DNA of 64,000 bases from Psammoneis japonica (GCA_008632985.1 QPGO01000124.1:124001-188000), one strand, 5' to 3'. Shown: positions 1 to 64,000, counted from the first letter of the stretch. Translations and numbers: made by a program. The notes: generated by a model not told the origin, from the sequence alone.

Positions 1-89
1 TCGACTATCGAGTAGAGTGCTGCTGGCGCCACTATCTAGCAGTGCCTCAATGGTTTGAGTCTTGCCCTTGCCATGTTTAGCATTCATAG

Positions 90-1307
90 CTACAAACAAG
101 ATTGGAGCAAGATGAGTCTTTTTAACTCGTTTGCGGGATTGGCCACAACACGTGTACGATGGTAATTCAGTTGTTCATTTGTACATTCATCTGATGCATT
201 AAAACTGCCTGCATCGTGTCGGCCCCCTTCCCAGGCATCCGAATCTTCGGAATCACTTGAGTTGAGGTCGCGGAAGTGATTGAGCTCCTCCTCGCGTGCC
301 TTGCACTTTTTCTGAGCGTTGGCAAAGAACTCCTCGACCTTCGATCCGATGAGAGCATCAATGTCTTCCTCATTCCGAGGTTTTGTGTCAGGCTTGCTGC
401 CTCCGTTGTTGGAATGTCCAGTCTTGGCACGTTTCGCGTGGTGCTTGAGCTGACGGCAATCCTCCGCATGATGTCCACAGTTGGTCCCGTGTGGCATGCA
501 TGACTTCTGGGTGTTCCGTTGGGTCGTGATTGACGACTCAGGATTGTCCGTTCTACGTCCCCGCTTGCGTGGAACCTCAGCATGTTGGTCCTGGTTACCT
601 TCGGCAAGCTCGACCTGCTCGATGCGCTCGCAGAACTGTACAAATTTGGTGACAGCATGCGCCAACGGGTCAAAATTCTGTAGCGTCATGAACTTCTGCC
701 ATGCGTTTGGCACACCGCACTCGAACATGTCGCACAGTTCGTCATTGGGCAATGGTGCCGGTGCTTCTCCATCCTCCGTCACGGGTGGAAACTGAGAGAT
801 GTGGCCGTTAATTTCAACAGCCCTTGCGACGTAGTCACGAGTGGAAACCTCTGCGGGCTTGCGCATGAAGCGCCTCAGATGACGCTTCTGCAGTGGCACC
901 GCCCTGTGAGGGAAGATGCTTTCCTTTAGCTTCGCGACGCATGCTGCGTGCGCAGCATTGGTTTGGGATGCCTGCTTGTCAGCGGCATCATTGAATGACG
1001 TCAGAGCATCGCCCTGTAGCAGGTCACGCACAAGGGCAAATTTTGCTGGCCCTGTCGTGATGTTTTGTCCTTCGTGCACGCGATCCACGTTGCGTAGAAA
1101 GATTGGGAGTGTCTCGCATGTAGCCGCAGAAAGGTGCAGGATGCCCATCTCGTGTGTTGGACCATCCGGATCAGTGGGGTTGTTGCGTGGCTTGAACATC
1201 TGGTGCTCGCCCTGCTGCAGCTCTTTCTTCTCCGGCCGTGCGAGCGGAATCGGCGGCTCAATCCGCTTCTTCATGGTCGTTTTGAGATTTGTCGGTCCTG
1301 CCAACAT
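90..1307 (-). mobile_element. gag: Ty3/Gypsy-type LTR retrotransposon gag ORF (degenerate)
   Basis: Gag-like segment 'IFPHRAVPLQKRHLRRFMRKP...LCDMFECGVPNAWQ' and Cys/His knuckle 'CMPHGTNCGHHAEDC', resembling diatom Gypsy gag proteins from memory. No pol and no LTR pair inside the window. Confidence 0.65.
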
Positions 1308-2471
1308 TTCGTAGTTTCGTTTCTGCAGATTTCGTCACCTCGCACAATGTGCGGGAGCAACATTGCTGTGCCCCATGCATGCACCAGGCGCTGAAAAAGA
1401 AGATGTGTCATGACTTTGTCATTGTGAAAATTACAAGCTAGTTTAGAGCAGAGAAAATGGGATCGTGTGAACAGGGAATCTTGCCAAATCCCCATTCGTT
1501 CGCATTTGGATCGCATCAAATCGATCGTGCGTTCGCATTGTGGATCGTGCGAATCAAGCCATCACGCACCATGCACGAGTGATGTCATCGTGTGGAATCA
1601 CGCTGCCATCGTGGGCCAGATGACGGGCTGGTGTGCTTCACACGGATGCTCTCTTGGCATCCTTCTGGAATTGCCCAAGACCTAGAGCCACGCCCTCCTG
1701 TGGTCGTGCTTCCCAGGTGCGTGTTGACAATGCTGCGTTGCCGCGCACAAGAGGCTCATGCATGGTCTCGCCGTGTTGTCCAGCAGCGAGGCATGCTGCA
1801 GCTGGACATCATCCAGAAGGAGGATGGTGAGCGGGAGAAATTTCAAAGCAGGAGAAAGGAAAAGTGTTGGGTGGAGAGACGTCGTCGCGTTGAAGTTAAC
1901 GAATTCGTGAGAATGGTCGGAGCGGAGACGAGGGCTTTCACCCACATGACTGACTGTTCCAACAGCAGGCGACACATCAGGTTTAGAGTTGCGAAGTTGG
2001 AGGGTGATGACAAACTGGGCTAGAAAAAACGATTTGGCGCCAAAAAGGATGGATGTGCTCAGGCCCCAACAGCAAACCGGAATGACGTTAAAGCAGGTGA
2101 GGGGTGTGTTCATTGCAGCAAAAACAACTTTTGCAGGTGCACGTTTCACAATGATGTTTTGAACAAAACACTTTTGCAAGCAATTTGCACTGTGGAAGTG
2201 GATTTCGAAATTGCAGCAAAAGAGAGGTTTGAACTGGAATTCGCAACGATTCAAATTTTTCATGAGATGATGAGGAGTGGCAAAATGGACAAATTGCATG
2301 TGCATTTAAAGATTTGGCCAATTCTCCATCATGTTGCATTTGAGAAAAAGGAATCATTGTTGGCAACTGTGAGATTTTTAGCGTTGAGAGGTTTGAAAAT
2401 TTCCCAACGACGAAAATCACTGGGGACACAAGGCCTGGAGCCAACCACAATTGGCAACAGTGGCACAGGCA

Positions 2472-3650
2472 ATGGTGAGGAAGAAGAGGAAAGAAGATCA
2501 ACCAACAAGCCCAAGGCCAGCCGCAGCGTTGGTGCGGGTGGGAGCCACTGGGGATCACCAGTCCACAGAGAGAGAGGTAGAAGAGGTGGCGCGGAAGGAA
2601 CTTTTCCCAAAGGCAAAATTCCTTGTCAAGGCGGACATGGCAAGCAGTGGCAAAGTGTCGCGGCTCATCAGGAAAAAGACAGCCGGAGGCAATTGCAGCA
2701 AGCGAGACTGGGCGGGAGCGTGGGAAGACTGGGCAAAGAAGTGCGTCATGTGTGCAATCAACGCGAAAAGGAGCACGGTCACTCAGGTGATCAAGAACAA
2801 TGCAACGGCTGGTGAGTGTTTTGTGGTGCATGGCATGTTGAGTGCAGTTGCACTCAACACAGCTGCACCTTTGTTTGCTGAAGTCATGTTGACAGAGAAT
2901 GAAGCAGAGGAGATGCGCAGTCAGAAGGAGCCGGCAGCAAAGGGCAGACATGGGAAGAAGAGCAAGAAGAGGAAGAAAAACAATTGCATGGAAGAGGAAG
3001 AGCCATTCCTGGCAACTTGGGGGGAGGAGACAGTGACAACGATTGTGGAGGACAAGCGCAAGAACAAGGAAGCACATGCTTGGTTCTACGAAAACATCCT
3101 GAAATTCGCGAAGAGCACTGCCACATGGAGAAGGAAGGTAGAGTCGGGTGAGACAAAGGCAGCCAGTCTGGCTGCAGCAAGCAACGAGGCTCCAGCGCTG
3201 TTGACATTGGAAAACCACTGGAAGAGTTGGAAGCACAAGGCATGTCATGACAAGGCTGTTGCAGCAGGGGGAGGTTCGGACGAAGAAGATGAGGAAGAGT
3301 CGGAACCAACACCCAAGCACACGGACCCGTCGAGGCAACGAGACTCCTGGAAGGATGCAGGGACATTGCAATTCAACAAACTGCTTGTGGAAGTAAAGAA
3401 AGACAGGTTGAGTGAGGAGGGCATGCAGTTCGACACATGGCACAGCGAAGGCAAGAAAAGGAAGAGTGACGAAAGAGGCAAGGGATTGAAAAGAAAGAAA
3501 AAGCCGGTGGAGGAGGCAAGAACACAGGCAACGATAGAGCTTTCAAGTGACAACGAGGAGAAGGAGGAAGAGGCAATGGATGAGAACAGAGGAGACGAGG
3601 ACAGCAAGGAAGAGGAGGAGGAAAGTGATGCGGGCAGCGATGCGAGTTAG
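2472..3650 (+). pseudogene. Hypothetical TE-associated protein with Lys/Glu-rich tail, hypermutated; possible intron from ~2812
   Basis: Long ORF with motif 'SNEAPALLTLENHW...KHTD...W..AGTLQFNKL', recalled from uncharacterised transposon-linked proteins. GTGAG donor-like site at 2812. Confidence 0.4.
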
Positions 3651-3879
3651 ATGCAGAGGTTGAGCGAGCTGCGGCATGAAAAGGTGGCGGAGGCTTTTGT
3701 TGGTGTGACAATGGAAAGAGGACAAGCAATGTAGTGGGTTTCAATGCCAACAGTTGCAAGGTTTGACGAAGCATTTTAGGAATCATTGGTTTGTGATCTA
3801 ACCTTTCGTTTGACAACCAGTGCAAGCAATGGAACCAGTGTGTGCAACAAAAGGTTCTTAAACCAATGCAACGCAAAGA

Positions 3880-5325
3880 TTGGCATCAATTTGTTGTCAA
3901 CCAAAACATTGTGAACATCGCTTTCAAAAGGTTAAAAGTGACGGAATTCTGACAGTTGAGGGAGGGGTCCCACTGGTGAAGGAGGGGTCCCATGGTGAAA
4001 AATGGCACACTGTGATGCATGATAAAAAATCACGTTCTACACAACTCTCTCAAAAGGACAGTTGCATGTTTGTGCACACAACAGCATCAAAAATTGCCCA
4101 CAAGAAGGGTGGTCAGGATCACCATGTTTCGCGCTCTGATGAGGGTGCAACAGCTCATTGCGGTCAGGATGCCTCCAGTGACCGTGAAGGAATGGAGAAA
4201 GCTGCTGTGATTTCTGCTGCATCTCTGACCTGTCTTTTGCATCCTCACAAGCTTGTGGCATCCAAGTTGGGCCCAGTTGCCGGGTCTGCTGCATGCAACA
4301 CTGATGCTGCTGTTGCATCTCATGTTGCAGATGCACTCACTGTGGATGCTCAGATGGACCCTGCAGATGCTAATTCTTTGAACATCAAGTCTGTCAAGTC
4401 TGTCATGGTGTCTGCGGGTAAGCCACCTGCAGTTGTTGATTCTGGATCCCTCGAATTTCCCACCGAGTTGGTGGCACTTCCTGCCAAAGTCCACACCTGC
4501 CCACTCAAGACCCCCAAGTATTTTGTGTCTGGCAACCCCATTGTTTCATGCAATGGTGGTTGTTTCAATCCATTGGATGGATCATGCTACATCACCAAGG
4601 TCACCCATGAGCTGTTTGCTGCCTCTGTGGCACCGTGGTGTGATGCGTGTGACACCCATGGACGCAGCCAGAGCTCTGTTGGTTGTCAGGTTGATGTGTC
4701 TTTGGATTTTTTGGCTCGGCCATCGTTGGTTTCAGATGTGCAACACTGCCATTCCTTCCATTGTCTGAACAAGACCAACAGAAGTGGGGCAGTTGTGAAA
4801 GAGGGCCAACGAGTCTTGCTGCCTTCCACTGTCCCGTCTCTTGCCTTCGCTGCCAGGACTGTTGTGATGTCGAATGGCATTTTTCCTGGTGCTCCCAACC
4901 TGTCAACCATCCCTGATGATGACCCTGCACTTTATGATCAAGGGAGGGTTTCCTGTGGTGCAGAGGAAGCATGCAAGGCTGTTGAGAATTCCAACTTCAA
5001 TGGAGAAACCTCACTTGATGACCATGATTTGAACACCGTGCGATGCTCACCTGCGATGCGTCACTGTTCTTCCAACATTGAGCAACTTTACGATGTGCTT
5101 TGTTTGTCCAATGTGTTTTTCAGGGGTGACACAACCAGTGGTAGAAGCACTGGCTCATCAGGTGGATTGCTGTTGGCTCATTTTCACCGCATCATCCGCG
5201 CCATGGTGGTTTTCCAATTTTTGGCCCCATCTCTTGGGATGTGTTTTGGTGATGGTGTGACTCACCAGAATGTCCCATTGTGGTCGATTGTTTGTGGATT
5301 GACAAACTTGTTCTTTGGTGCATGA
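3880..5325 (+). pseudogene. Fossil ORF, unrecognised product
   Basis: 481-codon open frame with protein-like composition inside TA-depleted DNA. No motif recognised. Confidence 0.35.
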
Positions 5326-8300
5326 CTCAATTTGTCCAAAAGATTTGTTGGGAACTGCCTTTCATGTTTTTTGTCGAAGACCGATGCACTTGCTGCGGGT
5401 TGGGTGCTTCATTCCCGACATGCTCATTGTTTGATGGGAAGTTGTTGTTGATTGTTGTCGTGTTTGCGGATCAAGTCTTTGTCATTTCTTTTGGTCCTTC
5501 TCTTTGTTTTGCCATTCTGGTCCTCATTTTTTCTTTGGATTGTCTCTTTTCTTTCTTGATGAGCTTTTGCATTGCTCATCAGGGGAGGGTGACAGACATC
5601 CAAGATTGCACTCCCTTGTGTCGGACAGACCAGCATGGACAGCACAGAGAGATCCGATGATCTCTCTCTGCTCACTTTCTTTCTCATCTAGCACATGGTT
5701 GTCATCTGTCCCAGATGTCAGTTAGATTGTCCCGATGTCAACAGTCCGCAAGCACTCCCAGTCCAGGGTGCAAAATTTTTTTAGAGCACAGCATCTTTGT
5801 GATGGCCACATCATGTGTTCAGTCCAGCACAGCAAGCAAAAGTTGTTGAGGGCAGGAGAGCAAGCTGGGCTCTGAAAGCAAGCACATGCTGTCAGCCATT
5901 TGTTTAGAGGCACAGCAATCCAGATTGAACAAAACCATCCTTTCCTCTGGAGCCCAAGATTTGTGGTTCAGCCATCTTGTTATAATCAGCTCACACATGC
6001 AAGCCATGAGCCATCTCAACTTTTTTGAGAGCCAATGCTGTGGCCAGGCTGACTCCTGGCTTGCAACAAAAGTTGTTCTTGTGCATTGCAACAAAAGAGT
6101 GCAAGCTGTCTTTGCATCAGAAAATCAGCAACAAAAAAGTCAACACAAAAACCAAAGTTGCGCAACTGCACAAAGCAGCCCTGAGGAGCTTGGGTTGGAA
6201 TCAGCTCTTGTCAGCTTTTTGGCCTTGTCAGATGCAAAGGAATTCTGCCTGCAAAAATCTGAGACAACAGCAAACTTTTCAGCACTTCAAACTTTTGCTG
6301 CTGATGGGAGAATTGCTTGATGACAAAACGAGCGGCGTGCATTTGTCAAAACATTTAATCTTCACAACCAATGCCAGAGTTTCTGTGCAAACTGCCAGTG
6401 TGCAGAGATCATTGCATGTCATTCAGACCTTTTGACACAACATGCTGCAGGGGGGCCAGTTTGCTCCAGCCCCCCCCCCCCCCCTGCTCATTGCATGTGA
6501 CACACCCAGCATTGTCCAACCAACCACAACTTTGCACGTGTGCATGCAACAATGCACTGGACTGGCAGTCATGCAGAGTGTGCACAGAAACACATTTCAA
6601 GGTGCCCACATGCTTTTTTTGCCAAGATTGCCCTGTCACTGGTTTCTCTTGTAATGGCAGGAACTCTTGACATGCAGCCAGGAGGTTTGGAGCCCATGTT
6701 GACTGGCACCAACACACACAAGCATCAAATTTTAGAGAGTTGACTTCAATTTGCTGCCAAATGTTTTTGAAGAGAGTGAGGTCTGTTTCCAGGTTTTCAA
6801 CACAAAAAGCACATCCTCCACACATCATGTCTCATCATGTTCAAGAAGGACAGGGTTGTTGACAGTGCACACGCACATGCTGGCATGCCGCACAGTGCAG
6901 TCAAATGCACCACCACATGTGCACACTTCTGCCATGACATGTGTCTGCTGAGAGGAACTGCTGGACAGCTCAGGTGCATCCAAAAGCCTCTGCCACATCA
7001 CAATGCCATCACCACAACAGATCCAACAATTGGCGGCTGTGTTGCAGCCAAACACTCTCTTTGTGATCACCTCTGCACTGGCACACAGGGCAAGACCACA
7101 CAGGGCATTGTTTCTGCTCTGTGGTTCTCCAGACAGGCAAAAGGCTGATGGCCTCCTCATCATCATGAGGAGACTCCAGAGGTGGGAAAATGTCTTTTTT
7201 GTGGCACTTCTGCACAAAATGCATGCTGATGTCAAACCAGTGCTTTCCGCACACAGAGCAAGAATGAAAGTGCAAATGCTTGTGCCTTGTGCCATTGATG
7301 GCAAAGTCCTCCAGTGATGTGACACGACTGGCACAACAAGTGAATGACTTGCAAGGAGCGCCAATTTTGTGCTTGCTCTGCTCAATCTTCTGGTTGGGGG
7401 CAGCCCCATTTTCTTTGACAGTGCCACACAAACTTGCTCAGGAAGAAAATTGAACTTTTGCCAGAATGCAATGATTGTCAGAACTTTCAGAAAAAACACC
7501 AAAGTGCTTTTGACTCCATGTGGGGACTTGCTCATGGAAAGAAGCAGCACAAAAAACATGTGGCCAGCTTGTTGCAAACACAGATTGATGCCAGCCAAGC
7601 TTGGCCCATGATTTGTGGAATTTGGTGATGTCTCTCTTCTGAGCATCTTCCTCCGCACCAACTTCTTGACAAAGAAGACTTGACATTGAGCTGCACTTGT
7701 CATGTTTGCAAAGAGCAGCCTCAGATGACATTTTGTCAACAACTGCACTGGCATCAACAACTTCAAAATGGCAAGTGCTGTCAAGAGCTCATGGGAACTT
7801 TCTGCCACATGGAGCCAGTTGCTCAAGGTGAAAGATGTGTTGACTTCAAGAAGTGCACACTGTGCACCCCCTGCCACAAAAATGCAGCAACTCATGTGAG
7901 AGATGTGATGGTGTATGAAGAACAGCACAAAAGAGGTGTGCTGAGCCTTTGTCAACACAAGACAAGAACTGTGTGCATTGAGAGGAGCATGTCCTCTCAC
8001 ACAAACAGGATTGGCTGATGCAGGCTCCAAGGTGGCTTTTTTTCAAGCAGTCAAACAGGCACATGATCTTCATCCAAGAGGCTGTCTTCTTTTTTCACAT
8101 CTCCCAAATTGCCCTGTTGTGAATTCAGTCATTGAAAGCTGCGCAAATGAAAGCTGACAGGAGTTGCTGCTGTCAACTGACAATGTCCATGTTGTTGCAA
8201 GTGCAGCCAGGAGCCACGACCTGTGTTTTTGTTCTGCCTGGCCAGCTCACCATGACTTGAAAGCTCCAGAGTTCCAACGATTTGCCTCAATGCCATGTGA

Positions 8301-9652
8301 TCTTGCAAGTGAGACCTGGCCACCTTGACAATCCACTGTGCAGACTTGCATTGTCCCACAGACTCACATGGGTGCACACTTGTTGAGGTTCGAAGTCACT
8401 GGCCATGGGCCCACTCCGCGGCGCTTTGTTTTCTACGCCAAAAAGAGAAAGTGCATTTTTTATTCCTTCGCATGAGTCGCCACCACTCGGGACTGTCCAT
8501 TTTTCCAGACGCACCTCTGATGCGGTCGCCAAAGTGCTCACTGTCGGTTGTTTTGTGGCCTTCCATTGGATGCAGATGAAGTGCATGACTTGTCGATTGC
8601 GCCACAATGATGTGTTTTTTTGAGATTTGCTGCAACAATCCGCCGCGCGGGAGATTGATTTTTTGAGGAGAACGAGAAAAGGCGATCCAACATGAACAAA
8701 GTTAGGGCACAATGCCCACAAAAACAATCAAGTGAGAGCACCAACTAATGTGCCAATTAAAACGCAAGATAAAAACAAACAAAAAAGAAACGAAATGTCC
8801 TCAACTGTTCCAATGTGAAAATCAGTGTCTCACAACATTTCGTTTTCAACTCAAGTGCACGCATTTTCTGGGAAAACAGCACCAGATCCTGATGGGGGGT
8901 TTGCAAACATGGCATTGTTTGCACAACCAAAGAGTTCACTGATCGGAACCAGATTGTTGATCAAACAAATGTGGTCTCTGCAATTTGGGCAATCTCCGCC
9001 ATCGCCACCACCAACATTCCCTTCAAACTCGTTGTTTGGCTTCTCGAGACAAACTTCACTGCCAAAGTCTGGAGCGAGGGCACCTCCACGAGTTGCGACA
9101 TTGTTGGCAAAGATGCACCCCTTGAAGGTGCCCTTTGCGGGAGATGAAGGGTCTTTTGCTGCGACACACACGGCACCACCCCACTTTGCTGTGTTGCCAT
9201 CAAAAAGAGTCCCTTCAAATGTTGCTTCGGCTCTCATCACCAGCGCAGCTCCTCCTCCCTGTTGTGTTGCCCAAAGAAAAGAAAATTCGTCAGTCCGTGT
9301 TCAACGCTGTCAAAAACGAATTAGACTGACTGCGCACAATGCCAGTGGGTGCAAATTCTCCGTTGTTTCTAAACTCGCAGTCGACAACAGATGCCTTGGT
9401 GGCTGGAGTTGCGCCGATTGCTGACTTTGTGAGAAGCGCACGAACACCTTGAGGATCGTCAGCTGACCGCCAAATGCGAATGTTAACAGGTGAGTCGGGT
9501 GTGAGACAGAAGCACACGGCAGACAGAGAGCAAGTTGGTGTGCCAAGGTGCCTTGAAATTCTGAAACGCAATGCGTCTGAAAGCAGTGTCTGAACCTTGT
9601 GCTTCCACTGCCAAGGCACAGTCGAGATGATCACCAGTCGTGTCGAAGGCGG

Positions 9653-9817
9653 CGAGTAAAATCCGATGCGGTGGTCGTGCAGATGGTGCCAGTGCGAGCC
9701 ACAAGAGAGAAGAGCAGCTTGTGACGTTAGAGAGAATGATGCGATAACGAAATCTTTAGGCTTGCGAACGGTGAGGGAGCTGTGGATGTAGCCGCACCTC
9801 CACATCCAGATTTTTTC
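9653..9817 (+). repeat. 5' LTR of copia element
   Basis: Direct repeat of 16177-16341, ungapped, 14 mismatches by manual alignment. Confidence 0.93.
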
Positions 9818-9821
9818 GCTT

Positions 9822-9834
9822 TGTCAGAGCCAGG
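9822..9834 (+). promoter_or_regulatory. Putative tRNA-iMet primer-binding site
   Basis: TGTCAGAGCCAGG just after the 5' LTR matches the TATCAGAGCCAGG part of the known copia Met PBS (TGGTATCAGAGCC) with one TA->TG change. Confidence 0.55.
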
Positions 9835-10276
9835 CTTCAGAGTGAGCATCTGGGCGCATTGAAACTATGATCGCATGACCTGCATTGAAAGCGACACGCG
9901 CACACGTTCGCTGTTGTTGAGAACCACCTGGGAGCTGACCGTAGAAAGTGCACTGAGTCCTGCGTGTGCGAATCTGCCACGTGTGAACGAGAAAATTGTC
10001 GAACTTGACGATGGGATTTACGGTCAGAATGGGATCACGCTTGCGACTCAAACAGTTTCCAACATGCCGGTGGGTGTTGGACAGCGCAGCGTGGGGCGGC
10101 ATGCCCGGGCACGTGCCCAACGAGAAAGAAACGGTCTGGGTTTGGCCACCCAGCACCGGTTGACTGCATGGACCCATTGCCATGGCGCTCGGATGCGTTC
10201 AGTCTCCCAACCAACCCAGTGTGCGTGTGCAAATCTCACAACCTGACCTTTTTCCCTTACATTCACCAACAGAACT

Positions 10277-11754
10277 ATGGCAGCAGCCCTGCCAGGAGCA
10301 GCCCTCGCGGCTTTGGCAGCAGCTGACGACGTTGATGCCGCATTGCAAGTGTGTGGCTTTGCCAATCAAGGAGCAAGGGCTCGCCTCGTCTTTTACGATG
10401 GATTTGACACCCTGGAAGACTTGGCCCTGATGGAGAGTGACAAAGACATCGAAGAGCTAGCAAGTCGCGCCGGCAGGCGTGCCGTGCAGGATGGCAGGGT
10501 GGTGACAGGGCCATCCAGCTCAAAAATCTACAAGTCTTGGTTTGGTGGCTTCGTGATCTTCAGAAGCGTGGACAAGCCCTGGTGGCGGCAGACTTTAATC
10601 ACGCGGTGTTGGTTGTGGCACGTGAGTTAAAGCGTGTTCAGGCCAATCGTCCCGACTCAGATACGAAAGTGAGCGACCTGCCAAAGTTTAACGCGGATGA
10701 GTTTGAGACTGTGGAAGACGCGTTCCTCAACCTCTTATCTCAGAAGCTTGGGGTCAATCAGGAACCGTTGCATCATGTGGCAAGGCCCGCAGCAGCACCG
10801 GCGGCATTTGCAGACACTGCCGAGCAGCGCATGTTCGACATCCCCTTGAATGGACCATCCTACGAGGAAGACAACAAGACCGTGTGCCGTTTCCTCAAGG
10901 AATGCCTCATCAACACGGACGGGTGCACATGGATTGAGTCTTTCAATGACACCGAGGATGGGCGGCGTGCCTTCTGGGCATGGTCCAATCACCATGACGG
11001 CCAGGGCGAGCTCAGCAAGCGCACTCAATTGGCCAAGACTCAGCTCGAGATGCTGCACTGCAAAAACGAAAGGCACTTGTCATTTGAAATGCACACTTCC
11101 AAACTGACCAGCGCTTTTGCGGCACTCCACAAGGACCCTGATGAGCGCAGGACAGCCACCCAGAAAGTGGATGCACTCCTAAAAAAGATTAAGACGGACG
11201 ATGTCACCCTCCGCGCATGCACGGCGATCATCAGCGAACGCTTTGGTGATGACTTTGCAGGGGCCTGCGCCTTCTTCTCTAAGGAGGTTGCTCGTTTACA
11301 CGGCCCAGCGCAGCTCGAGGCGCAGCATTGCAGGAACAAGCGTGAGGTCTCCCAGGTTGCGGGTGGCCAAGGATGCAGTCGCAACCGCGATGGAGGAGGA
11401 CGCGGTCGCGACGGTGGCCGTGGCCGCGGCGGTGAGGTCTCAATCAATGGTGTCGATTGCACTGACCCAACTCGCACCTTCTCTCCCGACGAATGGGAAA
11501 GGCTCAAACCCAACAGTGGTTGGACTCATGCAAGGCAAGCTGGGGAGCGCATGCAGGGCCGTGGAGGCCATTTGCAAGGGCGAGGTGGCCCTTGCAACAA
11601 CGAACACCAAGTGGCAGCAGTGCAGAAGGATGGCAAGCAACAGGACGATCATCAAGTGACACCCAGCACCGCAGGTGGCGGAGGAGGCAGCGACGACAAG
11701 GGTGGGCGTCATGGCGCAGGATTCGGGCGCGGTGCCTGCGGAGGGCGGTCCTGA
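10277..11754 (+). pseudogene. gag: Copia gag (frameshift near 10540)
   Basis: Overlapping ORFs 10277-10630 and 10537-11754, 'DGRRAFWAWSNHHDGQGE' segment and RGG-rich C-terminus. Confidence 0.8.
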
Positions 11755-11772
11755 AGGTGTGGGGCAACAGCT

Positions 11773-14700
11773 TTGACAGCACTTGGTGCACACTGCGCAA
11801 ACGTGTTTGTCTTGCCCTTGATCTTGGTCTTGTTGCCATCTCAACCCCACCCAAATGCCCTCAAAAGCATGCCTTGCAGGATCTCAGTGATTTCCAAGCG
11901 CAGTGCAAGGGCCGCAAATGCGGCCACGACATCAACACACACAGAGCCGGGGCACGTTTTGCGAAATGAATGCGACACACATGCAGACACTTGCTGCACC
12001 GGAGCCAATTGGAAACTCATGGAGCTCACGAACGAAACATGCGAAGCAAGTCCTTTCCTTGAATCACACGAACCTGTTGAGGAAATTCCGGTCGCACGTT
12101 GCTGCACTGTTTGGACAGACCCAGAGACGACGAAGGATTGCCTGCTGGTGGGCGACCAGATGTTGTGGTTTGGGCAGCAGATGGAACACTCCTTGATCAA
12201 TCCAAACCAACTGCGTGCATGCAACATGCCAGTCAATGACAACCCACACAATCCTCAGGACTCATTTGGCATTTCAACGGACGAAGCCTTCATCCCTTTC
12301 CACACCACGGGGACAGCAGTGTCCTTCGATGCTCGAGTGCCAACAGATTGGGAGGAGCAGAATTTGCCAGTTGTCATCTTGACCAGCGAGATGTGGAACC
12401 CGACAGAGGTGGGTGTGGGTTTCCCGAACAAAACTTGTGAGCAACAAGAAATGCGCACTGTTCAATCCTTGACCTCTCACATGCGCAAGTCCGAGATTGC
12501 AGAGATGAGAGCAGAGAGAAAGCAGTCCAAGGCGGTAGGATGGGGAGAAGTCGAAGAAACCATGGCAAGCATTTCCCCGATTCACAACCTCCAGACGTTC
12601 TGTGACCGCATGATTGCATCTGTGAAGATTGCTTGCACACACAGGGAGGATGTTGACAGGCACGAGCATGAGATCTCTGAACTGAGGACCCAAGATGGAC
12701 ACTCAAAGATCACTCCGGAAGAGCTGGCACGCAAGTGGAACGTCGGCCTGGACACAGCAAAGGACATGCTCAATGTGACGACTCAGCGAGGTGTCAGGAC
12801 GTCGACACGGCCTGTGTCGAGGCGCGTCAGGGTGGATCACTTGGACCTGCACCGAAAGCGACTGAAGGGGACGTGGTGTGCCGATGCCCTAATTTCAAAG
12901 GTCAAGTCATTGCTGGGAAACACGTGTGCGAACGTTTGCACTCAGGGGAAGTTTGTCAAAGTCGTTCCCATGGCAGCCAGGTCAGACTCAGGGCAATCAT
13001 TGATCGACTTTACGGATGATGTTGGTGTGCCTGAGATGTTGCTCACGGACGGTGCTGGAGAGTTCACTGGCAAGAACACGGAGTTTGTCAAACACGCGAG
13101 GCGCATGTGCACTCAGCTCCAAAACTCAGAACAGGGACGCAAGAATCAGAACCATGCGGTGGAATGCGAGATTGGATTCCTTGCAAAGCGCTGGAGACTC
13201 AGGATGACGAAGAAGAAAGTGCCGAAGCGATTGTGGGATTTTGGACTTGCACACGAGTCAGAACTGGTGACGCGCATGGCCAGATGATGTGATTGCAGGA
13301 CCGGATGTGAGGAAGTGACTGGACAAACACCGGAGATTGGTGAGCACTTGGATTTCGGGTTCTGTGACTCAGTGTGGTGGTGGGACCGACCAGACAAGCC
13401 AAATGCAACGGACGATCCCAGGCGGCTTGGGCATTGGCTTGGCATGTTGCACAAGGTTGGGTCCGACATGTGCCACTGGATCATCACCGAGAGCGGCAAG
13501 TTGGCATCGAAAACCTCAGTGGAGCACGTTGTGCAGGCCGATCACATTGAGTTGGACAAGCGGAAGCAGATCGATGATTTCAATGAGGCCTTGACTCAGC
13601 GACTTGATGACACGAACTTTGTGATTAAGGGCGATGAGGCAGCACCGGCTTTCTGTTTGGACGATGTTGCAATCGATGGAAGCGATGGGATTCAATGCAA
13701 AGAGGGCGCAACCCCGAGCAACGAGGAGTGCGGTGACATGCTGCAGGATGGTGAGCGCCCAGACGACAACAAGGAGGTTGTTGACCAATGTCTTGGCATG
13801 GAGCTCATCATGGACGTTGGCACCAAGGGCGAAAGGTGTGGGGCAGTCACAAAGCGAGCACGCGGCAACGATGGCAGGCCCCTGGGTTGACGGCACCAGC
13901 ACTCACTGTTTGACACGAGGGAGTGTGAGGTCGAGTTTGCCGACGGCATGACAGACAAGTGTGCTGCGAACATCATTGCCGAAAACATGCATGCTCAGGT
14001 CGACTCGGAGGGGCGTCAATTCTCTGTCTTGCAGGAGATTCAGGACCACCGGAAAGCTGCAGATGCGGTCAGCAAGGAAGATGGCACGGTCACGACAGCC
14101 GGTGGGCAGGTTGAACACAAGGTCACGACGAAGGGATGGGAGCTTCTAGTGCTTTGGCGTGATGGGAGCACAAGCTGGGTCAAGCTAAAAGACTCCAAGG
14201 CATCTGACCCGATTGAAGTTGCCGAATGCGCGGTGGCGAACCGGATCTCTGATGAACCAGCATTTGCTTGGTGGGCATCACATGTTTTGCGCAAACGCAA
14301 CCGGATCATTTCCAAGGCCAAGTCGAAGTGCTGGCGCACAACGCACAAGTTTGGGGTCATGCCACTGAAGAGTGTGGATGATGCGCTCCGGATCGACAGG
14401 GAAACGGGGACAGATTGCTGGGCACAAGCAATCAATGAGGAAATGAGCAAGGCAAAGGTTGCCTGGCGGAAACACGAAGGTGAGACACCCGAGGAGGTTT
14501 GTGAGGGTAAGAGCAACACGTTGCGTGGTTGCCAGGAAATCCAGTGTCATGTGGTCTTGACGTCAAGATGGACTTCACTCGCAAGGCAAGGTTTGTTGTG
14601 GGTGGACATGCCACCACAGCCCCAGATTCGATTGCATGCTCCAGTGTGGTTTCCCGAGACAGCGTCCGCATTGCTTTCATGTTGGCGGCGCTCAACGGCA

Positions 14701-16030
14701 TTGATGTCACTGCGATTGACCTGGAGAATGCACATTTGAACGCACCGTGTGCCGAGAAGATGTGGTTTGAGGGTGGCACTGAGTGCGGCGAGTTCAAAGG
14801 GTGCGCATTAATTGTTGTCAGAGCACTTTACGGACTGAAGAGTGCGGGGTTTTCTTGGCGATCAGCTTTTGCCTCTGCACTCCGCGATGTGGGTTTCGAG
14901 CCGACTCCAGCAGATCCAGACATTTGCCTGCGTGCCGCGGCTCGCGGGGATGGACACGAGCACTGCGAGATGCTTTTGGTCTACGTCGACGACGTGTTGA
15001 TCGTATCACACCAAGGCAATTCAATTTGCAAAGCGATTTTGTCGCACTGCAAAATCAAACCCGGAAGCGAAAGTGAACCTGAGACATGCCTGGGCACCAC
15101 AATCGAGAAGGCACAGACTCCAGATGGGCGAATGATTTGGGCCAGCTCTAAGGGCGTGCGTCAAGAATGCAATTAAGACAGTGGAGGACCTGCTGACAGA
15201 GGACGGCGATGGCGCGGTTCTCAAGAACAACGTAAAGGGCCCGTTTCCAGCAAACTGCAAACCGGAATTGGACGTGACGGACGAGTTGGGGCCAGAACTG
15301 CCATCGCGACACTTGCAGCTGATTGGGATGGCAAGGTGGGCGATTGAACTTGGGCGCATTGATGTGCTGCTTGAAGTGTCTTTGTTGTCTCAATGCCAGG
15401 CAAATCCGAGGAAAGGGCATTTGGAGGCGCTGCATCACGTCTTCGTGTGATCCGAAGGTGCCTGAGGTTGATGAGTCACTGTTTGACACCAAGGCGGACA
15501 GGACGGAGTTCTACGGAGAAGTCGAGGAGGAGATGCCACCCAGAATGCTGAAGGCGCACGGGAATCCAGTGACCATCAGTGCATTTGTCGATGCGAGTCA
15601 TGCTGGGAATGTCATTGCTCGCAGGTCGCACTCTGGAATTATCCTCTTTGTGAACAATGCACCAATCATGTGGTTCAGCAAGAAGCAGAGTGCAGTGGAA
15701 ACGTCGCATTTGGGAGCGAGCCAGTGGCAATGCGGATTTGCAAGGAGATGATTGTCGCACTGCGTTGCAAGCTTCGCATGTTTGGGGTCCCGGTCGATGG
15801 GCCGGCGAATGTGTTTTGTGACAACCGTGGCGTGGCAAAGAATGCAAGCATTTCGGAATCCACGTTGCACAAGAAGCATGACGCAATCAACTGTCATTCA
15901 GTGAGAGAAGCAGTTGCGGCTGGGTTTGTGAGGGTCGGAAAGGAAGATGCTGAGACCAATCTTGCGGATCTGTTGACGAAAGTTTTGAAAGGCGAGAAGT
16001 GGTGGCAGCTTTGTTTATTTCTGTTTTGGC
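11773..16030 (+). pseudogene. pol: Copia pol (protease, integrase, RT, RNase H) with stops and frameshifts
   Basis: Motifs 'DTHADTCC' (PR-like), 'TDGAGEF' and 'QNHAVECEIG' (INT), 'DFTRKARFVVGGH', 'RALYGLKSAG' and 'VYVDD' (RT), 'FVDASHAG', 'CDN' and 'NLADLLTK' (RNase H). Confidence 0.92.
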
Positions 16031-16176
16031 AGCCAAGGTCCAGGGCCTGTGACTCGCATCCACACCTTGCAACCTCCCAGCCAAGCTAGTTGGCGGCTAA
16101 CTGGGTGTGTTTTGCCTCTTGACAAGAGGATGTTTTGAGAGTGCGAGTCGGTCTGGCAATGCCGACTCACGGGGAC

Positions 16177-16341
16177 CGAGTAAAATCCGATGCGGTGGTT
16201 GTGCAGACGGCACTGGTGCAAGCCACAAGAGAGAAGAGCAGCTTGTGACGTTAGAGAGAACGATGCGACAACGAAATCTTTGGGCTTGCGAACGGCAAGG
16301 GAGCTGTGGATGCAGCCGCACCTCCACATCCAGATTTGTTC
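16177..16341 (+). repeat. 3' LTR of copia element
   Basis: Direct repeat of 9653-9817, preceded by a short purine tract GGGGAC. Confidence 0.93.
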
Positions 16342-16474
16342 GGCGGTGCCATCAATCGTGCAGTCCGTGTTGCCCCCCTCACATTCCACCTCACTGGTGG
16401 TCCCATGAAAAGACACTGTGCGGGTGAGAGAGATGGTGGCTCCCAAACAGACAGCAATGCGCCTGAAACCTTTT

Positions 16475-16870
16475 GACGCGTTCCAGCTCTAGGTGGGACC
16501 TCGCACTGCTGGACTGTGACACAACCATTTTTTGTCATCCGTCGCATGTTTTGCATGTACATTTCTACGTGTTCTGTTGTAAAAAATTGTTCCACACTGC
16601 CTCTTTTGCGAAGCCAAAGGCTTTCTGTTTTCTGCATTCATGGCAACAAAAATGCGCTGGGCATGTTGTTTAATGTCTAAAGAACACACCCGGGCAAACT
16701 GTAAATGACGCACTTCAAATTTGGAGGAGGAGATGCGTTCGTAAAATTGCCTCTATTTCTGTCAGCGATCATTCATGTTTTCATTGCTTGACAATTTTAC
16801 TGCGGAGCTCGCACGTAGAATTCTACGCGCCCAATGTCACAAAAAGTCCCACCTGGGATTGGAGCAAGTC
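16475..16870. mobile_element. Non-autonomous TIR element (family A, copy 1)
   Basis: Termini GACGCGTTCCAGCTCTAGGTGGGAC...GTCCCACCTGGGATTGGAGCAAGTC with 4-bp TSD TTTT. Homologous to 18279-18669 in inverted orientation. Confidence 0.85.
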
Positions 16871-17696
16871 TTTTGACGCTGCAATGCAAAAAGTCGTGTC
16901 ATTCGACACACACGTCAAGGATCTCCACTTGTCGACAACGTTCTCTCTAATGTTGGAGAAAAATTGTCCCAGCGACGGCGTCAGTCGTCAGCTGCTTTCA
17001 TTTCTTTTGTGCTCTCCGTGGAGTCAAAGCGAGGCTGCACCTTGACCGCCTGCCAGGACAAGCATGACAAAGAGGAGGGAGAAGGAGTGCAACTTCATCT
17101 TCAAAAACATCAGCGCAGTGGGGGCGTCCTCTTGGACGGGAAGAGACATGGCAGGTGCAGCCGTGGGGAGAGGAGTCGTTGGTGTTCTTGTCGGGACTGC
17201 AGCGGCAGAGATTGCCGGAGGAATGTCCTTGCTTGCTTCTCCGCGGTGGTCTCCGCGGTCGGCCGTGATGACGGCGGTGTCCGTTCTCGTCGATTCCGAC
17301 ACATTCCTTGTTGGTGACACTGGCACAGGCCTTTTGGTGTCGCTTGTCACGTTTGTGTCTTTACGAGTCACGGCCTGCATGCATTCATCATTTGGAATCC
17401 GTTGGCAACAAGCCATGCCAATTTTTGAGAAAGAGATGGCACAGCAGATTCCACCCAACCCTCTTCTTGATGACTCTCCACAACTCGCTGCATGTCAAAC
17501 ACAACAGCCTTCAGTTGGCCGTGTTCACCCCGGTAGATCCCCACATTCCGCCAAGCTACATCGTCATGGCAAAAGCCATTTTCTTGAAAGTCCTCCCGCA
17601 GTGTTGTCTCAACAGCCTTCAAAGTTTCCTGTGTTCGCTTCGGACATTGAAGCCAGGGCATCAGCAGGGCTGTTTGCTGCATGACTTGAGGGCGCA

Positions 17697-18006
17697 CTGA
17701 ATTAAAGTCGTGCATTGGGCACACCCTCCAGCGAAAAGTGGGGGAGGGAGGGCAATGGTGCAAAACCATGTCATTCTGTAAAACACGTGCTTTGTTGTGT
17801 AAAACACATGATTGGCTCAGCACCTCATCTTCTACGTAGGATCCACATGGGACCTGTCCGTCGTGCGCCGGGCCGTGTTCCACATTTTGACTGTTCATGC
17901 GTGCCAAATGCACGCGCGTTTTACAGAAACGTCCGTTTTACAGATCTGGCCATTCGGGGGCAAAAGTGGGGTGAGGGCATGCGTCCAATGCGCGACTTTA
18001 ATTCAG
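17697..18006. mobile_element. Tc1/mariner-type MITE
   Basis: TIRs CTGAATTAAAGTCGTGCATTGG...CCAATGCGCGACTTTAATTCAG, flanked by CA on both sides (17695-96, 18007-08), read as a mutated TA TSD. Confidence 0.8.
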
Positions 18007-18278
18007 CATGCCCTGAACGGTTCGAACAGTCTGCTTCACGGGATGAAGATGTGAGGACACTTCTTTCCATGTGCGCAACTCATGTTCCGCTCTGCGCGCA
18101 GCATCCTTGAAGAAAAACTTCAATGCGCCTGCAGCGCCCTTTGTGCCGCCAGAAACAAGGAAGGCTTTGCCATCAGCACCAGCACCAAGATGTTCCCAGA
18201 GAAAAAAATTCCTCACAACATTGGACACACACAGATCAAAATTCAAGCTTTGCAATGGCGGAGCCTTTTTCCACACAA

Positions 18279-18669
18279 GACGGGTTCCAGTCCCAGGTGG
18301 GACTTTTTGTGACATTTGGCCCGTAGAATTCTACGTACGAGCTCCGCATTACAAGAATTCAATTGATGGACATTTTTGTCTTCAACATCAAACAAACGAC
18401 CAAGTTTGTGGTGCAATTGTGACCATTGCCGCTTGACATTTTCGGCAATCCGCCTGCCCTGCACCATTCTCAAGACATTTGCAAATGGCGCAGAAGAAAA
18501 AAATGTCAAAAGTTGTTGGACGGATCGCTCAACAAGTGTGCCACAAAATGACACAAAATTTCAGAAAAGTCACGTACCTTTCTACGTGCGCGACATGTGA
18601 TGCGATCCAAAAAACAGTCGATGTCACAGTTCAGCAGCACGAGGTCCCACCCAGAGCTGGAACGTCGTC
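18279..18669. mobile_element. Non-autonomous TIR element (family A, copy 2)
   Basis: GACGGGTTCCAGTCCCAGGTGGGAC...GTCCCACCCAGAGCTGGAACGTCGTC with TSD ACAA (18275-78, 18670-73). Excision restores the kinase-gene frame 'ETTFVWKK'. Confidence 0.88.
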
Positions 18670-20030
18670 ACAAATGTTGTTTCACTGGCCAAACGTAATG
18701 CTTTGGGCAAGCAATCTTGCCGGGCAAGCATCATCTTTTTGATCACCGACAACAACACCTTTGGGAGACGACTCTCATTCCATTCCACTGCCTCCGTTCT
18801 GCAGAATTTGCGAGTGTGGTCATCGGCGCCCAAAATCTCCATGCCCGCAACTGATTGTGGAACATCGGGAGACTGTGTGAGCACCCAGGGCCTTTTTTCC
18901 GACTGGGAGTTTGTTGCAGCGGTGGAGAGTCTGCTTCCTCATCCATCAAATTCATGTCCCCGAACTCATTCACCAAGTCTTGTTTCGGCTTCACTGGATT
19001 GGTGTGTGGATCAGGTGATGGAAGTTGTGCAAGAGCAGCGCGACTGTTGCTCGCTGGTTCGTCCAACCAAAAAATTCTCCACTGTTTGTAGCTTGCAAGT
19101 GTCGCAAAAGGAATGTCCACCCCAAACATGCTGTGAAGATGTTGCAATTGGTCGCACACCTCGCCCAAAACATTTGGATGGGTCATTGCACAGTCACCAG
19201 GTTGCTTGCCTTCGATCGTTCCGACCAGATGACCCTTCATGAGTGTCACCATGAAATCCGGCCGATTTGTCATTACTTCAACTTCTTCACGAATCGTTGT
19301 TGCTCCTTTGACGCCCATCGCATCAAGAACATCCATCAAAACATGCTCCACAAACTTGTTGACTCCACTCTCATTTGCAAAGCCGCCAAGGTGGCCCTTT
19401 TCGGTGATTCGATTCCATGTGTTATCCACGGGGAAGCCAGGCTCTTCTAAATCTGAAAGGACTGAAAACGGGGCCATTTTCATAGAGGCTGGTGCATGTT
19501 GCTCATCCGTTGGCACGTTGGGGTTGGATGTGAAATGAGCAGACTCCGAGAGTGGTCCCATTTCTGGCAATCCATGTGAGAAGATTGATCGCTGTTGTTG
19601 CTGCTGTTTTTCTAGCTAGCTTGTTGCCAAGTTCACACGCCAGGGGTCCTTCAACAGAGGTGTGCTGCCACAATTCGTCGACCGAAACACCCAACAGTCT
19701 CGATGGTTTGTTGTAACCAGCCGAGAGAAGCTGGGCTGCAGCAGCACCAGCGTCGTCCTCATCAGCCCCTCGACTTTTCAACCATGCTTCCAGCTCATCG
19801 TTGCTCTCAAACTTCGCATCGTCACTCATCTTTCTTTAGATGCCAGCTGGCAGCAACATGAAAGGCTGTTTGACGACGAATGACGAGCCACTCCAATGAG
19901 CCATGTGCAAAAATCACGTAGAATTTTTACGTAAAAAAATTCATAAAAAGCAGGGTCGGTTTCGTCGGGCAGATTTTTTTCTCGTGCTCGCGGCGCCAAA
20001 TGCCCAGTTGCCACACCCGGGGGTCATTGC

Positions 20031-20724
20031 GAATCATAGATTCCCTGCCACCACCTCGGCTTGGCTACAACCCCGATGACATGGCACAGTGCAAGCCACC
20101 GAATGGACGCAACAATCAACACACGAATGTGTCCAATGTGTGACACATGTGTGAGCACATGTGTTTGTGTGATGCTGCTGAGATGGCAGCTAGAAAATGG
20201 GGAACAAATCTACGGATCTAAATCCGTCCATTTTGTTCTCCAGCACTGTGTGAACAGAGGGCAGTGTGGGTGGGAATTTTCAGCGTTGTTGGCCCATGTC
20301 GGGACACCGCAACTGATCCCATTGCTGCCGATCATCTGCCAAGAACAATGAGGGAACATGGGCGGCCTCTCGTCGTCGACCGTCATCTGTCCATCCACCT
20401 TCGACTGTGCACTGCCATCGCGCGGTGACTCCTCCAAGAGCGCGACCGCCCACAAGGTGTCCTCTCCTTGTGCTTGGCCTGCCGTCTTGGCTTCGAGAAT
20501 CGTAGATTCCCTGCCACCGCCTTGGCTTGGCTACAACCCCGATGACATGGCACAGTGCAAGCTGCCAAATGGACGCAACAATCAATGCACGAACACATCC
20601 AATGTGTGACACACACACGAGCACATGTGTTTGTGTGATGCTGCTGAGACAGCAGCTAGAAAATGGGGAACAAATCTACGGATCTAAATCCGTCCATTTT
20701 GTTCTCCAGCACTGTGTGAACAGA
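20031..20724 (-). repeat. Ngaro 3' repeats B2 (20031-20258), A2 (20272-20497), B1 (20497-20724)
   Basis: The B copies are 228-bp direct repeats. A2 matches 26340-26566. Confidence 0.9.
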
Positions 20725-21146
20725 CCATGCTGCTGCCGACGCATTGTACGAAGTGCAATGTGCGCGCCCATGTCATCGGAGGCACAAGAGCCAGCCGGGA
20801 AAAAAAGAAAAAGAAAAAGAAAAAAGAAAACTGAGATTTAAACGAAGAATGTGACTCGTCGGTCCGTCTCGTGCAAATCGTCATAAAACGACATTATGAC
20901 ATTTTCGCCGTCATTTTGACAGTGCGATCCACTTGATCAAGTCGTCAAATTCACGATGATGTGGACGCAGACGAGTGTAGAATCATTGCCGAAGCGGAGC
21001 TCGCGAGCAATGGGCAGACGAAAAACTGCACCCACCGTCTGTCGGATGTGAGTGTGCCGCAAAGAGGAAAACTCAGCCAAAATGAACACATTCATTTTTG
21101 TAAAAGAAATGAAAGATGCAAATTTTCAAACCACAATTTTGAAAAA

Positions 21147-22250
21147 TTACAGAAGGTGGGGCATGGCCACGGAGCGGTCGAGCGCCCGGCATTGGCGATC
21201 TGCCAGCAAAGCAGAATTACGCAAGTGCACCATGAAGGCAGCAGAGCGCCAACGCAAAAGAAACTGAATAGATTCGGCGCTAAAGTTCATTTGGTGAAGC
21301 ATCGAACAAGCACCAACGCGAAGAGAGTGGGCCAACCATTGCTTGATGGCCTTTTCGTCCTTTTCCGGATCAAGTTTGTAGACCTTGGCAGCCACCTCAC
21401 GCATGTCCTCTTCAATGTCCTTGGAGGTGATGAGCTTTCACTCGCTGCCAGCAGGCTTGCACAGCGACAGAGGTGTTGTTGCATCATTCTTGCCGCGAAT
21501 GCGGACGAAACGTTCAATGATGCAGTGCACAGGCTTGACCAGATCAAGCCCTCCTTGGCGAAGATTCAAGGTGAAGATCTTCTCCTCGCCATGATGGCCA
21601 TTCTTCTGAGTGTGCCACTTGATCCACATTTTGGCGATAGACTCGACCGGGACACTCAGAATGTCAGCCCCCTTGAGTCGTTGATAATTCGTGGTCTCGA
21701 TGCGGACATCATTCAAGCACCATGCACGAGTGGCTCCCTCAAAATTCAATGCGGGATGCTCCGGATTCAAACAAGCTCGCAGTCTGTGCCCACTCTTGGA
21801 GACGGGCACCACAAAATGAGCACACTTGGCACCAGTTGGCAACAACGCAAGCAAAACCATCCGGGTCAGCAGAACGCTGGGCATCGGCCCGCGCCTTGGA
21901 TTCTTGCAGCATTTTGGCACTGCAGCACTCTCGGCGGTTCGGAGCTTCATCATGTGTTCGAGCTCCTTCTTGACAGCCGTGAAAATGACACCCATTCTAG
22001 CATCAGACGGATGATCAAAGTGATGATCGCGGCAGCGTCCGCACAGTGCAACAAATTAGCAACATCTCGAACATGGCTCATGGCTGCATCCGATTTTAGC
22101 TGTTTGCAAAATGTGGGGTTACCTCCTGCAACATGCAGAGCGTACATGGCAAGCTGAAGCTGACAGCGGCGCTCCGGAAGCCGTTCCACAAGCATCTCCG
22201 GGTCATCCACGTCCCATTTCATGTCCTTGGCGAACTTGAAATAGTGAATG
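21147..22250 (-). pseudogene. Tyrosine recombinase of the Ngaro element
   Basis: 'HSLRVGA...LLRWRSAAFMVHLRN' shows the H-x-x-R and W box, with His where the catalytic Tyr is expected. Frame is broken. Confidence 0.85.
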
Positions 22251-22373
22251 CGTCGCGCACGAGCCGTCCTGACCGCGGTGGGGTCTCCACAGGGACTGGC
22301 AACGACGCGGAGAACAACCAAGAGTAGACCAGCTGTAGAAGTTCTTGACTTGGGAGGAAAAAGGTCCAGGTCT

Positions 22374-24474
22374 TTAGAAAAGGACACTTCTGATGCAGCG
22401 AGCAACACGGACAGAATGCAGGAGGTGAGGATTCAACGGGCGAGAAATGTCATCCGCCAGTTGCATGTTGGCGCCAGCCCAGTGCTCGCCCTGCGAGTTT
22501 GGACCTGTCCGAGCACAAATGCAAAGCGCCGACCAGATGCAAAGCATCTGTTGTCCTCGGAGAGACCGCGCAGTCTGTCGGTTTTGCCAACCTGAACCAG
22601 TCCAGTTGTCCGTTTTCAACAAAACGACCAGATTTTCAGGAATGCCATGAGGAAAAAGAGCTCTGACCAACTCTACATCCAAGGGTTCATCAATGGACTC
22701 CATGAAGGTGATGACACCCGCCAAGACAAGGACAGAAACAACAAACTCAAGGGTGTTCATCATGACATGGTCTCGAGAATCCGGCGAAGATTGGAGACCG
22801 TCCCTCACTCTGTCGCTCCAAAGCACAAGGAACCAAAAACGAAACTCGCGGCAGTGACCGCCGCCTCCAAGCCCGCTCGCATCGCCAATCCCTTGGCAGT
22901 GGGGGATCACGAGGGATGATGGTCCCAAGCGGTGCCTCCCATGGGTTGGGTGTCGACTCGAGATGAGTCACCAAGCAATGCATCGCCCAACAAAGAGGGT
23001 CCGACACTGCAGTCTTGAGACGCATGTGATGAACAAGTTGCGCCTTTTCTCGAGAGAGAATGGACGAGACCCGACAATGGAGCTTCCGAGGGAGGTCATC
23101 CAAGATTTGTTCCTTCCTGCCGCGTCGCTCAAGAATCTGTTGTGCAATGTGATGCTGAGCAATCAAATTGGCTCGGAAAATGTTCTGGATCACGAAGAAC
23201 CAGCAACGAGCACAAGGACAATGCCGAGCATGGAACTCCAATGGGCCCAGAAGGGAAGAAATGTCTCCCAAGAGGCAACCTTGTCGCACCAGCCAGCCAC
23301 GGAGAATGATCAAAAGCTCACGCAACTTGTGAGCCACCACACCAACGGCAAGTGCTCTTGTGTCACACCTGAGTCCAAGCAAATCCCGAAGAAAAGAAAT
23401 GACGAGATTGAGCTTCTCTGGGCTCAAGGCGTTTGGCACCTCCGGCCTCGGAAAACCTTGGAGAACACAAAGAGAAAATGCACTCGCACGTGCACTCCTC
23501 TCCAAGAACTCCAAAACGTTGGCATGCAAATTGTCGTCAACGTGCAACTTGAAGGTGGGGGATGTTCTCTTGCCCTCTCGAAGTGCTCCTTGGTTTAAGG
23601 AATCCGGGAGAGCTTGACCAAACGAGGCAATTTCAGAATCTGACGGTGCCAGAGGAAACTCGAGCGTCGGCAAGAAGGGGCGCATAATTTCCACAATGTT
23701 TGGAACATGGAAAGCACACTGTGCGAGTTGCTGGCGAGCTTGGGACCACCCACCATCCCAGTTGTAAGGATTTGGTGTATCTCCAAAGCCACATCCAGTT
23801 TGGGCCACGCCAAACCCGCACTGGACAGAAGCATGCATGCCGGCCAAGTTGGGATGATGCTTCATCATCCGGTGCGCTCCAGTTGCGTCGTCATCGATCG
23901 GGTGGATGTCCAACGTTGGGTGCGACATCCTGACATCATGTGTCCATCACATGAAGTCCAATTCAGCTGCAGCATTGGAGCAGGAAGGTTCAAACTCCAG
24001 CAACAAAAAATCATTGATGGCCACAGACGAAGGGCTTGGTCGAAAGGTGCTGTCCGAGACCGGACGGGGATTCTTGAACAACTTGTTGACATCAACCAGA
24101 CTCTGAGGCGACAGATGACAATTCAGCATGAATGGCATGAATCGCTTGTCAAAAATCAAAACAAAACCACGCTTGGAATCCTTTGTGAGAGCCCGGCGAG
24201 TTTTTTCCACGTCCACTTCCACCGATGGGTGATTTCCATGCTGAAGGCATGCCTGGAAGTTCTCTTTGGTGTTGCATCCATTGCAGTGTGAAGGGACACC
24301 ATCTCTGTGTGTGCGCCGAAGCATTGAAATGATGTTGGGATCAACTTTGCCTGCAAGAAACGACAAGATCATGTCAACATGTCGATGCGCAGCAACGTGC
24401 GGTCCTCCGACCCATCGCACCAAAGATGCCACATCTCCATCAAAGTGGACAAGGGCTGTCGTTGTTTGGCACAT
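22374..24474 (-). pseudogene. RT/RNase H of the Ngaro element
   Basis: RT motifs 'DDDATGAHR', 'FGDTPNP', 'LHVDDNL'. RNase H motifs 'GDASGLGGG', 'NTLEF', 'TDN', 'LADDISR'. Confidence 0.82.
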
Positions 24475-25844
24475 GCGATCTTCTTGGAGGTCCTCTTCCT
24501 TTTCCCAGTCTACAGGGCATCCTCATGGGGTGTTGAAGTCAGCATCTCCAAACTCTCGGAGCAGGTTGCGCGGGGTTGTTCTTCGGCAGTGGCAGGGTTG
24601 CCAAAGTTAAGGCACTGGAGAGATGGAGGATCGTTGGTGCCATCATCAGGCAGCAGAGGTCCTTCGACATCATCCGGAGGGGTCTCGGCACGTGGCAGAT
24701 TGCACGTGACCACGTCGCCTTGAGGCACTAAAGAGACAAAATGCCCCTTGAAACGTTGGTGCGTTCCTGACATGGGGACAACTTCGCCGATGGCATCGGA
24801 GAAGCTGCACAAACATTTGACTTTGTCACCATCGTTCACAAAGGGAGCAGGTTTCGTAACTGGAACGATGCGACCCTCGCAGAACATGAGGAACTGGTCA
24901 AACTGACCACAAACGAAGTCTGCAATGGTGGAGCTGGTGTCGCAACGGAGGACAAGCTTTGTCTGGTTTAACGACAGCTCAGCCTTGGCACCTGACTGCA
25001 AAAAGCGCTTGGCAGGAGAGGTTTTCCCGCACTCGATGGCGGCGAGAACGTTGGCGGCCATGGCAGGACGGAAGGTTGGCAGGAGACTTGAAAGCTGAAT
25101 GCAAAAAGGCAAAACCGGGGTTTTGTGAGAGCAAAATGAGTTTTTCGGATAAAAATCTCGACGTAGAATTACGTTGAAATTGCGCCAGAATCTCGCGGCA
25201 AGTCAGCGGAATCCGCTCTACACGACCAGAGTCGTGTAAGAACTGGTTCACAAGATCAAGCAGCAGGCGGAGCAGTGTCAAATTTTGACGAACGGAAAGA
25301 AAAAGGAGGGATTTCTGGTCACCGTCCTAAGAGTTTGAAAAACCGGAGAGTTGTGGTCGCGATTTTTTGAGCGGGAAGACGCAGAATGCGCAGCCAATGC
25401 ACCAATTCCGGATTTGGACAGAATGCTTGTGGGAGCTCCCAGATGGGGGGACTCACAATGAAGATGTGCACAAATTTGCATCGAATGACATGCAAACAGT
25501 TTCGTCGAAATTGCAGAAAAGAGGTCACATCTCATCCAAACATTTGAAGATGTTTTTCATTTGGATCAGGACACATGACAAAGTTGATTCTTGTCAAACC
25601 GTTACAATGGTCAAAAGGTGACATGCAAAGATGAATGTGATGAAGAATGGATGATGCAACAACCGCAATGGCGGCAGATGAAGAGGAATTGCAGCTTAAA
25701 AGCCGCTTTTTCGGATTGACATGACACAAGTGAAGTGATGACAGTGATGCCAATGGGCTGTGTGGACAGTGCATTGTGGTGTTCTGACATGACAGATCAG
25801 AAACCATGAGAGAGAAGAGGCCAAAATGTGGCGAGATCGGTTGG

Positions 25845-26225
25845 ATTTCAGATTTTCGGATTCAACACGATCAGAGAGGCGTCTGAGGCGGCGGGATAAA
25901 GTCCCGGTCCAACCAACAGCAAAACCCAACTGTGTTGCTCGCGCTCCAAATTAGTTGGAGTCAACAAAGACAACACAGGCATCACACACGATCAGCTGGC
26001 TTGCGGAGAGCATCCGGATCCAGCAAAATCGTGCAATTTCAGATTCTCAGATTCACCCAATCAGAGAGGCATCTGAGGCGGTGGGACAAAGTCCCGGTCC
26101 AACCAACAGCAAAACCCAACTGCATTGCTTGCGCTCCAAATTAGTTGGAGTCAACAAAGACAACACAGGCATCACACACGATCAGCTGGCTTGTGGAGAG
26201 CATCCGGATCCAGCAAAATCGTGCG
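25845..26225. repeat. Tandem duplication, ~190-bp unit x2, in the Ngaro 5' region
   Basis: AACCAACAGCAAAACCCAACTG at 25911 and 26101, with the rest of the unit aligning. Confidence 0.9.
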
Positions 26226-26339
26226 ATTTACAGAGGATTGTTGTGGTGACCAGATGAAAAGATCAAAGTCAACCACGGATGTGACAGCAGTCACACTCAT
26301 TGTGTGGGTGGTTGTCCGAGGCACAACAATCAACAGAAA

Positions 26340-26566
26340 GGGAATTTTCAGCATTGTTGGCCCATGTCGGGACACTGCAACTGACCCCATTGCTGCCGAT
26401 CGTCTGCCAAGAACAATGAGGGGAACATGGGTGGCCTCTCGTCATCGTCCATCGTCTGTCCATCCACCTTCGACTGTGCGCTGCTGTCGCGCGGTGACTC
26501 CTCCAAGAGCGCGACCGCCCACAAGGTGTCCTCTCCTTGTGCTTGGCCCACCGTCTTGGCTTCGAG
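26340..26566 (-). repeat. Ngaro 5' repeat A1
   Basis: Direct repeat of 20272-20497. Confidence 0.9.
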
Positions 26567-28846
26567 GTGAAGCACAGCACTGAGTTTCGCGTAGAATGTA
26601 CGTTGAAGTCTGTCCATTTTTTGTTCCTGCCACAAGAAAAATCCAGGGGGCGGTCTGCCCCCGCCTCCCCACCACTGTCAGTGCAATTTTGAAATTTCAA
26701 TGAAACGATGGAATGCAAAACGACTCAGAAAGACAACGTGAAGCGTTGGCCACGTTCTTTTTTTGATGAAAAGCCACAAAGCGCTGCTGCTCCTGCTTTG
26801 CACTTGTCATGCACCACTGACTTGTTTGTCGGCTGTGCCTTTTTCGCCTCGAAAACATCACGGCGCCATTTCTGTCTTAAAGAAGGATCTGCTGACCGCT
26901 GGAAATTTCAACAGACGCAACGTCGTTCCCCAAGATTTGGCACTGGAAAACAGCCAACGCCAGCAAGGCAATCAGTTTCCCTTCAGCAAGCCCCATGATG
27001 CTCTTGCAATTCGTGGAGGCGATGATGACCGTCCGGACAGCAACAGCTGGGATCACGGATGCAATGATGACCATCCAAAAAGTGATGGCTGGGACGACAT
27101 CTGTGACGATCTCTGCCGTCTTAGCTGATTTTCCTACAGCATGGACTGGAAAGTGCCGCATCAGTGTTCCTTGCTCATGTGCACGGTTAAAGTGCTCGGT
27201 CGCTTGACCCGTTTTGCCGCAAAAAACTTTCTGCATTTTGTGTTCTTTGCACGCGGATGCGCCTTGAAAAAGAACAACAGCAAACCTGTTGCAGAGAAAG
27301 ATGATCCCTTGCTTCCATTGTTTGGCTTTGTCAGAGATCGAGTCGTTTTTGCTTTGGCTCTTTTTGCCACTCGAGTCTTGTTGCGTGCGGAAGCTCGTCT
27401 TTTTGTTTGTCCTGACTGGTTGCAACTTTGGCTTCTTTTCTGGTTTGCATGCTTGGTGACAACATCGAACCCGAGTGCGACAGCATGCACGACGATGACA
27501 TTGAAGCCGACGGTGATTTGGAAGATTTGTTGAATGAAATTGAGGAACTAAGATGACAGGCGGATGGATCATGAGGTGATCGTGATTACAGCCTGAATCA
27601 TAGAAAGACCATGGACAAGTTTTGTCCTTTGAAATGTCAAGAGTGCAGCACAACAGTTTGATTGATTTTCTCACATTGAGAACGCGCATTCCATGGAGCC
27701 GATCCCATGTGCAGACCTTTGGAACATGCTGCCGGAGAGCATGACACCTTTGCTTTTGATGACATGGCTTGTCTCTGCAACCTCGGACATGAGCAGTGGT
27801 TTCAAGCACCATCTGTGGCAATGTGTTCAACACAAATTGGAAACGTGCCACTCAAAGTTGAGACAATGCGATGCACAACATCTGACTTGTGCTCTGTTGG
27901 ATGAAGAAGAGAATTTGATGCACCCCATTGTGAAAAAGAAGAGTGATGAAATTGAGCAAGAAAAGGACTTTCTAGAAAAGAATGGCCATGGACACCTCAA
28001 GCGACTGGAAAAGATGATGGGTTTCAAACAGAGATGCGACTGTCCCTCGAAATCTCCCGGCTTTGTTCCTTGTGTGGCATGCTCAGATCTCAACAACTGG
28101 GATCTGTTTTGAGACCTGTGGGGACTGGATCAACCTCAAGGTTTCAAAGGTTGTTGGCCAATTTGCTGAATGACCCGTCCTTTGCCTCTTGCACTTCTTG
28201 TGCCCCTCCTTCTTGCGGGTGCCAAATGGTGCTGGCCTGTGTGCTTGACAACCTGGCTTTTGACCCTTGCACCTCTTCTGTTCTTTTTCTTTTGCATCTT
28301 TGCTTTGGCCGGTGTTGTCACAAGAGGAGAAGGTGGCACCTGCACAGAAAGAGCAGGAGGGCACTGCAGCATGGGGTGTTGCATCACCGCCGCCATGGCA
28401 GGAGGTGCAGCATTCATGCAGTGAACTCTGGCATTTTGGCCAGGCATGCATGCCAGAGCCGGAGTGGGGTGCATCACAGGTGCAGCCTGAGCAATCATGC
28501 AGGGAGTCAGATCATTGTTTTGTCCATGCACCATTGATGCCTCAGCCAGGGCATGGTGCATCACCGGCTCATTCGGAGCATTCGTGTGTCGTGTTGGCTC
28601 CACAGTCAGAGTGCTGCGAGTCAGTGGCATTGGCAGAGCATCCAGGCAGCAGGGAGTTGGAGCATTGTTTTGGCCATGCACCACAAATGCATCAGGTGGA
28701 GCATGGTGCATTGATGGCATGGTCTGAGCAGCTGCACACTGTGCCCATTGGAAGAGATCAAAGATGTGTTGTTTGCTTGCTGGCAAACCAGGGTTCAAAG
28801 GAAACTTTGATCACACCTCTGTCAAACACATCCACATGTCCTTGCT

Positions 28847-31294
28847 CTGGAGCAAGGCATTGCAAGCATCTTTTGGCTTCTTGTTGATCCCCCCAACAGT
28901 GCGGTCCAAATTTTCTGCCACCTTGGTCTGCAATTTGTGCAACAGCATCCTGAAAGAGCTGCAGAGATCCCCATCAATGACGTGCAACACAGCAGCATGA
29001 TGCAAATGACAGGCTCAAGTAGGATCTCATCCGGTGGGGCATGGGGCTTCCATCTGCAAAGCACCTTCCAGCTGTGTGTAAAATTCAACATTGTCATGAG
29101 AAGAAAACAGAAGCAAAGAACTGATGCAACCCATGGCCGTGACGTAGATCAGCAATTTGGGGCCACTGGCCACTGGAGCAGACCTCCTCATGCTTGTGAC
29201 TGCTTTGCCAATGCAGTGTTGACATGGAAGCTCCATCTGAGGTGCAACGTCAGCACAAGTCAAGCCCCAGAGAGCTTGTTGGCCAGTGAAGTCAACAGCA
29301 TTTGTGTCAGCCCCCATCAGCAGATGCAAAATGGAAACATTTCCAAACTTGTTGCCCACAGCTGCCATGTTCCAATCCAATGATTCTTGGTGCATGATTG
29401 GCAGTGGGGTTGGATTGCTTGTGATCAGGCTGAGGCAGTCAGCACTCACATCGTGTTGCACAATCTGGATTGAAGTCACACATCACCCATGAAGGCCCTG
29501 TCACCTGCCGTCTGCAAAGTCTTGCAAAGGGCGGGCAGTCCCTTCAGCTCACACTTGCACAAAAGCTGCTGTTTTCCCATTTCGTGCAACCAAACAGATT
29601 TGCTGATTCCCACAAGGAGGCAACCTTGGAAATGGGCCATGGCAGGGATTGGCCCATCATCAACCACAGTCTTGTGCAAGAGCTGCAGCCATTCACCAAT
29701 GACGTGGTGCAAGATCACATGACTCGATGTCTGTTTGAGTGGATGTGGGATCATCCCGGTGACAGTTCCCACCACCAGAAGAGGCTTGCCACCCTTGGAG
29801 TGCAAACAGATGGAGCAACAGCACAGTGCAGCTTCACTCCATTCCAACTCAAGACAATCCAATGTCTTGCAACTGTCACCAGGGCTCACAACTTGAACAC
29901 AGGATTCCCAGCAACCCGGCCCGGGAGGCACAGGCCTGTGAACGACAATGTGGTGGGCCTCTTTTTCTTCTTCATCCTCTTCATCTTCCTCTTCATTGCC
30001 ATCTTTTTTTCCCTTGTCATCCCAATCATCACTGTCAATGTCCATGGCATCATCATTGTCAGCTGACTTTCCAGTCTTGCTCGTTTCTGGGTCAAAACCT
30101 TTGGCTTTCTTGTCATTGAACCCACAGTCATTGTGGTTGCTTTTGATGACTGCCAAGATGACTGCCTCTGCTGCTCACCTGCCAAGAGGGTCATTTGACA
30201 TGGAGTGTGGCAAAGTCGCACTTGTTGCACATGATGTGGCATGATTGTCCCCACTCAAAAATGATGTGGTGTGATCCAGTGGCAAGCAAGATTGTGGTGC
30301 ATGCTTTTGAGTTGTCCCACTTGTTGAGAGAAACATCATGGCCAATTGCCCATCAAGGCACATGCGCGTCACCACCATGGGATGAACTCCAAGGAAATGG
30401 CAAGTGACGCTCACACCAATGGTGCCAGTGACAGGATTTACAGTCATTCTCAGCAAGCTGCTGTTGTTGTCCAACCCAATCGCCAGAGTCTGCGAATTGT
30501 TGGCAGCTTTGCTGTGGACAAGTTAGATGGAGTGCAGACGCGACTGACTCCTCCGGGTCCATCTGTCATGATTGAGTCCCAAATCCAATTCATGACAGGC
30601 CACTTCTTTTGACACTTTTGGCACACCTTCTTGTGCTGCATCCTCTGCACCCTCTCTTCTTCCTTTTTGATGGTTGGATGCACAGATTTGAGTGCAGCAA
30701 ATCTGGGATTGTTGCATCCATTGTCCAATCCGACGAGATCGACCATCAAAGTTCAACTGCAATGAGCTTCCAGGGGACTGGCCAGTGTGGGTTCTCCCAC
30801 AGCATTGCGATTGAGTGCATGGACCAGTTTGCTCTTTTCCATGGCCGCAATGCAAAGGCTTTGTCCTGCCAGATTGGCCACAATGCACTGTCCCAGCATG
30901 GCTCTCTGCATGATCATTTTGCCAAAATCCACCATGTGCATGGCCTTGCACGTGGCCACACTGTTGCTGTCATCATTGGCACTCCATTCCACAATGCTCA
31001 GGGCACCACTGTCCAAGCCGAGGGCCACCATGTCATGTGAGGCTCCCCTCCAATGCACGGCCACAGCAGAGTGCAGGATGCTCCTTTTTCACAGCATCCG
31101 CAAAACTGCAGACTGACAGCATCCTCCTCCTCATCGTCATCATCACCAGTGCTGCTCTTGACAATTTTGCACAATTGCAACATGCCGCTGGCCATCAGGA
31201 TGCAGAGTTCCAATTTACCCACAGCATTGAATTCACCGGCTGTGCTCGCAACAATGGCCATGGCCCCTTGGAGATGGCAATCGAGCAGTTTCAT
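28847..31294 (-). pseudogene. SF3B3: Splicing factor 3B subunit 3 (Rse1/SAP130) pseudogene, internally deleted and hypermutated
   Basis: Collinear motifs 'AAMEKSKLVHALNR...LASPLEAH', 'HELDLGLNH', 'HEMGKQQLLCKCE', 'GNKFGNVSIL', 'VIDGDLC', 'AENLDRT'. At ~2.4 kb it is shorter than a ~1200-aa CDS. Confidence 0.88.
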
Positions 31295-32260
31295 GGCAAT
31301 GGTCATGACGGGAATGCCTCCATTGTCATTGTCATTGTTGGTTTTGGAAGCCGCGTGGGGTGGCATGGCTGCAGAGAGAAGCAACAAGAACAACCACTGC
31401 CAATCAAGAATGAAGTGAAGAGGATGTCAGTTGTTGCTGTTGTTGTGTGTCAGCTCTTCTTTTGTCTTTTGCTCTTCCACAACAAACTGCTGACAGAGTG
31501 TGGCTTGCATTGGCAAAAGATGGCATTGCCTCTCTTCTCTGTTGCAAACAAGAGGACAGACACAGGACAACACTGTTCTCTGCCTCCGTTTGTGCCACTG
31601 ATCTCTCAATTTTGTGTGTGGTGCTGGTGGATTTGGATTTGATTCTCACCTCCAAATGATCACAAGCTGTCCCCAAGAAAGAAACTGTGGCAACTGTCTT
31701 TTCTCAGATGCTGTCTGGCAGCAGTGAGGAGCAGACTGTAAAGCCAGTCTTACATCATGTTGTGAAGACTGTCACAAAGAACAACACTTGCACAGAACCC
31801 TGTCCAGTTGGTCTGACAGGCTGGCTTCTTCATCCCCATTGGCATGTGGTGGAGAATCAAAGGCCAAGCTTCCGTGCATTGCTGGCCTGCAAAATGAGGA
31901 GAATGAACATGAACAAGATGCCATTTGCCCCACCACAATTGTTTCGAGTCATTCAACTTTAACAGTTGCATTCTCTGGAAGGACCCACCTTCAAAACCAA
32001 CCGTCCATGGCATCATCGTCCAATTCCCTGTGGCAAAGGCATGATCCATGGCAACTTGATGCCTCACCATGTTGTCATCCATGCCAACCAATTGTTGCAA
32101 AAATGAGTGCAATCTGCACCTGCCACTTGCCACATGCAGCAAGTCACTGGCGTTGATTCAGCAAACAACAAAATTGATTTTGCCCTTGGAAACCTGAAAC
32201 TTTGACCCACAGCCAACTGTGGAGGACAATGGAGCAGAATGACGCAGCAAAAACAGAGGA

Positions 32261-34327
32261 GATGCATTCCAGCCCTGCTCCAGGTGGGACTCCATGTGAC
32301 ATTGGGCCCACAGAAATCTGTGTGCGAGCTCCACAGTGCAAGAATTTAGTTGATGGATGCATTTGTCTTCAACATCAAATGAACGGCCAAGTTTGTGGCA
32401 CAATGATTGTGCCTCTTGCCACTTGAAGGTTTTGCAAATGCACCTGCCCTGCGCAATTCTTAAGAGGGGTCACCCCCCAGTTTGTCCTGCAGTTGGCATT
32501 GCATTTGAACAAGCTCAATTCACAGACTTTTGTTTTTGAATGCTAAATTTGTTCCATGCTCACACCAATTGCGAACAAAAACAAGAACACCAGCCACCGC
32601 GATTGAAGCATGATGATGACGGCAATCATCAATCTTTCTTGAAAATGCAGTTTGCTGGCATCACACTCTCACCTGATGTTGATCATGCTGCACACAGTGA
32701 GCACAATGCCAATGAGAGTATGACGCCAGCAAACCTTTGTTGCAGACTTGTGGCTTGCTGTTTTTGCCATGGTGAAGCACGGTGAAATTCAAAAAAAATC
32801 ATGCAAATCACAAGCCATTCAGCCAAATTTGAGTTGAGACACCATAGAATCACAATTCCATGGCAGCAGCCACCCACTCAAAACATCTGCGTGTGTTTTT
32901 ACGCGTGCTCTTGTGCTGATGTTGCCCTTTTCCGATGGCATGTTGCTGGTTCTCTCAAGACCATTCTGGCCATTGGCATCAATGGCATGCCCCTGTTTCA
33001 GCATGTCAAACAACGTTGCTGAGTGGAAAATGACTGGCGTCAACTCCTTGTGGGTCGTGCTGATTTTTTTTGTTGTTTCATGTGCAGAGCCAAGAAATTT
33101 TCTGCATGGATCCCAGCACAAATTTTGCCCACTTCAGCAAACAACACCGATGAATGCTTTGTCACATTTCCGAGCTTCTTGTGCCCACACCTGTCTGTCC
33201 TCAATGATCCTCTTCATTCATGTCAGCCAACCCAGTCCTTCACTGTGCAGAGTGAAAGCACTGCCACAGTTGCGGCACCAACAAGCATGAGCATGAGCCC
33301 TCCTTCAGCATCAATTGACTGTTCTCAATTTGCTGTGCACTTTGGCAATTCTTTGCAAGATCTGGTGCAAATTCTTTGCAATTCAGCTGACACCACCAAT
33401 GAATGCTTTGCCATGTCTCCGAGCTTCTTGTGCCCATGCCTGTCTGTCCTCAAAGATCCTCTTTGTGCCTGTCAGCCAACCAAGTCCTTTGCTCCATGGG
33501 GTGAAAGCACCGCTTCAGTTGCGGCACCAACAAGCATGAGCATGAGCCCTTCTTCAGCATCAATTGACTGTTCTCCATTTGCTGCATGTGTCGGCATTTC
33601 TGCGCAAGATCCAGCATGGTTTCCACATGTAGAAAATGTCATTCCCAATGACTGACCCGTCACATCATCAAGTGCTCCTGTTTCCAATCTCCCAGTCATG
33701 GATGACCCCTCCCTTGCTTTCTGTCAAACCAAGCTTCCTGTTGCACACAGTGATCTTTCTGTCTTTGTCACATTTCTTGGGGGTTGGAACAAGGCTCCCT
33801 TCTTAATGAGTGAAGGCCAGTGGTTTGGAAACCATTTTTTGACTTACTTCCCTTTGTTGTTCCCAAGCCCAAACCTGAAAGCAATTTTTCTTTGCTGTTC
33901 TAGTGTGGCAGATGCATCTCCAGTCCAAGTGAAAGCAATGAGCTCCCCAATGTGTCACTTCATCCCCCCCATCTGTCTCAGTCGGGCGTCCTTTTTGGAG
34001 GGTGCAAATCAGGCCAATCAAGTCCGCTTCTGCTGCATCCTTCTTGGGGTGTGCTGGAGGTGTGGGTTGGCCGGTGCTGGTGTTGCTGGGCAAGGGTGTG
34101 ACAGCACTTAAAATTTGGTTTGAGTTTTTAAGACATCACAGAATCATGCTGCAACAAAAAATGTCAAAAGTTGTCAGACGGATTGCTCAACAAGTGCACC
34201 ACAAAACAACACAAAATTTCACAAAAGTCACACACCTTTCTGTGTGCGCGACATGCAGTGCAATGCAAAAAACTGTCAACGTCACAGTTCAGCACTGCAA
34301 GGTCCCGCCCAGAGCTGGAAGCGCATC
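32261..34327. mobile_element. TIR element family A, copy 3 (more decayed), carrying a ~1.66-kb internal insert
   Basis: Ends align to copy 2. Termini GAT...ATC, TSD AGGA (32257-60, 34328-31). Confidence 0.8.
33133..33590. repeat. Imperfect tandem duplication, period ~249 bp
   Basis: TGAATGCTTTG...CCGAGCTTCTTGTGCCCA...GCATGAGCATGAGCCCT recurs from 33151 and 33400. Confidence 0.85.
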
Positions 34328-35690
34328 AGGAACAGTGCCCAAATCAAAATGATGAGCATGAGATGCAAAGAAGAATCATTGCCAAATGATGTGAATGAAT
34401 GCCTGCTGGCACTGTGCACTTCCATGCACACAAATGGATTTAAACTGACCGTCTGGCATGTGTGCACACATGTGAGTGTGAATTGTGATCTGCACACTTT
34501 CAAAACTGAGAGAGATTCCAGCTCATTTTTGTGCAAACCATCCACACATGAGAAATGTTCACATGATTGAACAAAGATTTCATTGTTGTAAATGCACATT
34601 TTAAAATGACATTGCCATTTTGCCAAGGGCAAGCAAACCAAGAAGTCGTCCCACCACTTTTTGCCCCTCTCTCCTCCCTCTTCATTTTAAAATTTTTCCT
34701 GCATTGTTTGCATTGGATGGTGGAGAGTGGGGAGCCCTCCATCACTGCAGAGGAGACAATGAAAGATGATGCAGAAAAGTGACAGTTGCCAAGCCATTGC
34801 TTGCCGGGAAAGCCAAAATGACATTGAGGCTGCACAAGCAGCAACAGTCGCCACAAGATCAGTTTGCCAACATCTGCTGGTGGATCCCAAGCGACAGCTC
34901 TGAAGACAGCAGAAGTCTCCACTGCCGAGTCTTGTTCCTTGATGATGATGACTTTGCCTCTCTTGCACCTGCAAACAGCCCTGGCCCACAGTGGAGCCAA
35001 AAATAGAAAGCAACAAGACAAGCCACAAGCCAATGTTGTTGCTTTGGTGGCACCAGCTGCTGTCTTGAATTCTCTTGACAGAGGCACGACTCTTGACAGA
35101 CTGACGAGAAAAGTGGCACCTGTTGGCTCCCCACAAATCTGCCCTGGTGTAATTTGCAAAGGGCAGCAGGGTGCACAACTCATTTCTCCATTGCATGGGA
35201 CAATGTCAGTGCTCACACCAGGCACTTCATTTCATGGGTTGTCCAAGTCAAATGGTCCACCAAAAATTGGTTTGTGAAGTTGACAATGCGGGGCTGTCTG
35301 GCACAAAAGTCAAAACACCACCTTGACAATGCGAGAAAGATTCCATCTCCTCAAGCAACTCCCACAACCAGAAAGTCTGGTCTCTCAGCTTGGTGAATCT
35401 CTCAAGAGTCATCAGTTGAGATGCTTGCAGAATGACTTTTTGCTTTGACTGAAATGATGATGGGGTTTGGTGCCAAGAGAACAACAGCCCGATCCATGCT
35501 GGTGTTGCACCACTGCCCCCCCAACAAATGATGCTTTCCCAGAATTGTGGATTGCCAATTGTTCTGCTAGAGCAGCTGCCATGATCAATGCCCCTGTGCA
35601 TTGCAGGAGCAACACAATTGCTGTGTTGGAGCTGAACTCCAAACCAACTTCTTCAGAACCTCACACGTTCTCCCTCCTCTTGTGAACCTT

Positions 35691-35806
35691 CTACAAGATT
35701 AGGAAGTGACCACTTTTCTTTTGTCACATGACAACATCTTGGGCACCACTACAAGAGTAGGAAGTGACCACTTTTCTTTCGTCACATGACAACATCTTGG
35801 GCACCA
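35691..35806. repeat. 58-bp tandem duplication at the edge of the TA-depleted domain
   Basis: CTACAAGA.TAGGAAGTGACCACTTTTCTTT.GTCACATGACAACATCTTGGGCACCA x2. Confidence 0.92.
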
Positions 35807-36192
35807 CTCATCATTCAAACGATGGGCGAGCAATTGCTGGGCATCGCGGGTAGACTGCTGCTGGCCAGCACGTCCATAAGGCTTGAAGCCAGACTAGAAA
35901 TGCAGTCTTGCTCTACCCAAGCCTCACTAGATCTAAATCTGTGACGCCGTTTATGTCACTGTAGCTGTTCTGTTGTCAAGAAGCCACGAAGGAACGTGCA
36001 CATGAAAATGGTCCGGAAAATCCCATCACTTCACATAGTAGGAAAAAGGGTACAGCGAAGTTTCATTTACTTAGTAGCGATTGAGAAATTTCCTTTTCGC
36101 TGCACTACAAAGTTTTCTACTTGCGGCGACTCGTTGCAATTTCTCTGAATCCAAAACAAATAAGCCCAATCGTTTTCGCGCAAAAACAATGT

Positions 36193-36829
36193 TTATTCAT
36201 CTATCGGCGGTGGTGGCACTTGAGACGCATCGATTGGACTCAGGAGATTGGAAATCCAGTTACCAATTGACGGACCGGCTGTTTTAGCACCACCCTTGAC
36301 AGCAACTTCAATCGGATCATCGGGATAAACTTTTAGATTGTACCCATACTCAAATTCCTGTTCGTATCCCTTCAATTTTGGATAAGTTCGTACAATGGCA
36401 GATTCGAGGCCCTCCTGATTGGCAAAGACCGCGTCCGACACTTGTGCCGCACGAGGCACGGCAATCGATCCACAGGGCAACCACGACTTGTCCTCACCCC
36501 CAAATTGCCGAACAAAGATGTTGTATTCCTGGCCACCCGAGGCGGCGATTTCGTCGTATTTTTGAGACTTTTGTTCCCGATCCATCTGACCAGCCGATTT
36601 GGTGGGGCCTTTAGGCTTGTCGTCGCCAAAACCCTTGGCCATGGATAGAAACGGTGTTGATCTACATTCGAGAAAGATGAAAGAGAGAGTGAGAATTGAA
36701 ACAGAAGGATTCTCCTTGATTTGATTTGAACCGTGAAACATACCTTGATTGTGTGAATGCGGCTGGAGCGAAGGCAGTGGACGATGCGACGCACATGGCG
36801 ACGCCGACGACAATAGAAACAAGGTTCAT
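36193..36829 (-). CDS. HHL1: HHL1-like plastid protein; 2 exons (36829-36744, 36661-36193)
   Basis: Signal peptide MNLVSIVVGVAMCVASSTA-FAP (ASAFAP type), GT-AG intron that preserves frame, and 'AKGFG...WLPCGSIAVPR...YPKLK...FEYGY'. Confidence 0.8.
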
Positions 36830-37484
36830 GTTGGCTTATTTGGGCTACTTTTTAAGTAGTAACAGTGGTGTCTGACACAAAGGCTGAGATGAAATGAATG
36901 ATGTGTGTGAGAATGGCGTGTCGCGTTGTGTCGTTGCAACACGAAGAAAACAACGCAGAAAAAATAAGAGAGCAAAATGGCGGGAAACGCAAGAGACACG
37001 TCACACGTCACTGGGCTGCGTTATTCAATTCATTCATCAACGAAGGCAAATCAATGATAAAGCAAAATGTACTGAAGTCTTACGATAGATCCCGTACGTG
37101 AGAGCTACTGAATCATAGTATGTAGGAGGTCGCTGCAGTTTTCCCGCGCAAAAAGTAAAAAACCATGTATCCCTGTCATGCAGTGGTGTTTCAGATATTG
37201 TCTGCATCTTCCTCTTTCATGTCCTCATTACATTCCTGTTCTAACTTGCCAGTTGCTGGGAGTGAGAAGATGATCGTGTTCGTTGAGCATCACTGCACTT
37301 CGGATACCGTTCCGTGCTTCATTATCCAGTGAAGTGGCAACGTGGGCAACTTCTAATACAAGCTATCACATAACATGTGTCTATTATTTGTATCGTCTGT
37401 TATTCGCAAATAGTCTCACACTTTGATGCACGAATGAAAGCGTAATTTGAGAAGGGAGAATGTGCAAGAGACCAACGAGATTCT

Positions 37485-39425
37485 CTATCTCTTGTCATGA
37501 CGGATAAGGTTGAGGCCCAAGACTCCAATAATGGAAAAGATTCCGATAAGTGCAGTTAGTAAACCTAGGCACGCGCCAATCGATCCCATGATTGTTCCTT
37601 CAAGACCATAAAACTGTAAAATGTTGGCAGTTTCTCCACTCTCGCCCGTAAAGATCGGGAGTTCGCCGTTCTCTTCGCCTTGGAATTGGTTCAGCATCAT
37701 GGCACCCCACGAATATCGTAAAAAGGATGTCCAGGAGAACCAGTACCATCCCTTGGGGATCTTGTCAAAGACGATAAAGAGTCCACCGAAAAACATCCAA
37801 ATGGTAACGAGGGTCGGCAAAAACGCATTAGCAAACTCCATTGTCGGAGCAACAGCAGCCACCGCATAGGCCAAAATAATCCCCATCATGGTTGTCAGAT
37901 AGTAAGATACGGCAAACAGGATAAATTGCCCCTGTAAAGAGCAGCCAAAGTGAACAATCACACAAAATACAAGAGAGGTTATTGTTGCCAAAAGACCCTC
38001 TTCAATGAATTTTGATAGATAGTAGGTTGCGGGGTTGTAGCATCCGTCAGCTAGCTCTCGATAGTACAAGGTACGTTCCAGAGTAAGACTTGGAACAAAG
38101 GCTGAAGCTCCATAACCGCAAATAGCCGCCACAAAGTACAACAAGGAAGCTGTGCTTTGTATCGACTGCGGGTCGTTATTGTCACCAATGCCCCAATAGA
38201 GTGTCAGAATAAGGACGGAAAACACAATCTTGTCTCCAAATCGAGTTCCCAAAAAGTCGCCGTCCTTGTAGTGTGCCACCATTCGGAAGCGCAGCAACGT
38301 GGCAAGCTTGCTAAGCTGAGAGGGCGGGGTTAGGTCTTTATCCATCTCGACAATGCTGCCCATGGTTTCTTCTCTACGAAGGTTAGCGGCATGGCGAACG
38401 TCTGACTGTTCGTATAACGCGGCAAAATTACGCCCTGTTTCATCTTCAACTCCTGAATCATTCGCTTCGTCACCATCATTGGACCCGCTCGTTGTTTGCT
38501 GTTGTTGTCTCGGTGCATCACTCGTCAAATCAACCAGCCATTCAGGCAGCGACATTTCCGCATCCCGTACAAACCCCAAGCCTTCAAAGTATCCCTGCAC
38601 TTCCGCCACAGGACCATCGTATATCGTCTTTCCGGCATGAAGCATGTGCAAATCATCAAACTTTCCAAAAGCGCATCCGGTCGGACTGTGGATGGTGCAC
38701 ACTACGGTCCGTCCTCCATCACGTGCCAACTGCCAAAGCAACTCCACCACCTCATCGGCCGTTCTACTGTCTAAACCAGAGGTCGGTTCATCCAAGTACA
38801 AGACACGTGGACGAGTAATCATGGCTAAACCAATGTTGACCCGCTTGGCTTGCCCTCCACTGATGCCGCGAATCAGCGACGATCCAATCACCGTGTGACG
38901 GCACGATTCCAAATCGAGACGGTCCATCACTTCATTGACTCGTTCCCGTCGTTCACGTGCCGTTGTTGCTGCCGGGAGCTTGAGCGCCGCCGTGTATGCC
39001 AGCATTTGTTCCACCGTCAACTCTCCCACGAGCGTATCGGACTGTTCCACGTAGCCCACATAACGACGCAAATCTTTGGATCTTGGAACTTTGCCATTGT
39101 ACTTGATGGTTCCAGTCACTTGGCCGGTATTCTTTCGTCCGGCAAGAATATCAAGCAATGTGCTCTTGCCGGAACCGCTAGGTCCAACAATTGCCGACAG
39201 ACGATTGGGTACGAAGGAACCGCTAATGTTTTGCAGAATCGTCAATTGTGATTCATCGCTTTTCTTTTTCTTTTTGAGAGGGACAGAGTAGGAAAGATCC
39301 GCAAAAGCAATCGAAATACTACCACCTCTATCTTCTTCTCTTTCCTGAGACTCCTCATGGAGTGTCGGATCGTCGTCCTCGCGAGGCGCCATGGTGTTTG
39401 TTGTTTCTTGCCGTTTCTCTGACAT
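37485..39425 (-). CDS. ABCG: ABCG (White-family) half transporter
   Basis: Walker A GPSGSGKS, signature ISGGQ, Walker B LYLDEP and a C-terminal TM domain. Start codon uncertain. Confidence 0.95.
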   Translation of the reverse strand: MSEKRQETTNTMAPREDDDPTLHEESQEREEDRGGSISIAFADLSYSVPLKKKKKSDESQLTILQNISGSFVPNRLSAIVGPSGSGKSTLLDILAGRKNTGQVTGTIKYNGKVPRSKDLRRYVGYVEQSDTLVGELTVEQMLAYTAALKLPAATTARERRERVNEVMDRLDLESCRHTVIGSSLIRGISGGQAKRVNIGLAMITRPRVLYLDEPTSGLDSRTADEVVELLWQLARDGGRTVVCTIHSPTGCAFGKFDDLHMLHAGKTIYDGPVAEVQGYFEGLGFVRDAEMSLPEWLVDLTSDAPRQQQQTTSGSNDGDEANDSGVEDETGRNFAALYEQSDVRHAANLRREETMGSIVEMDKDLTPPSQLSKLATLLRFRMVAHYKDGDFLGTRFGDKIVFSVLILTLYWGIGDNNDPQSIQSTASLLYFVAAICGYGASAFVPSLTLERTLYYRELADGCYNPATYYLSKFIEEGLLATITSLVFCVIVHFGCSLQGQFILFAVSYYLTTMMGIILAYAVAAVAPTMEFANAFLPTLVTIWMFFGGLFIVFDKIPKGWYWFSWTSFLRYSWGAMMLNQFQGEENGELPIFTGESGETANILQFYGLEGTIMGSIGACLGLLTALIGIFSIIGVLGLNLIRHDKR

Positions 39426-40074
39426 GGTCATCACGATCACGAGCGCGCGCAAAATCAAAAATCAACAGAAAGAAAAAACGCGTCAGCCAGCGAACACGTC
39501 ATCATGGTCCTTCCTTCATCCATCCAACTCAAGAGCTTGTACGTACCCTTGAGTCCAGTTAAACGGGATTTCGTTCGAATCGAGCTCGGTGAAGCGATCT
39601 GCCCTACGTGTGCTTTGGTACAAACGTGTAGTGGCGAGTGCTAACATATATATAATGAATAAAATACAACATAATTGTGGACATTTTCAAACAGAAATGC
39701 TGCATAATAAACGTCGAAAAACGAAAAATTCGCGCGAGCCGGCCGCAAAATCTGAAACCAGTCATCGGAGCTCGAGTCGATGTTGGCCAACTGCGTAGAA
39801 TGTACGCTGAATATGTACCAAGGAAAACCCGGATATGTGGCCAACTTTGGCCAAAGCTGGACACAAGGGTACACTGTCCTGTAGTATCTATTCGGATCTT
39901 TCGTTTTTGATTCGAAAATATAAAATAACAGAAAGGGACTGTTCAATTTCACGTTTTTAATTTTTTCTCCCATAAAATAGAGAGGAGAATAATCATCGCG
40001 TTCTTCAACTTGAACTGCATCAAGTTTCAGCCGGCCCGACAGCAACGAACACAAAAAAACACAGCACGACAATA

Positions 40075-40941
40075 ATGACGTTTGGATTGACATTTGAACA
40101 GGAAAAAGAGCTTCACCATGAACTTTCCATGGGCGTTCTTATCATATCGGTTCCAGTCTTTTTGGTTCTCATGTTTGGAATTGATTCACCGTGGGGAAAA
40201 CATTTACCGAAGAAGAACGCTTGGATGCTCGGTCCGCCCGTCAATGCAAGGATGGCTTGGATTCTTTTTGAATCCCCAAATCTCTTGTGGAGTGTATATG
40301 CCTATCAACATGCCACTACAAAAGTACAAGGACCGAACCTCTTGTTGTTTGCATTGTTTGTGGTACATTATATCAATCGAGCTATCATTTTTCCGATACA
40401 GCTCGGCAACAAGGCAAAGCCAATTCCTCTGCTAGTTGTGCTTTGCGCCTTTTTCTTTACGAGCGTGAATGGATTGTAAGTTATATGAGGTTGATTTCAC
40501 ATTCATAGACAAACGTCGTTTCTCACTATATTCTCGTCGAATATATTTCACAGTCTTCAGGCACAAGGTTTGTGTCGGTTTCCTCTGCAAGATTTGCACA
40601 CTGCACGACTCATGGTGGGTAACATCCTCTTTATCATTGGAATGAACATTAATTGGGAAGCAGACGCCATTTTGATGGATTTGCGCAACAAGCCAGGAGA
40701 AACGGGATACAAAATTCCGCGTGGTGGAATCTTTGAATACGTGTCGGGTGGCAACCATTTTGGTGAAATGTTGGAGTGGGGTGGCTTTGCACTTGCATGC
40801 AACAATTTGGCGGCTTTTTCTTTTTGGGTCTTTACGTGTGCCAATCTAATTCCTCGTGCCGTATCACACCACAAATGGTATTTGGATAATTTCAAGGATT
40901 ATCCAAAAAATCGAAAGGCGGTGATTCCTTTTGTGTGGTGA
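40075..40941 (+). CDS. Steroid 5-alpha reductase (DET2/SRD5A-like); intron 40476-40553
   Basis: 'AWILFESP', spliced 'NGFLQA', 'YKIPRGGIFEYVSGGNHFGEMLEW', 'HHKWY...YPKNRKAVIPF'. Confidence 0.92.
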
Positions 40942-41495
40942 AATTTAAAAAGAAAGCGTATTTTACAATGTCATGAGGAGTGACGGGAATTCCAAGGCTA
41001 GTTGCGCTGAATTGGAAAATGGGATTCATTATAACACAATGTTGTTGGTGCGTTGTGAATCGAAAGGCTAACAAAGTAACCATCGGGCAGCGGCTATTGC
41101 TAATACGTTAAGCATGTATTCAATCGCTATATCTTTTGCCTTCTTTCGCATACACTCTATGTTGCCATTTCTCTTTAGCCAATTGGGTATTGTGAACATG
41201 TAATAGAAGCGCTCGCGTCCCACAAATTCCCCCAGAGGAATGAATGAATGAACGAACGAACGAATGCATGAATGAGTAGATAGAATTCCAGAATGAATAC
41301 GGAACAACGAAAGCAGCACATTCACCTAAACTGGAACAACACGCACAAAAGTGAAGCCTGAAAATTTTATTGGTTTGTTTTGTGTGCTCATCATGAGTCG
41401 CCGAAAGATTGCATAGGCAGCGATATCATCGTGCCACAATCCCATTTCTCATTTTCAAGTAGTCTCTTGAAAGCAATATACAAGTAACGTTCATC

Positions 41496-41933
41496 ATGTT
41501 GTCACAGAGAGAAGCTGTTCTCAAGCTTATCGAAGAAGGATTCAACAAGCACGACGTTGACGTGATTCGAGATGTGGCTACGGATGATGCTGTGAATATT
41601 GCCGGGGGACAAGAAATTCCGTGGGGAGAGCTTGTCGAAGCCTGTAAAGATGTCTTCAAGGTCTTTCCAGATATCAAATGGGAATGGACAAAACTGTCCG
41701 AGGATGGTGTCATGGAGGAGCCCGTGATTGTCCGAGGCACGCACACCGGCGGTGCTTTTGGTTTTGGTCCTTATCCGCCGATTGAACCCACCGGCATCGA
41801 GTGCATTAATACCGAGACATGGCAAGTCACAATGGACAATGGTAAGATCAAGACTCTTGAAGTCACCACGCCGGGGAATACATTGGGTGGGCCTCCGGGA
41901 TTTTACGTTCAGATTGGTGGAAGGCTGGAGTAA
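41496..41933 (+). CDS. SnoaL-like/NTF2-fold protein (ester cyclase family)
   Basis: 'FKVFPDIKW...VRGTHTG...PPIEPTG' pattern. Confidence 0.8.
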   Translation: MLSQREAVLKLIEEGFNKHDVDVIRDVATDDAVNIAGGQEIPWGELVEACKDVFKVFPDIKWEWTKLSEDGVMEEPVIVRGTHTGGAFGFGPYPPIEPTGIECINTETWQVTMDNGKIKTLEVTTPGNTLGGPPGFYVQIGGRLE

Positions 41934-41986
41934 TACAGTAATATCCAATCACTCTCTCTAGAAAACTAGGTGTTGTGATATGTATT

Positions 41987-42496
41987 CTAGAAGTGCTGGC
42001 GTTCCCCACGAATTCCACAGATGAACAGGGGAACAACGAATGCAACGAGGATGGATATGCCGAAAGTAATCCAGAAGGCAGCATCACGATCTTTGCGAAG
42101 ATCATTGTCAGGCTGATCCAAAGTTTGCACGGCGAACGCCGTCATTAGAGCCGCAAAGAGCGTGAGGATACCAATACACGAATAAAGCACGGCAACTCGG
42201 CTCAAGCGACGGTCGTCATAGAAGCCAAACATCGCCGTAAAGATTGCCCCAAAGAACAAACTGAAAGCAATGACTTGGAGCGATAAGGTGACTGCCTCGA
42301 GTCTGGATAGCTTATTTTCTTCGTTTGAGCCGGTGATACCAAAGAGAAGGAACCCTGCAAGGAAAGTGTTTACCTCAATAAACAAGTTAAAGTGCTCACC
42401 ATTCGCTGCCGCTTCTGCCTCATTTACAGACCTAGAAGTCTCAGATGCTGACCCAACCTCAGGGGCAAGCGCAGTCTCAGTCCCAGTTTTAGTCAT
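41987..42496 (-). CDS. Hypothetical 4-TM membrane protein
   Basis: ORF from MTKTGTE with four hydrophobic segments. Confidence 0.65.
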   Translation of the reverse strand: MTKTGTETALAPEVGSASETSRSVNEAEAAANGEHFNLFIEVNTFLAGFLLFGITGSNEENKLSRLEAVTLSLQVIAFSLFFGAIFTAMFGFYDDRRLSRVAVLYSCIGILTLFAALMTAFAVQTLDQPDNDLRKDRDAAFWITFGISILVAFVVPLFICGIRGERQHF

Positions 42497-43043
42497 GTTA
42501 ACAATGCTATGAAATTGAGTACAAAGTTTCAAGAAAACCACGAGAGAATGTAGTGGAAGGGATGTTGCTGGCCTGCCACCGTGCCAAGTAGAGGTGAGTG
42601 TGAGATTGGCACCAATCAAACTGACCAGCGGTGAGAAGTACAATCAAGAGAGCTTGACACCAGCTGCACAAGGATTTCAATTTTCTTAGATTGAGCTTCA
42701 ACAACTGTGTCACGACTGCTAAGAACGCGGTTTGTCATTCTCGACCGGTTGTTCTCCGTTGGTTCCTTCAAAAAAGTGAAATGTGTCCGAATCACGATTC
42801 AGTGTATGACGATGGTTCGTGATTCGCGATCACGTCTATTTTTGCTCATCACAAAGCGCTTGAAGGTGGGAGTACCGGTACAAAATGGCACAATGCAGAC
42901 TAAAGTAACCAGAAAGAATGCTCTCTAGAGAGTACGGAACAACGGTGAAACGCTGCAACATGTATTTTATAGAAGAAGCTCTCATCTACCGGGAGGGCTT
43001 CCTTATCTAGGCCAAAAATATGGATAAGCTGGCAATAACTGCT

Positions 43044-46000
43044 CTAATGGAATTCGCTGGGACTGGTCCAAGCATCAGCGTCGCTCTCCTTCTTGTAGTG
43101 CTCAAAGAGAGTGTGGGGCTCAAGTCCGACGAGCTCGCCCTTCTTGTGCTGGTACACCGCATCGGCAAACATCTGAACCAACTGCATGTTGGTCAAGAGG
43201 GGAATTCCAAAGTCAACAGCCGTTCTCCTCATGAGGTAGTTGTCCTCCAACCTCTTGGACTCGTGGGTAGGAACGTTAATAACGAGACCCATATCGCCGT
43301 TCTTGATGGCATCAATCACGTTGGGTTCACCTTCCACTCGCTCGGTGGGGTAACCAAGGACCTTGCAAGGGACTTGGTTCTTGTTGAGCACGGCCGCGGT
43401 CTTCTTTGTAGCCCAGATAGTGTAACCCATCTCGTGAAGCTGCCAGGCAGAGTGAGTCATTTCATCCTCGAGACTGGCTTGGACACAGATCAAGATGTTG
43501 TTCTTGGGCATCTTGAATCCGGTGGAAAGCAGAGACTTCAAGAAGGCCTCTTCCTTGGTGGCACCAAAACATGCGACCTCACCCGTGGACGCCATTTCGA
43601 CTCCAAGGACAGGATCGGATCCACGAAGACGAGTGAAAGAGAACATGGGATTCTTGACACCGACGTAGCTGCTAGGGCGGTTTCTCGTTTCAAGAGTCGG
43701 CAAGTTCATGTGCGAAGTGTCCTTTCCGACCATAGCGCGGGTGGCGGCTTCAATGTAGTCAACGCCCATGGTCTTTGAGACGAACGGGAAGGAACGCGAG
43801 GCCCTCACGTTGGTCTCGATACACATCACATCGGTTCCCTTGGCAACATACTGAATATTGACAGGTCCAGTGATATTGAGTCGCTTCACAATCTTACGGG
43901 AAGCATCGCGGACACGCTGCATGGTGTAAGCAGAAAGCTTCTGAGGTGGCAGGACGAGCGTGGCATCACCGGAGTGGACACCAGCATTCTCAATGTGCTC
44001 GTGAATGGCGGCGGCAATGAGCTCTCCATCCTTGCCAACGCCGTCCATTTCGATCTCCACAGCTCCCTGAATGAAATCAGAAATCACAACGGGATGCTCC
44101 TGAGACACCTCCGCAGCCTCCGTCAAGCAGGCGCGAAGCTGCTCGTCGCTCCAAGCGACATTCATCGCTGCTCCACTAAGTACGTATGAAGGACGCACAA
44201 GCACTGCATGGAACAAATAGAAACAAACAGTGAGAAACATTTCAAAAAGAGGGATATATCACATCGTTAGTTCTCCAGCTGTTCACTTACCAGGGTATCC
44301 AACTTCTTCGGCAAACTTGAGACCACCCTCGGCGCTGCTTAGCTCGCTCCACTTGGGTTGCTGGACGCCAATTTCATCAATCATATCGGAAAACTTCTGG
44401 CGATCCTCTGCATTGTCAATCATAGCAGCTGTAGTTCCCAGAATCTTAACTCCGGCCTTGTCCAAAGGAATGGCGATTCCATTGGGGATTTGACCACCGA
44501 CGCTGACAATCACACCATCCGAATTATCCTTTTGGTAGATATCAAGTACTCGCTCACGGTTGAGCTCTTCAAAGTAGAGACGGTCGCACTCGTCGTAGTC
44601 AGTCGACACTGTCTCGGGGTTGTAGTTTACCATGGTAGCCTTCAAACCCATCTGGCGAAGAGCACGAATGGCGCTGACCCCACACCAATCAAACTCAATC
44701 GAAGAACCGATTCTGTAGCAACCACTACCGAGGACCATCACACCACCGTTGGCAGGCTCCACGTCATCTTCGCTTCCGTGGTATGTCGTGTAGAGGTAGT
44801 TAGTTTCGGCTGGGAACTCGGCCGCAAGGGTATCAATTTGCTTTGTCCACGGCGTAATTCCGGCGTTCACGCGCTTTGCCCGCACCTCATCTTCTGTGGC
44901 ACCCCCCTTGACACATTTCGTGATCTGCGCGTCGGAATATCCCATCTTCTTGGCCTCCGTCATGAGATCATTGTCCATTTCAGAAATCGTTACCTGCGCC
45001 ATCTTGTCCCAGGTCTTGACAATTCCCTCAAGACGACGAAGGAACCAGTGATCAATCTTGGTCTTGTCGTGAATCTCGTCGACAGTCATCGACTTTTCGT
45101 GCAAGGCTTGGGCGATAGCAAAGACACGGCGATCCGTAGGGTTTTCAAGTTCATCGACGAGAGCCTCCTTGGTGGCGAAATGGAACTTTGGCTGGAAGCC
45201 CGGGTAGGATGGGTCCACCATGCGAATTGCCTTTTGCATGGACTCCTCCAACGTACGTCCAATACCCATGACTTCACCAACACTCTTCATGGCGGAACCG
45301 ATAGATGTGCTGACTCCCTCAAACTTAGACATATCCCATCGGGGAATCTTAGTGACAATGTAATCCAAACTGGGCTCGAAGCATGCCTGGGTCTTCTTAG
45401 TGACGGCGTTGATAACATCCGTCATTGGGATACCAAGGGCAAGCTTGGCAGCCACAAACGCAAGAGGGTAACCGGTAGCTTTGGAAGCAAGAGCAGATGA
45501 ACGAGAAAGACGCGCGTTCACCTCGATAATGCAGTACTCAAGCGACTCCGGGTGGAGGGCGTACTGGATGTTGCATTCTCCGACAATTCCCAAGTGACGT
45601 ACGACCTGAAGATAAATATAAAGAAGTGTGTAAGCGTGCCAACAGAAAAAAGATAAGCGTAAAAAAGTCGCTGTATCGAAATCTCACCTTCACAGCGGTA
45701 TTACGAAGCATGTGGTACTCCTCGTTGGAAAGAGTCTGGGACGGAGCCATAACGATACTCTCTCCCGTGTGGATTCCCAATGGATCAAAGTTCTCCATGT
45801 TACAGACAGTCACACAATTGTCGCGGGTATCCCTGACAACCTCGTACTCGACTTCCTTCCACCCCTTCATACTCTTCTCAACAAGAATTTGCTCGGAAAG
45901 AGAAAGAGCCTTGGCTCCCATATCGCGAAGCATTTCCTCGTCCTGACAGATTCCACTTCCGAGACCACCAAGGGCAAAGGCGGAACGAATCATGAGCGGG

Positions 46001-47862
46001 AAACCAATCTTTTTGGAAGCCTCAATAGCATCCTCGACAGTGTTGACGGCGTATGATTCCGCAATCTTTTCGTCAATCTCATTGAGCTTGTCCGAGAACC
46101 TCTGCCTGTCCTCCGTGTCAATAACCGTCTGGATCGGAGTACCAAGGACTTGGACGTTGTACTTTTCGAAAATACCAGCCTCGTACATTTCCACAGCGCA
46201 GTTCAAGGCAGTCTGCCCACCCATGGAAACGACAATACCGTCGGGCTTTTCCTTCTTGATGACTTCCTCCACAAATTCGGGAGTAACGGGAAGGAAGAAA
46301 ATGTGGTCGGCCTTGTTGGGCGACTTGTCGTCCATGTTGGTCTGAACGGACGCAATGTTGGGGTTCATCAAGACGACTTCCATGCCCTCTTCTTTCAAAG
46401 CCTGAATTAGGTCAAACAAGAGAGAATAAATATAATGAGAAACAGAAAGAAAAAAAAAGAAGCACTGACATCAAATATCAAAACTCACCTTGATGGCCTG
46501 TCCACCAGAGTAATCGAATTCACCGGCCTGTCCAATAGAAGTTCCTCCACTTCCCAACAAGAGGACCTTTTTCACCTGAGGCCTCGGCGGAGCAGGAGCC
46601 CGAACGGGAAAGACAATTTTTTCCGTTGGCTTTTTGCAGGCATCCAAAAAGACGTCAAACATAAATTCCGTGTCGCAGGGACCGCAGCAGGCTTCGGGAT
46701 GGAACTGAGCCGAAAAGTAGGGCCTGGTCTCGTGCGCAATACCCTCGTTGGAATTGTCATTGGCGTTGGTAAAGAGAACCTTCCAGCCTGGCTTGAGAGT
46801 GTCACAGTTAATGTGGTATCCGTGGTTCTGTGGAGTAATGTAGCACTCTCCAGTCTGGTGGTTCAAAACGGGCTGGTTCTGACCACGGTTACCAAAGGGA
46901 AGCTTCTCAGCTTTTCCTCCAGCGGCCAGTCCGGTCAATTGGTTTCCAAGACAGATTCCAAAAAGGGGCTTGACCTCGTCGTCGGGGCACTCGATAACCT
47001 TTTGAAGCTCGGCAACGGTCGTGTCCATGAGGGTAGAGGGATCACCAGGACCGTTGGAGAGGAAGAGACCGTCGTAGTTCTTCATTTCGGCCGCGAATTT
47101 GTAATCCCACGGAACAACAGTCAATTCGGCGCCGCGCCTAACGAGTTGTCTGATAATGTTGAACTTCATACCACCGTCGACGGCGATAATCTTGACGGGG
47201 TTTCCTTTTCCGTACACCTTGACCTCCTTTGTGCTGACCTCGTCGACAAGGTTCTTGTCGTTGGGGTTGATCATCTTGGAGAAGTCTGGAGCGGGAGCGT
47301 CCATATCAATCTCGATGCGCCCGAGAAGAGCTCCCTTTTCACGGATCTTCTTGGTGAGCATACGGGTGTCAATGTTGCAAAGACCGGGGACGCCCTCTTC
47401 CTTGAGCCAGTCTCCCAAACTCGAGACGGCATTCCAGTGTGAGTAGTGGTGGGCGTAATCCTGCACAATCAAAGCAGCAGCGTGGATTCCGCTAGATTCA
47501 AAAAATGCAGGGAGACCGAATTCATCAATTTTCGTTCGATCGGGGACACCGTAGTTTCCCACCATGGGTGTGGTGAGGGTCAAGATCTGGCCCTGGTAAG
47601 ATGGATCCGTCAAACTCTCGTTGTATCCAACCATACCGGTACTAAAGACGACCTGAAGGAACAACAAAAATCGAGAAAGTCTTTAGAGATATGCACGACA
47701 CTCGAGTGAAAATGCATTTACGACGCGAGAAAAATATCTTACCTCTCCCTCGACGCTCTTGTGGCAGCCAAAACTAGTTCCGACAAGAACGGTACCATCT
47801 TCAAGGTAAAGCTTTGCCACCGCGGTGGGTGGGACGCAATCGTCGGTGCTCTGAGGACCCAT
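43044..47862 (-). CDS. CPS: Glutamine-dependent carbamoyl-phosphate synthase, fused small+large subunit; exons 47862-47743, 47652-46489, 46401-45688, 45605-44291, 44203-43044
   Basis: 'GICLGNQL' and 'QFHPE' (GATase), '[10 protein letters not shown]', two ATP-grasp halves and an MGS domain. Four frame-consistent GT-AG introns. Confidence 0.96.
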
Positions 47863-48736
47863 CTTTTCTCAATTTTATGAGTAACTTGACGTTGTTGAAT
47901 TTTCTCAATCCTTTGATGCGAGTTTTATGTTCTCTCCCAAGGATTCTTGGCTGTCAGGGATGTCACGTACCTTTTCACGTCGTGCATTTGCAGAACACCT
48001 CAGTCCGGTGAGAATCGGATTTGCTTTCTGAAATTTCGGTGGTATCTTTGCAGGAACTTGGATACACTATCGGGAAAAGAGTACATTATGCGAACCCCAA
48101 GAGTTGAGCAATCCTCTGCACCGCCACCCAATCAAATTGTGAGCATCATAACCTGTACAACTTGAAATTTGAAAATGCACGTGCCACGGTACCAACAAAT
48201 CCGCCATCATGGGGTCGTGGACGTTAAATCTTATTATTGAAGTTAACTATAGAAATTTACATATTTATGAACACGTCACCGTACAACTCCGACCACCAGC
48301 CGCAAATTCAGACGTGGATGAAACGTGCGAAATAAAAATGCAAAAAGCATGATGTTGGTGCCGGATCTATGACGCCCTGTCATCATCTTGGACACTCTGT
48401 TGTCCAACCGGTCAACCATGACGCAAAGAACCTATTGCGTAGTAAAGGAAACGTGCATTTTGGGAGTCGGCGATTGAGCGAGAGCCGATGTGAGGACGTG
48501 TTTGCGTGAATGCATCAAGGAGCAATCAGCAAATGGAAGGGTGGATGGCATGGGCAACAGCATTTCACGGGTAGACAGCCAGTCAACCTTGAATTAAATG
48601 ACCCATTCTTGAGTCACGTGATTTTTTCGGCTGGCGGCGATCGAGGGTACGGAGGAATGAAAATGGCTCGCTGCCTGTTTTGCCCGCCGGCGCAAAATGA
48701 ATCGACGCCTCATTCGTAACGTGATGCAGGCCTAGA

Positions 48737-48972
48737 GAGGAGCTTTTGTGACAGTGCCATGTCTCATCCATCGGGTCCACCATTGACGCAAAAACAATTC
48801 CAGCGCTAATTCATTTATCAGATCCATGCCGGCATCACATGGACGGGTCGTCATTATGCACGCAGAGGAGCTTTTGTGACGCTGCCATGATTCATCCAAC
48901 GTGTCAACTCTTAACATGAAGACAATCATTCAACGTGTCAACCCTTATTGCGAAAACGATTCCAGCGCTACT
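48737..48972. repeat. Short imperfect direct repeat
   Basis: GAGGAGCTTTTGTGAC..GCCATG and ATTCCAGCGCTA each occur twice. Confidence 0.6.
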
Positions 48973-48974
48973 TT

Positions 48975-51900
48975 TTAAGTATCAGAACTACCGGTATCAC
49001 ACTGAGGGGTAGTCATCATGGAGAGCTTCTTATCCAACTGGTCCACCTTGACGCAAAAACCCCACTCTTCGTACAAATCCCGTGCTTTCTTCAAGTAATG
49101 TTTGACTTCACCTTCTATTCCAAGTACATTTAGTGTGATGCTCATCCTCTCACAAGCCAAAGCCTGCAACGGCAAGAACTTTTCTTTTCTGGCTGCATCG
49201 ATGGCATCTCGGTATCGAAACATGGCACGATCAGTATGACCTTGCAGTGCCGCAACCTCGGCATCCACGACATAGTAAAATGGCAAAAAATTATACGGTG
49301 AATACTTGGACCAATGTTTCAGCTTCTTTCTGCACAAGCGAGCAGTCTTGACAAAGTGACGCCGACGGAATCGACTCTTGGAAAATCGTATCATTTCGAT
49401 CGCAATAACGCCCTCAAGAAGCACGTCATAAGCAATGCCAATAGAAGCGACAGCATCCTTAGTCATGCGCTTGTATTTCATAAACTCTTTGTAGGCGCGT
49501 TTGTAGTCATTCATAAACATGTAGATACCAGCGTGCATCTGGTAAATACGAGACACATTGGCTTCATTGTTCGATCTCGTCTGAGACAAAATGTACTGAT
49601 CTTCGTCCATCTCTTCACCAGTTAGCTTGAACACATCCTCTGACTGCCCCATATAATTCAGGAGCAATTGAAGATTCGGCAGCGATAACGACAAAACAGC
49701 CTCCTGTTTGTATGAGCGCATCTCCTCAACATAGCCCCGCATTGTTTGTACAAGTTGAGGAATAGGCTCTCCTGCAAAATACAAATGGAAACAATAGATC
49801 GACGCGGCCATCATTGCAAACTGCAAATAGCCCGAGAAACATAACGAGATTAATTTTCTGTTGAAAAAATGATTTGCTCCATTGCCGACTCAACGTACCT
49901 CAATGTCACCAGTTTCACATCCCAAGCGGTGCGCCTCCTTCAAAAAGGACATTGTGTTCCAAATAGGCTCTTTCCAAGGCACGACAATTCCGTAAACAGC
50001 AACATAGGCCCTGGGCAACCACGTCTTTCCGAACCGCTCTGAGAGTCGGATGGACACTTGCGCAAACTTGTACGCGGCGTCAATTTCGCCAATGTTGCAC
50101 AGGAGCATTGAATAGGTGCCGAACCCATTACTTGCGACACTGCTCATTCCAAACTTCAGCGATATCTGAACAATTCGGCATGCAAACAGTGGCACGTACG
50201 CTTGCTGAGAAAAGAATGCGTAGAGATAGATAAGGTTCATCAGCCGAATCACCGCCAACTTGTTGCGATCCGTCATCAGCGGCAAAGTTACAATGTCATT
50301 GACCGTCCTCCCACGTAACATCCATTTCGTCTTCAAGATTTCAAAAATGGTTTTCACCTTGGTCGGTTTGGACGGGAATGTTTCGCCGAGTTTTTCTAGC
50401 GCTTCGAAAGCGGTTTTAATTGCTTCTGAGAAGCGTTCCTGTGCACCCAAGGCAAACACAAAAGTATTGTACGCTTGAATCTTGTCATCAAACGACCTTG
50501 CATTGTCAAACACGTCATTGAGCAAGGATTCCGTCGCTTCAAAGTTTGCGTTGCAGTATTCAATTTCCGCCGTGGCGTTGTATAGGGCGAGGGTGAGGTC
50601 ATATTGCGCTCGCCAGTGCCTCTCTGGCAGAAACCTTATTCCGAGATTCAAACAATCTGCCGCAGACACAAAAGCAGAGAAGGAAACTGCCCTTTTTCCC
50701 GCTCGAAGACAGAGTTCAGCAAATCGGACTCGCTCTTCCAAGTCCTGGATACAGTCAATTCCTTCTCCAGCTTGGTTCACCACAAGAAAGATATTGTTGT
50801 CGAGTTCACGAGATGGCAAACCGTTGATCAACTGTGTTGCTATCAAGGCGTGAACCATGCCACGCTTGTCGCTTGGTATGGATACATAGGTGGCCTCTTG
50901 CATTCTATCGTGAGCAAATTTACCACCGTAAGGTTTGACATGGATCAGGCTCTTGTCTGCAGCAAACTTTAGTGCATCTTGTATATCGGCATCCGGCAAC
51001 ACCATTGACAAATGCAATGTTTGAAAAGTTACTCCCAAGCACGATGCAATCTGAAGAACCTCAATTGCGCTTGCTGGCAATCCTTCAAGTACTCGCTTGA
51101 CTATACCAACCACACTGTGTGTTTCAGCGAATTCGCTGATCCGTGCTTGGTCGAGATGCCAGTTCTCCCCATCAAATTCTAGGATTCCATCATCTTTCAG
51201 ACGTGTTGTTAGCTGTATCATGTGAAACATGTTTCCACTTGTCCTTTCTGACAGTAGTTCAACAAGGGTTTCGAGATTCTCTGTAGACGGAAACATGGAA
51301 TGGACTACTGATTGTACTCGCTGTCTCGAAAAGTTTGAAATGTGAACATCCGTGATCAAGACGTGATGTTTGCTTTCTAATTCTCGAAGAACTTCGGACA
51401 AGTAGTCATCAATGGATACTTCATTTCCTCTACAAGCACCAAGTAGCAAAACTCCTTCGTTTCCTCCCGTATCTCTGGCTAACGTAGCAAGTAGATCCAG
51501 ACTCCCATTGTCCGCCCACTGCAAATCGTCCAGAAAAAGTACGAGCGGACAGTTGCGTGTAGCAATAGCTCGGACAAGGCCACGAAAGGAAGTCAAAAAA
51601 CGGCGCTTTCTCGCATCGTTTTCATTCATCGTATTGTTGGAAGAGTAAATTTCAATGTTGTTTGATTCAGAGTGACCTAGAATGAGTTCGAGGCACGGCA
51701 CAGTATCAACCAACAGCTTTACATCAATAACGTCGCTTGCTTCACGTACACGCTGACGCATAGATTGTAACAAGCTCTCATCTCCGGACGACTCGATATG
51801 ATCGCATAGTTTCGTAAAGGCTTCCACAAAGGCTGAGTAGGGTTCTGGGCTTTGTATTTGATCAAATTTACCACAACAAAAGAAGCCCCCGTCATCGGAC

Positions 51901-52061
51901 TCGACTCGTTTGATGAGCGTTCGAGCAAGAGTGGTTTTGCCACTGCCAGAAACCCCGGTCAATAACACAAGCTCTGGCCGATCAGCATGGAATAGTCGAC
52001 GTTCATAAGTCTCTTGCAGCTGCTGCTCTTCCGCCTCGCGGCCGTACAGCTCTTGTGCCAT
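48975..52061 (-). CDS. STAND/AAA_16-type ATPase with helical repeat region (as in multi-sensor kinases/cyclases); intron ~49898-49822
   Basis: 'LYGRE', GVSGSGKT, 'GKFDQ', 'LFLDDLQWAD', 'FAHDRMQEATY'. Confidence 0.88.
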
Positions 52062-52299
52062 TGCCAAGAGACGATGATTCTGATGTGTTGTGTTCTGTGT
52101 TCTGTCGTGTAGGGTGCGCCGACACTTTCCACTCTACAGTACTGTAGGGCCCTAGCCCTAGAGTCTATGGATTCCGCATTCCGCACCGCCGGGCGGAAGG
52201 ACGCCTCTGAAGGATCAACAAGCAATCGATCGAATCAGCAATCATCATGTCATTCCGTTTCTATTCTAGCTGGGCCCAATGGCGACGACCGGTGCGTAT

Positions 52300-55100
52300 G
52301 AAGGCGCCTTAGAGGCTGCCGTTCGTCAGCGTGGTCATCCGGCAGCAGTTTCCCATCTTGATTCATTCTCTCGTGACAAGAATCATGATGCCACGAGGTG
52401 CGCTCTGTTGACCAATGTTGCAAACAATCTCTGTGATGGAATCCACAAACAACCACTGGTGCCATTGGAAAAGCATGTTCCCCTCGCTTCGTTTTGACAC
52501 CTTCATGCTGCTCCCTTCTCACAACAAGAAGCACATGCCTGGAGAAAAGGTTCATCTGTCAGCCTGACAGGTTGAGAGGGAGGTGAGAACCAGCTCTCAT
52601 GATGTTTGGTGAAGGACATTTGGTGTCAAACAAGACAGTTCAACAAGCAAGAGCAGCGCACACAGACAAGGAGTGCTGGCAAGTTGTCAAGACAAGCACA
52701 ATGATTTAAGGATTCAATGACTGCAGGAAGAGTGATGGAGCAAAATGTCCCAACAAGCACAGTGAAGAAATGACATCAGCCAGGGCCAACTGGCAATGAG
52801 TTTTGACTTACCCTTGACAAGGAAAATCTTGACCAGCTGAGGGAACAGTCACAAATCAGTTGTCCCACATGCAGAATGACTGGTGCTGGAGTGTGTGGGC
52901 CACTTGTGGAATTTGCTCCCAACCACCATGAAGAAATGATGCCCTGACAATTCAGTTTGGTGACAGATGAAAATGTGGTGCTGTCCATGATGCTCTAAAG
53001 TTGGCATTTTTTACAAGAAGTTGTTGTGAAGCAAAGCCCAGTCAGAAGTGGGCTTGTCACAACATGGAGTTTTGTTGCTTGCAGCATCATTCACTTGATG
53101 AATGAGTGCTGAGTGCGGTGTGCAATTGAGAATGTGGGCAAGCACAGCAAGTGAGTGCAAGAGGTGGAAAGTTTGTCTTGCTTGTGTGAAAAGTTTTGTT
53201 GATCAAGTGGAGCGCACTGCAAATGATTTTGATGTGCCTGTCAATTTTTAGAGTTGTGGCCTAAATTGATTGTTCATGCCAGGCGATTTGCCAAATGATG
53301 ACAACATCACTGTGCCTGACAAGTTGGAGATGTTTGTGCCAAAGGACAAGCTTTGTGTGAGGGTCAAATGACAGATCTTTGATGTGAGCAGCAGGAGTGT
53401 GTTGGAACGTCAAGATGAGAGACCCAGATGTTGTGTTGCTCATGTGACCGGGACAGTTTGAATGAGAAAGACATGTTGATCCTGACATGCTGGTTGGCTG
53501 GTGTGACATGCTTGGATGAGATCACAATTGTCACCACATTCTTTGCATGTGTTTTTGTTCTCACTCTTTGGAGCAAATCATTGGTTTGCATGACCATTGA
53601 TTGGCATCAAGTGGCACCTGTCATTTTGGCAGGTGGGGTGCACCAAAGCATGACTTTTGGCGGCAGTTTCATCAAGCAGTTTTGAAATGTCTGAGCAAGA
53701 ATTGCCTCACATCTCATCCAAGCAACACACTGTTGCCCAAATGGCGCTTTTGTGAGACAGGACTGAGCCACCCAAATGATGACATCTTGCAAAATCAAAG
53801 CAAAAACTTTGCATGGTGTTTGCATTAGAAGAGGTGAGCACACAAAGTGTGTGCAGTGCTGCAAACAACATGTGGGTCAAATCAGAACTTGCTTGTGATC
53901 CTCATCACACAGTGCACTCTTGTTTTGCTCACACAAATGTTCTCATTGTGTTGTTTCCAGAATCACATGCAGATGGAACAACTGAATCATGACAAGGAAT
54001 GAATCAATGCAATTGGGCAATTTTGACAAGGACAGCACGGGAGCATGCAGCAGCAGTGGGAAAACCTGTGGCCCCACTCTGATGCCTCAAAAACCAATCC
54101 ACTCATGCTCCACACTTGACACCCTGGGGACAACTCATTCCAAATTGTCAAATGGGTTGAATCAACTTGCATTTGTGAGATCCAACATCAGTGTCCACAG
54201 ATGTCCAGCTGATTGGTGCACATTGGATTCAACTTTGTGGGATTGATGGGGCTGAAGGCAGAGGCGACACTGTTGATGAACACAAGTTGGGGCGGAGCAC
54301 AGGACCATTGCTGATGGAACAATGGCGGGCATCCACACAAAACCCACCACAGCAAGTCCAGCAGCTTTGCTGTGTGTGAGGGAACAGAGCAGTCGGATCA
54401 ACCCAAGGGACAACCAAGCACTTCTTGTGATGCAGCAAAAACTGTGCAATGCCATGTGGGCAAAAGGGGTTGGAGAAGCAAGACCATTTGAGTCAGTGCA
54501 CTTGTCCACAAAAAATTAGAAAGCTGTGGGATGCCAGTGGCAGTGATGCCCACGCAAGTCTGCTCAAGAAGAGCACCCCCCCCCCCCCCCCCCCCGATGC
54601 CAATCGTTTGCACATGCGCGACACTTGCTGGAAGAGAGCAAATCCAAAGCATGGGAAATCAACACAAAAACAGACTTCTGCACATTCATTTGATGCACCA
54701 TTGCCATCACCAGTGGAGTTCTTGATGAAAAGCAGGGAAAACGCAAGGGGCGATGATGAGAGGAGCGATGCAGAGAGTCGGGCCTCGGAGATGGTGAATT
54801 GGACAAATTGGACCATTGCTGCAAGGTTGTTGGGGGAAAGTCTAAACACAGAACAGACAAATGGAAAGGATGAAAAAGGTGGGGTCCATTGCACTTGGAA
54901 AATGTGACCTTGATTTCACTGTGAAAACGGGCGTTTGTTTTTGTTCGTCTGATTTTTACATGGTGAAGTGTGGGAAAAGCGAGAAAAGTGCTGTTTCACG
55001 TTCTCTCCAACTGCACAGTCCGTGACTTGGTGGGTGCATCATCAGAGATGTGAGAGCTTCTGCTTTTGACATTGGTCACCATTGGCATCATAAAAGCCGC
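52300..55100. other. TA- and CG-depleted decayed repeat island, identity unrecognised
   Basis: TpA is nearly absent and TG/CA saturating. No intact ORF. Confidence 0.7.
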
Positions 55101-56009
55101 CAGAACATTCCAGAACTGCAAACGAGTCGTCGCACGAAAAATCGAATTTTTTCAGTCGTAATCACACGGTAACGTGCGGGAAAATGGCGGTCACTTCATC
55201 GCTCTCTATCTCGACAAATACAATGCCAACGAAAAAATTACACCCCGTTCTAAGCACCTCTGAACACCCTCTATCGAATAAAGTAACTCTTGTTTCGATC
55301 CAAGAAAATTCGTTTCTGCGTGATTTGTACGGCGTCCCCACCCATAGCAGCACTCTGTGCGGCAGATCACGCACGCTCCGAGTTTTTGAGCACGTGAAAA
55401 CCGCGATGATGTCTTCGCTGTTCGCGTCAAAACGACAACAGTTGTCACGTTGAGTGTCAGATTTCGAAACGAATCGCTCTACCAATCAATCACAGGATCA
55501 ATGAAGTATCAACAAATGCATAGAAGCGTCAACACGTATGCTGCTGTTCACGAGGACAGAAGGGAATTGGCCATGCCGAATAAGCACCGTCGTCCTATAA
55601 GAAAGACGGAAATTTCGGGATGTTCACTCAACCACGGAGAACGGGACGGTTGTAATGCATCAGAAACATTGTCGATGTCGTCGGCTGAAACTGTTAGAAT
55701 GTCGAATGTCAGTTACAGGGGACGTCTGAAGGTACGAAAATAGCGGTGAGATCAGCCGTTTCGAGATCGGTGTTCACCAGATTTTGACCGTTAGATTTTG
55801 CGCGCATTTTTCAAACAACATTGTCTCACAAAACTTTTGACGTGATCGCATTGTTGACCAACGTCCTCGATTTGTACAACAAACGGTACGCCTTTAATGT
55901 CTGCCAATCTTGTTCTCTCTTTTCCGTGACTCCCTTCTCATGTATCGATTTTGTTGGTCTTTGTTTAGGAACAACCGTTGACAAACTCAAGAAGCTCTTG
56001 ACTGCAGCG

Positions 56010-56408
56010 ATGATGTCCTCCGACCAGTTCTTTTTCATTATGTTCCCGGCTTTTGTGGCGTTTCTGGCAATTGTGGTAGCAATGACTGGAGGTTCCGCAC
56101 TCGAAGTAGCACTAGCAGCTGTAGCAATCGCACAAGCAATCACTTTGTTCTTCCGTGGCGGCATGAGAGATAACCGTCCAATCGACCGTCCTATCGACCA
56201 TCCTATCGAAGTACTTGAAATTCGAGATGGCAGCATCCCATCTGCTCAATACTCTGACTTATCTCATCCTATCGCTCGCAACCAACGAGAACAAGATTTG
56301 GTGGGGCTTGGCGGCAACGACGAAGGTGGCGATTCTCGAAACAGCAGTTCTCGCCACGGCGGCTCTGATGTGGGCATGCACCTCTCCGCGGATAGCAGCA
56401 CCGACTAG
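56010..56408 (+). CDS. Small hypothetical protein with two N-terminal hydrophobic helices
   Basis: ORF from MMSSDQFFF. No family recognised. Confidence 0.5.
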   Translation: MMSSDQFFFIMFPAFVAFLAIVVAMTGGSALEVALAAVAIAQAITLFFRGGMRDNRPIDRPIDHPIEVLEIRDGSIPSAQYSDLSHPIARNQREQDLVGLGGNDEGGDSRNSSSRHGGSDVGMHLSADSSTD

Positions 56409-57008
56409 AGAGAATGTGGCTATACCGTTATACTTCAATACCCGAATACCTTGTTATTCCATTCTTTGCAATAGACCGAGTATCTGCTGATATCCACAGT
56501 AGCTAAAGGTCAAGCATAAGTAGATCTACATTATGCAGTAACTTGTTTAGCACTCTTCCCCTTGGATGTAACGCAAGTCCTATATGGTGCTGTCGTCGTC
56601 ACTACCATCTGCCGCTAGCGCAGCTCCTATCAGTTCAGTACTTTGTTCCCTGCCCTTTTCTCGCTCCCATACGGTGCATAATGTTTGCGAGGCTCAAAGT
56701 TGAAATCAATGGCTTCTAGCATCTGACGGGAATCCACAGTCAGAGATGACCACTTGCCATTCGTCCAGGCTCTGTGCAGTTTTGTGTTGGTTCTTTATCC
56801 AAGCCGCAACCGTCTTGCAGTCTTCGCATTGGTACACTTTCTCAATATTCTAGAGATATCATTGCAGTCTCCGTAAAGATCCTTGACTTCTTGAGCTGAC
56901 TTTCTGAGACACTTGATTCTTTAGTTTACATGATGGCTACGCGTCTGTAATCACGAGCCTGGCATTCAGTTTGTCTCTTTTTCAACACCTCCAATCAACC
57001 AGCTTAAT

Positions 57009-58276
57009 CTAATTGTTCTTGACAAAATCCTCCCCCTTCTTGATTTGATTCTTCAAATCGGGCATCATCTTGTCAAACCATCCCTGTTCGTACGCACTCA
57101 ATTCTCCATACGGCAGCACCTCCTCAACACCATTCTTTCCAAACTTGCAAGGAGACGCAAAGTAGGGAGCGTCCGTCAAGGAGCTTTCAACAAAGGCACA
57201 CTGCACCACGTCCTCCTCACCACGCATGGCCTTGAGTGCATTTTCGGTAAAAATGTATCCCGCATACGCCATGGACAAGGTGGCACTGCCCGAACCCGCC
57301 TTGGCGGCAACCACTTCGTCTCCACCGAATTGAGTACGAACCGTAATAGCCTCGAGATCGTCATCCGACACATTGAATCCAGGCACTTGTGAAAAGAGTG
57401 GAAGAATGGTAATTCCCGCATGTCCGCCAATCACTGTGACATTCACGTCTTCGGGCTTGACACCCATGGCTTGTGCGGCAAACGTGTTGGCACGGCAGAC
57501 ATCCAGAGTGGTGACGCCCGCCAGCTTTTTGGGATCGTAAACTCCAGCCTTTTTCAATACTTCGGCTGCAATCGGCACAGTCGAGTTGACGGGGTTTGAA
57601 ATGATTGCAAGAAGAGCATCAGGGCAGAATTCAGCACAGCCCTCAACCAAGGTTTTACAAATGCTAGCGTTTGTCTGGAACAAGCAAAGACAAATAGGAA
57701 ACAGAGTATAATTAAAAACAATGGTTTTTTTTTTTTGCTCATCAATCAAAGTAGTACTCACGTTGAAAAGATCATCTCGCGTCATGCCTGGTTTGCGGGG
57801 AACACCGGCGGGAATTACAACGACATCGGCACCGCTTAACACTTCACCAAGACCTTCGTTGGAACGAGGAGGCCACACTCCGGGCGACGGCAACGCACCA
57901 GATGCGGCAGTTTTTGTTGGAATCTATGGGAGAGGCGTACAGCAGAGCAGACGTGAGATAAAAAAAATGATATGTAGTTCAACGTAGTTCGAGAAGAAGG
58001 AGAAACTGAGAGAATCAATCTGCCGCCCCGCTCTTATGTGTTCATCAGTATTTTACGTACATGACTAAGATCGGCAGCGACACCGGGAGTTCCGACGACA
58101 TCATAACAGGCAAGTTCATCGACTTCTGGCGATAGCTTCAGCAAAAGCGAAAGGGGTTGACCGATTCCGCCCGTCGCTCCAAGCACCGCAACCTTGGCAT
58201 CCGACGCCGCAGTGGCATGAAAGCTACGTGCGCTCTTGGTAGCAACTACCCGTGCAATACGTGAAGCAGCAAACAT
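57009..58276 (-). CDS. MDH2: Mitochondrial malate dehydrogenase; exons 58276-58061, 57923-57762, 57674-57009
   Basis: Arg/Ser/Ala presequence, '[19 protein letters not shown]', '[18 protein letters not shown]', '[10 protein letters not shown]'. Confidence 0.97.
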
Positions 58277-59124
58277 GATGATACTATTTTTTTTTGAACT
58301 GTATTGTTGTAAAGGCAATGACAAGTTGTGAAGGAAAAGTGAGTGTCAAACAAAAAACTGAAAATGCGAAAAAAAGTGACGACGCGACAGAAAAGATCGG
58401 CATCAAATGGCACTGCTCTCCACAGTAGGCTAAATAAATCGCATCGTTAACGGTCTTGTATCTTGTGCTGTCGGTGTTTCCCAAAACACGAAGCCGAGCT
58501 CAACAATGAACATGACGTTTATCATTCTACGTCTTTTTCAAATTGGTACACTACATCAAAACATACGACGACAAGAACAACAGTTTTTCTAAATTCTCCA
58601 AGCAAGAAGCTATGCATCAGAACGAGCGATCGGTCATTGTCTCTCACCTCGTCTCGAAACGTTTTTGGATTCTTGGGTTCGCGTCGTCGGCGGGGTCGGT
58701 GGTTATGGCGAATAGGAATCCGGAATCATGTTGATTGTGGTGATGACTCATGACTGAGAAACCGTGACTCCTCGAGACCGACGACGTCTTCAAAATACCT
58801 GAATGAGCACAAAAATGACGAGCACTACGAATAGAGACTTTTTTCGCTTCTTTGACGAGTACACCCAAATTCCTCACCCAAAACCAGGAGCTATGCATCT
58901 TTGCTCTTTGTTCGCCAAGATTGCATTGATCTCCTTCCAACAAGCTACAAACCCGCAGCATCCATCTTCTGTTCGCGTCTGAATGTCGACTCACTCGACT
59001 GAACGCTTAAGGATGTCGGCGCTCCTGTAGACCCTCTCTAGTAGCTAGGCCCTAACGGTAGCCGGAGTACATAGAGTCAAGAGTCAGTCTCTACTCTGCT
59101 CTACTCTAGGGCCCTAGAATAGCT

Positions 59125-59125
59125 A

Positions 59126-59171
<46 letters not shown>
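59125..59171. repeat. (CT)n microsatellite
   Basis: Directly visible. Confidence 0.95.
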
Positions 59172-59330
59172 CAGTGGAGGGTCAAGTATAAGGAAAGGGG
59201 TGCAGAAGCTTATGCCAATGGGACTTTTGTTGTGATGGAACGTGGTACACGATGATCCAGTGGTGACTGCAGTGACAAACATGCGTTGTGGAATCTTTTG
59301 GCTGTACATATCGCACTAATTGCGAATTCT

Positions 59331-59589
59331 TGTGGAGCTGCGGTTGAGGTTGATTGCAAATGAGATTCTCATGAGTATCAAATGCGGTTGTTTCTGGAAT
59401 CTCATTAGATATCTAGGGAGTTTGCTATATTATGGTATAGTGGATCTATCTCCTTTTGTCTGCTCCAGATGCTCGGCATTCAACCTCTTGTATTGTGGAG
59501 CTGCGGTTGAGGTTGATTGCGAATGAGATTTCTTGAGTGTCGAATGTGATTGTTTCAGGCATCTCATTAGATCCAGAGAGATTGCTACT
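59331..59589. repeat. ~95-bp imperfect direct repeat x2
   Basis: TGTGGAGCTGCGGTTGAGGTTGATTGC...ATCTCATTAGAT at 59331 and 59495. Confidence 0.85.
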
Positions 59590-59957
59590 GTGTGGTAGAA
59601 ACGTTCCACCACCATTTGTCTGCTCCTGATTCTCTACATACAACCTCTAGTCGGCCTGGTGATCGTCACCGGAATCCGTTACTGGGTCTAGACATTGCGT
59701 TTCTAGGTTCGTTTTTGTGGTGTACCTGCTCAAAGGAGGAGTCGAGCCTTTCTCGGCTGCAGGCTGATGTGGCGAACAGAAGTTCAAACTTCAGAAGACT
59801 TCAGTAGATTCATTCTCAAGCATCCTTGACATTGGTGGTAAACTAAGTAGAACAGTGTCAGTGTAAGATATAATACAGTGAGGAAAACATAGGGTCCTAT
59901 GAAAGCCGTTCCTTTTATTCATGCAAACATGTATTATGCCCATCACAACATGGGAAT

Positions 59958-61223
59958 TTACTCATCGAGTGTATACTCAAGCGCTCCGTTGAAGATGTTC
60001 GGAGGCCCATGATTTTCGAAAAGGTACTGGACCCCGGTGCCCACGTTGATTTCCAAGTCCGCGTTGGAAAACTCCGTTGGTTCACCATAGTCAATGAGGC
60101 TCACCGTGCCATTCATTCGTTCCTGAAAACAAATGGCTCTTGTTGTCTGAGCTGTCACATAAAAGGCTTGCCTCGTGCCGGCGCTAACGTGTACGGGATC
60201 AAACAAGTCTCGAGGAAGGGGAGTAAGAACGTTTGTGCCTTTCCCCGTGACTGTCGCTTCACCAATCTTGGCCCATTGGAACTTGCTAGTCTCATGGCCT
60301 TGGTACTCTCCTTCTTTTGTCCAAACTTCAATTCTCTCGGGATCGGTGGATCGCACGTGAACTTCCATTCCAGAAACTTTGATGTCTTTCTTGGCAGTAA
60401 TGTCAAACATGTGTCCAAAGAAGAAATGGGTATAACTTAAAGTGGTTTCAAGCCTCTCCGTTTGCAAGGGAGCGGTTGGCGAAGGAGTTTCCTCATTACC
60501 GGTAGGTCCTGCTGTTACTAGCTGAGATGGTGACGGAGTTGGTGGGTCTGAAGGTTCTGATAATTGTCCCGTCTCTCCTGTCTGGCTACCCGAGCTAGCC
60601 AAGCCAACAGATGCACCAACAACAACAGCAATAACGATGAGAGTGAGGATACCAAGAACAATATAGAGGCGACGACGTGATTGATTGCCTTCTTGGGCAA
60701 CCTTTCCAACAGATCCACACGTGAATCCGCAGCAAAAGCATGCAGCCTCGAGAGATTTATCATCATCATCGCCCCCGCCCTCTTTCTCTGGAACTGCAGT
60801 AGCGCTGACCAAGTCGGGAACGACCTATGCAACAATGGCTTGGGGGCTTTCATGAACATCCTCTGACACATGAGGAGCAGATTCTTCGTCGGAATCACTT
60901 GCCGTGGTGGAACGGATCCCGGGCACATGATGCGCTCCTGCCTGAGCAGAATTCAGGTGCTTGTCCGTTTGCTGTGATTCTTCCTCATGGTCATATCCAT
61001 GCGGAATACGGATTGGAAACATACGAAGCTGGTCGCTTTCAGAAGCGTTCGCCGCAGCTCTGCCATCCCCTTGAGTTTCAATGCCCTTGCCTGAATTACG
61101 GACGACCTTCTTAAGATACGAGCTTTTGGTGGGAGCTTGATGATCCGGTTGTCGTGGTGATATGCCCGCTCCTCTTGATTCGGTGTTACCGCCAATGCCG
61201 CTCTGTTGCTTTTTCGGCATCAT
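59958..61223 (-). pseudogene. Single-pass membrane protein with Pro/Thr/Ser linker and C-terminal beta domain; one in-frame TAG at 60827-60825
   Basis: ORFs 60825-61388 and 59958-60812 are in the same frame, separated only by TAG ('AIVA*VVPDLV'). Confidence 0.65.
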
Positions 61224-61649
61224 TGTTGTTGGCGCGGAAGAAAAGAGTGGTCCCTGTAAGAGAAGAAAAGGCAAGATTCTTTGTTCGTATGTTCTCGCTG
61301 ACACGAAAATAATGAAGAAGAAGTGATGCGGTAGACGATCCATATGCAGATTGAAGATAGTGCGATGCATGTTCAACCGTTGCGGCATGATGACTCCCGC
61401 GCGCTTCTGCCCGAGCGTTGGGCGTTCTCACGACTCACTCAATCTTATTTGGTTATAAATGGCTGCTGATTTTGGGGCAATAGCATAGTTGTGCTGGCGC
61501 GTCGCACGACCACGATTGACTGAAAACGCGGTTCTGTGTCATCTATGCTCGCTAATGTCGTACAGTGCCAGGGGTAACTGGTGTCTCAACGGCAGTGGAA
61601 TCGAACAACAGTTTTGCACTGCTTAGTGCTCAGGCAATGTACCTGTGCA

Positions 61650-64000
61650 TCTTTCAGTTCAATTTTCCGTGAGATGTTTTGATTCGGGGTGCCTTCACCC
61701 AAAATTGAAACACTTCAATCTGCCCTGCAAAGAGAGCTGCAAAGGCTCCACTGGCAAAAACCGGCCCTCCTCGCAGCTTCTTTCGACACGGAGAGACAAC
61801 CCCAGCGGCAGTGTGCGCTGCCTTTGAAAAAGAAATTCCACAAAAAAATGAAAAGTTGGGGTGCTGAAACTTGATTCTACAAACAATTGTGAGATGATTT
61901 GACAATTTTGCCATGTGTGATTCTGTGGCACACAATGTCTCACGCACACTGGAGTTTCCGCAGCTTTCAACTTGCCACAACATGTTTTGCACAACACCCT
62001 CAACTCAAGTTGTGCCATCAATCATCTCATGTTTTGTTGCACTCTGTCCCCCAATTTTTGTGTGCATTGTGTGGAATGGACAGCTGCAACCTGGGTGCTG
62101 ATGTTTTGCGCAGTTGAGAGTCAAGCTGGAGCAGCGGCGCATGGCAGAAACCACGGACAATCTGTGCGTCACATCTCTGGACAACTTCCATCCACACCAA
62201 CTGGATCTAATGCCACTTGCTTCATTTCTCTGTTGTTCAATCAAGTCCTCCTTTGCTCTTTGGGGGTCAAAAGCACTTTTCCTCTGTGTGGCGGCCCTTG
62301 CAAGTGTGAGAATGTGAGCCTTCCTTTGGCGTCAGTTGGCTGTCATCCAGCCATTTGCAAAGCAATGGATCTGGTTGAAAGCCACTTGTGTTTCTCACAC
62401 AAAAAACTGCTGTTCTTGCAGCAGCTCTGGGGGCACTTGAGGAGCTCAAGGAGCTCAAGTTCACAGTTGCTGCCCTCAGTGCTGCACAGCTCTCATGTGC
62501 AGAGCCCGCCTCTCTTTGTGTGCATTTTGCCACAATTGTTGGGCCAGCAGCCATGACAGAACTCATGTGCACAGATCTTTCACAGCCAGCTGTGGGTGTG
62601 TAGCAAGTCAAGGGATGATCAGATGCACAAGCTGTTGTTTGCTGCTGCATGTCATCAGCTGCTGTCACAGGCACAGTTGAGGGGATGTGTGAAAACAGAG
62701 GAGTGAAGGGTGGGCTGTGCACCAGCAAAACACAACAACTGGAGCAGGGGAGCACCACAAGAGGTTGGAAAGACCAAGGTGATGGGTCCCAACCCCAACT
62801 GCCCAACACTGGCCACAAGATGGGGGGGGGGGGCAAAAGGGCAGCAGCACACACTGCACTTTTGGAACAGCTGCATGTGCTGACTGCAACAATTCTGCCC
62901 CACTGTCTCATCCAAGCTTGTGGGAAATGAGAATGTGGTGGCATGCCATGCTCATTCTCCAAACATGCAAAGATCATCAACATGTGTTGATTGCAGATGC
63001 ACACACAGCTGTTGACTGCACAACGGAGTTTGTGCTGAAAACTGTTTGGAAAATTTTCTTAGATGACAGATCATTGCAAGAAGCAACAACCACCAGCACA
63101 AAAATGTGTGAACCATGAGGCTTGAACACCTGTTGTTTTCCACTGAATGATGACATTGCTTGTCATGCTGCAATGAGGATGTGCCATTGGTGAATGTGAA
63201 TGCAGACCCCATCTCAGAAGGCACAAGAAGTCATGCATGTGAACCCACACAGATGCTGAGGGTGTGTGCAGCTGACTTCAACAAGTGTGCTGTGCAGAGA
63301 TGCCAAAAGAACAGCAAGAACAGTGGCAGCAGAAAGTGGCTGCCCCAAAAGCAAAGAGAGGGATGAGAAAGCAAAGAGCAAATTCCACACATTTTGTGTG
63401 AGAAAGAAGCTTGGAAAAGTGCAGAATCTGAGGTGGCCAGAAATGATCATCCAACAGACACCAGTGCAAGAAGGACAGCAGCAGAGAAGCAGGAGGAAAG
63501 GGCATGGGGCAGCAAGAGCTGCAGAAGACAGCTCTTCTTTTGGTGTGGATGGCTTGAGCGTGAAGTCAAGAAGTCACACAAAGAGAGGCAAATCATCTCT
63601 TGATCCAAGCAGCAGGCCTGCTGGATGGTGCCCCTTGAGGATGCTCACAATTGCTTGCAAGGCACCAAGCAGGAGTGCAGAGCTGCTGCACTGGCACCAA
63701 CTCTGAGCTTCCAGAGCTCTGTGGCCTCCTCTCAATCCACAGCACACACCAACTCAGGACACTTTGCAGCAAAGTTAAAAAGAAAATGCTCCAGGCATGG
63801 AAACAGGAAGGAAACAGATGGGAACAGCCAGTGCATGACAAAGTGCTGGTGCGGCATGTGCAGACATGCAGAAAAAATTAGCAGGTGAGGTCTTGGGCAA
63901 GGTGCAGCACAGCACGCCAGATGCTGTTTGATGGGTGGCTGCTGTTGCTGCTCTCGGCTCTCAACAATCACCTGACAATCATTCTTGGAGACAGTTTGCC
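61650..64000. other. TA- and CG-depleted decayed repeat island running off the window
   Basis: TpA is nearly absent over >2 kb. Confidence 0.7.

Follow-up and report, generated by a model that had tools for sequence, protein, structure and literature searches.

TpA was found to be nearly lost from three blocks of a Psammoneis japonica sequence (64,000 nucleotides in total, hereafter the window). The depleted blocks hold a copia element, repeats and a pseudogene, and the genes in between are compositionally normal. The pattern is quite probably the result of a process that acts on DNA after insertion, changing TA to TG or CA within silent domains of dead transposons and of a host pseudogene. 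So far, targeted TpA mutation has been reported once, in the unrelated alga Bigelowiella natans; here it is described for a diatom. The original prediction for this DNA, a repeat-restricted genome-defence system without described equivalent, is thereby partly supported.

It had described TpA as almost absent over ~35 kb and normal in the adjacent genes, and this was confirmed: block 1 contains 252 TpA, whereas the density of the adjacent genes would predict 1350 (Poisson P ~1e-295). Two further blocks with the same pattern, 52400-55090 and 61640-64000, were absent from its list. According to dinucleotide tables (observed/expected ratio, O/E), the window is divided as follows:

1..35690, no strand, TpA-depleted domain 1 (block 1), continuing past the left window end; O/E of TA 0.12, CG 0.62, TG 1.57, CA 1.59
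~1-2 kb and 8.5-27.5 kb, no strand, TA-only sub-class of domain 1; CpG O/E ~0.8
~4-8.5 kb and 27.5-35.7 kb, sub-class of domain 1 depleted of TA and CpG
35691..52399, no strand, unaffected gene block, internal control; TA O/E 0.54, CG 0.99
52400..55090, no strand, TpA-depleted domain 2, between two genes; TA O/E 0.05, CG 0.22
61640..64000, no strand, TpA-depleted domain 3, continuing past the right window end; TA O/E 0.05, CG 0.16

Both genic stretches (35691-52399 and 55091-61639) have a TA O/E of 0.54-0.57 and a CG O/E of 0.99. Within the depleted blocks TG and CA are raised to an O/E of 1.6-1.9. The steps AT, AA, TT and GC are normal there; TA and, separately, CG are depleted, and TG/CA alone are enriched. 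The borders are sharp (~100-400 bp), with shifts of TA spacing at ~35690, 52310, 55090 and 61640. The predicted confinement to transposon and pseudogene DNA beside normal genes is supported. The part 54550-55090 of domain 2 is depleted of TA only, and a Pfam search of 52400-55090 gave no match. The control block contains an ABC transporter-like ORF, carbamoyl-phosphate-synthase-like ORFs and others, all named by eye from ORF translations and not by family search. Tyr makes up 2.4-3.9% of the residues in ORFs of this block.

Five elements were annotated in domain 1:

90..1334, minus strand, gag-like ORF with a Cys/His knuckle-like stretch; gag reading by inspection only
9653..16342, plus strand, copia-type LTR retrotransposon with LTRs 9653-9818 and 16177-16342
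20031..26566, no strand, second repeat-bounded element, class unassigned; repeats 20031-20258/20497-20724 and 20272-20497/26340-26566, tandem repeat 25845-26234
28850..31366, minus strand, splicing factor 3B subunit 3 (SF3B3) pseudogene; CPSF_A domain with E=1.4e-20 and 2.2e-08
32280..34320, no strand, very high-copy short repeat in parts 32280-32465 and 34156-34320; another copy at 18293-18662

The copia element shows the Ty1/copia layout, with an LTR pair (91.6% identity) around gag-pol and an RVT_2 match (14511-15176, E=1.6e-15) downstream of an integrase-like region. The integrase reading comes from homologues and inspection, as the Pfam integrase model (rve) did not match in the element. 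Three in-frame TGA codons and two frameshifts interrupt the gag-pol frame (10441-16089). Homologues were numerous (9429 at E<=0.001), and full-length pol homologues align across 10459-16032.

With a TA O/E of 0.13, the element encodes no Tyr in 995 aa of pol, vs a median of 3.4% across 150 homologues. The ORF 11773-13287, predicted to be free of Tyr, indeed contains none in 504 aa; in ORFs of six neighbouring genes Tyr accounts for 2.3-3.9% of residues. None of 10 conserved Tyr columns was kept in a MAFFT alignment (6 Cys, 1 His, 3 other). The control residues were retained, Trp in 12/12 and Gly in 24/27 columns. By tblastn, 16 of 23 conserved Tyr codons were found as Cys (12) or His (4); 3 are still Tyr and 4 are other codons. 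The replaced conserved columns (n=66) include 23 single TpA-type steps and 7 CpG-type changes. All seven peptide motifs named in the original prediction are present. Six of their Cys/His codons (14227, 14329, 14637, 14733, 15766, 15892) occupy sites with Tyr in 11/16 to 35/35 aligned homologues; the seventh motif, GCQEI (14530), fell below the conservation threshold. Related copia loci from metagenomes have a TA O/E of 0.47-0.88 in 79/79 cases (median 0.68; z = -5.5 for the window copy). The TpA-loss signature was absent from all 79 of these relatives and from all 120 homologues scored. By this comparison, low TpA is not native to the copia family.

The SF3B3 pseudogene lacks residues ~270-681 and carries frameshifts and 6 stops. 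The closest homologue shares 67% identity with it, and those matches that carry a name are from diatoms. The O/E values are 0.04 for TA and 0.27 for CG. Conserved Tyr codons were changed to His (10) or Cys (7) in 17 of 20 cases, with 2 Tyr and 1 Leu remaining. Among the replaced conserved columns (n=158), 25 are TpA-type and 67 CpG-type, and R>H/C/Q changes dominate. The pseudogene lies in the strongest-depleted stretch, 27.4-31.7 kb. As this stretch (27398-31738) is covered by one read-derived contig of gene-like word depth, the process seems to be aimed at a silent or foreign domain and not at repeats as such, and the predicted restriction to repeats is not supported; summed word depth does not equal copy number, however, and the pseudogene itself duplicates a host gene.

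The change is read as TA to TG/CA, i.e. A>G and T>C transitions, because conserved Tyr codons are now Cys/His in both the copia element and the pseudogene, the ancestral state being taken from proteins 35-67% identical and not from intact copies of the same family. The reverse direction is excluded by the normal Tyr content of the homologues. TG and CA occur at 3491 vs 3552 in block 1 and 626 vs 603 in the sense-oriented copia element; therefore both strands are affected, as had been proposed. Mutation took place at the DNA level after insertion, since TpA-type differences separate the two LTRs of the copia element; 10 of their 11 differences fall among TA/CG/TG/CA. The same holds for 41/46 substitutions in four young duplicate pairs, copia LTRs included. 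These pairs show 13 CA-versus-TG sites vs ~2 expected from CpG. Over the 821 bp of young duplicates, ~26 sensitive ancestral TpAs are implied, and the loss per copy is estimated at 0.92 for sensitive TpA, 0.26 for CpG and ~0.003 for other sites. Estimated indirectly from the duplicates, TpA changes at roughly 8 times the rate of CpG decay and several hundred times background.

The loss depends on the flanking bases. Almost no RTAY is left, and YTAR largely persists: as a fraction of the genic density, ATAT survives at 0 (0 vs 62), ATAC at 0.025, GTAC at 0.07, CTAG at 0.25, CTAA at 0.49 and TTAA at 0.79. Flank models for the side of the target A gave r=0.49 (+1), 0.05 (-2) and 0.47 (no preference). 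Conserved Tyr codons preceded by a purine became 9 His/8 Cys, those preceded by a pyrimidine 5 His/11 Cys. Part of the surviving TpAs could be fresh C>T products and not refractory sites.

We propose that an A:T>G:C transition at the A of either strand within 5'-TA-3' would yield TG or CA. The process would act inside discrete silent domains, stopping a few hundred bases or less from the genes beside them, and would proceed site by site over many generations until the sensitive TpAs run out. Ordinary CpG>TpG/CpA decay would be overlaid and dominant only in older blocks, with 5mC deamination of methylated transposons as its simplest source. Elements would be inactivated by missense changes, Tyr>Cys/His and Ile>Met/Thr among them, and presumably also through erasure of TA-rich signals (TATA and AATAAA, for example). 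The process presumably depends on an enzyme and finds its targets through chromatin or silencing state, and it may serve genome defence. Granted this explanation, the chance that an ADAT/TadA-like deaminase converts adenine to hypoxanthine at T-A is close to, or slightly below, even. The TA to TG/CA change creates no stop codons and removes TAA and TAG. The lack of new stops is odd for a dedicated inactivation system and counts against one.

Reads were represented by the X1 run, in which 0.81 of sampled words were present; this run may be the assembly's own sample and is then not sample-independent. Contigs of 31-letter words agree with the assembly at 99.6-99.9% over 4.3 + 4.9 kb. One contig of 4341 bp (depth 56.9) covers 27398-31738 and shows 16 differences from it (4 TA/TG, 10 CpG-type, 2 other), in a stretch with only 10 TpA and 75 CpG; another of 4944 bp (depth 69.3) runs from 34925 to 39868, crossing the border of block 1. 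As these read-derived contigs (~57-69x) match the sequence and bridge the border, they argue against an assembly artefact.

The same DNA-level process could have a chemistry starting at thymine; this is unlikely, though the most probable of the rival readings. In one variant, the T would undergo modification or oxidation (JBP/TET-type 5hmU/5fU, able to pair with G); in the other, a glycosylase would wrongly excise it and error-prone repair would follow. Either way the outcome is T>C. TpA is self-complementary, so the products cannot separate T>C from A>G, and the flank data fit R-[T]-A equally with T-[A]-Y. In dinoflagellates, 5hmU is enriched at TpA. On the other hand, no loss was found at TpC or other T-containing steps, and the sole published proposal, made for B. 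natans, prefers adenine deamination, there a proposal without test (bioRxiv 10.64898/2026.01.13.699255). Somewhat less probable again is a passive by-product of silent methylated chromatin that lacks some repair activity, or of a biased polymerase or repair, with TpA as the most exposed step. We know of no dedicated gene for TpA hypermutation, no stop codons are made, and the blocks also show the CpG decay expected for methylated silent DNA. The estimated several hundred-fold excess at one dinucleotide, the strong flank rule and the borders sharp to 100-400 bp speak against a by-product, as does the switch-on in only some lines of B. natans (bioRxiv 10.64898/2026.01.13.699255), which looks regulated.

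It is very improbable that an ADAR- or ADAT-like enzyme edited UA in retroelement RNA or dsRNA before reverse transcription and insertion. Animals have retroelements hypermutated by A>G, but ADARs are not known outside animals. The 5' U preference of ADAR, cited in bioRxiv 10.64898/2026.01.13.699255, would fit such editing. However, TpA-type differences exist between the LTRs of a single element, the sense strand has as much TG as CA, and spacers, tandem repeats and the deleted host pseudogene are equally affected in one contiguous domain. We also give little credence to an artefact in which heavily modified TpA and CpG positions of silent DNA are systematically miscalled and stay in the consensus. 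Both affected steps are self-complementary YpR, typical DNA modification sites, and the one run that contains this sequence possibly derives from the very sample that was assembled. Nevertheless, contigs of depth 57-69 match at 99.6-99.9% and cross the border, which noisy long reads would probably not give; the pseudogene also carries a large deletion, frameshifts and stops, and copies differ among themselves at affected sites. A native composition of inherently TA-poor foreign DNA, or selection against TA, has a negligible probability and is already refuted for the parts tested. TpA is mildly low in most genomes, and at 0.54-0.57 in the genes here, but the related copia elements are TA-normal, invariant Tyr residues of the catalytic domain are gone, and the host-derived SF3B3 pseudogene with its diatom best homologues shows the same replacement of Tyr.

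The claim that no equivalent had been described did not stand. For B. natans, hypermutation restricted to TpA (A>G/T>C) has been reported in integrated DNA of giant viruses and virophages, with 230/231 mutations in two hypermutable regions being A>G or T>C, all those on TpA, and a rate ~1000 times background in mutation-accumulation lines (Mettrop et al., bioRxiv 10.64898/2026.01.13.699255). No report of TpA hypermutation in diatoms was found in the literature searched. The diatom process is probably of the same kind. Both share TpA>TpG/CpA changes only, on both strands, in discrete foreign or silent regions beside a normal genome; a large rate excess (~1000-fold there, several hundred-fold here by rough estimate); long-term low TpA with high CpA+TpG; and TpA-poor coding sequences that include reverse transcriptases. 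They differ in lineage (Rhizaria vs a diatom, Stramenopiles) and in targets, which are viral insertions there and LTR retrotransposons, unclassified repeats and a host pseudogene here. TA O/E is 0.45 in the giant-virus region of B. natans and 0.03-0.13, near saturation, in the diatom. The evidence is direct in B. natans (mutation-accumulation lines) and a footprint in the window. A flank rule, with RTAY much more sensitive than YTAR, and accompanying CpG decay are described for the window.

Fungal RIP (Neurospora and other fungi) likewise causes regional, dinucleotide-specific transition hypermutation with ruined transposons and sharp compositional blocks. It requires duplicated sequence, a RID-type DNMT and a premeiotic stage. 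The direction is opposite: RIP changes CpA to TpA, raises TpA, depletes CpA/TpG, lowers GC and creates stops, whereas in the window TpA is destroyed, GC is raised and stops are removed. With TpA at 0.12 and TG/CA at 1.6, RIP was rejected as the cause. DNMT4 enzymes, relatives of the RIP factor RID, occur in diatoms, with function unknown (PMC9998398). Deamination of 5mC gives the same products, TpG/CpA, and is seen in the older blocks (CpG O/E 0.16-0.27), but can neither remove TpA nor turn Tyr codons into Cys/His. CpG decay is a second layer (CpG O/E 0.16-0.62) and was rejected as the only process, as the TA-only blocks keep CpG at ~0.8; the predicted distinction from RIP and 5mC decay is in agreement with this. 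ADAR hyper-editing and APOBEC3 in animals also produce deaminase-driven clustered transitions in mobile elements. They act on RNA or single-stranded cDNA before integration and are strand-biased, whereas the changes in the window are post-integration, strand-symmetric and include non-retroelement DNA. Of the shared LTR edits and strand bias of such editing neither was found; the LTRs differ, and TG equals CA.

The gag-like ORF 90-1334 is partially depleted (TA O/E 0.25-0.4) and gave no match in a family search. TA O/E is 0.14 in the second repeat-bounded element, whose ORF 22750-23946 on the minus strand has two unnamed homologues only and no family in a Pfam search. The short repeat at 32280-34320, with summed word depth up to ~20000, is interrupted by a 1.7-kb insertion missing from the other copies (joints 32459/32465 to 34130/34149).

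The sixteen dinucleotides were counted in sliding fashion along the window and expressed as observed/expected ratios (O/E); the TpA depletion of the original prediction was confirmed. In 1-35690 only 252 TpA were found versus 1350 predicted from the density in the neighbouring genes (Poisson P ~1e-295; O/E 0.12), and TpG (O/E 1.57) and CpA (O/E 1.59) were raised. Two blocks absent from that prediction, 52400-55090 and 61640-64000, were additionally identified, each with a TA O/E of 0.05. The intervening genes showed values of 0.54-0.57 for TA and 0.99 for CpG. ApT, ApA, TpT and the other steps were without change. GC-biased gene conversion is ruled out, since TA is the sole AT-containing step that is lost. 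The borders are sharp: TpA spacing shifts over ~100-400 bp at ~35690, 52310, 55090 and 61640. Two classes of depleted DNA were distinguished.

Classes of TpA-depleted DNA
~1-2 kb, 8.5-27.5 kb and 54.55-55.09 kb: loss of TA only, CpG O/E ~0.8
4-8.5, 27.5-35.7, 52.5-54.5 and 62-64 kb: loss of TpA and CpG, TG/CA ~1.9-2.1

On both strands of the depleted DNA, TGA (1780) exceeds TAA (203) and TAG (160) about nine- to eleven-fold, which explains the many long spurious ORFs in these blocks. Within the normal gene region, 59001-59651 holds the sole 500-bp bin with a TA O/E near 1 (0.95); CpG is low there (0.48), and a 160-bp tandem duplication (59330-59491 / 59493-59651, 80% identical) lies inside.

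Four features of the depleted DNA could be described.

Features of the depleted DNA
9653-16342, plus strand: copia-type LTR retrotransposon, 166-bp LTR pair 91.6% identical, RVT_2 with E=1.6e-15
20031-26566: second repeat-bounded element, class unassigned
28850-31366, minus strand: pseudogene of the splicing factor SF3B3 with a ~410-residue internal deletion, frameshifts and six stops
32280-34320: copy of a short repeat that is very abundant, interrupted by a 1.7-kb insertion

For the copia pol 9429 homologues were detected at E<=0.001, and for the ORF 22750-23946 two, neither of them named. The best named homologues of the SF3B3 pseudogene are from diatoms, including Nitzschia, Cylindrotheca, Pseudo-nitzschia and Skeletonema, which makes the original attribution to a diatom reasonable. 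Units of the short repeat lie at 32280-32465 and 34156-34320, and also at 18293-18662. Its summed word depth in X1, a public sequencing run, reaches up to ~20000 versus ~60-70 in flanking DNA; apparently this is a very high-copy family. The 1.7-kb insert is missing from other copies (joints 32459/32465 to 34130/34149). Most elements of the depleted blocks were missed by Pfam. Among their 102 ORFs, RVT_2, CPSF_A (twice) and a sub-threshold DUF5898 were found, the weak matches to BNLF2a and Chlam_PMP under the cut-offs are probably due to chance, and no Pfam family was matched in the remaining depleted DNA. The DUF5898 match (17371-17937 and 18746-19615, both minus strand; E=4.9e-06, 26.9 bits versus a cut-off of 28.9) possibly marks another degraded host or mobile gene.

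Within the copia element the TA loss is graded, from an O/E of 0.19-0.27 in LTR and gag (9501-11500) to 0-0.08 in central pol (11501-14000). Local flank composition or differences in targeting could account for this gradient. The gag-pol frame is broken by three in-frame stops, all TGA (13285-13287, 13888-13890 and 14737-14739). Because loss of TpA makes no stop, these codons derive from other changes, for example CGA to TGA, or from former TAA.

The direction of change was examined with the copia pol translation (995 residues, the three TGA codons read through). It contains no Tyr (0/995), while Tyr makes up a median of 3.4% in the 150 best homologues and never less than 0.29%. Cys (3.8%) and His (3.7%) are raised versus ~1.2% and ~2.5% in the homologues, and this excess matches the absent Tyr. 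In a 41-sequence alignment none of ten conserved Tyr columns was retained (6 Cys, 1 His, 3 other), versus 12/12 for Trp, 6/6 for His and 24/27 for Gly. Codon by codon, the 23 conserved Tyr positions of copia are now 12 Cys, 4 His, 3 Tyr and 4 other. Six of the seven motif residues from which the direction had originally been read fall among these positions. The host-derived SF3B3 pseudogene is a test of direction independent of copia: its 20 conserved Tyr codons are now 10 His, 7 Cys, 2 Tyr and 1 Leu. Among the 66 replaced conserved columns of copia, single TpA-type steps account for 23 and CpG-type steps for 7; for the pseudogene, 25 of 158 are TpA-type and 67 CpG-type (R>H/C/Q/W, D>N, E>K, T>M). 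These counts agree with the two block classes.

Of the related copia loci from metagenomes, 79/79 have a TA O/E of 0.47-0.88, compared with 0.13 for the copy in the window (z=-5.5). Thus, the low TpA of copia was acquired and is not native. Hypermutated relatives were found neither among the scorable pol homologues (120/150) nor among the 79 metagenome loci kept from 560 confirmed, but both sets favour intact copies, so this negative carries little weight.

The LTRs of one element are identical at integration. Ten of the 11 differences between the copia LTRs are among TA, CG, TG and CA, as are 41 of 46 substitutions in four young duplicate pairs (821 aligned bases). In contrast, only 7/30 substitutions in a gene-region tandem repeat are of these types. 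Sites with CA in one copy and TG in the other were found 13 times in the young pairs versus ~2 expected from CpG decay. This implies ~26 sensitive ancestral TpAs in 821 bp, ~92% of them lost independently per copy. Eight further TpAs persist in both copies, so the ancestral density was about normal (34 in 821 bp versus 3.8% in genes). Each copy lost a fraction of ~0.92 of its sensitive TpAs, 0.26 of its CpGs and 0.003 of all other sites, rough values from small numbers. The rate of TpA loss was accordingly ~8 times that of CpG and several hundred times the background, again roughly, on 821 bp.

TG and CA occur equally, with 3491 and 3552 in 1-35690 and 626 and 603 in the sense-oriented copia, and Cys and His outcomes alternate along the polarised Tyr codons. 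Both strands were therefore hit, site by site, which rules out editing of the sense RNA before integration. Strand-coordinated runs of products were not found at the polarised Tyr codons, so there is no sign of processive action on one strand.

The survival of TpA relative to genic density depends on the tetranucleotide context.

Relative survival of TpA by context
ATAT: 0 (0 sites versus 62)
ATAC/GTAT: 0.025
GTAC: 0.07
ATAA and ATAG classes: 0.08
CTAG: 0.25
GTAA and CTAC classes: 0.28
CTAA/TTAG: 0.49
TTAA: 0.79

TpAs in RTAY are lost very readily, whereas those in YTAR are spared. Most of these values were fitted by a model with one flank per strand. The outer base has an effect, too, with a survival of ~0.05-0.07 for TACY and ~0.23 for TACR. 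A product model on tetranucleotides, run to place the preference on the 3' side (T-A-Y) or the 5' side (R-T-A) of the target A, gave r=0.49 for the +1 flank, 0.05 for the -2 flank and 0.47 without preference; the flank data fit both placements. The base preceding the Tyr codon had no significant effect on the outcome, Cys or His, in copia and SF3B3, and a pair-distance histogram of the surviving TpAs revealed no nucleosome-like periodicity.

The depleted sequence was also recovered in reads. X1, which may be the assembly's own sample, contains 0.81 of the sampled 31-letter words from 26000-35600. A word-based contig of 4341 bp (depth 56.9) differs from 27398-31738 by 16 substitutions and 6 gaps, and another of 4944 bp (depth 69.3) runs across the border, from 34925 to 39868, with 6 differences. 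Long, deep and near-identical word contigs would be the mark of accurate reads and make it less likely that modified bases were miscalled. Four of the 16 substitutions are TA/TG, 10 CpG-type and 2 other. As the stretch has just 10 TpA and 75 CpG, polymorphism per site is highest at TpA, which a recent or still running process would predict. The only X1 contig at 27398-31738 is the 4341-bp one, at gene-like depth, which suggests that this most depleted stretch may be single-copy.

Taken together, the data establish a post-insertion process of transitions that is specific to TpA, symmetric between the two DNA strands, dependent on the flanks and limited to discrete silent-looking domains. It is probably enzymatic and may be targeted by chromatin or silencing state. 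The chemistry would be deamination of adenine to hypoxanthine at T-A; tRNA adenosine deaminases act in a U33-A34 context, which the need for T before A resembles. A thymine-directed route instead of adenine deamination and TpA loss as a repair by-product are both live alternatives. The role of the process may be defence. No new stop codon can arise from it, as TAA becomes TGA or CAA and TAG becomes TGG or CAG. Hence, elements are disabled by missense, and loss of TA-rich signals probably contributes.

Fungal RIP has the reverse polarity, and the diatom process also differs from it in disabling elements without making stops. Decay of 5mC cannot act on TpA. The original contrast with both processes therefore holds. 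The supposed lack of a described equivalent, however, is outdated. According to a 2026 preprint by Mettrop et al. (bioRxiv 10.64898/2026.01.13.699255), two viral insertions in mutation-accumulation lines of Bigelowiella natans mutate ~1000-fold above the rest of the genome, with A>G or T>C in 230/231 changes, all of those on TpA. Elsewhere in that genome, domains of reverse transcriptases and transposases are over-represented in TpA-poor clusters rich in CpA and TpG. As an untested proposal, its authors put forward a DNA adenine deaminase like ADAT2. The diatom window shows what such a process leaves behind over the long term, in another lineage. Its targets are retrotransposons and a host pseudogene, whereas the hypermutable regions of B. 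natans are viral insertions. Near-saturation and the flank rule are features of the diatom window, as is CpG decay as a second layer.

TpA hypermutation in diatoms appears to be new; the kind itself has been described once, very recently, in B. natans. Thus, the observation of the original prediction was confirmed and extended, its interpretation is only partly supported, and the claim of an unprecedented process falls. The literature searches found no report of TpA hypermutation in diatoms, and a term look-up in two diatom transposon papers gave no mention of TpA, hypermutation, dinucleotides or deamination. DNMT4 enzymes, relatives of the RIP factor RID with no function assigned to them, are present in many diatoms (PMC9998398); these relatives are a pointer, not evidence.

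A wider reading is tentative, and we place it somewhat short of an even chance: diatoms would have an active and targeted system of DNA editing by which RTAY becomes TG/CA in silenced DNA, both mobile and duplicated, and this system would be the one of B. natans. It would be an ancient genome defence across Stramenopiles and Rhizaria, opposite in action to fungal RIP, with a natural enzyme deaminating adenine in chromosomal DNA as effector. Until now this reaction has been known chiefly from base editors evolved in the laboratory, and such an enzyme would be of interest to that field.

If the footprint is as it appears, TpA-directed hypermutation extends beyond one chlorarachniophyte. It would act with saturating strength on the ordinary retrotransposons of diatoms, a major group of phytoplankton that is genetically tractable. 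A pathway of genome defence or mutation that is widespread among eukaryotes, with a polarity opposite to RIP, would then be indicated. Under this process GC goes up, stop codons are removed, and Tyr codons and TA-rich signals disappear; transposon dating, repeat annotation and compositional analyses would be biased in affected genomes. The motif, with a sensitivity of RTAY far above that of YTAR, and the rate ranking (TpA > CpG >> rest) are leads for an enzyme search.

Two observations concern the control genes. In X2, a public run listed as 'DNA?', matches are confined to 36.1-39.4 kb, with almost none on the depleted block, a blank from which no conclusion is drawn. Among the runs listed as containing this DNA none is of RNA. 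One X2 contig joins 36293-36661 straight to 36744-36898, skipping 36662-36743, like a spliced transcript with an 82-bp intron of a minus-strand gene removed. Consecutive ORFs at 43044-47682 (minus strand), whose translations were inspected by eye, resemble a single carbamoyl-phosphate synthase gene with short introns.

What the first reader, a model, noticed from the sequence alone, without database searches (positions are those of the whole stretch)
9653..16341. LTR pair records post-insertion mutation confined to TA/CG dinucleotides
The LTRs were identical at insertion. Manual alignment gives 14 mismatches in 165 bp: three TA vs CA/TG (gataac/gacaac, tttagg/tttggg, gatgta/gatgca), three TG<->CA double swaps (ggTGcCAg/ggCAcTGg, ggTGag/ggCAag), four CG vs TG/CA, and one other. 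Independent hits on opposite strands in the two LTRs indicate mutation of integrated dsDNA. ADAR-type editing of the RNA intermediate would be strand-biased and copied to both LTRs. LTR-divergence dating would overestimate element age here.
Basis: partly seen in the sequence, partly recalled or inferred. Interest (0 to 1): 0.75.

Follow-up and report, generated by a model that had tools for sequence, protein, structure and literature searches.

The report
TpA and CpG decay in diatom retrotransposon
The two end repeats of a dead diatom retrotransposon differ almost only at CG and TA steps, and the whole silent region around it has had nearly all its TA steps turned into TG or CA, a rare DNA-scrambling process so far reported only in one unrelated alga.

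Summary
In detail: 9653-9818 and 16177-16342 are a 166-bp LTR pair with 14 mismatched bases (4 CG vs TG/CA, 3 TG/CA double swaps, 3 TA vs CA/TG, 1 transversion). All 13 random transitions fall in these classes in 3 of 100,000 trials.

The element is a dead Ty1/copia retrotransposon of a diatom. The larger feature is that TA is almost erased. TA observed/expected is 0.12 in the element and 0.11 across the silent domains 1-35800, 52600-55000 and 62000-64000, against 0.54 in the genic domains and 0.54-0.87 in 41 related elements.

Homologues give the direction. Of 29 conserved Tyr codons, 18 are now TGY and 7 CAY. Of 88 single-transition replacements, 48 are TA>TG/CA and 21 CG>TG/CA. Loss depends on the base 3' of the A (T>C>G>>A), and CA and TG rise equally.

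So two decay processes acted on integrated DNA: ordinary CpG decay, and a TpA-specific A:T>G:C hypermutation faster than it. The closest precedent is a 2026 preprint on Bigelowiella natans; my searches found none for diatoms. The enzyme is unknown. Naive LTR dating is inflated roughly tenfold.

The parts
9653..9818 (+). 5' LTR (166 bp); retains 5 TA
   Evidence: Direct repeat with 16177-16342. TA positions. First 69 bp identical in a short-read contig that spans the flank.
16177..16342 (+). 3' LTR (166 bp); retains 2 TA
9649..9652 (+). Left copy of the target-site duplication GCGG
   Evidence: Read. Identical 4-mer at 16343-16346.
16343..16346 (+). Right copy of the target-site duplication GCGG
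10343..16056 (+). Remnant of the gag-pol polyprotein gene of a Ty1/copia element. It is aligned to ~1400-aa diatom copia polyproteins. It has at least four frame changes after 14556 and three in-frame TGA codons.
   Evidence: tblastn of 30 homologues P0241-P0270; 54-62% identity to full-length polyproteins.
14568..15023 (+). Reverse transcriptase domain (Pfam RVT_2); the YVDD tyrosine at 14982 is one of 3 Tyr codons retained
   Evidence: Pfam E=1.5e-15
11752..11754 (+). In-frame TGA
13285..13287 (+). In-frame TGA (homologues have Gly)
13888..13890 (+). In-frame TGA where homologues have Arg (CGA>TGA, CpG-type)
1..35800 (.). TA-depleted domain that contains the element. TA o/e is 0.00-0.36 per kb. 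The sub-domains 4000-8000 and 28000-35800 are also CpG-poor (0.09-0.36), with CA+TG up to 1.9.
   Evidence: the boundary at 35.6-35.9 kb is sharp within about 200-400 bp
52400..55100 (.). Second TA- and CG-depleted island between genic stretches
61700..64000 (.). Third TA- and CG-depleted domain (runs off the window)
29030..30174 (-). SF3B3-like pseudogene fragment inside the depleted domain, with Y>H and R>C/W at conserved sites
   Evidence: Pfam CPSF_A; composition; PDB SF3B3 E=1e-19 with residue alignment
36000..52300 (.). Comparison domain with ordinary composition (TA o/e about 0.5-0.7, CG about 1). It holds ABC transporter, carbamoyl-phosphate synthase, HHL1-like and STAND ATPase genes.

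Best explanation
The pair is the two LTRs of a dead Ty1/copia retrotransposon in a diatom genome. After integration, the element and the whole silent domain around it were eroded in place by two context-specific transition processes that act on both DNA strands.

1. CpG>TpG/CpA. This is the usual outcome of deamination of 5-methylcytosine in methylated transposons. It has removed about 12-27% of the element's CpGs.
2. A faster, unusual TpA>TpG/CpA process (A:T>G:C). It has removed about 83% of the element's TpAs and 25 of 29 conserved tyrosine codons.

The TpA process reads one strand at a time. The A:T pair is lost fastest when the A is followed by T, then C, then G, and hardly at all when followed by A (5'-TAY-3', equivalently 5'-RTA-3' on the other strand).

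The LTR mismatches are therefore independent hits in the two copies. CG vs TG/CA come from process 1. TA vs CA/TG, and most TG/CA double swaps, come from process 2.

Shown: the spectrum, its direction, the flank rule, strand symmetry, confinement to domains with sharp edges, and that part of it is post-integration.

Inferred: CpG decay is methylation-driven, and the TpA process is enzymatic and targeted at silenced or foreign DNA. My preferred chemistry is deamination of adenine to inosine in DNA by a TadA/ADAT-like deaminase (about 45% of the weight within this explanation). Oxidised or otherwise modified thymine that mispairs with G is the main alternative.
For: Structure:
- LTR pair, target-site duplication, RVT_2 domain and ~1400-aa copia homologues named from Nitzschia and Fragilaria.
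- Host is a diatom: every named hit to the malate dehydrogenase ORF is a diatom.

Spectrum in the LTRs:
- 13 transitions and 1 transversion, all transitions at CG, TA or TG/CA steps. Random placement reaches this in 3 of 100,000 trials.

Direction:
- In 875 conserved codons compared with 30 homologues, the 29 Tyr columns are now Cys-TGY (18), His-CAY (7), Tyr (3) and Ala (1).
- Of 88 replacements explicable by one transition, 34 are TA>TG, 14 TA>CA, 12 CG>TG, 9 CG>CA and 19 other.
- 34 of 41 A>G changes are preceded by T, and 14 of 18 T>C changes are followed by A.

Magnitude:
- The internal region has 37 TA against 212 expected from 32 related elements, and 379 CG against 513 expected.
- TA o/e is 0.12 in the element against 0.54-0.87 in 41 related loci.

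Flank rule:
- Fitted loss exponents for the base 3' of the A are T 2.23, C 1.09, G 0.49, A 0.03 with the genic baseline. With the related-element baseline they are T 1.92, C 1.33, G 0.41, A 0.25.
- ATAT occurs 0 times against 86 expected; TTAA occurs 38 times against 37 expected.

Both strands:
- CA 581 vs TG 596 in the internal region.

Post-integration:
- The LTRs differ at these sites. Per-copy loss estimated from the LTRs (CG about 0.15; TA 0.43-0.66, in less susceptible contexts) is of the same order as the loss in the internal region.
- Other copies of the family in run X1 carry TA where this copy has TG (5 of the 40 best-supported differences).

Domain targeting:
- Depletion switches on and off within about 200-400 bp at 35.7, 52.4, 55.1 and 61.6 kb, and there it coincides with CpG depletion.
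- It also covers an SF3B3-derived pseudogene.

Precedent:
- Mutation-accumulation lines of Bigelowiella natans show hypermutation almost exclusively A>G/T>C and only at TpA, in integrated viral DNA, with TpA-poor, CpA+TpG-rich clusters enriched in transposon domains (preprint 10.64898/2026.01.13.699255; abstract, Results and Discussion read).
- Diatom transposons are CpG-methylated through DNMT5a in Phaeodactylum (PMC9998398, passages read).
Against: - Everything rests on one 64-kb window. No genome is held, so no genome-wide LTR spectra could be made.
- In the other three young repeat pairs only 1 plain TA/CA mismatch is seen, against 20 CpG singles. The TA signal there rests on interpreting the doubles.
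- A single-rate model fits neither origin for the pooled doubles.
- The 5' LTR keeps 5 TA while the interior keeps 17% of its expected TA. I explain this by context (LTR TAs are mostly TAA/TAG-type), but the numbers are small.
- TA retention is uneven inside the element: 18 TA in 9866-11297 against 5 in 11300-14100. This is unexplained.
- Ancestral residues are inferred from homologues only 54-62% identical.
- The genic baseline for the flank rule may not equal the ancestral composition, although the related-element baseline gives the same order.
- No methylation data, no inosine or modified-thymine data and no deaminase gene were available, so the chemistry is inference.
- Run X1 may be the sample the assembly came from and is not independent. 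Its near-identical contigs differ from the window mostly by CG where the window has TG/CA (14 vs 3 among single-contig rows). That could be allelic or paralogous variation, or some consensus error at CpG in the assembly.
Confidence: 0.75

Rival explanations
1. Ordinary CpG decay only. All TG/CA doubles come from ancestral CpG hit on opposite strands in the two LTRs, and the three TA/CA-TG mismatches are ordinary background transitions that happen to lie next to A or T.
For: 10 of the 14 mismatched bases can be written as CpG events. With only 3 non-CpG transitions in this pair, their lying in CA/TG/TA steps is not significant on its own (my estimate, about 0.08). The other young pairs are dominated by CpG singles (20) with 1 TA single.
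Against: It cannot explain a TA o/e of 0.12 in the element against 0.54-0.87 in relatives. It cannot explain the loss of 25 of 29 conserved Tyr codons, or the 48 of 88 single-transition replacements that are TA>TG/CA. The CG-only model for the doubles is rejected (P=0.011 for this pair; P=0.0003 pooled). The flanks of the doubles differ from the flanks of CpGs (P=0.002).
Confidence: 0.05
2. Editing before integration. The RNA intermediate or the cDNA was hyper-edited (ADAR-like on RNA, or a deaminase on single-stranded cDNA, as APOBEC3 does to retroviruses), and the element integrated already riddled with A>G changes.
For: The interior is more TA-depleted (17% of expected TA left) than the 5' LTR, which keeps 5 TA. 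The family has many diverged copies differing mostly by transitions: 473 of 539 variable places in run X1.
Against: Differences between the two LTRs cannot come from a shared template. CA and TG are equally enriched on the sense strand (581 vs 596). The same depletion covers flanking non-element DNA and an SF3B3 pseudogene, with sharp domain edges. The 3' neighbour preference T>C>G>>A is not the ADAR preference (the ADAR preference is recalled, not tested). ADARs being confined to animals is likewise recalled.
Confidence: 0.07
3. The same in-place TpA process, but with the chemistry on thymine rather than adenine. Thymine in 5'-RTA-3' within silent chromatin is oxidised or otherwise modified (5-hydroxymethyl- or 5-formyl-uracil type) and mispairs with G, giving T>C.
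For: Sequence data cannot tell which member of the A:T pair is attacked, because the flank rule TAY on one strand is RTA on the other. That modified thymines occur preferentially at TpA in some protists (dinoflagellates, kinetoplastid base J) is recalled, not tested.
Against: Such bases in diatoms are not known to me (recalled; no search was made for this). The only study of the same signature favours an ADAT-like adenine deaminase, also without proof.
Confidence: 0.2
4. Artefact: systematic base-calling or consensus errors at modified bases in the assembly create apparent TA>TG/CA and CG>TG/CA changes in methylated repeats.
For: Near-identical contigs of run X1 differ from the window mainly at CpG sites where the window has TG or CA: 14 such sites against 3 in the other direction among single-contig rows. 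The share of the window's 31-mers held by X1 is only 0.67.
Against: Contigs built from a public run by another assembler reproduce 9300-9721 exactly. They reproduce 10893-11242, 12166-12632 and 14242-14706 with 4, 2 and 3 differences, so the TA-poor state is present in those reads. The two differences listed within 12166-12632 (12385 and 12436) are CpG-type. Depletion is graded by flank context and by domain age, and it destroys codons in the pattern expected of real mutation.
Confidence: 0.03
5. Fungal-type RIP or another C>T repeat-induced process, perhaps through the RID-related DNMT4 of diatoms.
For: Diatoms carry DNMT4 enzymes related to fungal RID, of unknown function (PMC9998398, passages). 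The affected DNA is repeated, and an essential-gene duplicate (SF3B3-like) is affected.
Against: RIP turns CpA into TpA and raises TpA. Here TpA is destroyed and CpA/TpG rise to 1.6-2.0, and the polarised changes at TA are A:T>G:C. Only the CpG part of the spectrum could be of this kind.
Confidence: 0.03

Closest known systems
TpA-targeted A:T>G:C hypermutation of integrated viral DNA in the chlorarachniophyte Bigelowiella natans (Mettrop et al., bioRxiv 10.64898/2026.01.13.699255; abstract, Results and Discussion read)
   Same: Transitions A>G/T>C confined to TpA, giving TpG and CpA on either strand. Confined to particular domains of foreign or selfish DNA. Long-term footprint of low TpA with high CpA+TpG in clusters enriched for reverse transcriptase and transposase domains.
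   Different: Different supergroup branch: a diatom (stramenopile) rather than a rhizarian. Targets here are LTR retrotransposons, surrounding repeats and a host-gene pseudogene, not giant-virus or virophage inserts. Erosion is far more advanced (TA o/e 0.00-0.25, against 0.45 for their viral region). It is coupled to CpG decay. A 3' flank rule (T>C>G>>A) is resolved here and is not mentioned in the parts of the preprint I read. Here it is inferred from sequence, not observed as new mutations.
Deamination of 5-methylcytosine at CpG in methylated transposons, and its known inflation of LTR-divergence ages
   Same: CG vs TG/CA differences on both strands in the LTRs. CpG o/e falls to 0.1-0.3 in the older domains. 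Arg>Cys/His/Gln/Trp/stop replacements.
   Different: It accounts for only about a quarter of the polarised transitions in this element (21 of 88). Methylation itself was not measured.
Repeat-induced point mutation (RIP) of fungi
   Same: A genome-defence-like, domain-limited, both-strand transition process that ruins repeated DNA and leaves a dinucleotide footprint.
   Different: Opposite chemistry and footprint: RIP is C>T, mostly at CpA, and makes TpA, whereas this process is A:T>G:C at TpA and removes it. No evidence here that duplication is the trigger.
ADAR or APOBEC hyper-editing of retroelements in animals
   Same: Clustered transitions in retroelement copies, and a 5' U/T preference for the adenosine-deaminase case.
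   Different: Those act on RNA or single-stranded cDNA before integration and are strand-biased. Here the LTRs differ, both strands are hit equally, and non-element DNA in the same domain is affected.
Diatom Ty1/copia ('CoDi'-type) retrotransposons (the name CoDi is recalled, from no call)
   Same: RVT_2 reverse transcriptase, a ~1400-aa polyprotein 54-62% identical to diatom-derived proteins, short LTRs, and a 4-5 bp target duplication.
   Different: This copy is dead: 3 in-frame stops, at least 4 frame changes and 26 of 29 conserved Tyr codons replaced.

Membership tests
Ty1/copia LTR retrotransposon | Two direct long terminal repeats flanked by a short target-site duplication | tested here: met
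   166-bp pair at 92% identity; GCGG on both sides
Ty1/copia LTR retrotransposon | Copia-type reverse transcriptase (Pfam RVT_2) | tested here: met
   E=1.5e-15, 58 bits against a cut-off of 31.6
Ty1/copia LTR retrotransposon | Integrase upstream of the reverse transcriptase | tested here: inconclusive
   No rve hit in the window copy at E<=1. However, 11755-13284 aligns to the part upstream of RVT_2 in full-length homologues, a few of which carry PF00665.
Ty1/copia LTR retrotransposon | TG...CA LTR termini, primer-binding site and polypurine tract | tested here: not met
   The LTRs read CGAG...TTCG. PBS and PPT were not searched for. The termini may themselves be mutated.
TpA-targeted A:T>G:C hypermutation (B. 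natans type) | Mutations are A>G/T>C and fall on TpA | tested here: met
   34 of 41 A>G preceded by T; 14 of 18 T>C followed by A; 25 of 29 Tyr codons now TGY/CAY
TpA-targeted A:T>G:C hypermutation (B. natans type) | Footprint of TpA depletion coupled to CpA+TpG enrichment, in clusters | tested here: met
   TA 0.11 and CA/TG 1.61 in the depleted domains, against 0.54 and 1.17 in the genic domains. Contiguous domains with sharp edges.
TpA-targeted A:T>G:C hypermutation (B. natans type) | Targets foreign or selfish DNA rather than ordinary genes | tested here: met
   Copia element, further repeats and a pseudogene are inside; ABC transporter, CPSase, MDH and HHL1 genes are outside
TpA-targeted A:T>G:C hypermutation (B. 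natans type) | Observed as new mutations at a rate orders of magnitude above background | not testable with these tools
   Needs mutation-accumulation lines or resequencing
Methylation-driven CpG decay | C>T / G>A at CpG on both strands, with CpG depletion in the affected DNA | tested here: met
   4 CpG singles in the LTR pair; 12 CG>TG and 9 CG>CA polarised; CG o/e 0.09-0.36 in the older domains
Methylation-driven CpG decay | The DNA is 5mC-methylated | not testable with these tools
   Known for transposons of other diatoms (PMC9998398); not measured here
Fungal RIP | C>T at CpA (or another CpN), raising TpA | tested here: not met
   TpA is removed, not made
ADAR-type RNA editing of the intermediate | A>G on the transcribed strand only, shared by both LTRs | tested here: not met
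   The LTRs differ at these sites; CA 581 vs TG 596

The most novel reading that the evidence does not exclude
Diatoms have a chromatin-domain-targeted DNA-editing defence that deaminates adenine in 5'-TAY-3' on either strand of silenced DNA. It acts faster than CpG decay. It inactivates transposons without making stop codons, by erasing tyrosine codons (TAY is exactly its best substrate) and TATA-like promoter words. It is the same ancient system as the TpA hypermutation just seen in Bigelowiella, which would make it a widespread mechanism of the SAR supergroup mirroring fungal RIP.
Probability: 0.3. Interest if true: 0.9.

Novelty: new member of a known kind. Interest (0 to 1): 0.8.

Why it matters
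If real, this diatom genome carries the footprint of a second case of TpA-specific A:T>G:C hypermutation of selfish DNA, in a lineage far from the only reported one. That would make the process a candidate general genome defence of SAR protists rather than a curiosity of one alga.

The window gives things the earlier report lacked in the parts I read:
- a strand-wise flank rule (TAY) that any candidate enzyme must reproduce;
- evidence that the process outruns CpG decay;
- evidence that it ruins retrotransposon proteins through Tyr>Cys/His;
- evidence that it shares its borders with CpG-depleted, presumably methylated, domains.

There are practical consequences:
- LTR-divergence ages in this genome are inflated roughly tenfold unless CG, TA and TG/CA sites are masked.
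- Gene finders will call long false ORFs in these domains, because TAA and TAG are nearly gone.
- Repeat libraries and homology searches will underperform on such eroded copies.

Tried and rejected
- Whole-genome tabulation of LTR pairs: not possible, because no genome is held.
- Dinoflagellate origin (because of modified thymine at TpA): a spliced-leader motif search found 0 matches, and all named protein hits are diatoms. Dropped.
- Earlier notes of this scan: nothing for this genome or for the words searched.
- RNA evidence: no RNA holder was listed for the stretch.
- Coverage of the 3' LTR in run X1 was too low to confirm it. Only 40 of about 540 variable places were printed, so the family copies could not be used to polarise the LTR sites.
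- Pfam on 100 ORFs of the depleted domains gave only CPSF_A hits (two ORFs) and one sub-threshold DUF5898 hit, and nothing inside the second LTR-like element 20272-26566.
- Single-rate models for the pooled doubles fit neither a CG nor a TA origin. I attribute this to context heterogeneity.
- A possible protective effect of a following CpG on Tyr codons: all 3 retained Tyr are TAC-G, but 4 mutated ones were also TAC-G. Too few to say.
- Literature searches for this process in diatoms found nothing on TpA hypermutation: diatom + TpA + transposable elements; diatom + RIP + retrotransposon; diatom + hypermutation + transposable; TpA depletion / transposable elements / A-to-G; diatom + LTR retrotransposons + CpG + deamination + insertion age.
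- The searches 'deaminase / diatoms / selfish elements / hypermutation' and 'TpA dinucleotides + hypermutation' turned up only the Bigelowiella preprint as relevant. That preprint's supplements are closed and may hold flank-context data that I could not see.

Full report
**1. The observation**

The region holds one direct repeat pair, 9653-9818 and 16177-16342. It is 166 nt long, ungapped and 92% identical. A base-by-base classification gives 14 mismatched bases:
- 3 CG<>TG
- 1 CG<>CA
- 3 TG<>CA double swaps (6 bases)
- 2 CA<>TA
- 1 TG<>TA
- 1 T/G transversion

All three TA states lie in the 5' LTR, which has 5 TA; the 3' LTR has 2. When 13 transitions are placed at random in either LTR, all 13 fall into these dinucleotide classes in 3 of 100,000 trials, and three or more double swaps arise in 26 of 100,000. 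The pair is flanked by GCGG on both sides. Read as 5 bp it is GCGGC/GCGGT, with one CpG-type difference.

**2. What the element is**

- Between the repeats, one frame is open from 10441 to 14739 apart from three TGA codons. Beyond that point the reading frame changes at least four times.
- An RVT_2 reverse transcriptase domain is found at E=1.5e-15.
- The stretch 11755-13284 finds 232 proteins of similar length and 221 longer ones. The best full-length matches are ~1400-aa polyproteins with RVT_2, at 54-62% identity. The named ones are from the diatoms Nitzschia inconspicua and Fragilaria crotonensis.
- The genic part of the window encodes an ABC transporter, a fused carbamoyl-phosphate synthase, malate dehydrogenase and an HHL1-like plastid protein.
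- Every named hit to the malate dehydrogenase ORF is a diatom, with a maximum of 76% identity.

The element is therefore a dead Ty1/copia retrotransposon in a diatom genome. Run X1 yields 1441 contig pieces at 82% or more likeness to the stretch, so the family has many copies.

**3. The larger feature: TA is nearly gone**

| Region | TA o/e | CG o/e | CA/TG o/e |
|---|---|---|---|
| Whole window | 0.28 | 0.71 | 1.46 / 1.44 |
| Element | 0.13 (interior 0.12) | 0.81 | 1.51 / 1.49 |
| Depleted domains (1-35800, 52600-55000, 62000-64000) | 0.11 | 0.57 | 1.61 |
| Genic domains (36000-52400, 55200-61900) | 0.54 | 0.98 | 1.17 |

- Per kilobase the window splits into two kinds of domain. The depleted domains have TA o/e of 0.00-0.36; for example, 28001-29000 has 0 TA against 56 expected.
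- The switch between domain types occurs within about 200-400 bp.
- In the older-looking sub-domains CpG is also depleted (0.08-0.36) and CA+TG reaches 1.9-2.0.
- With TAA and TAG almost absent, TGA is nearly the only stop codon there.
- This is not a trait of the element family. 41 related loci fetched from metagenomes have TA o/e of 0.54-0.87 (median about 0.68 by my reading of the list), with CG mostly about 1.0-1.3.
- Scaled from 32 of those loci, the element's interior should hold about 212 TA and 513 CG. It holds 37 and 379, a loss of 83% and 26%.

**4. Direction**

The frame-1 translation has 0.1% Tyr (one Y can be counted in the printed sequence), whereas homologues have 1.5-3.7%. Thirty full-length homologues were aligned to the element's DNA. 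I kept the 875 codons where at least 10 homologues align and 70% or more of them agree; 708 of these are unchanged in the window.

- The 29 Tyr columns are now Cys-TGY (18), His-CAY (7), Tyr (3) and Ala (1).
- The 68 Arg columns keep Arg in 55 and show CpG-type products in 8 (Cys 4, and one each of His, Gln, Trp and stop).
- Of the 167 differences, 88 need just one transition: 34 TA>TG, 14 TA>CA, 12 CG>TG, 9 CG>CA and 19 other.
- 34 of 41 A>G changes are preceded by T, and 14 of 18 T>C changes are followed by A.

The direction at TA is therefore loss: TA>TG and TA>CA, the opposite of fungal RIP. The excess of TA>TG over TA>CA in this list is expected from detectability. T>C at a third codon position is silent, and Tyr codons always present TAY on the sense strand. 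The raw product counts are symmetric, with CA 581 and TG 596 in the interior.

**5. Flank rule**

The ten NTAN words of the depleted domains were compared with what the genic domains would predict. Survival runs from 0 to 1.0:

| Word | Survival |
|---|---|
| ATAT | 0 (0 found, 86 expected) |
| ATAC/GTAT | 0.03 |
| GTAC | 0.06 |
| ATAG/CTAT | 0.09 |
| ATAA/TTAT | 0.10 |
| CTAG | 0.26 |
| CTAC/GTAG | 0.29 |
| GTAA/TTAC | 0.32 |
| CTAA/TTAG | 0.54 |
| TTAA | 1.0 (38 found, 37 expected) |

- A model fits these counts in which each strand contributes independently, according to the base 3' of its A. The fitted exponents are T 2.23, C 1.09, G 0.49 and A 0.03. The likelihood gain over uniform loss is 229 before halving for reverse-complement pairs.
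- With the related elements as baseline and only the element's interior as data, the order is the same: T 1.92, C 1.33, G 0.41, A 0.25.
- Tyr codons (TAY) are thus the best substrate. This explains why they are nearly wiped out, while the LTRs' TAs, mostly followed by A or G, survive better.
- Of the 7 Tyr>His cases, 6 have a purine before the codon, as the rule requires for a hit on the other strand (my count).

**6. Back to the LTR pair**

Differences between LTRs must postdate the synthesis of the two copies, so both processes acted on integrated DNA.

- For this pair there are 10 shared CG, 4 CG singles, 2 shared TA, 3 TA singles and 3 doubles.
- A model in which all doubles come from CpG predicts 1.0 double and 8 singles, and is rejected (P=0.011).
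- Origin from TA fits (P=0.24), with a per-copy loss of about 0.66. CpG alone then gives a per-copy loss of about 0.15.
- Across six repeat pairs of the window, the 26 doubles have susceptible flanks (purine 5', pyrimidine 3') at 38 of 52 positions. The figure is 71 of 150 for extant or half-decayed CpGs (P=0.002) and 4 of 16 for surviving TAs (P=0.0009).

Most double swaps are therefore best read as an ancestral TA hit at the T in one copy and at the A in the other. The per-copy losses estimated from the LTRs (CG 0.15; TA 0.43-0.66) are of the same order as the losses in the interior (CG 0.12-0.26; TA 0.83). No pre-integration editing is needed. Only 1 of the 14 differences lies outside hypermutable steps, so a naive divergence of 8.4% overstates the background divergence roughly tenfold.

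**7. Not only the retrotransposon**

Inside the domain 28000-35800, two ORFs on the minus strand (29030-30174) match the CPSF_A domain and solved SF3B3 structures (E=1e-19). At conserved positions they show Tyr>His and Arg>Cys/Trp. The process therefore follows the domain, not the element type.

**8. Independent look at the reads**

One public run, X1 (kept as Logan's contigs), holds 67% of the stretch's sampled words.

- Its contigs match 9300-9721 with 0 differences. They match 10893-11242, 12166-12632 and 14242-14706 with 4, 2 and 3 differences. The TA-poor sequence is therefore present in those reads.
- Among 539 variable places against all laid contigs, 473 are transitions: A>G 104, T>C 111, C>T 127 and G>A 131.
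- Of the 40 best-supported differences, 24 are CpG-type, 8 are TA-type and 8 are other.
- Caveats: X1 may be the sample the assembly came from. The 3' LTR is barely covered. Near-identical contigs tend to have CG where the window has TG/CA (14 vs 3), which may be allelic or paralogous variation, or some consensus error at CpG.

**9. Mechanism**

Shown: a both-strand, DNA-level, domain-limited, context-specific A:T>G:C process at TpA, alongside CpG>TpG/CpA.

Inferred:
- The CpG part is 5mC deamination. Diatom transposons are CpG-methylated through DNMT5a in Phaeodactylum (PMC9998398, passages).
- The TpA part is enzymatic. I favour adenine deamination to inosine in DNA by a TadA/ADAT-like enzyme. 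Such enzymes act on an A preceded by U in tRNA anticodon loops (recalled), and this is also the hypothesis of the only precedent.
- A modified thymine that mispairs with G is the main alternative. Sequence alone cannot separate the two.

**10. Comparison with what is known**

- The closest case is the Bigelowiella natans preprint (10.64898/2026.01.13.699255). In its mutation-accumulation lines, 231 of 302 new single-nucleotide mutations fall in two integrated viral regions. These are almost exclusively A>G/T>C and all on TpA, at about 6e-7 per site per generation. The genome also has TpA-poor, CpA+TpG-rich clusters enriched in reverse transcriptase and transposase domains.
- The present case shares the signature and the targeting. 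It differs in lineage and in targets. Erosion is far more advanced, and it is coupled to CpG loss. It also adds the flank rule.
- Seven literature searches found nothing on this process in diatoms.
- Fungal RIP and ADAR/APOBEC editing resemble it in purpose, but each fails a defining feature (direction, and strand or LTR sharing, respectively).

**11. Verdict**

- The CpG half is ordinary.
- The TpA half is the interesting part. It is a second, independent footprint of a barely described hypermutation process, in a major algal group where my searches found no report of it.
- The limits are one window, inferred ancestors and no chemistry.

Noticed in passing
window 29030-30174 (-): Fragment of an SF3B3-like (CPSF_A domain) gene with almost no Tyr or Arg left. 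It is presumably a pseudogene copy of an essential splicing factor, sitting in the TA- and CG-void domain 28000-35800.
   Followed up: partly
window 16463-16700: Logan word depth of about 86,650 in run X1, against about 56 for the single-copy flank: a very high-copy repeat just right of the 3' LTR. Inverted repeats 16795-16875/18274-18354 and 16467-16534/18608-18678 lie here and could be the ends of a DNA transposon.
   Followed up: no
window 20031-20724 and 26340-26566: A second LTR-like pair (20272-20497 / 26340-26566, 93%) with an extra repeat pair, 20031-20258 / 20497-20724, bracketing its left copy, and a tandem 25845-26043 / 26036-26234. No Pfam domain was found inside. Differences are again almost all CpG-type or TG/CA doubles.
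   Followed up: partly
depleted domains, e.g. window 1-35800: Because TAA and TAG are nearly absent, TGA is almost the only stop (for example 384 TGA vs 45 TAA+TAG in 28000-35800). Long spurious ORFs therefore appear in all six frames, a trap for gene callers.
   Followed up: yes
window 9866-11297 vs 11300-14100: TA retention inside the element is uneven: 18 TA in the gag-side 1.4 kb against 5 in the next 2.8 kb. No explanation.
   Followed up: no
window 36000-52300 and 55200-61600: Even the genic domains have a rather low TA o/e (0.54), with TTAA at 0.25 and CTAA/TTAG at 0.33. This may be a weak genome-wide trace of the same process or an unrelated bias.
   Followed up: no
window 46468-46470 and 45538-45680: The carbamoyl-phosphate synthase gene on the minus strand is interrupted by what look like two short introns: an in-frame stop inside an insert of about 26 codons, and a frame change.
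   Followed up: no
window 14829, 14982, 15512: All three retained Tyr codons are TAC followed by G and preceded by a pyrimidine. One of them is the Tyr of the YVDD motif of the reverse transcriptase.
   Followed up: partly
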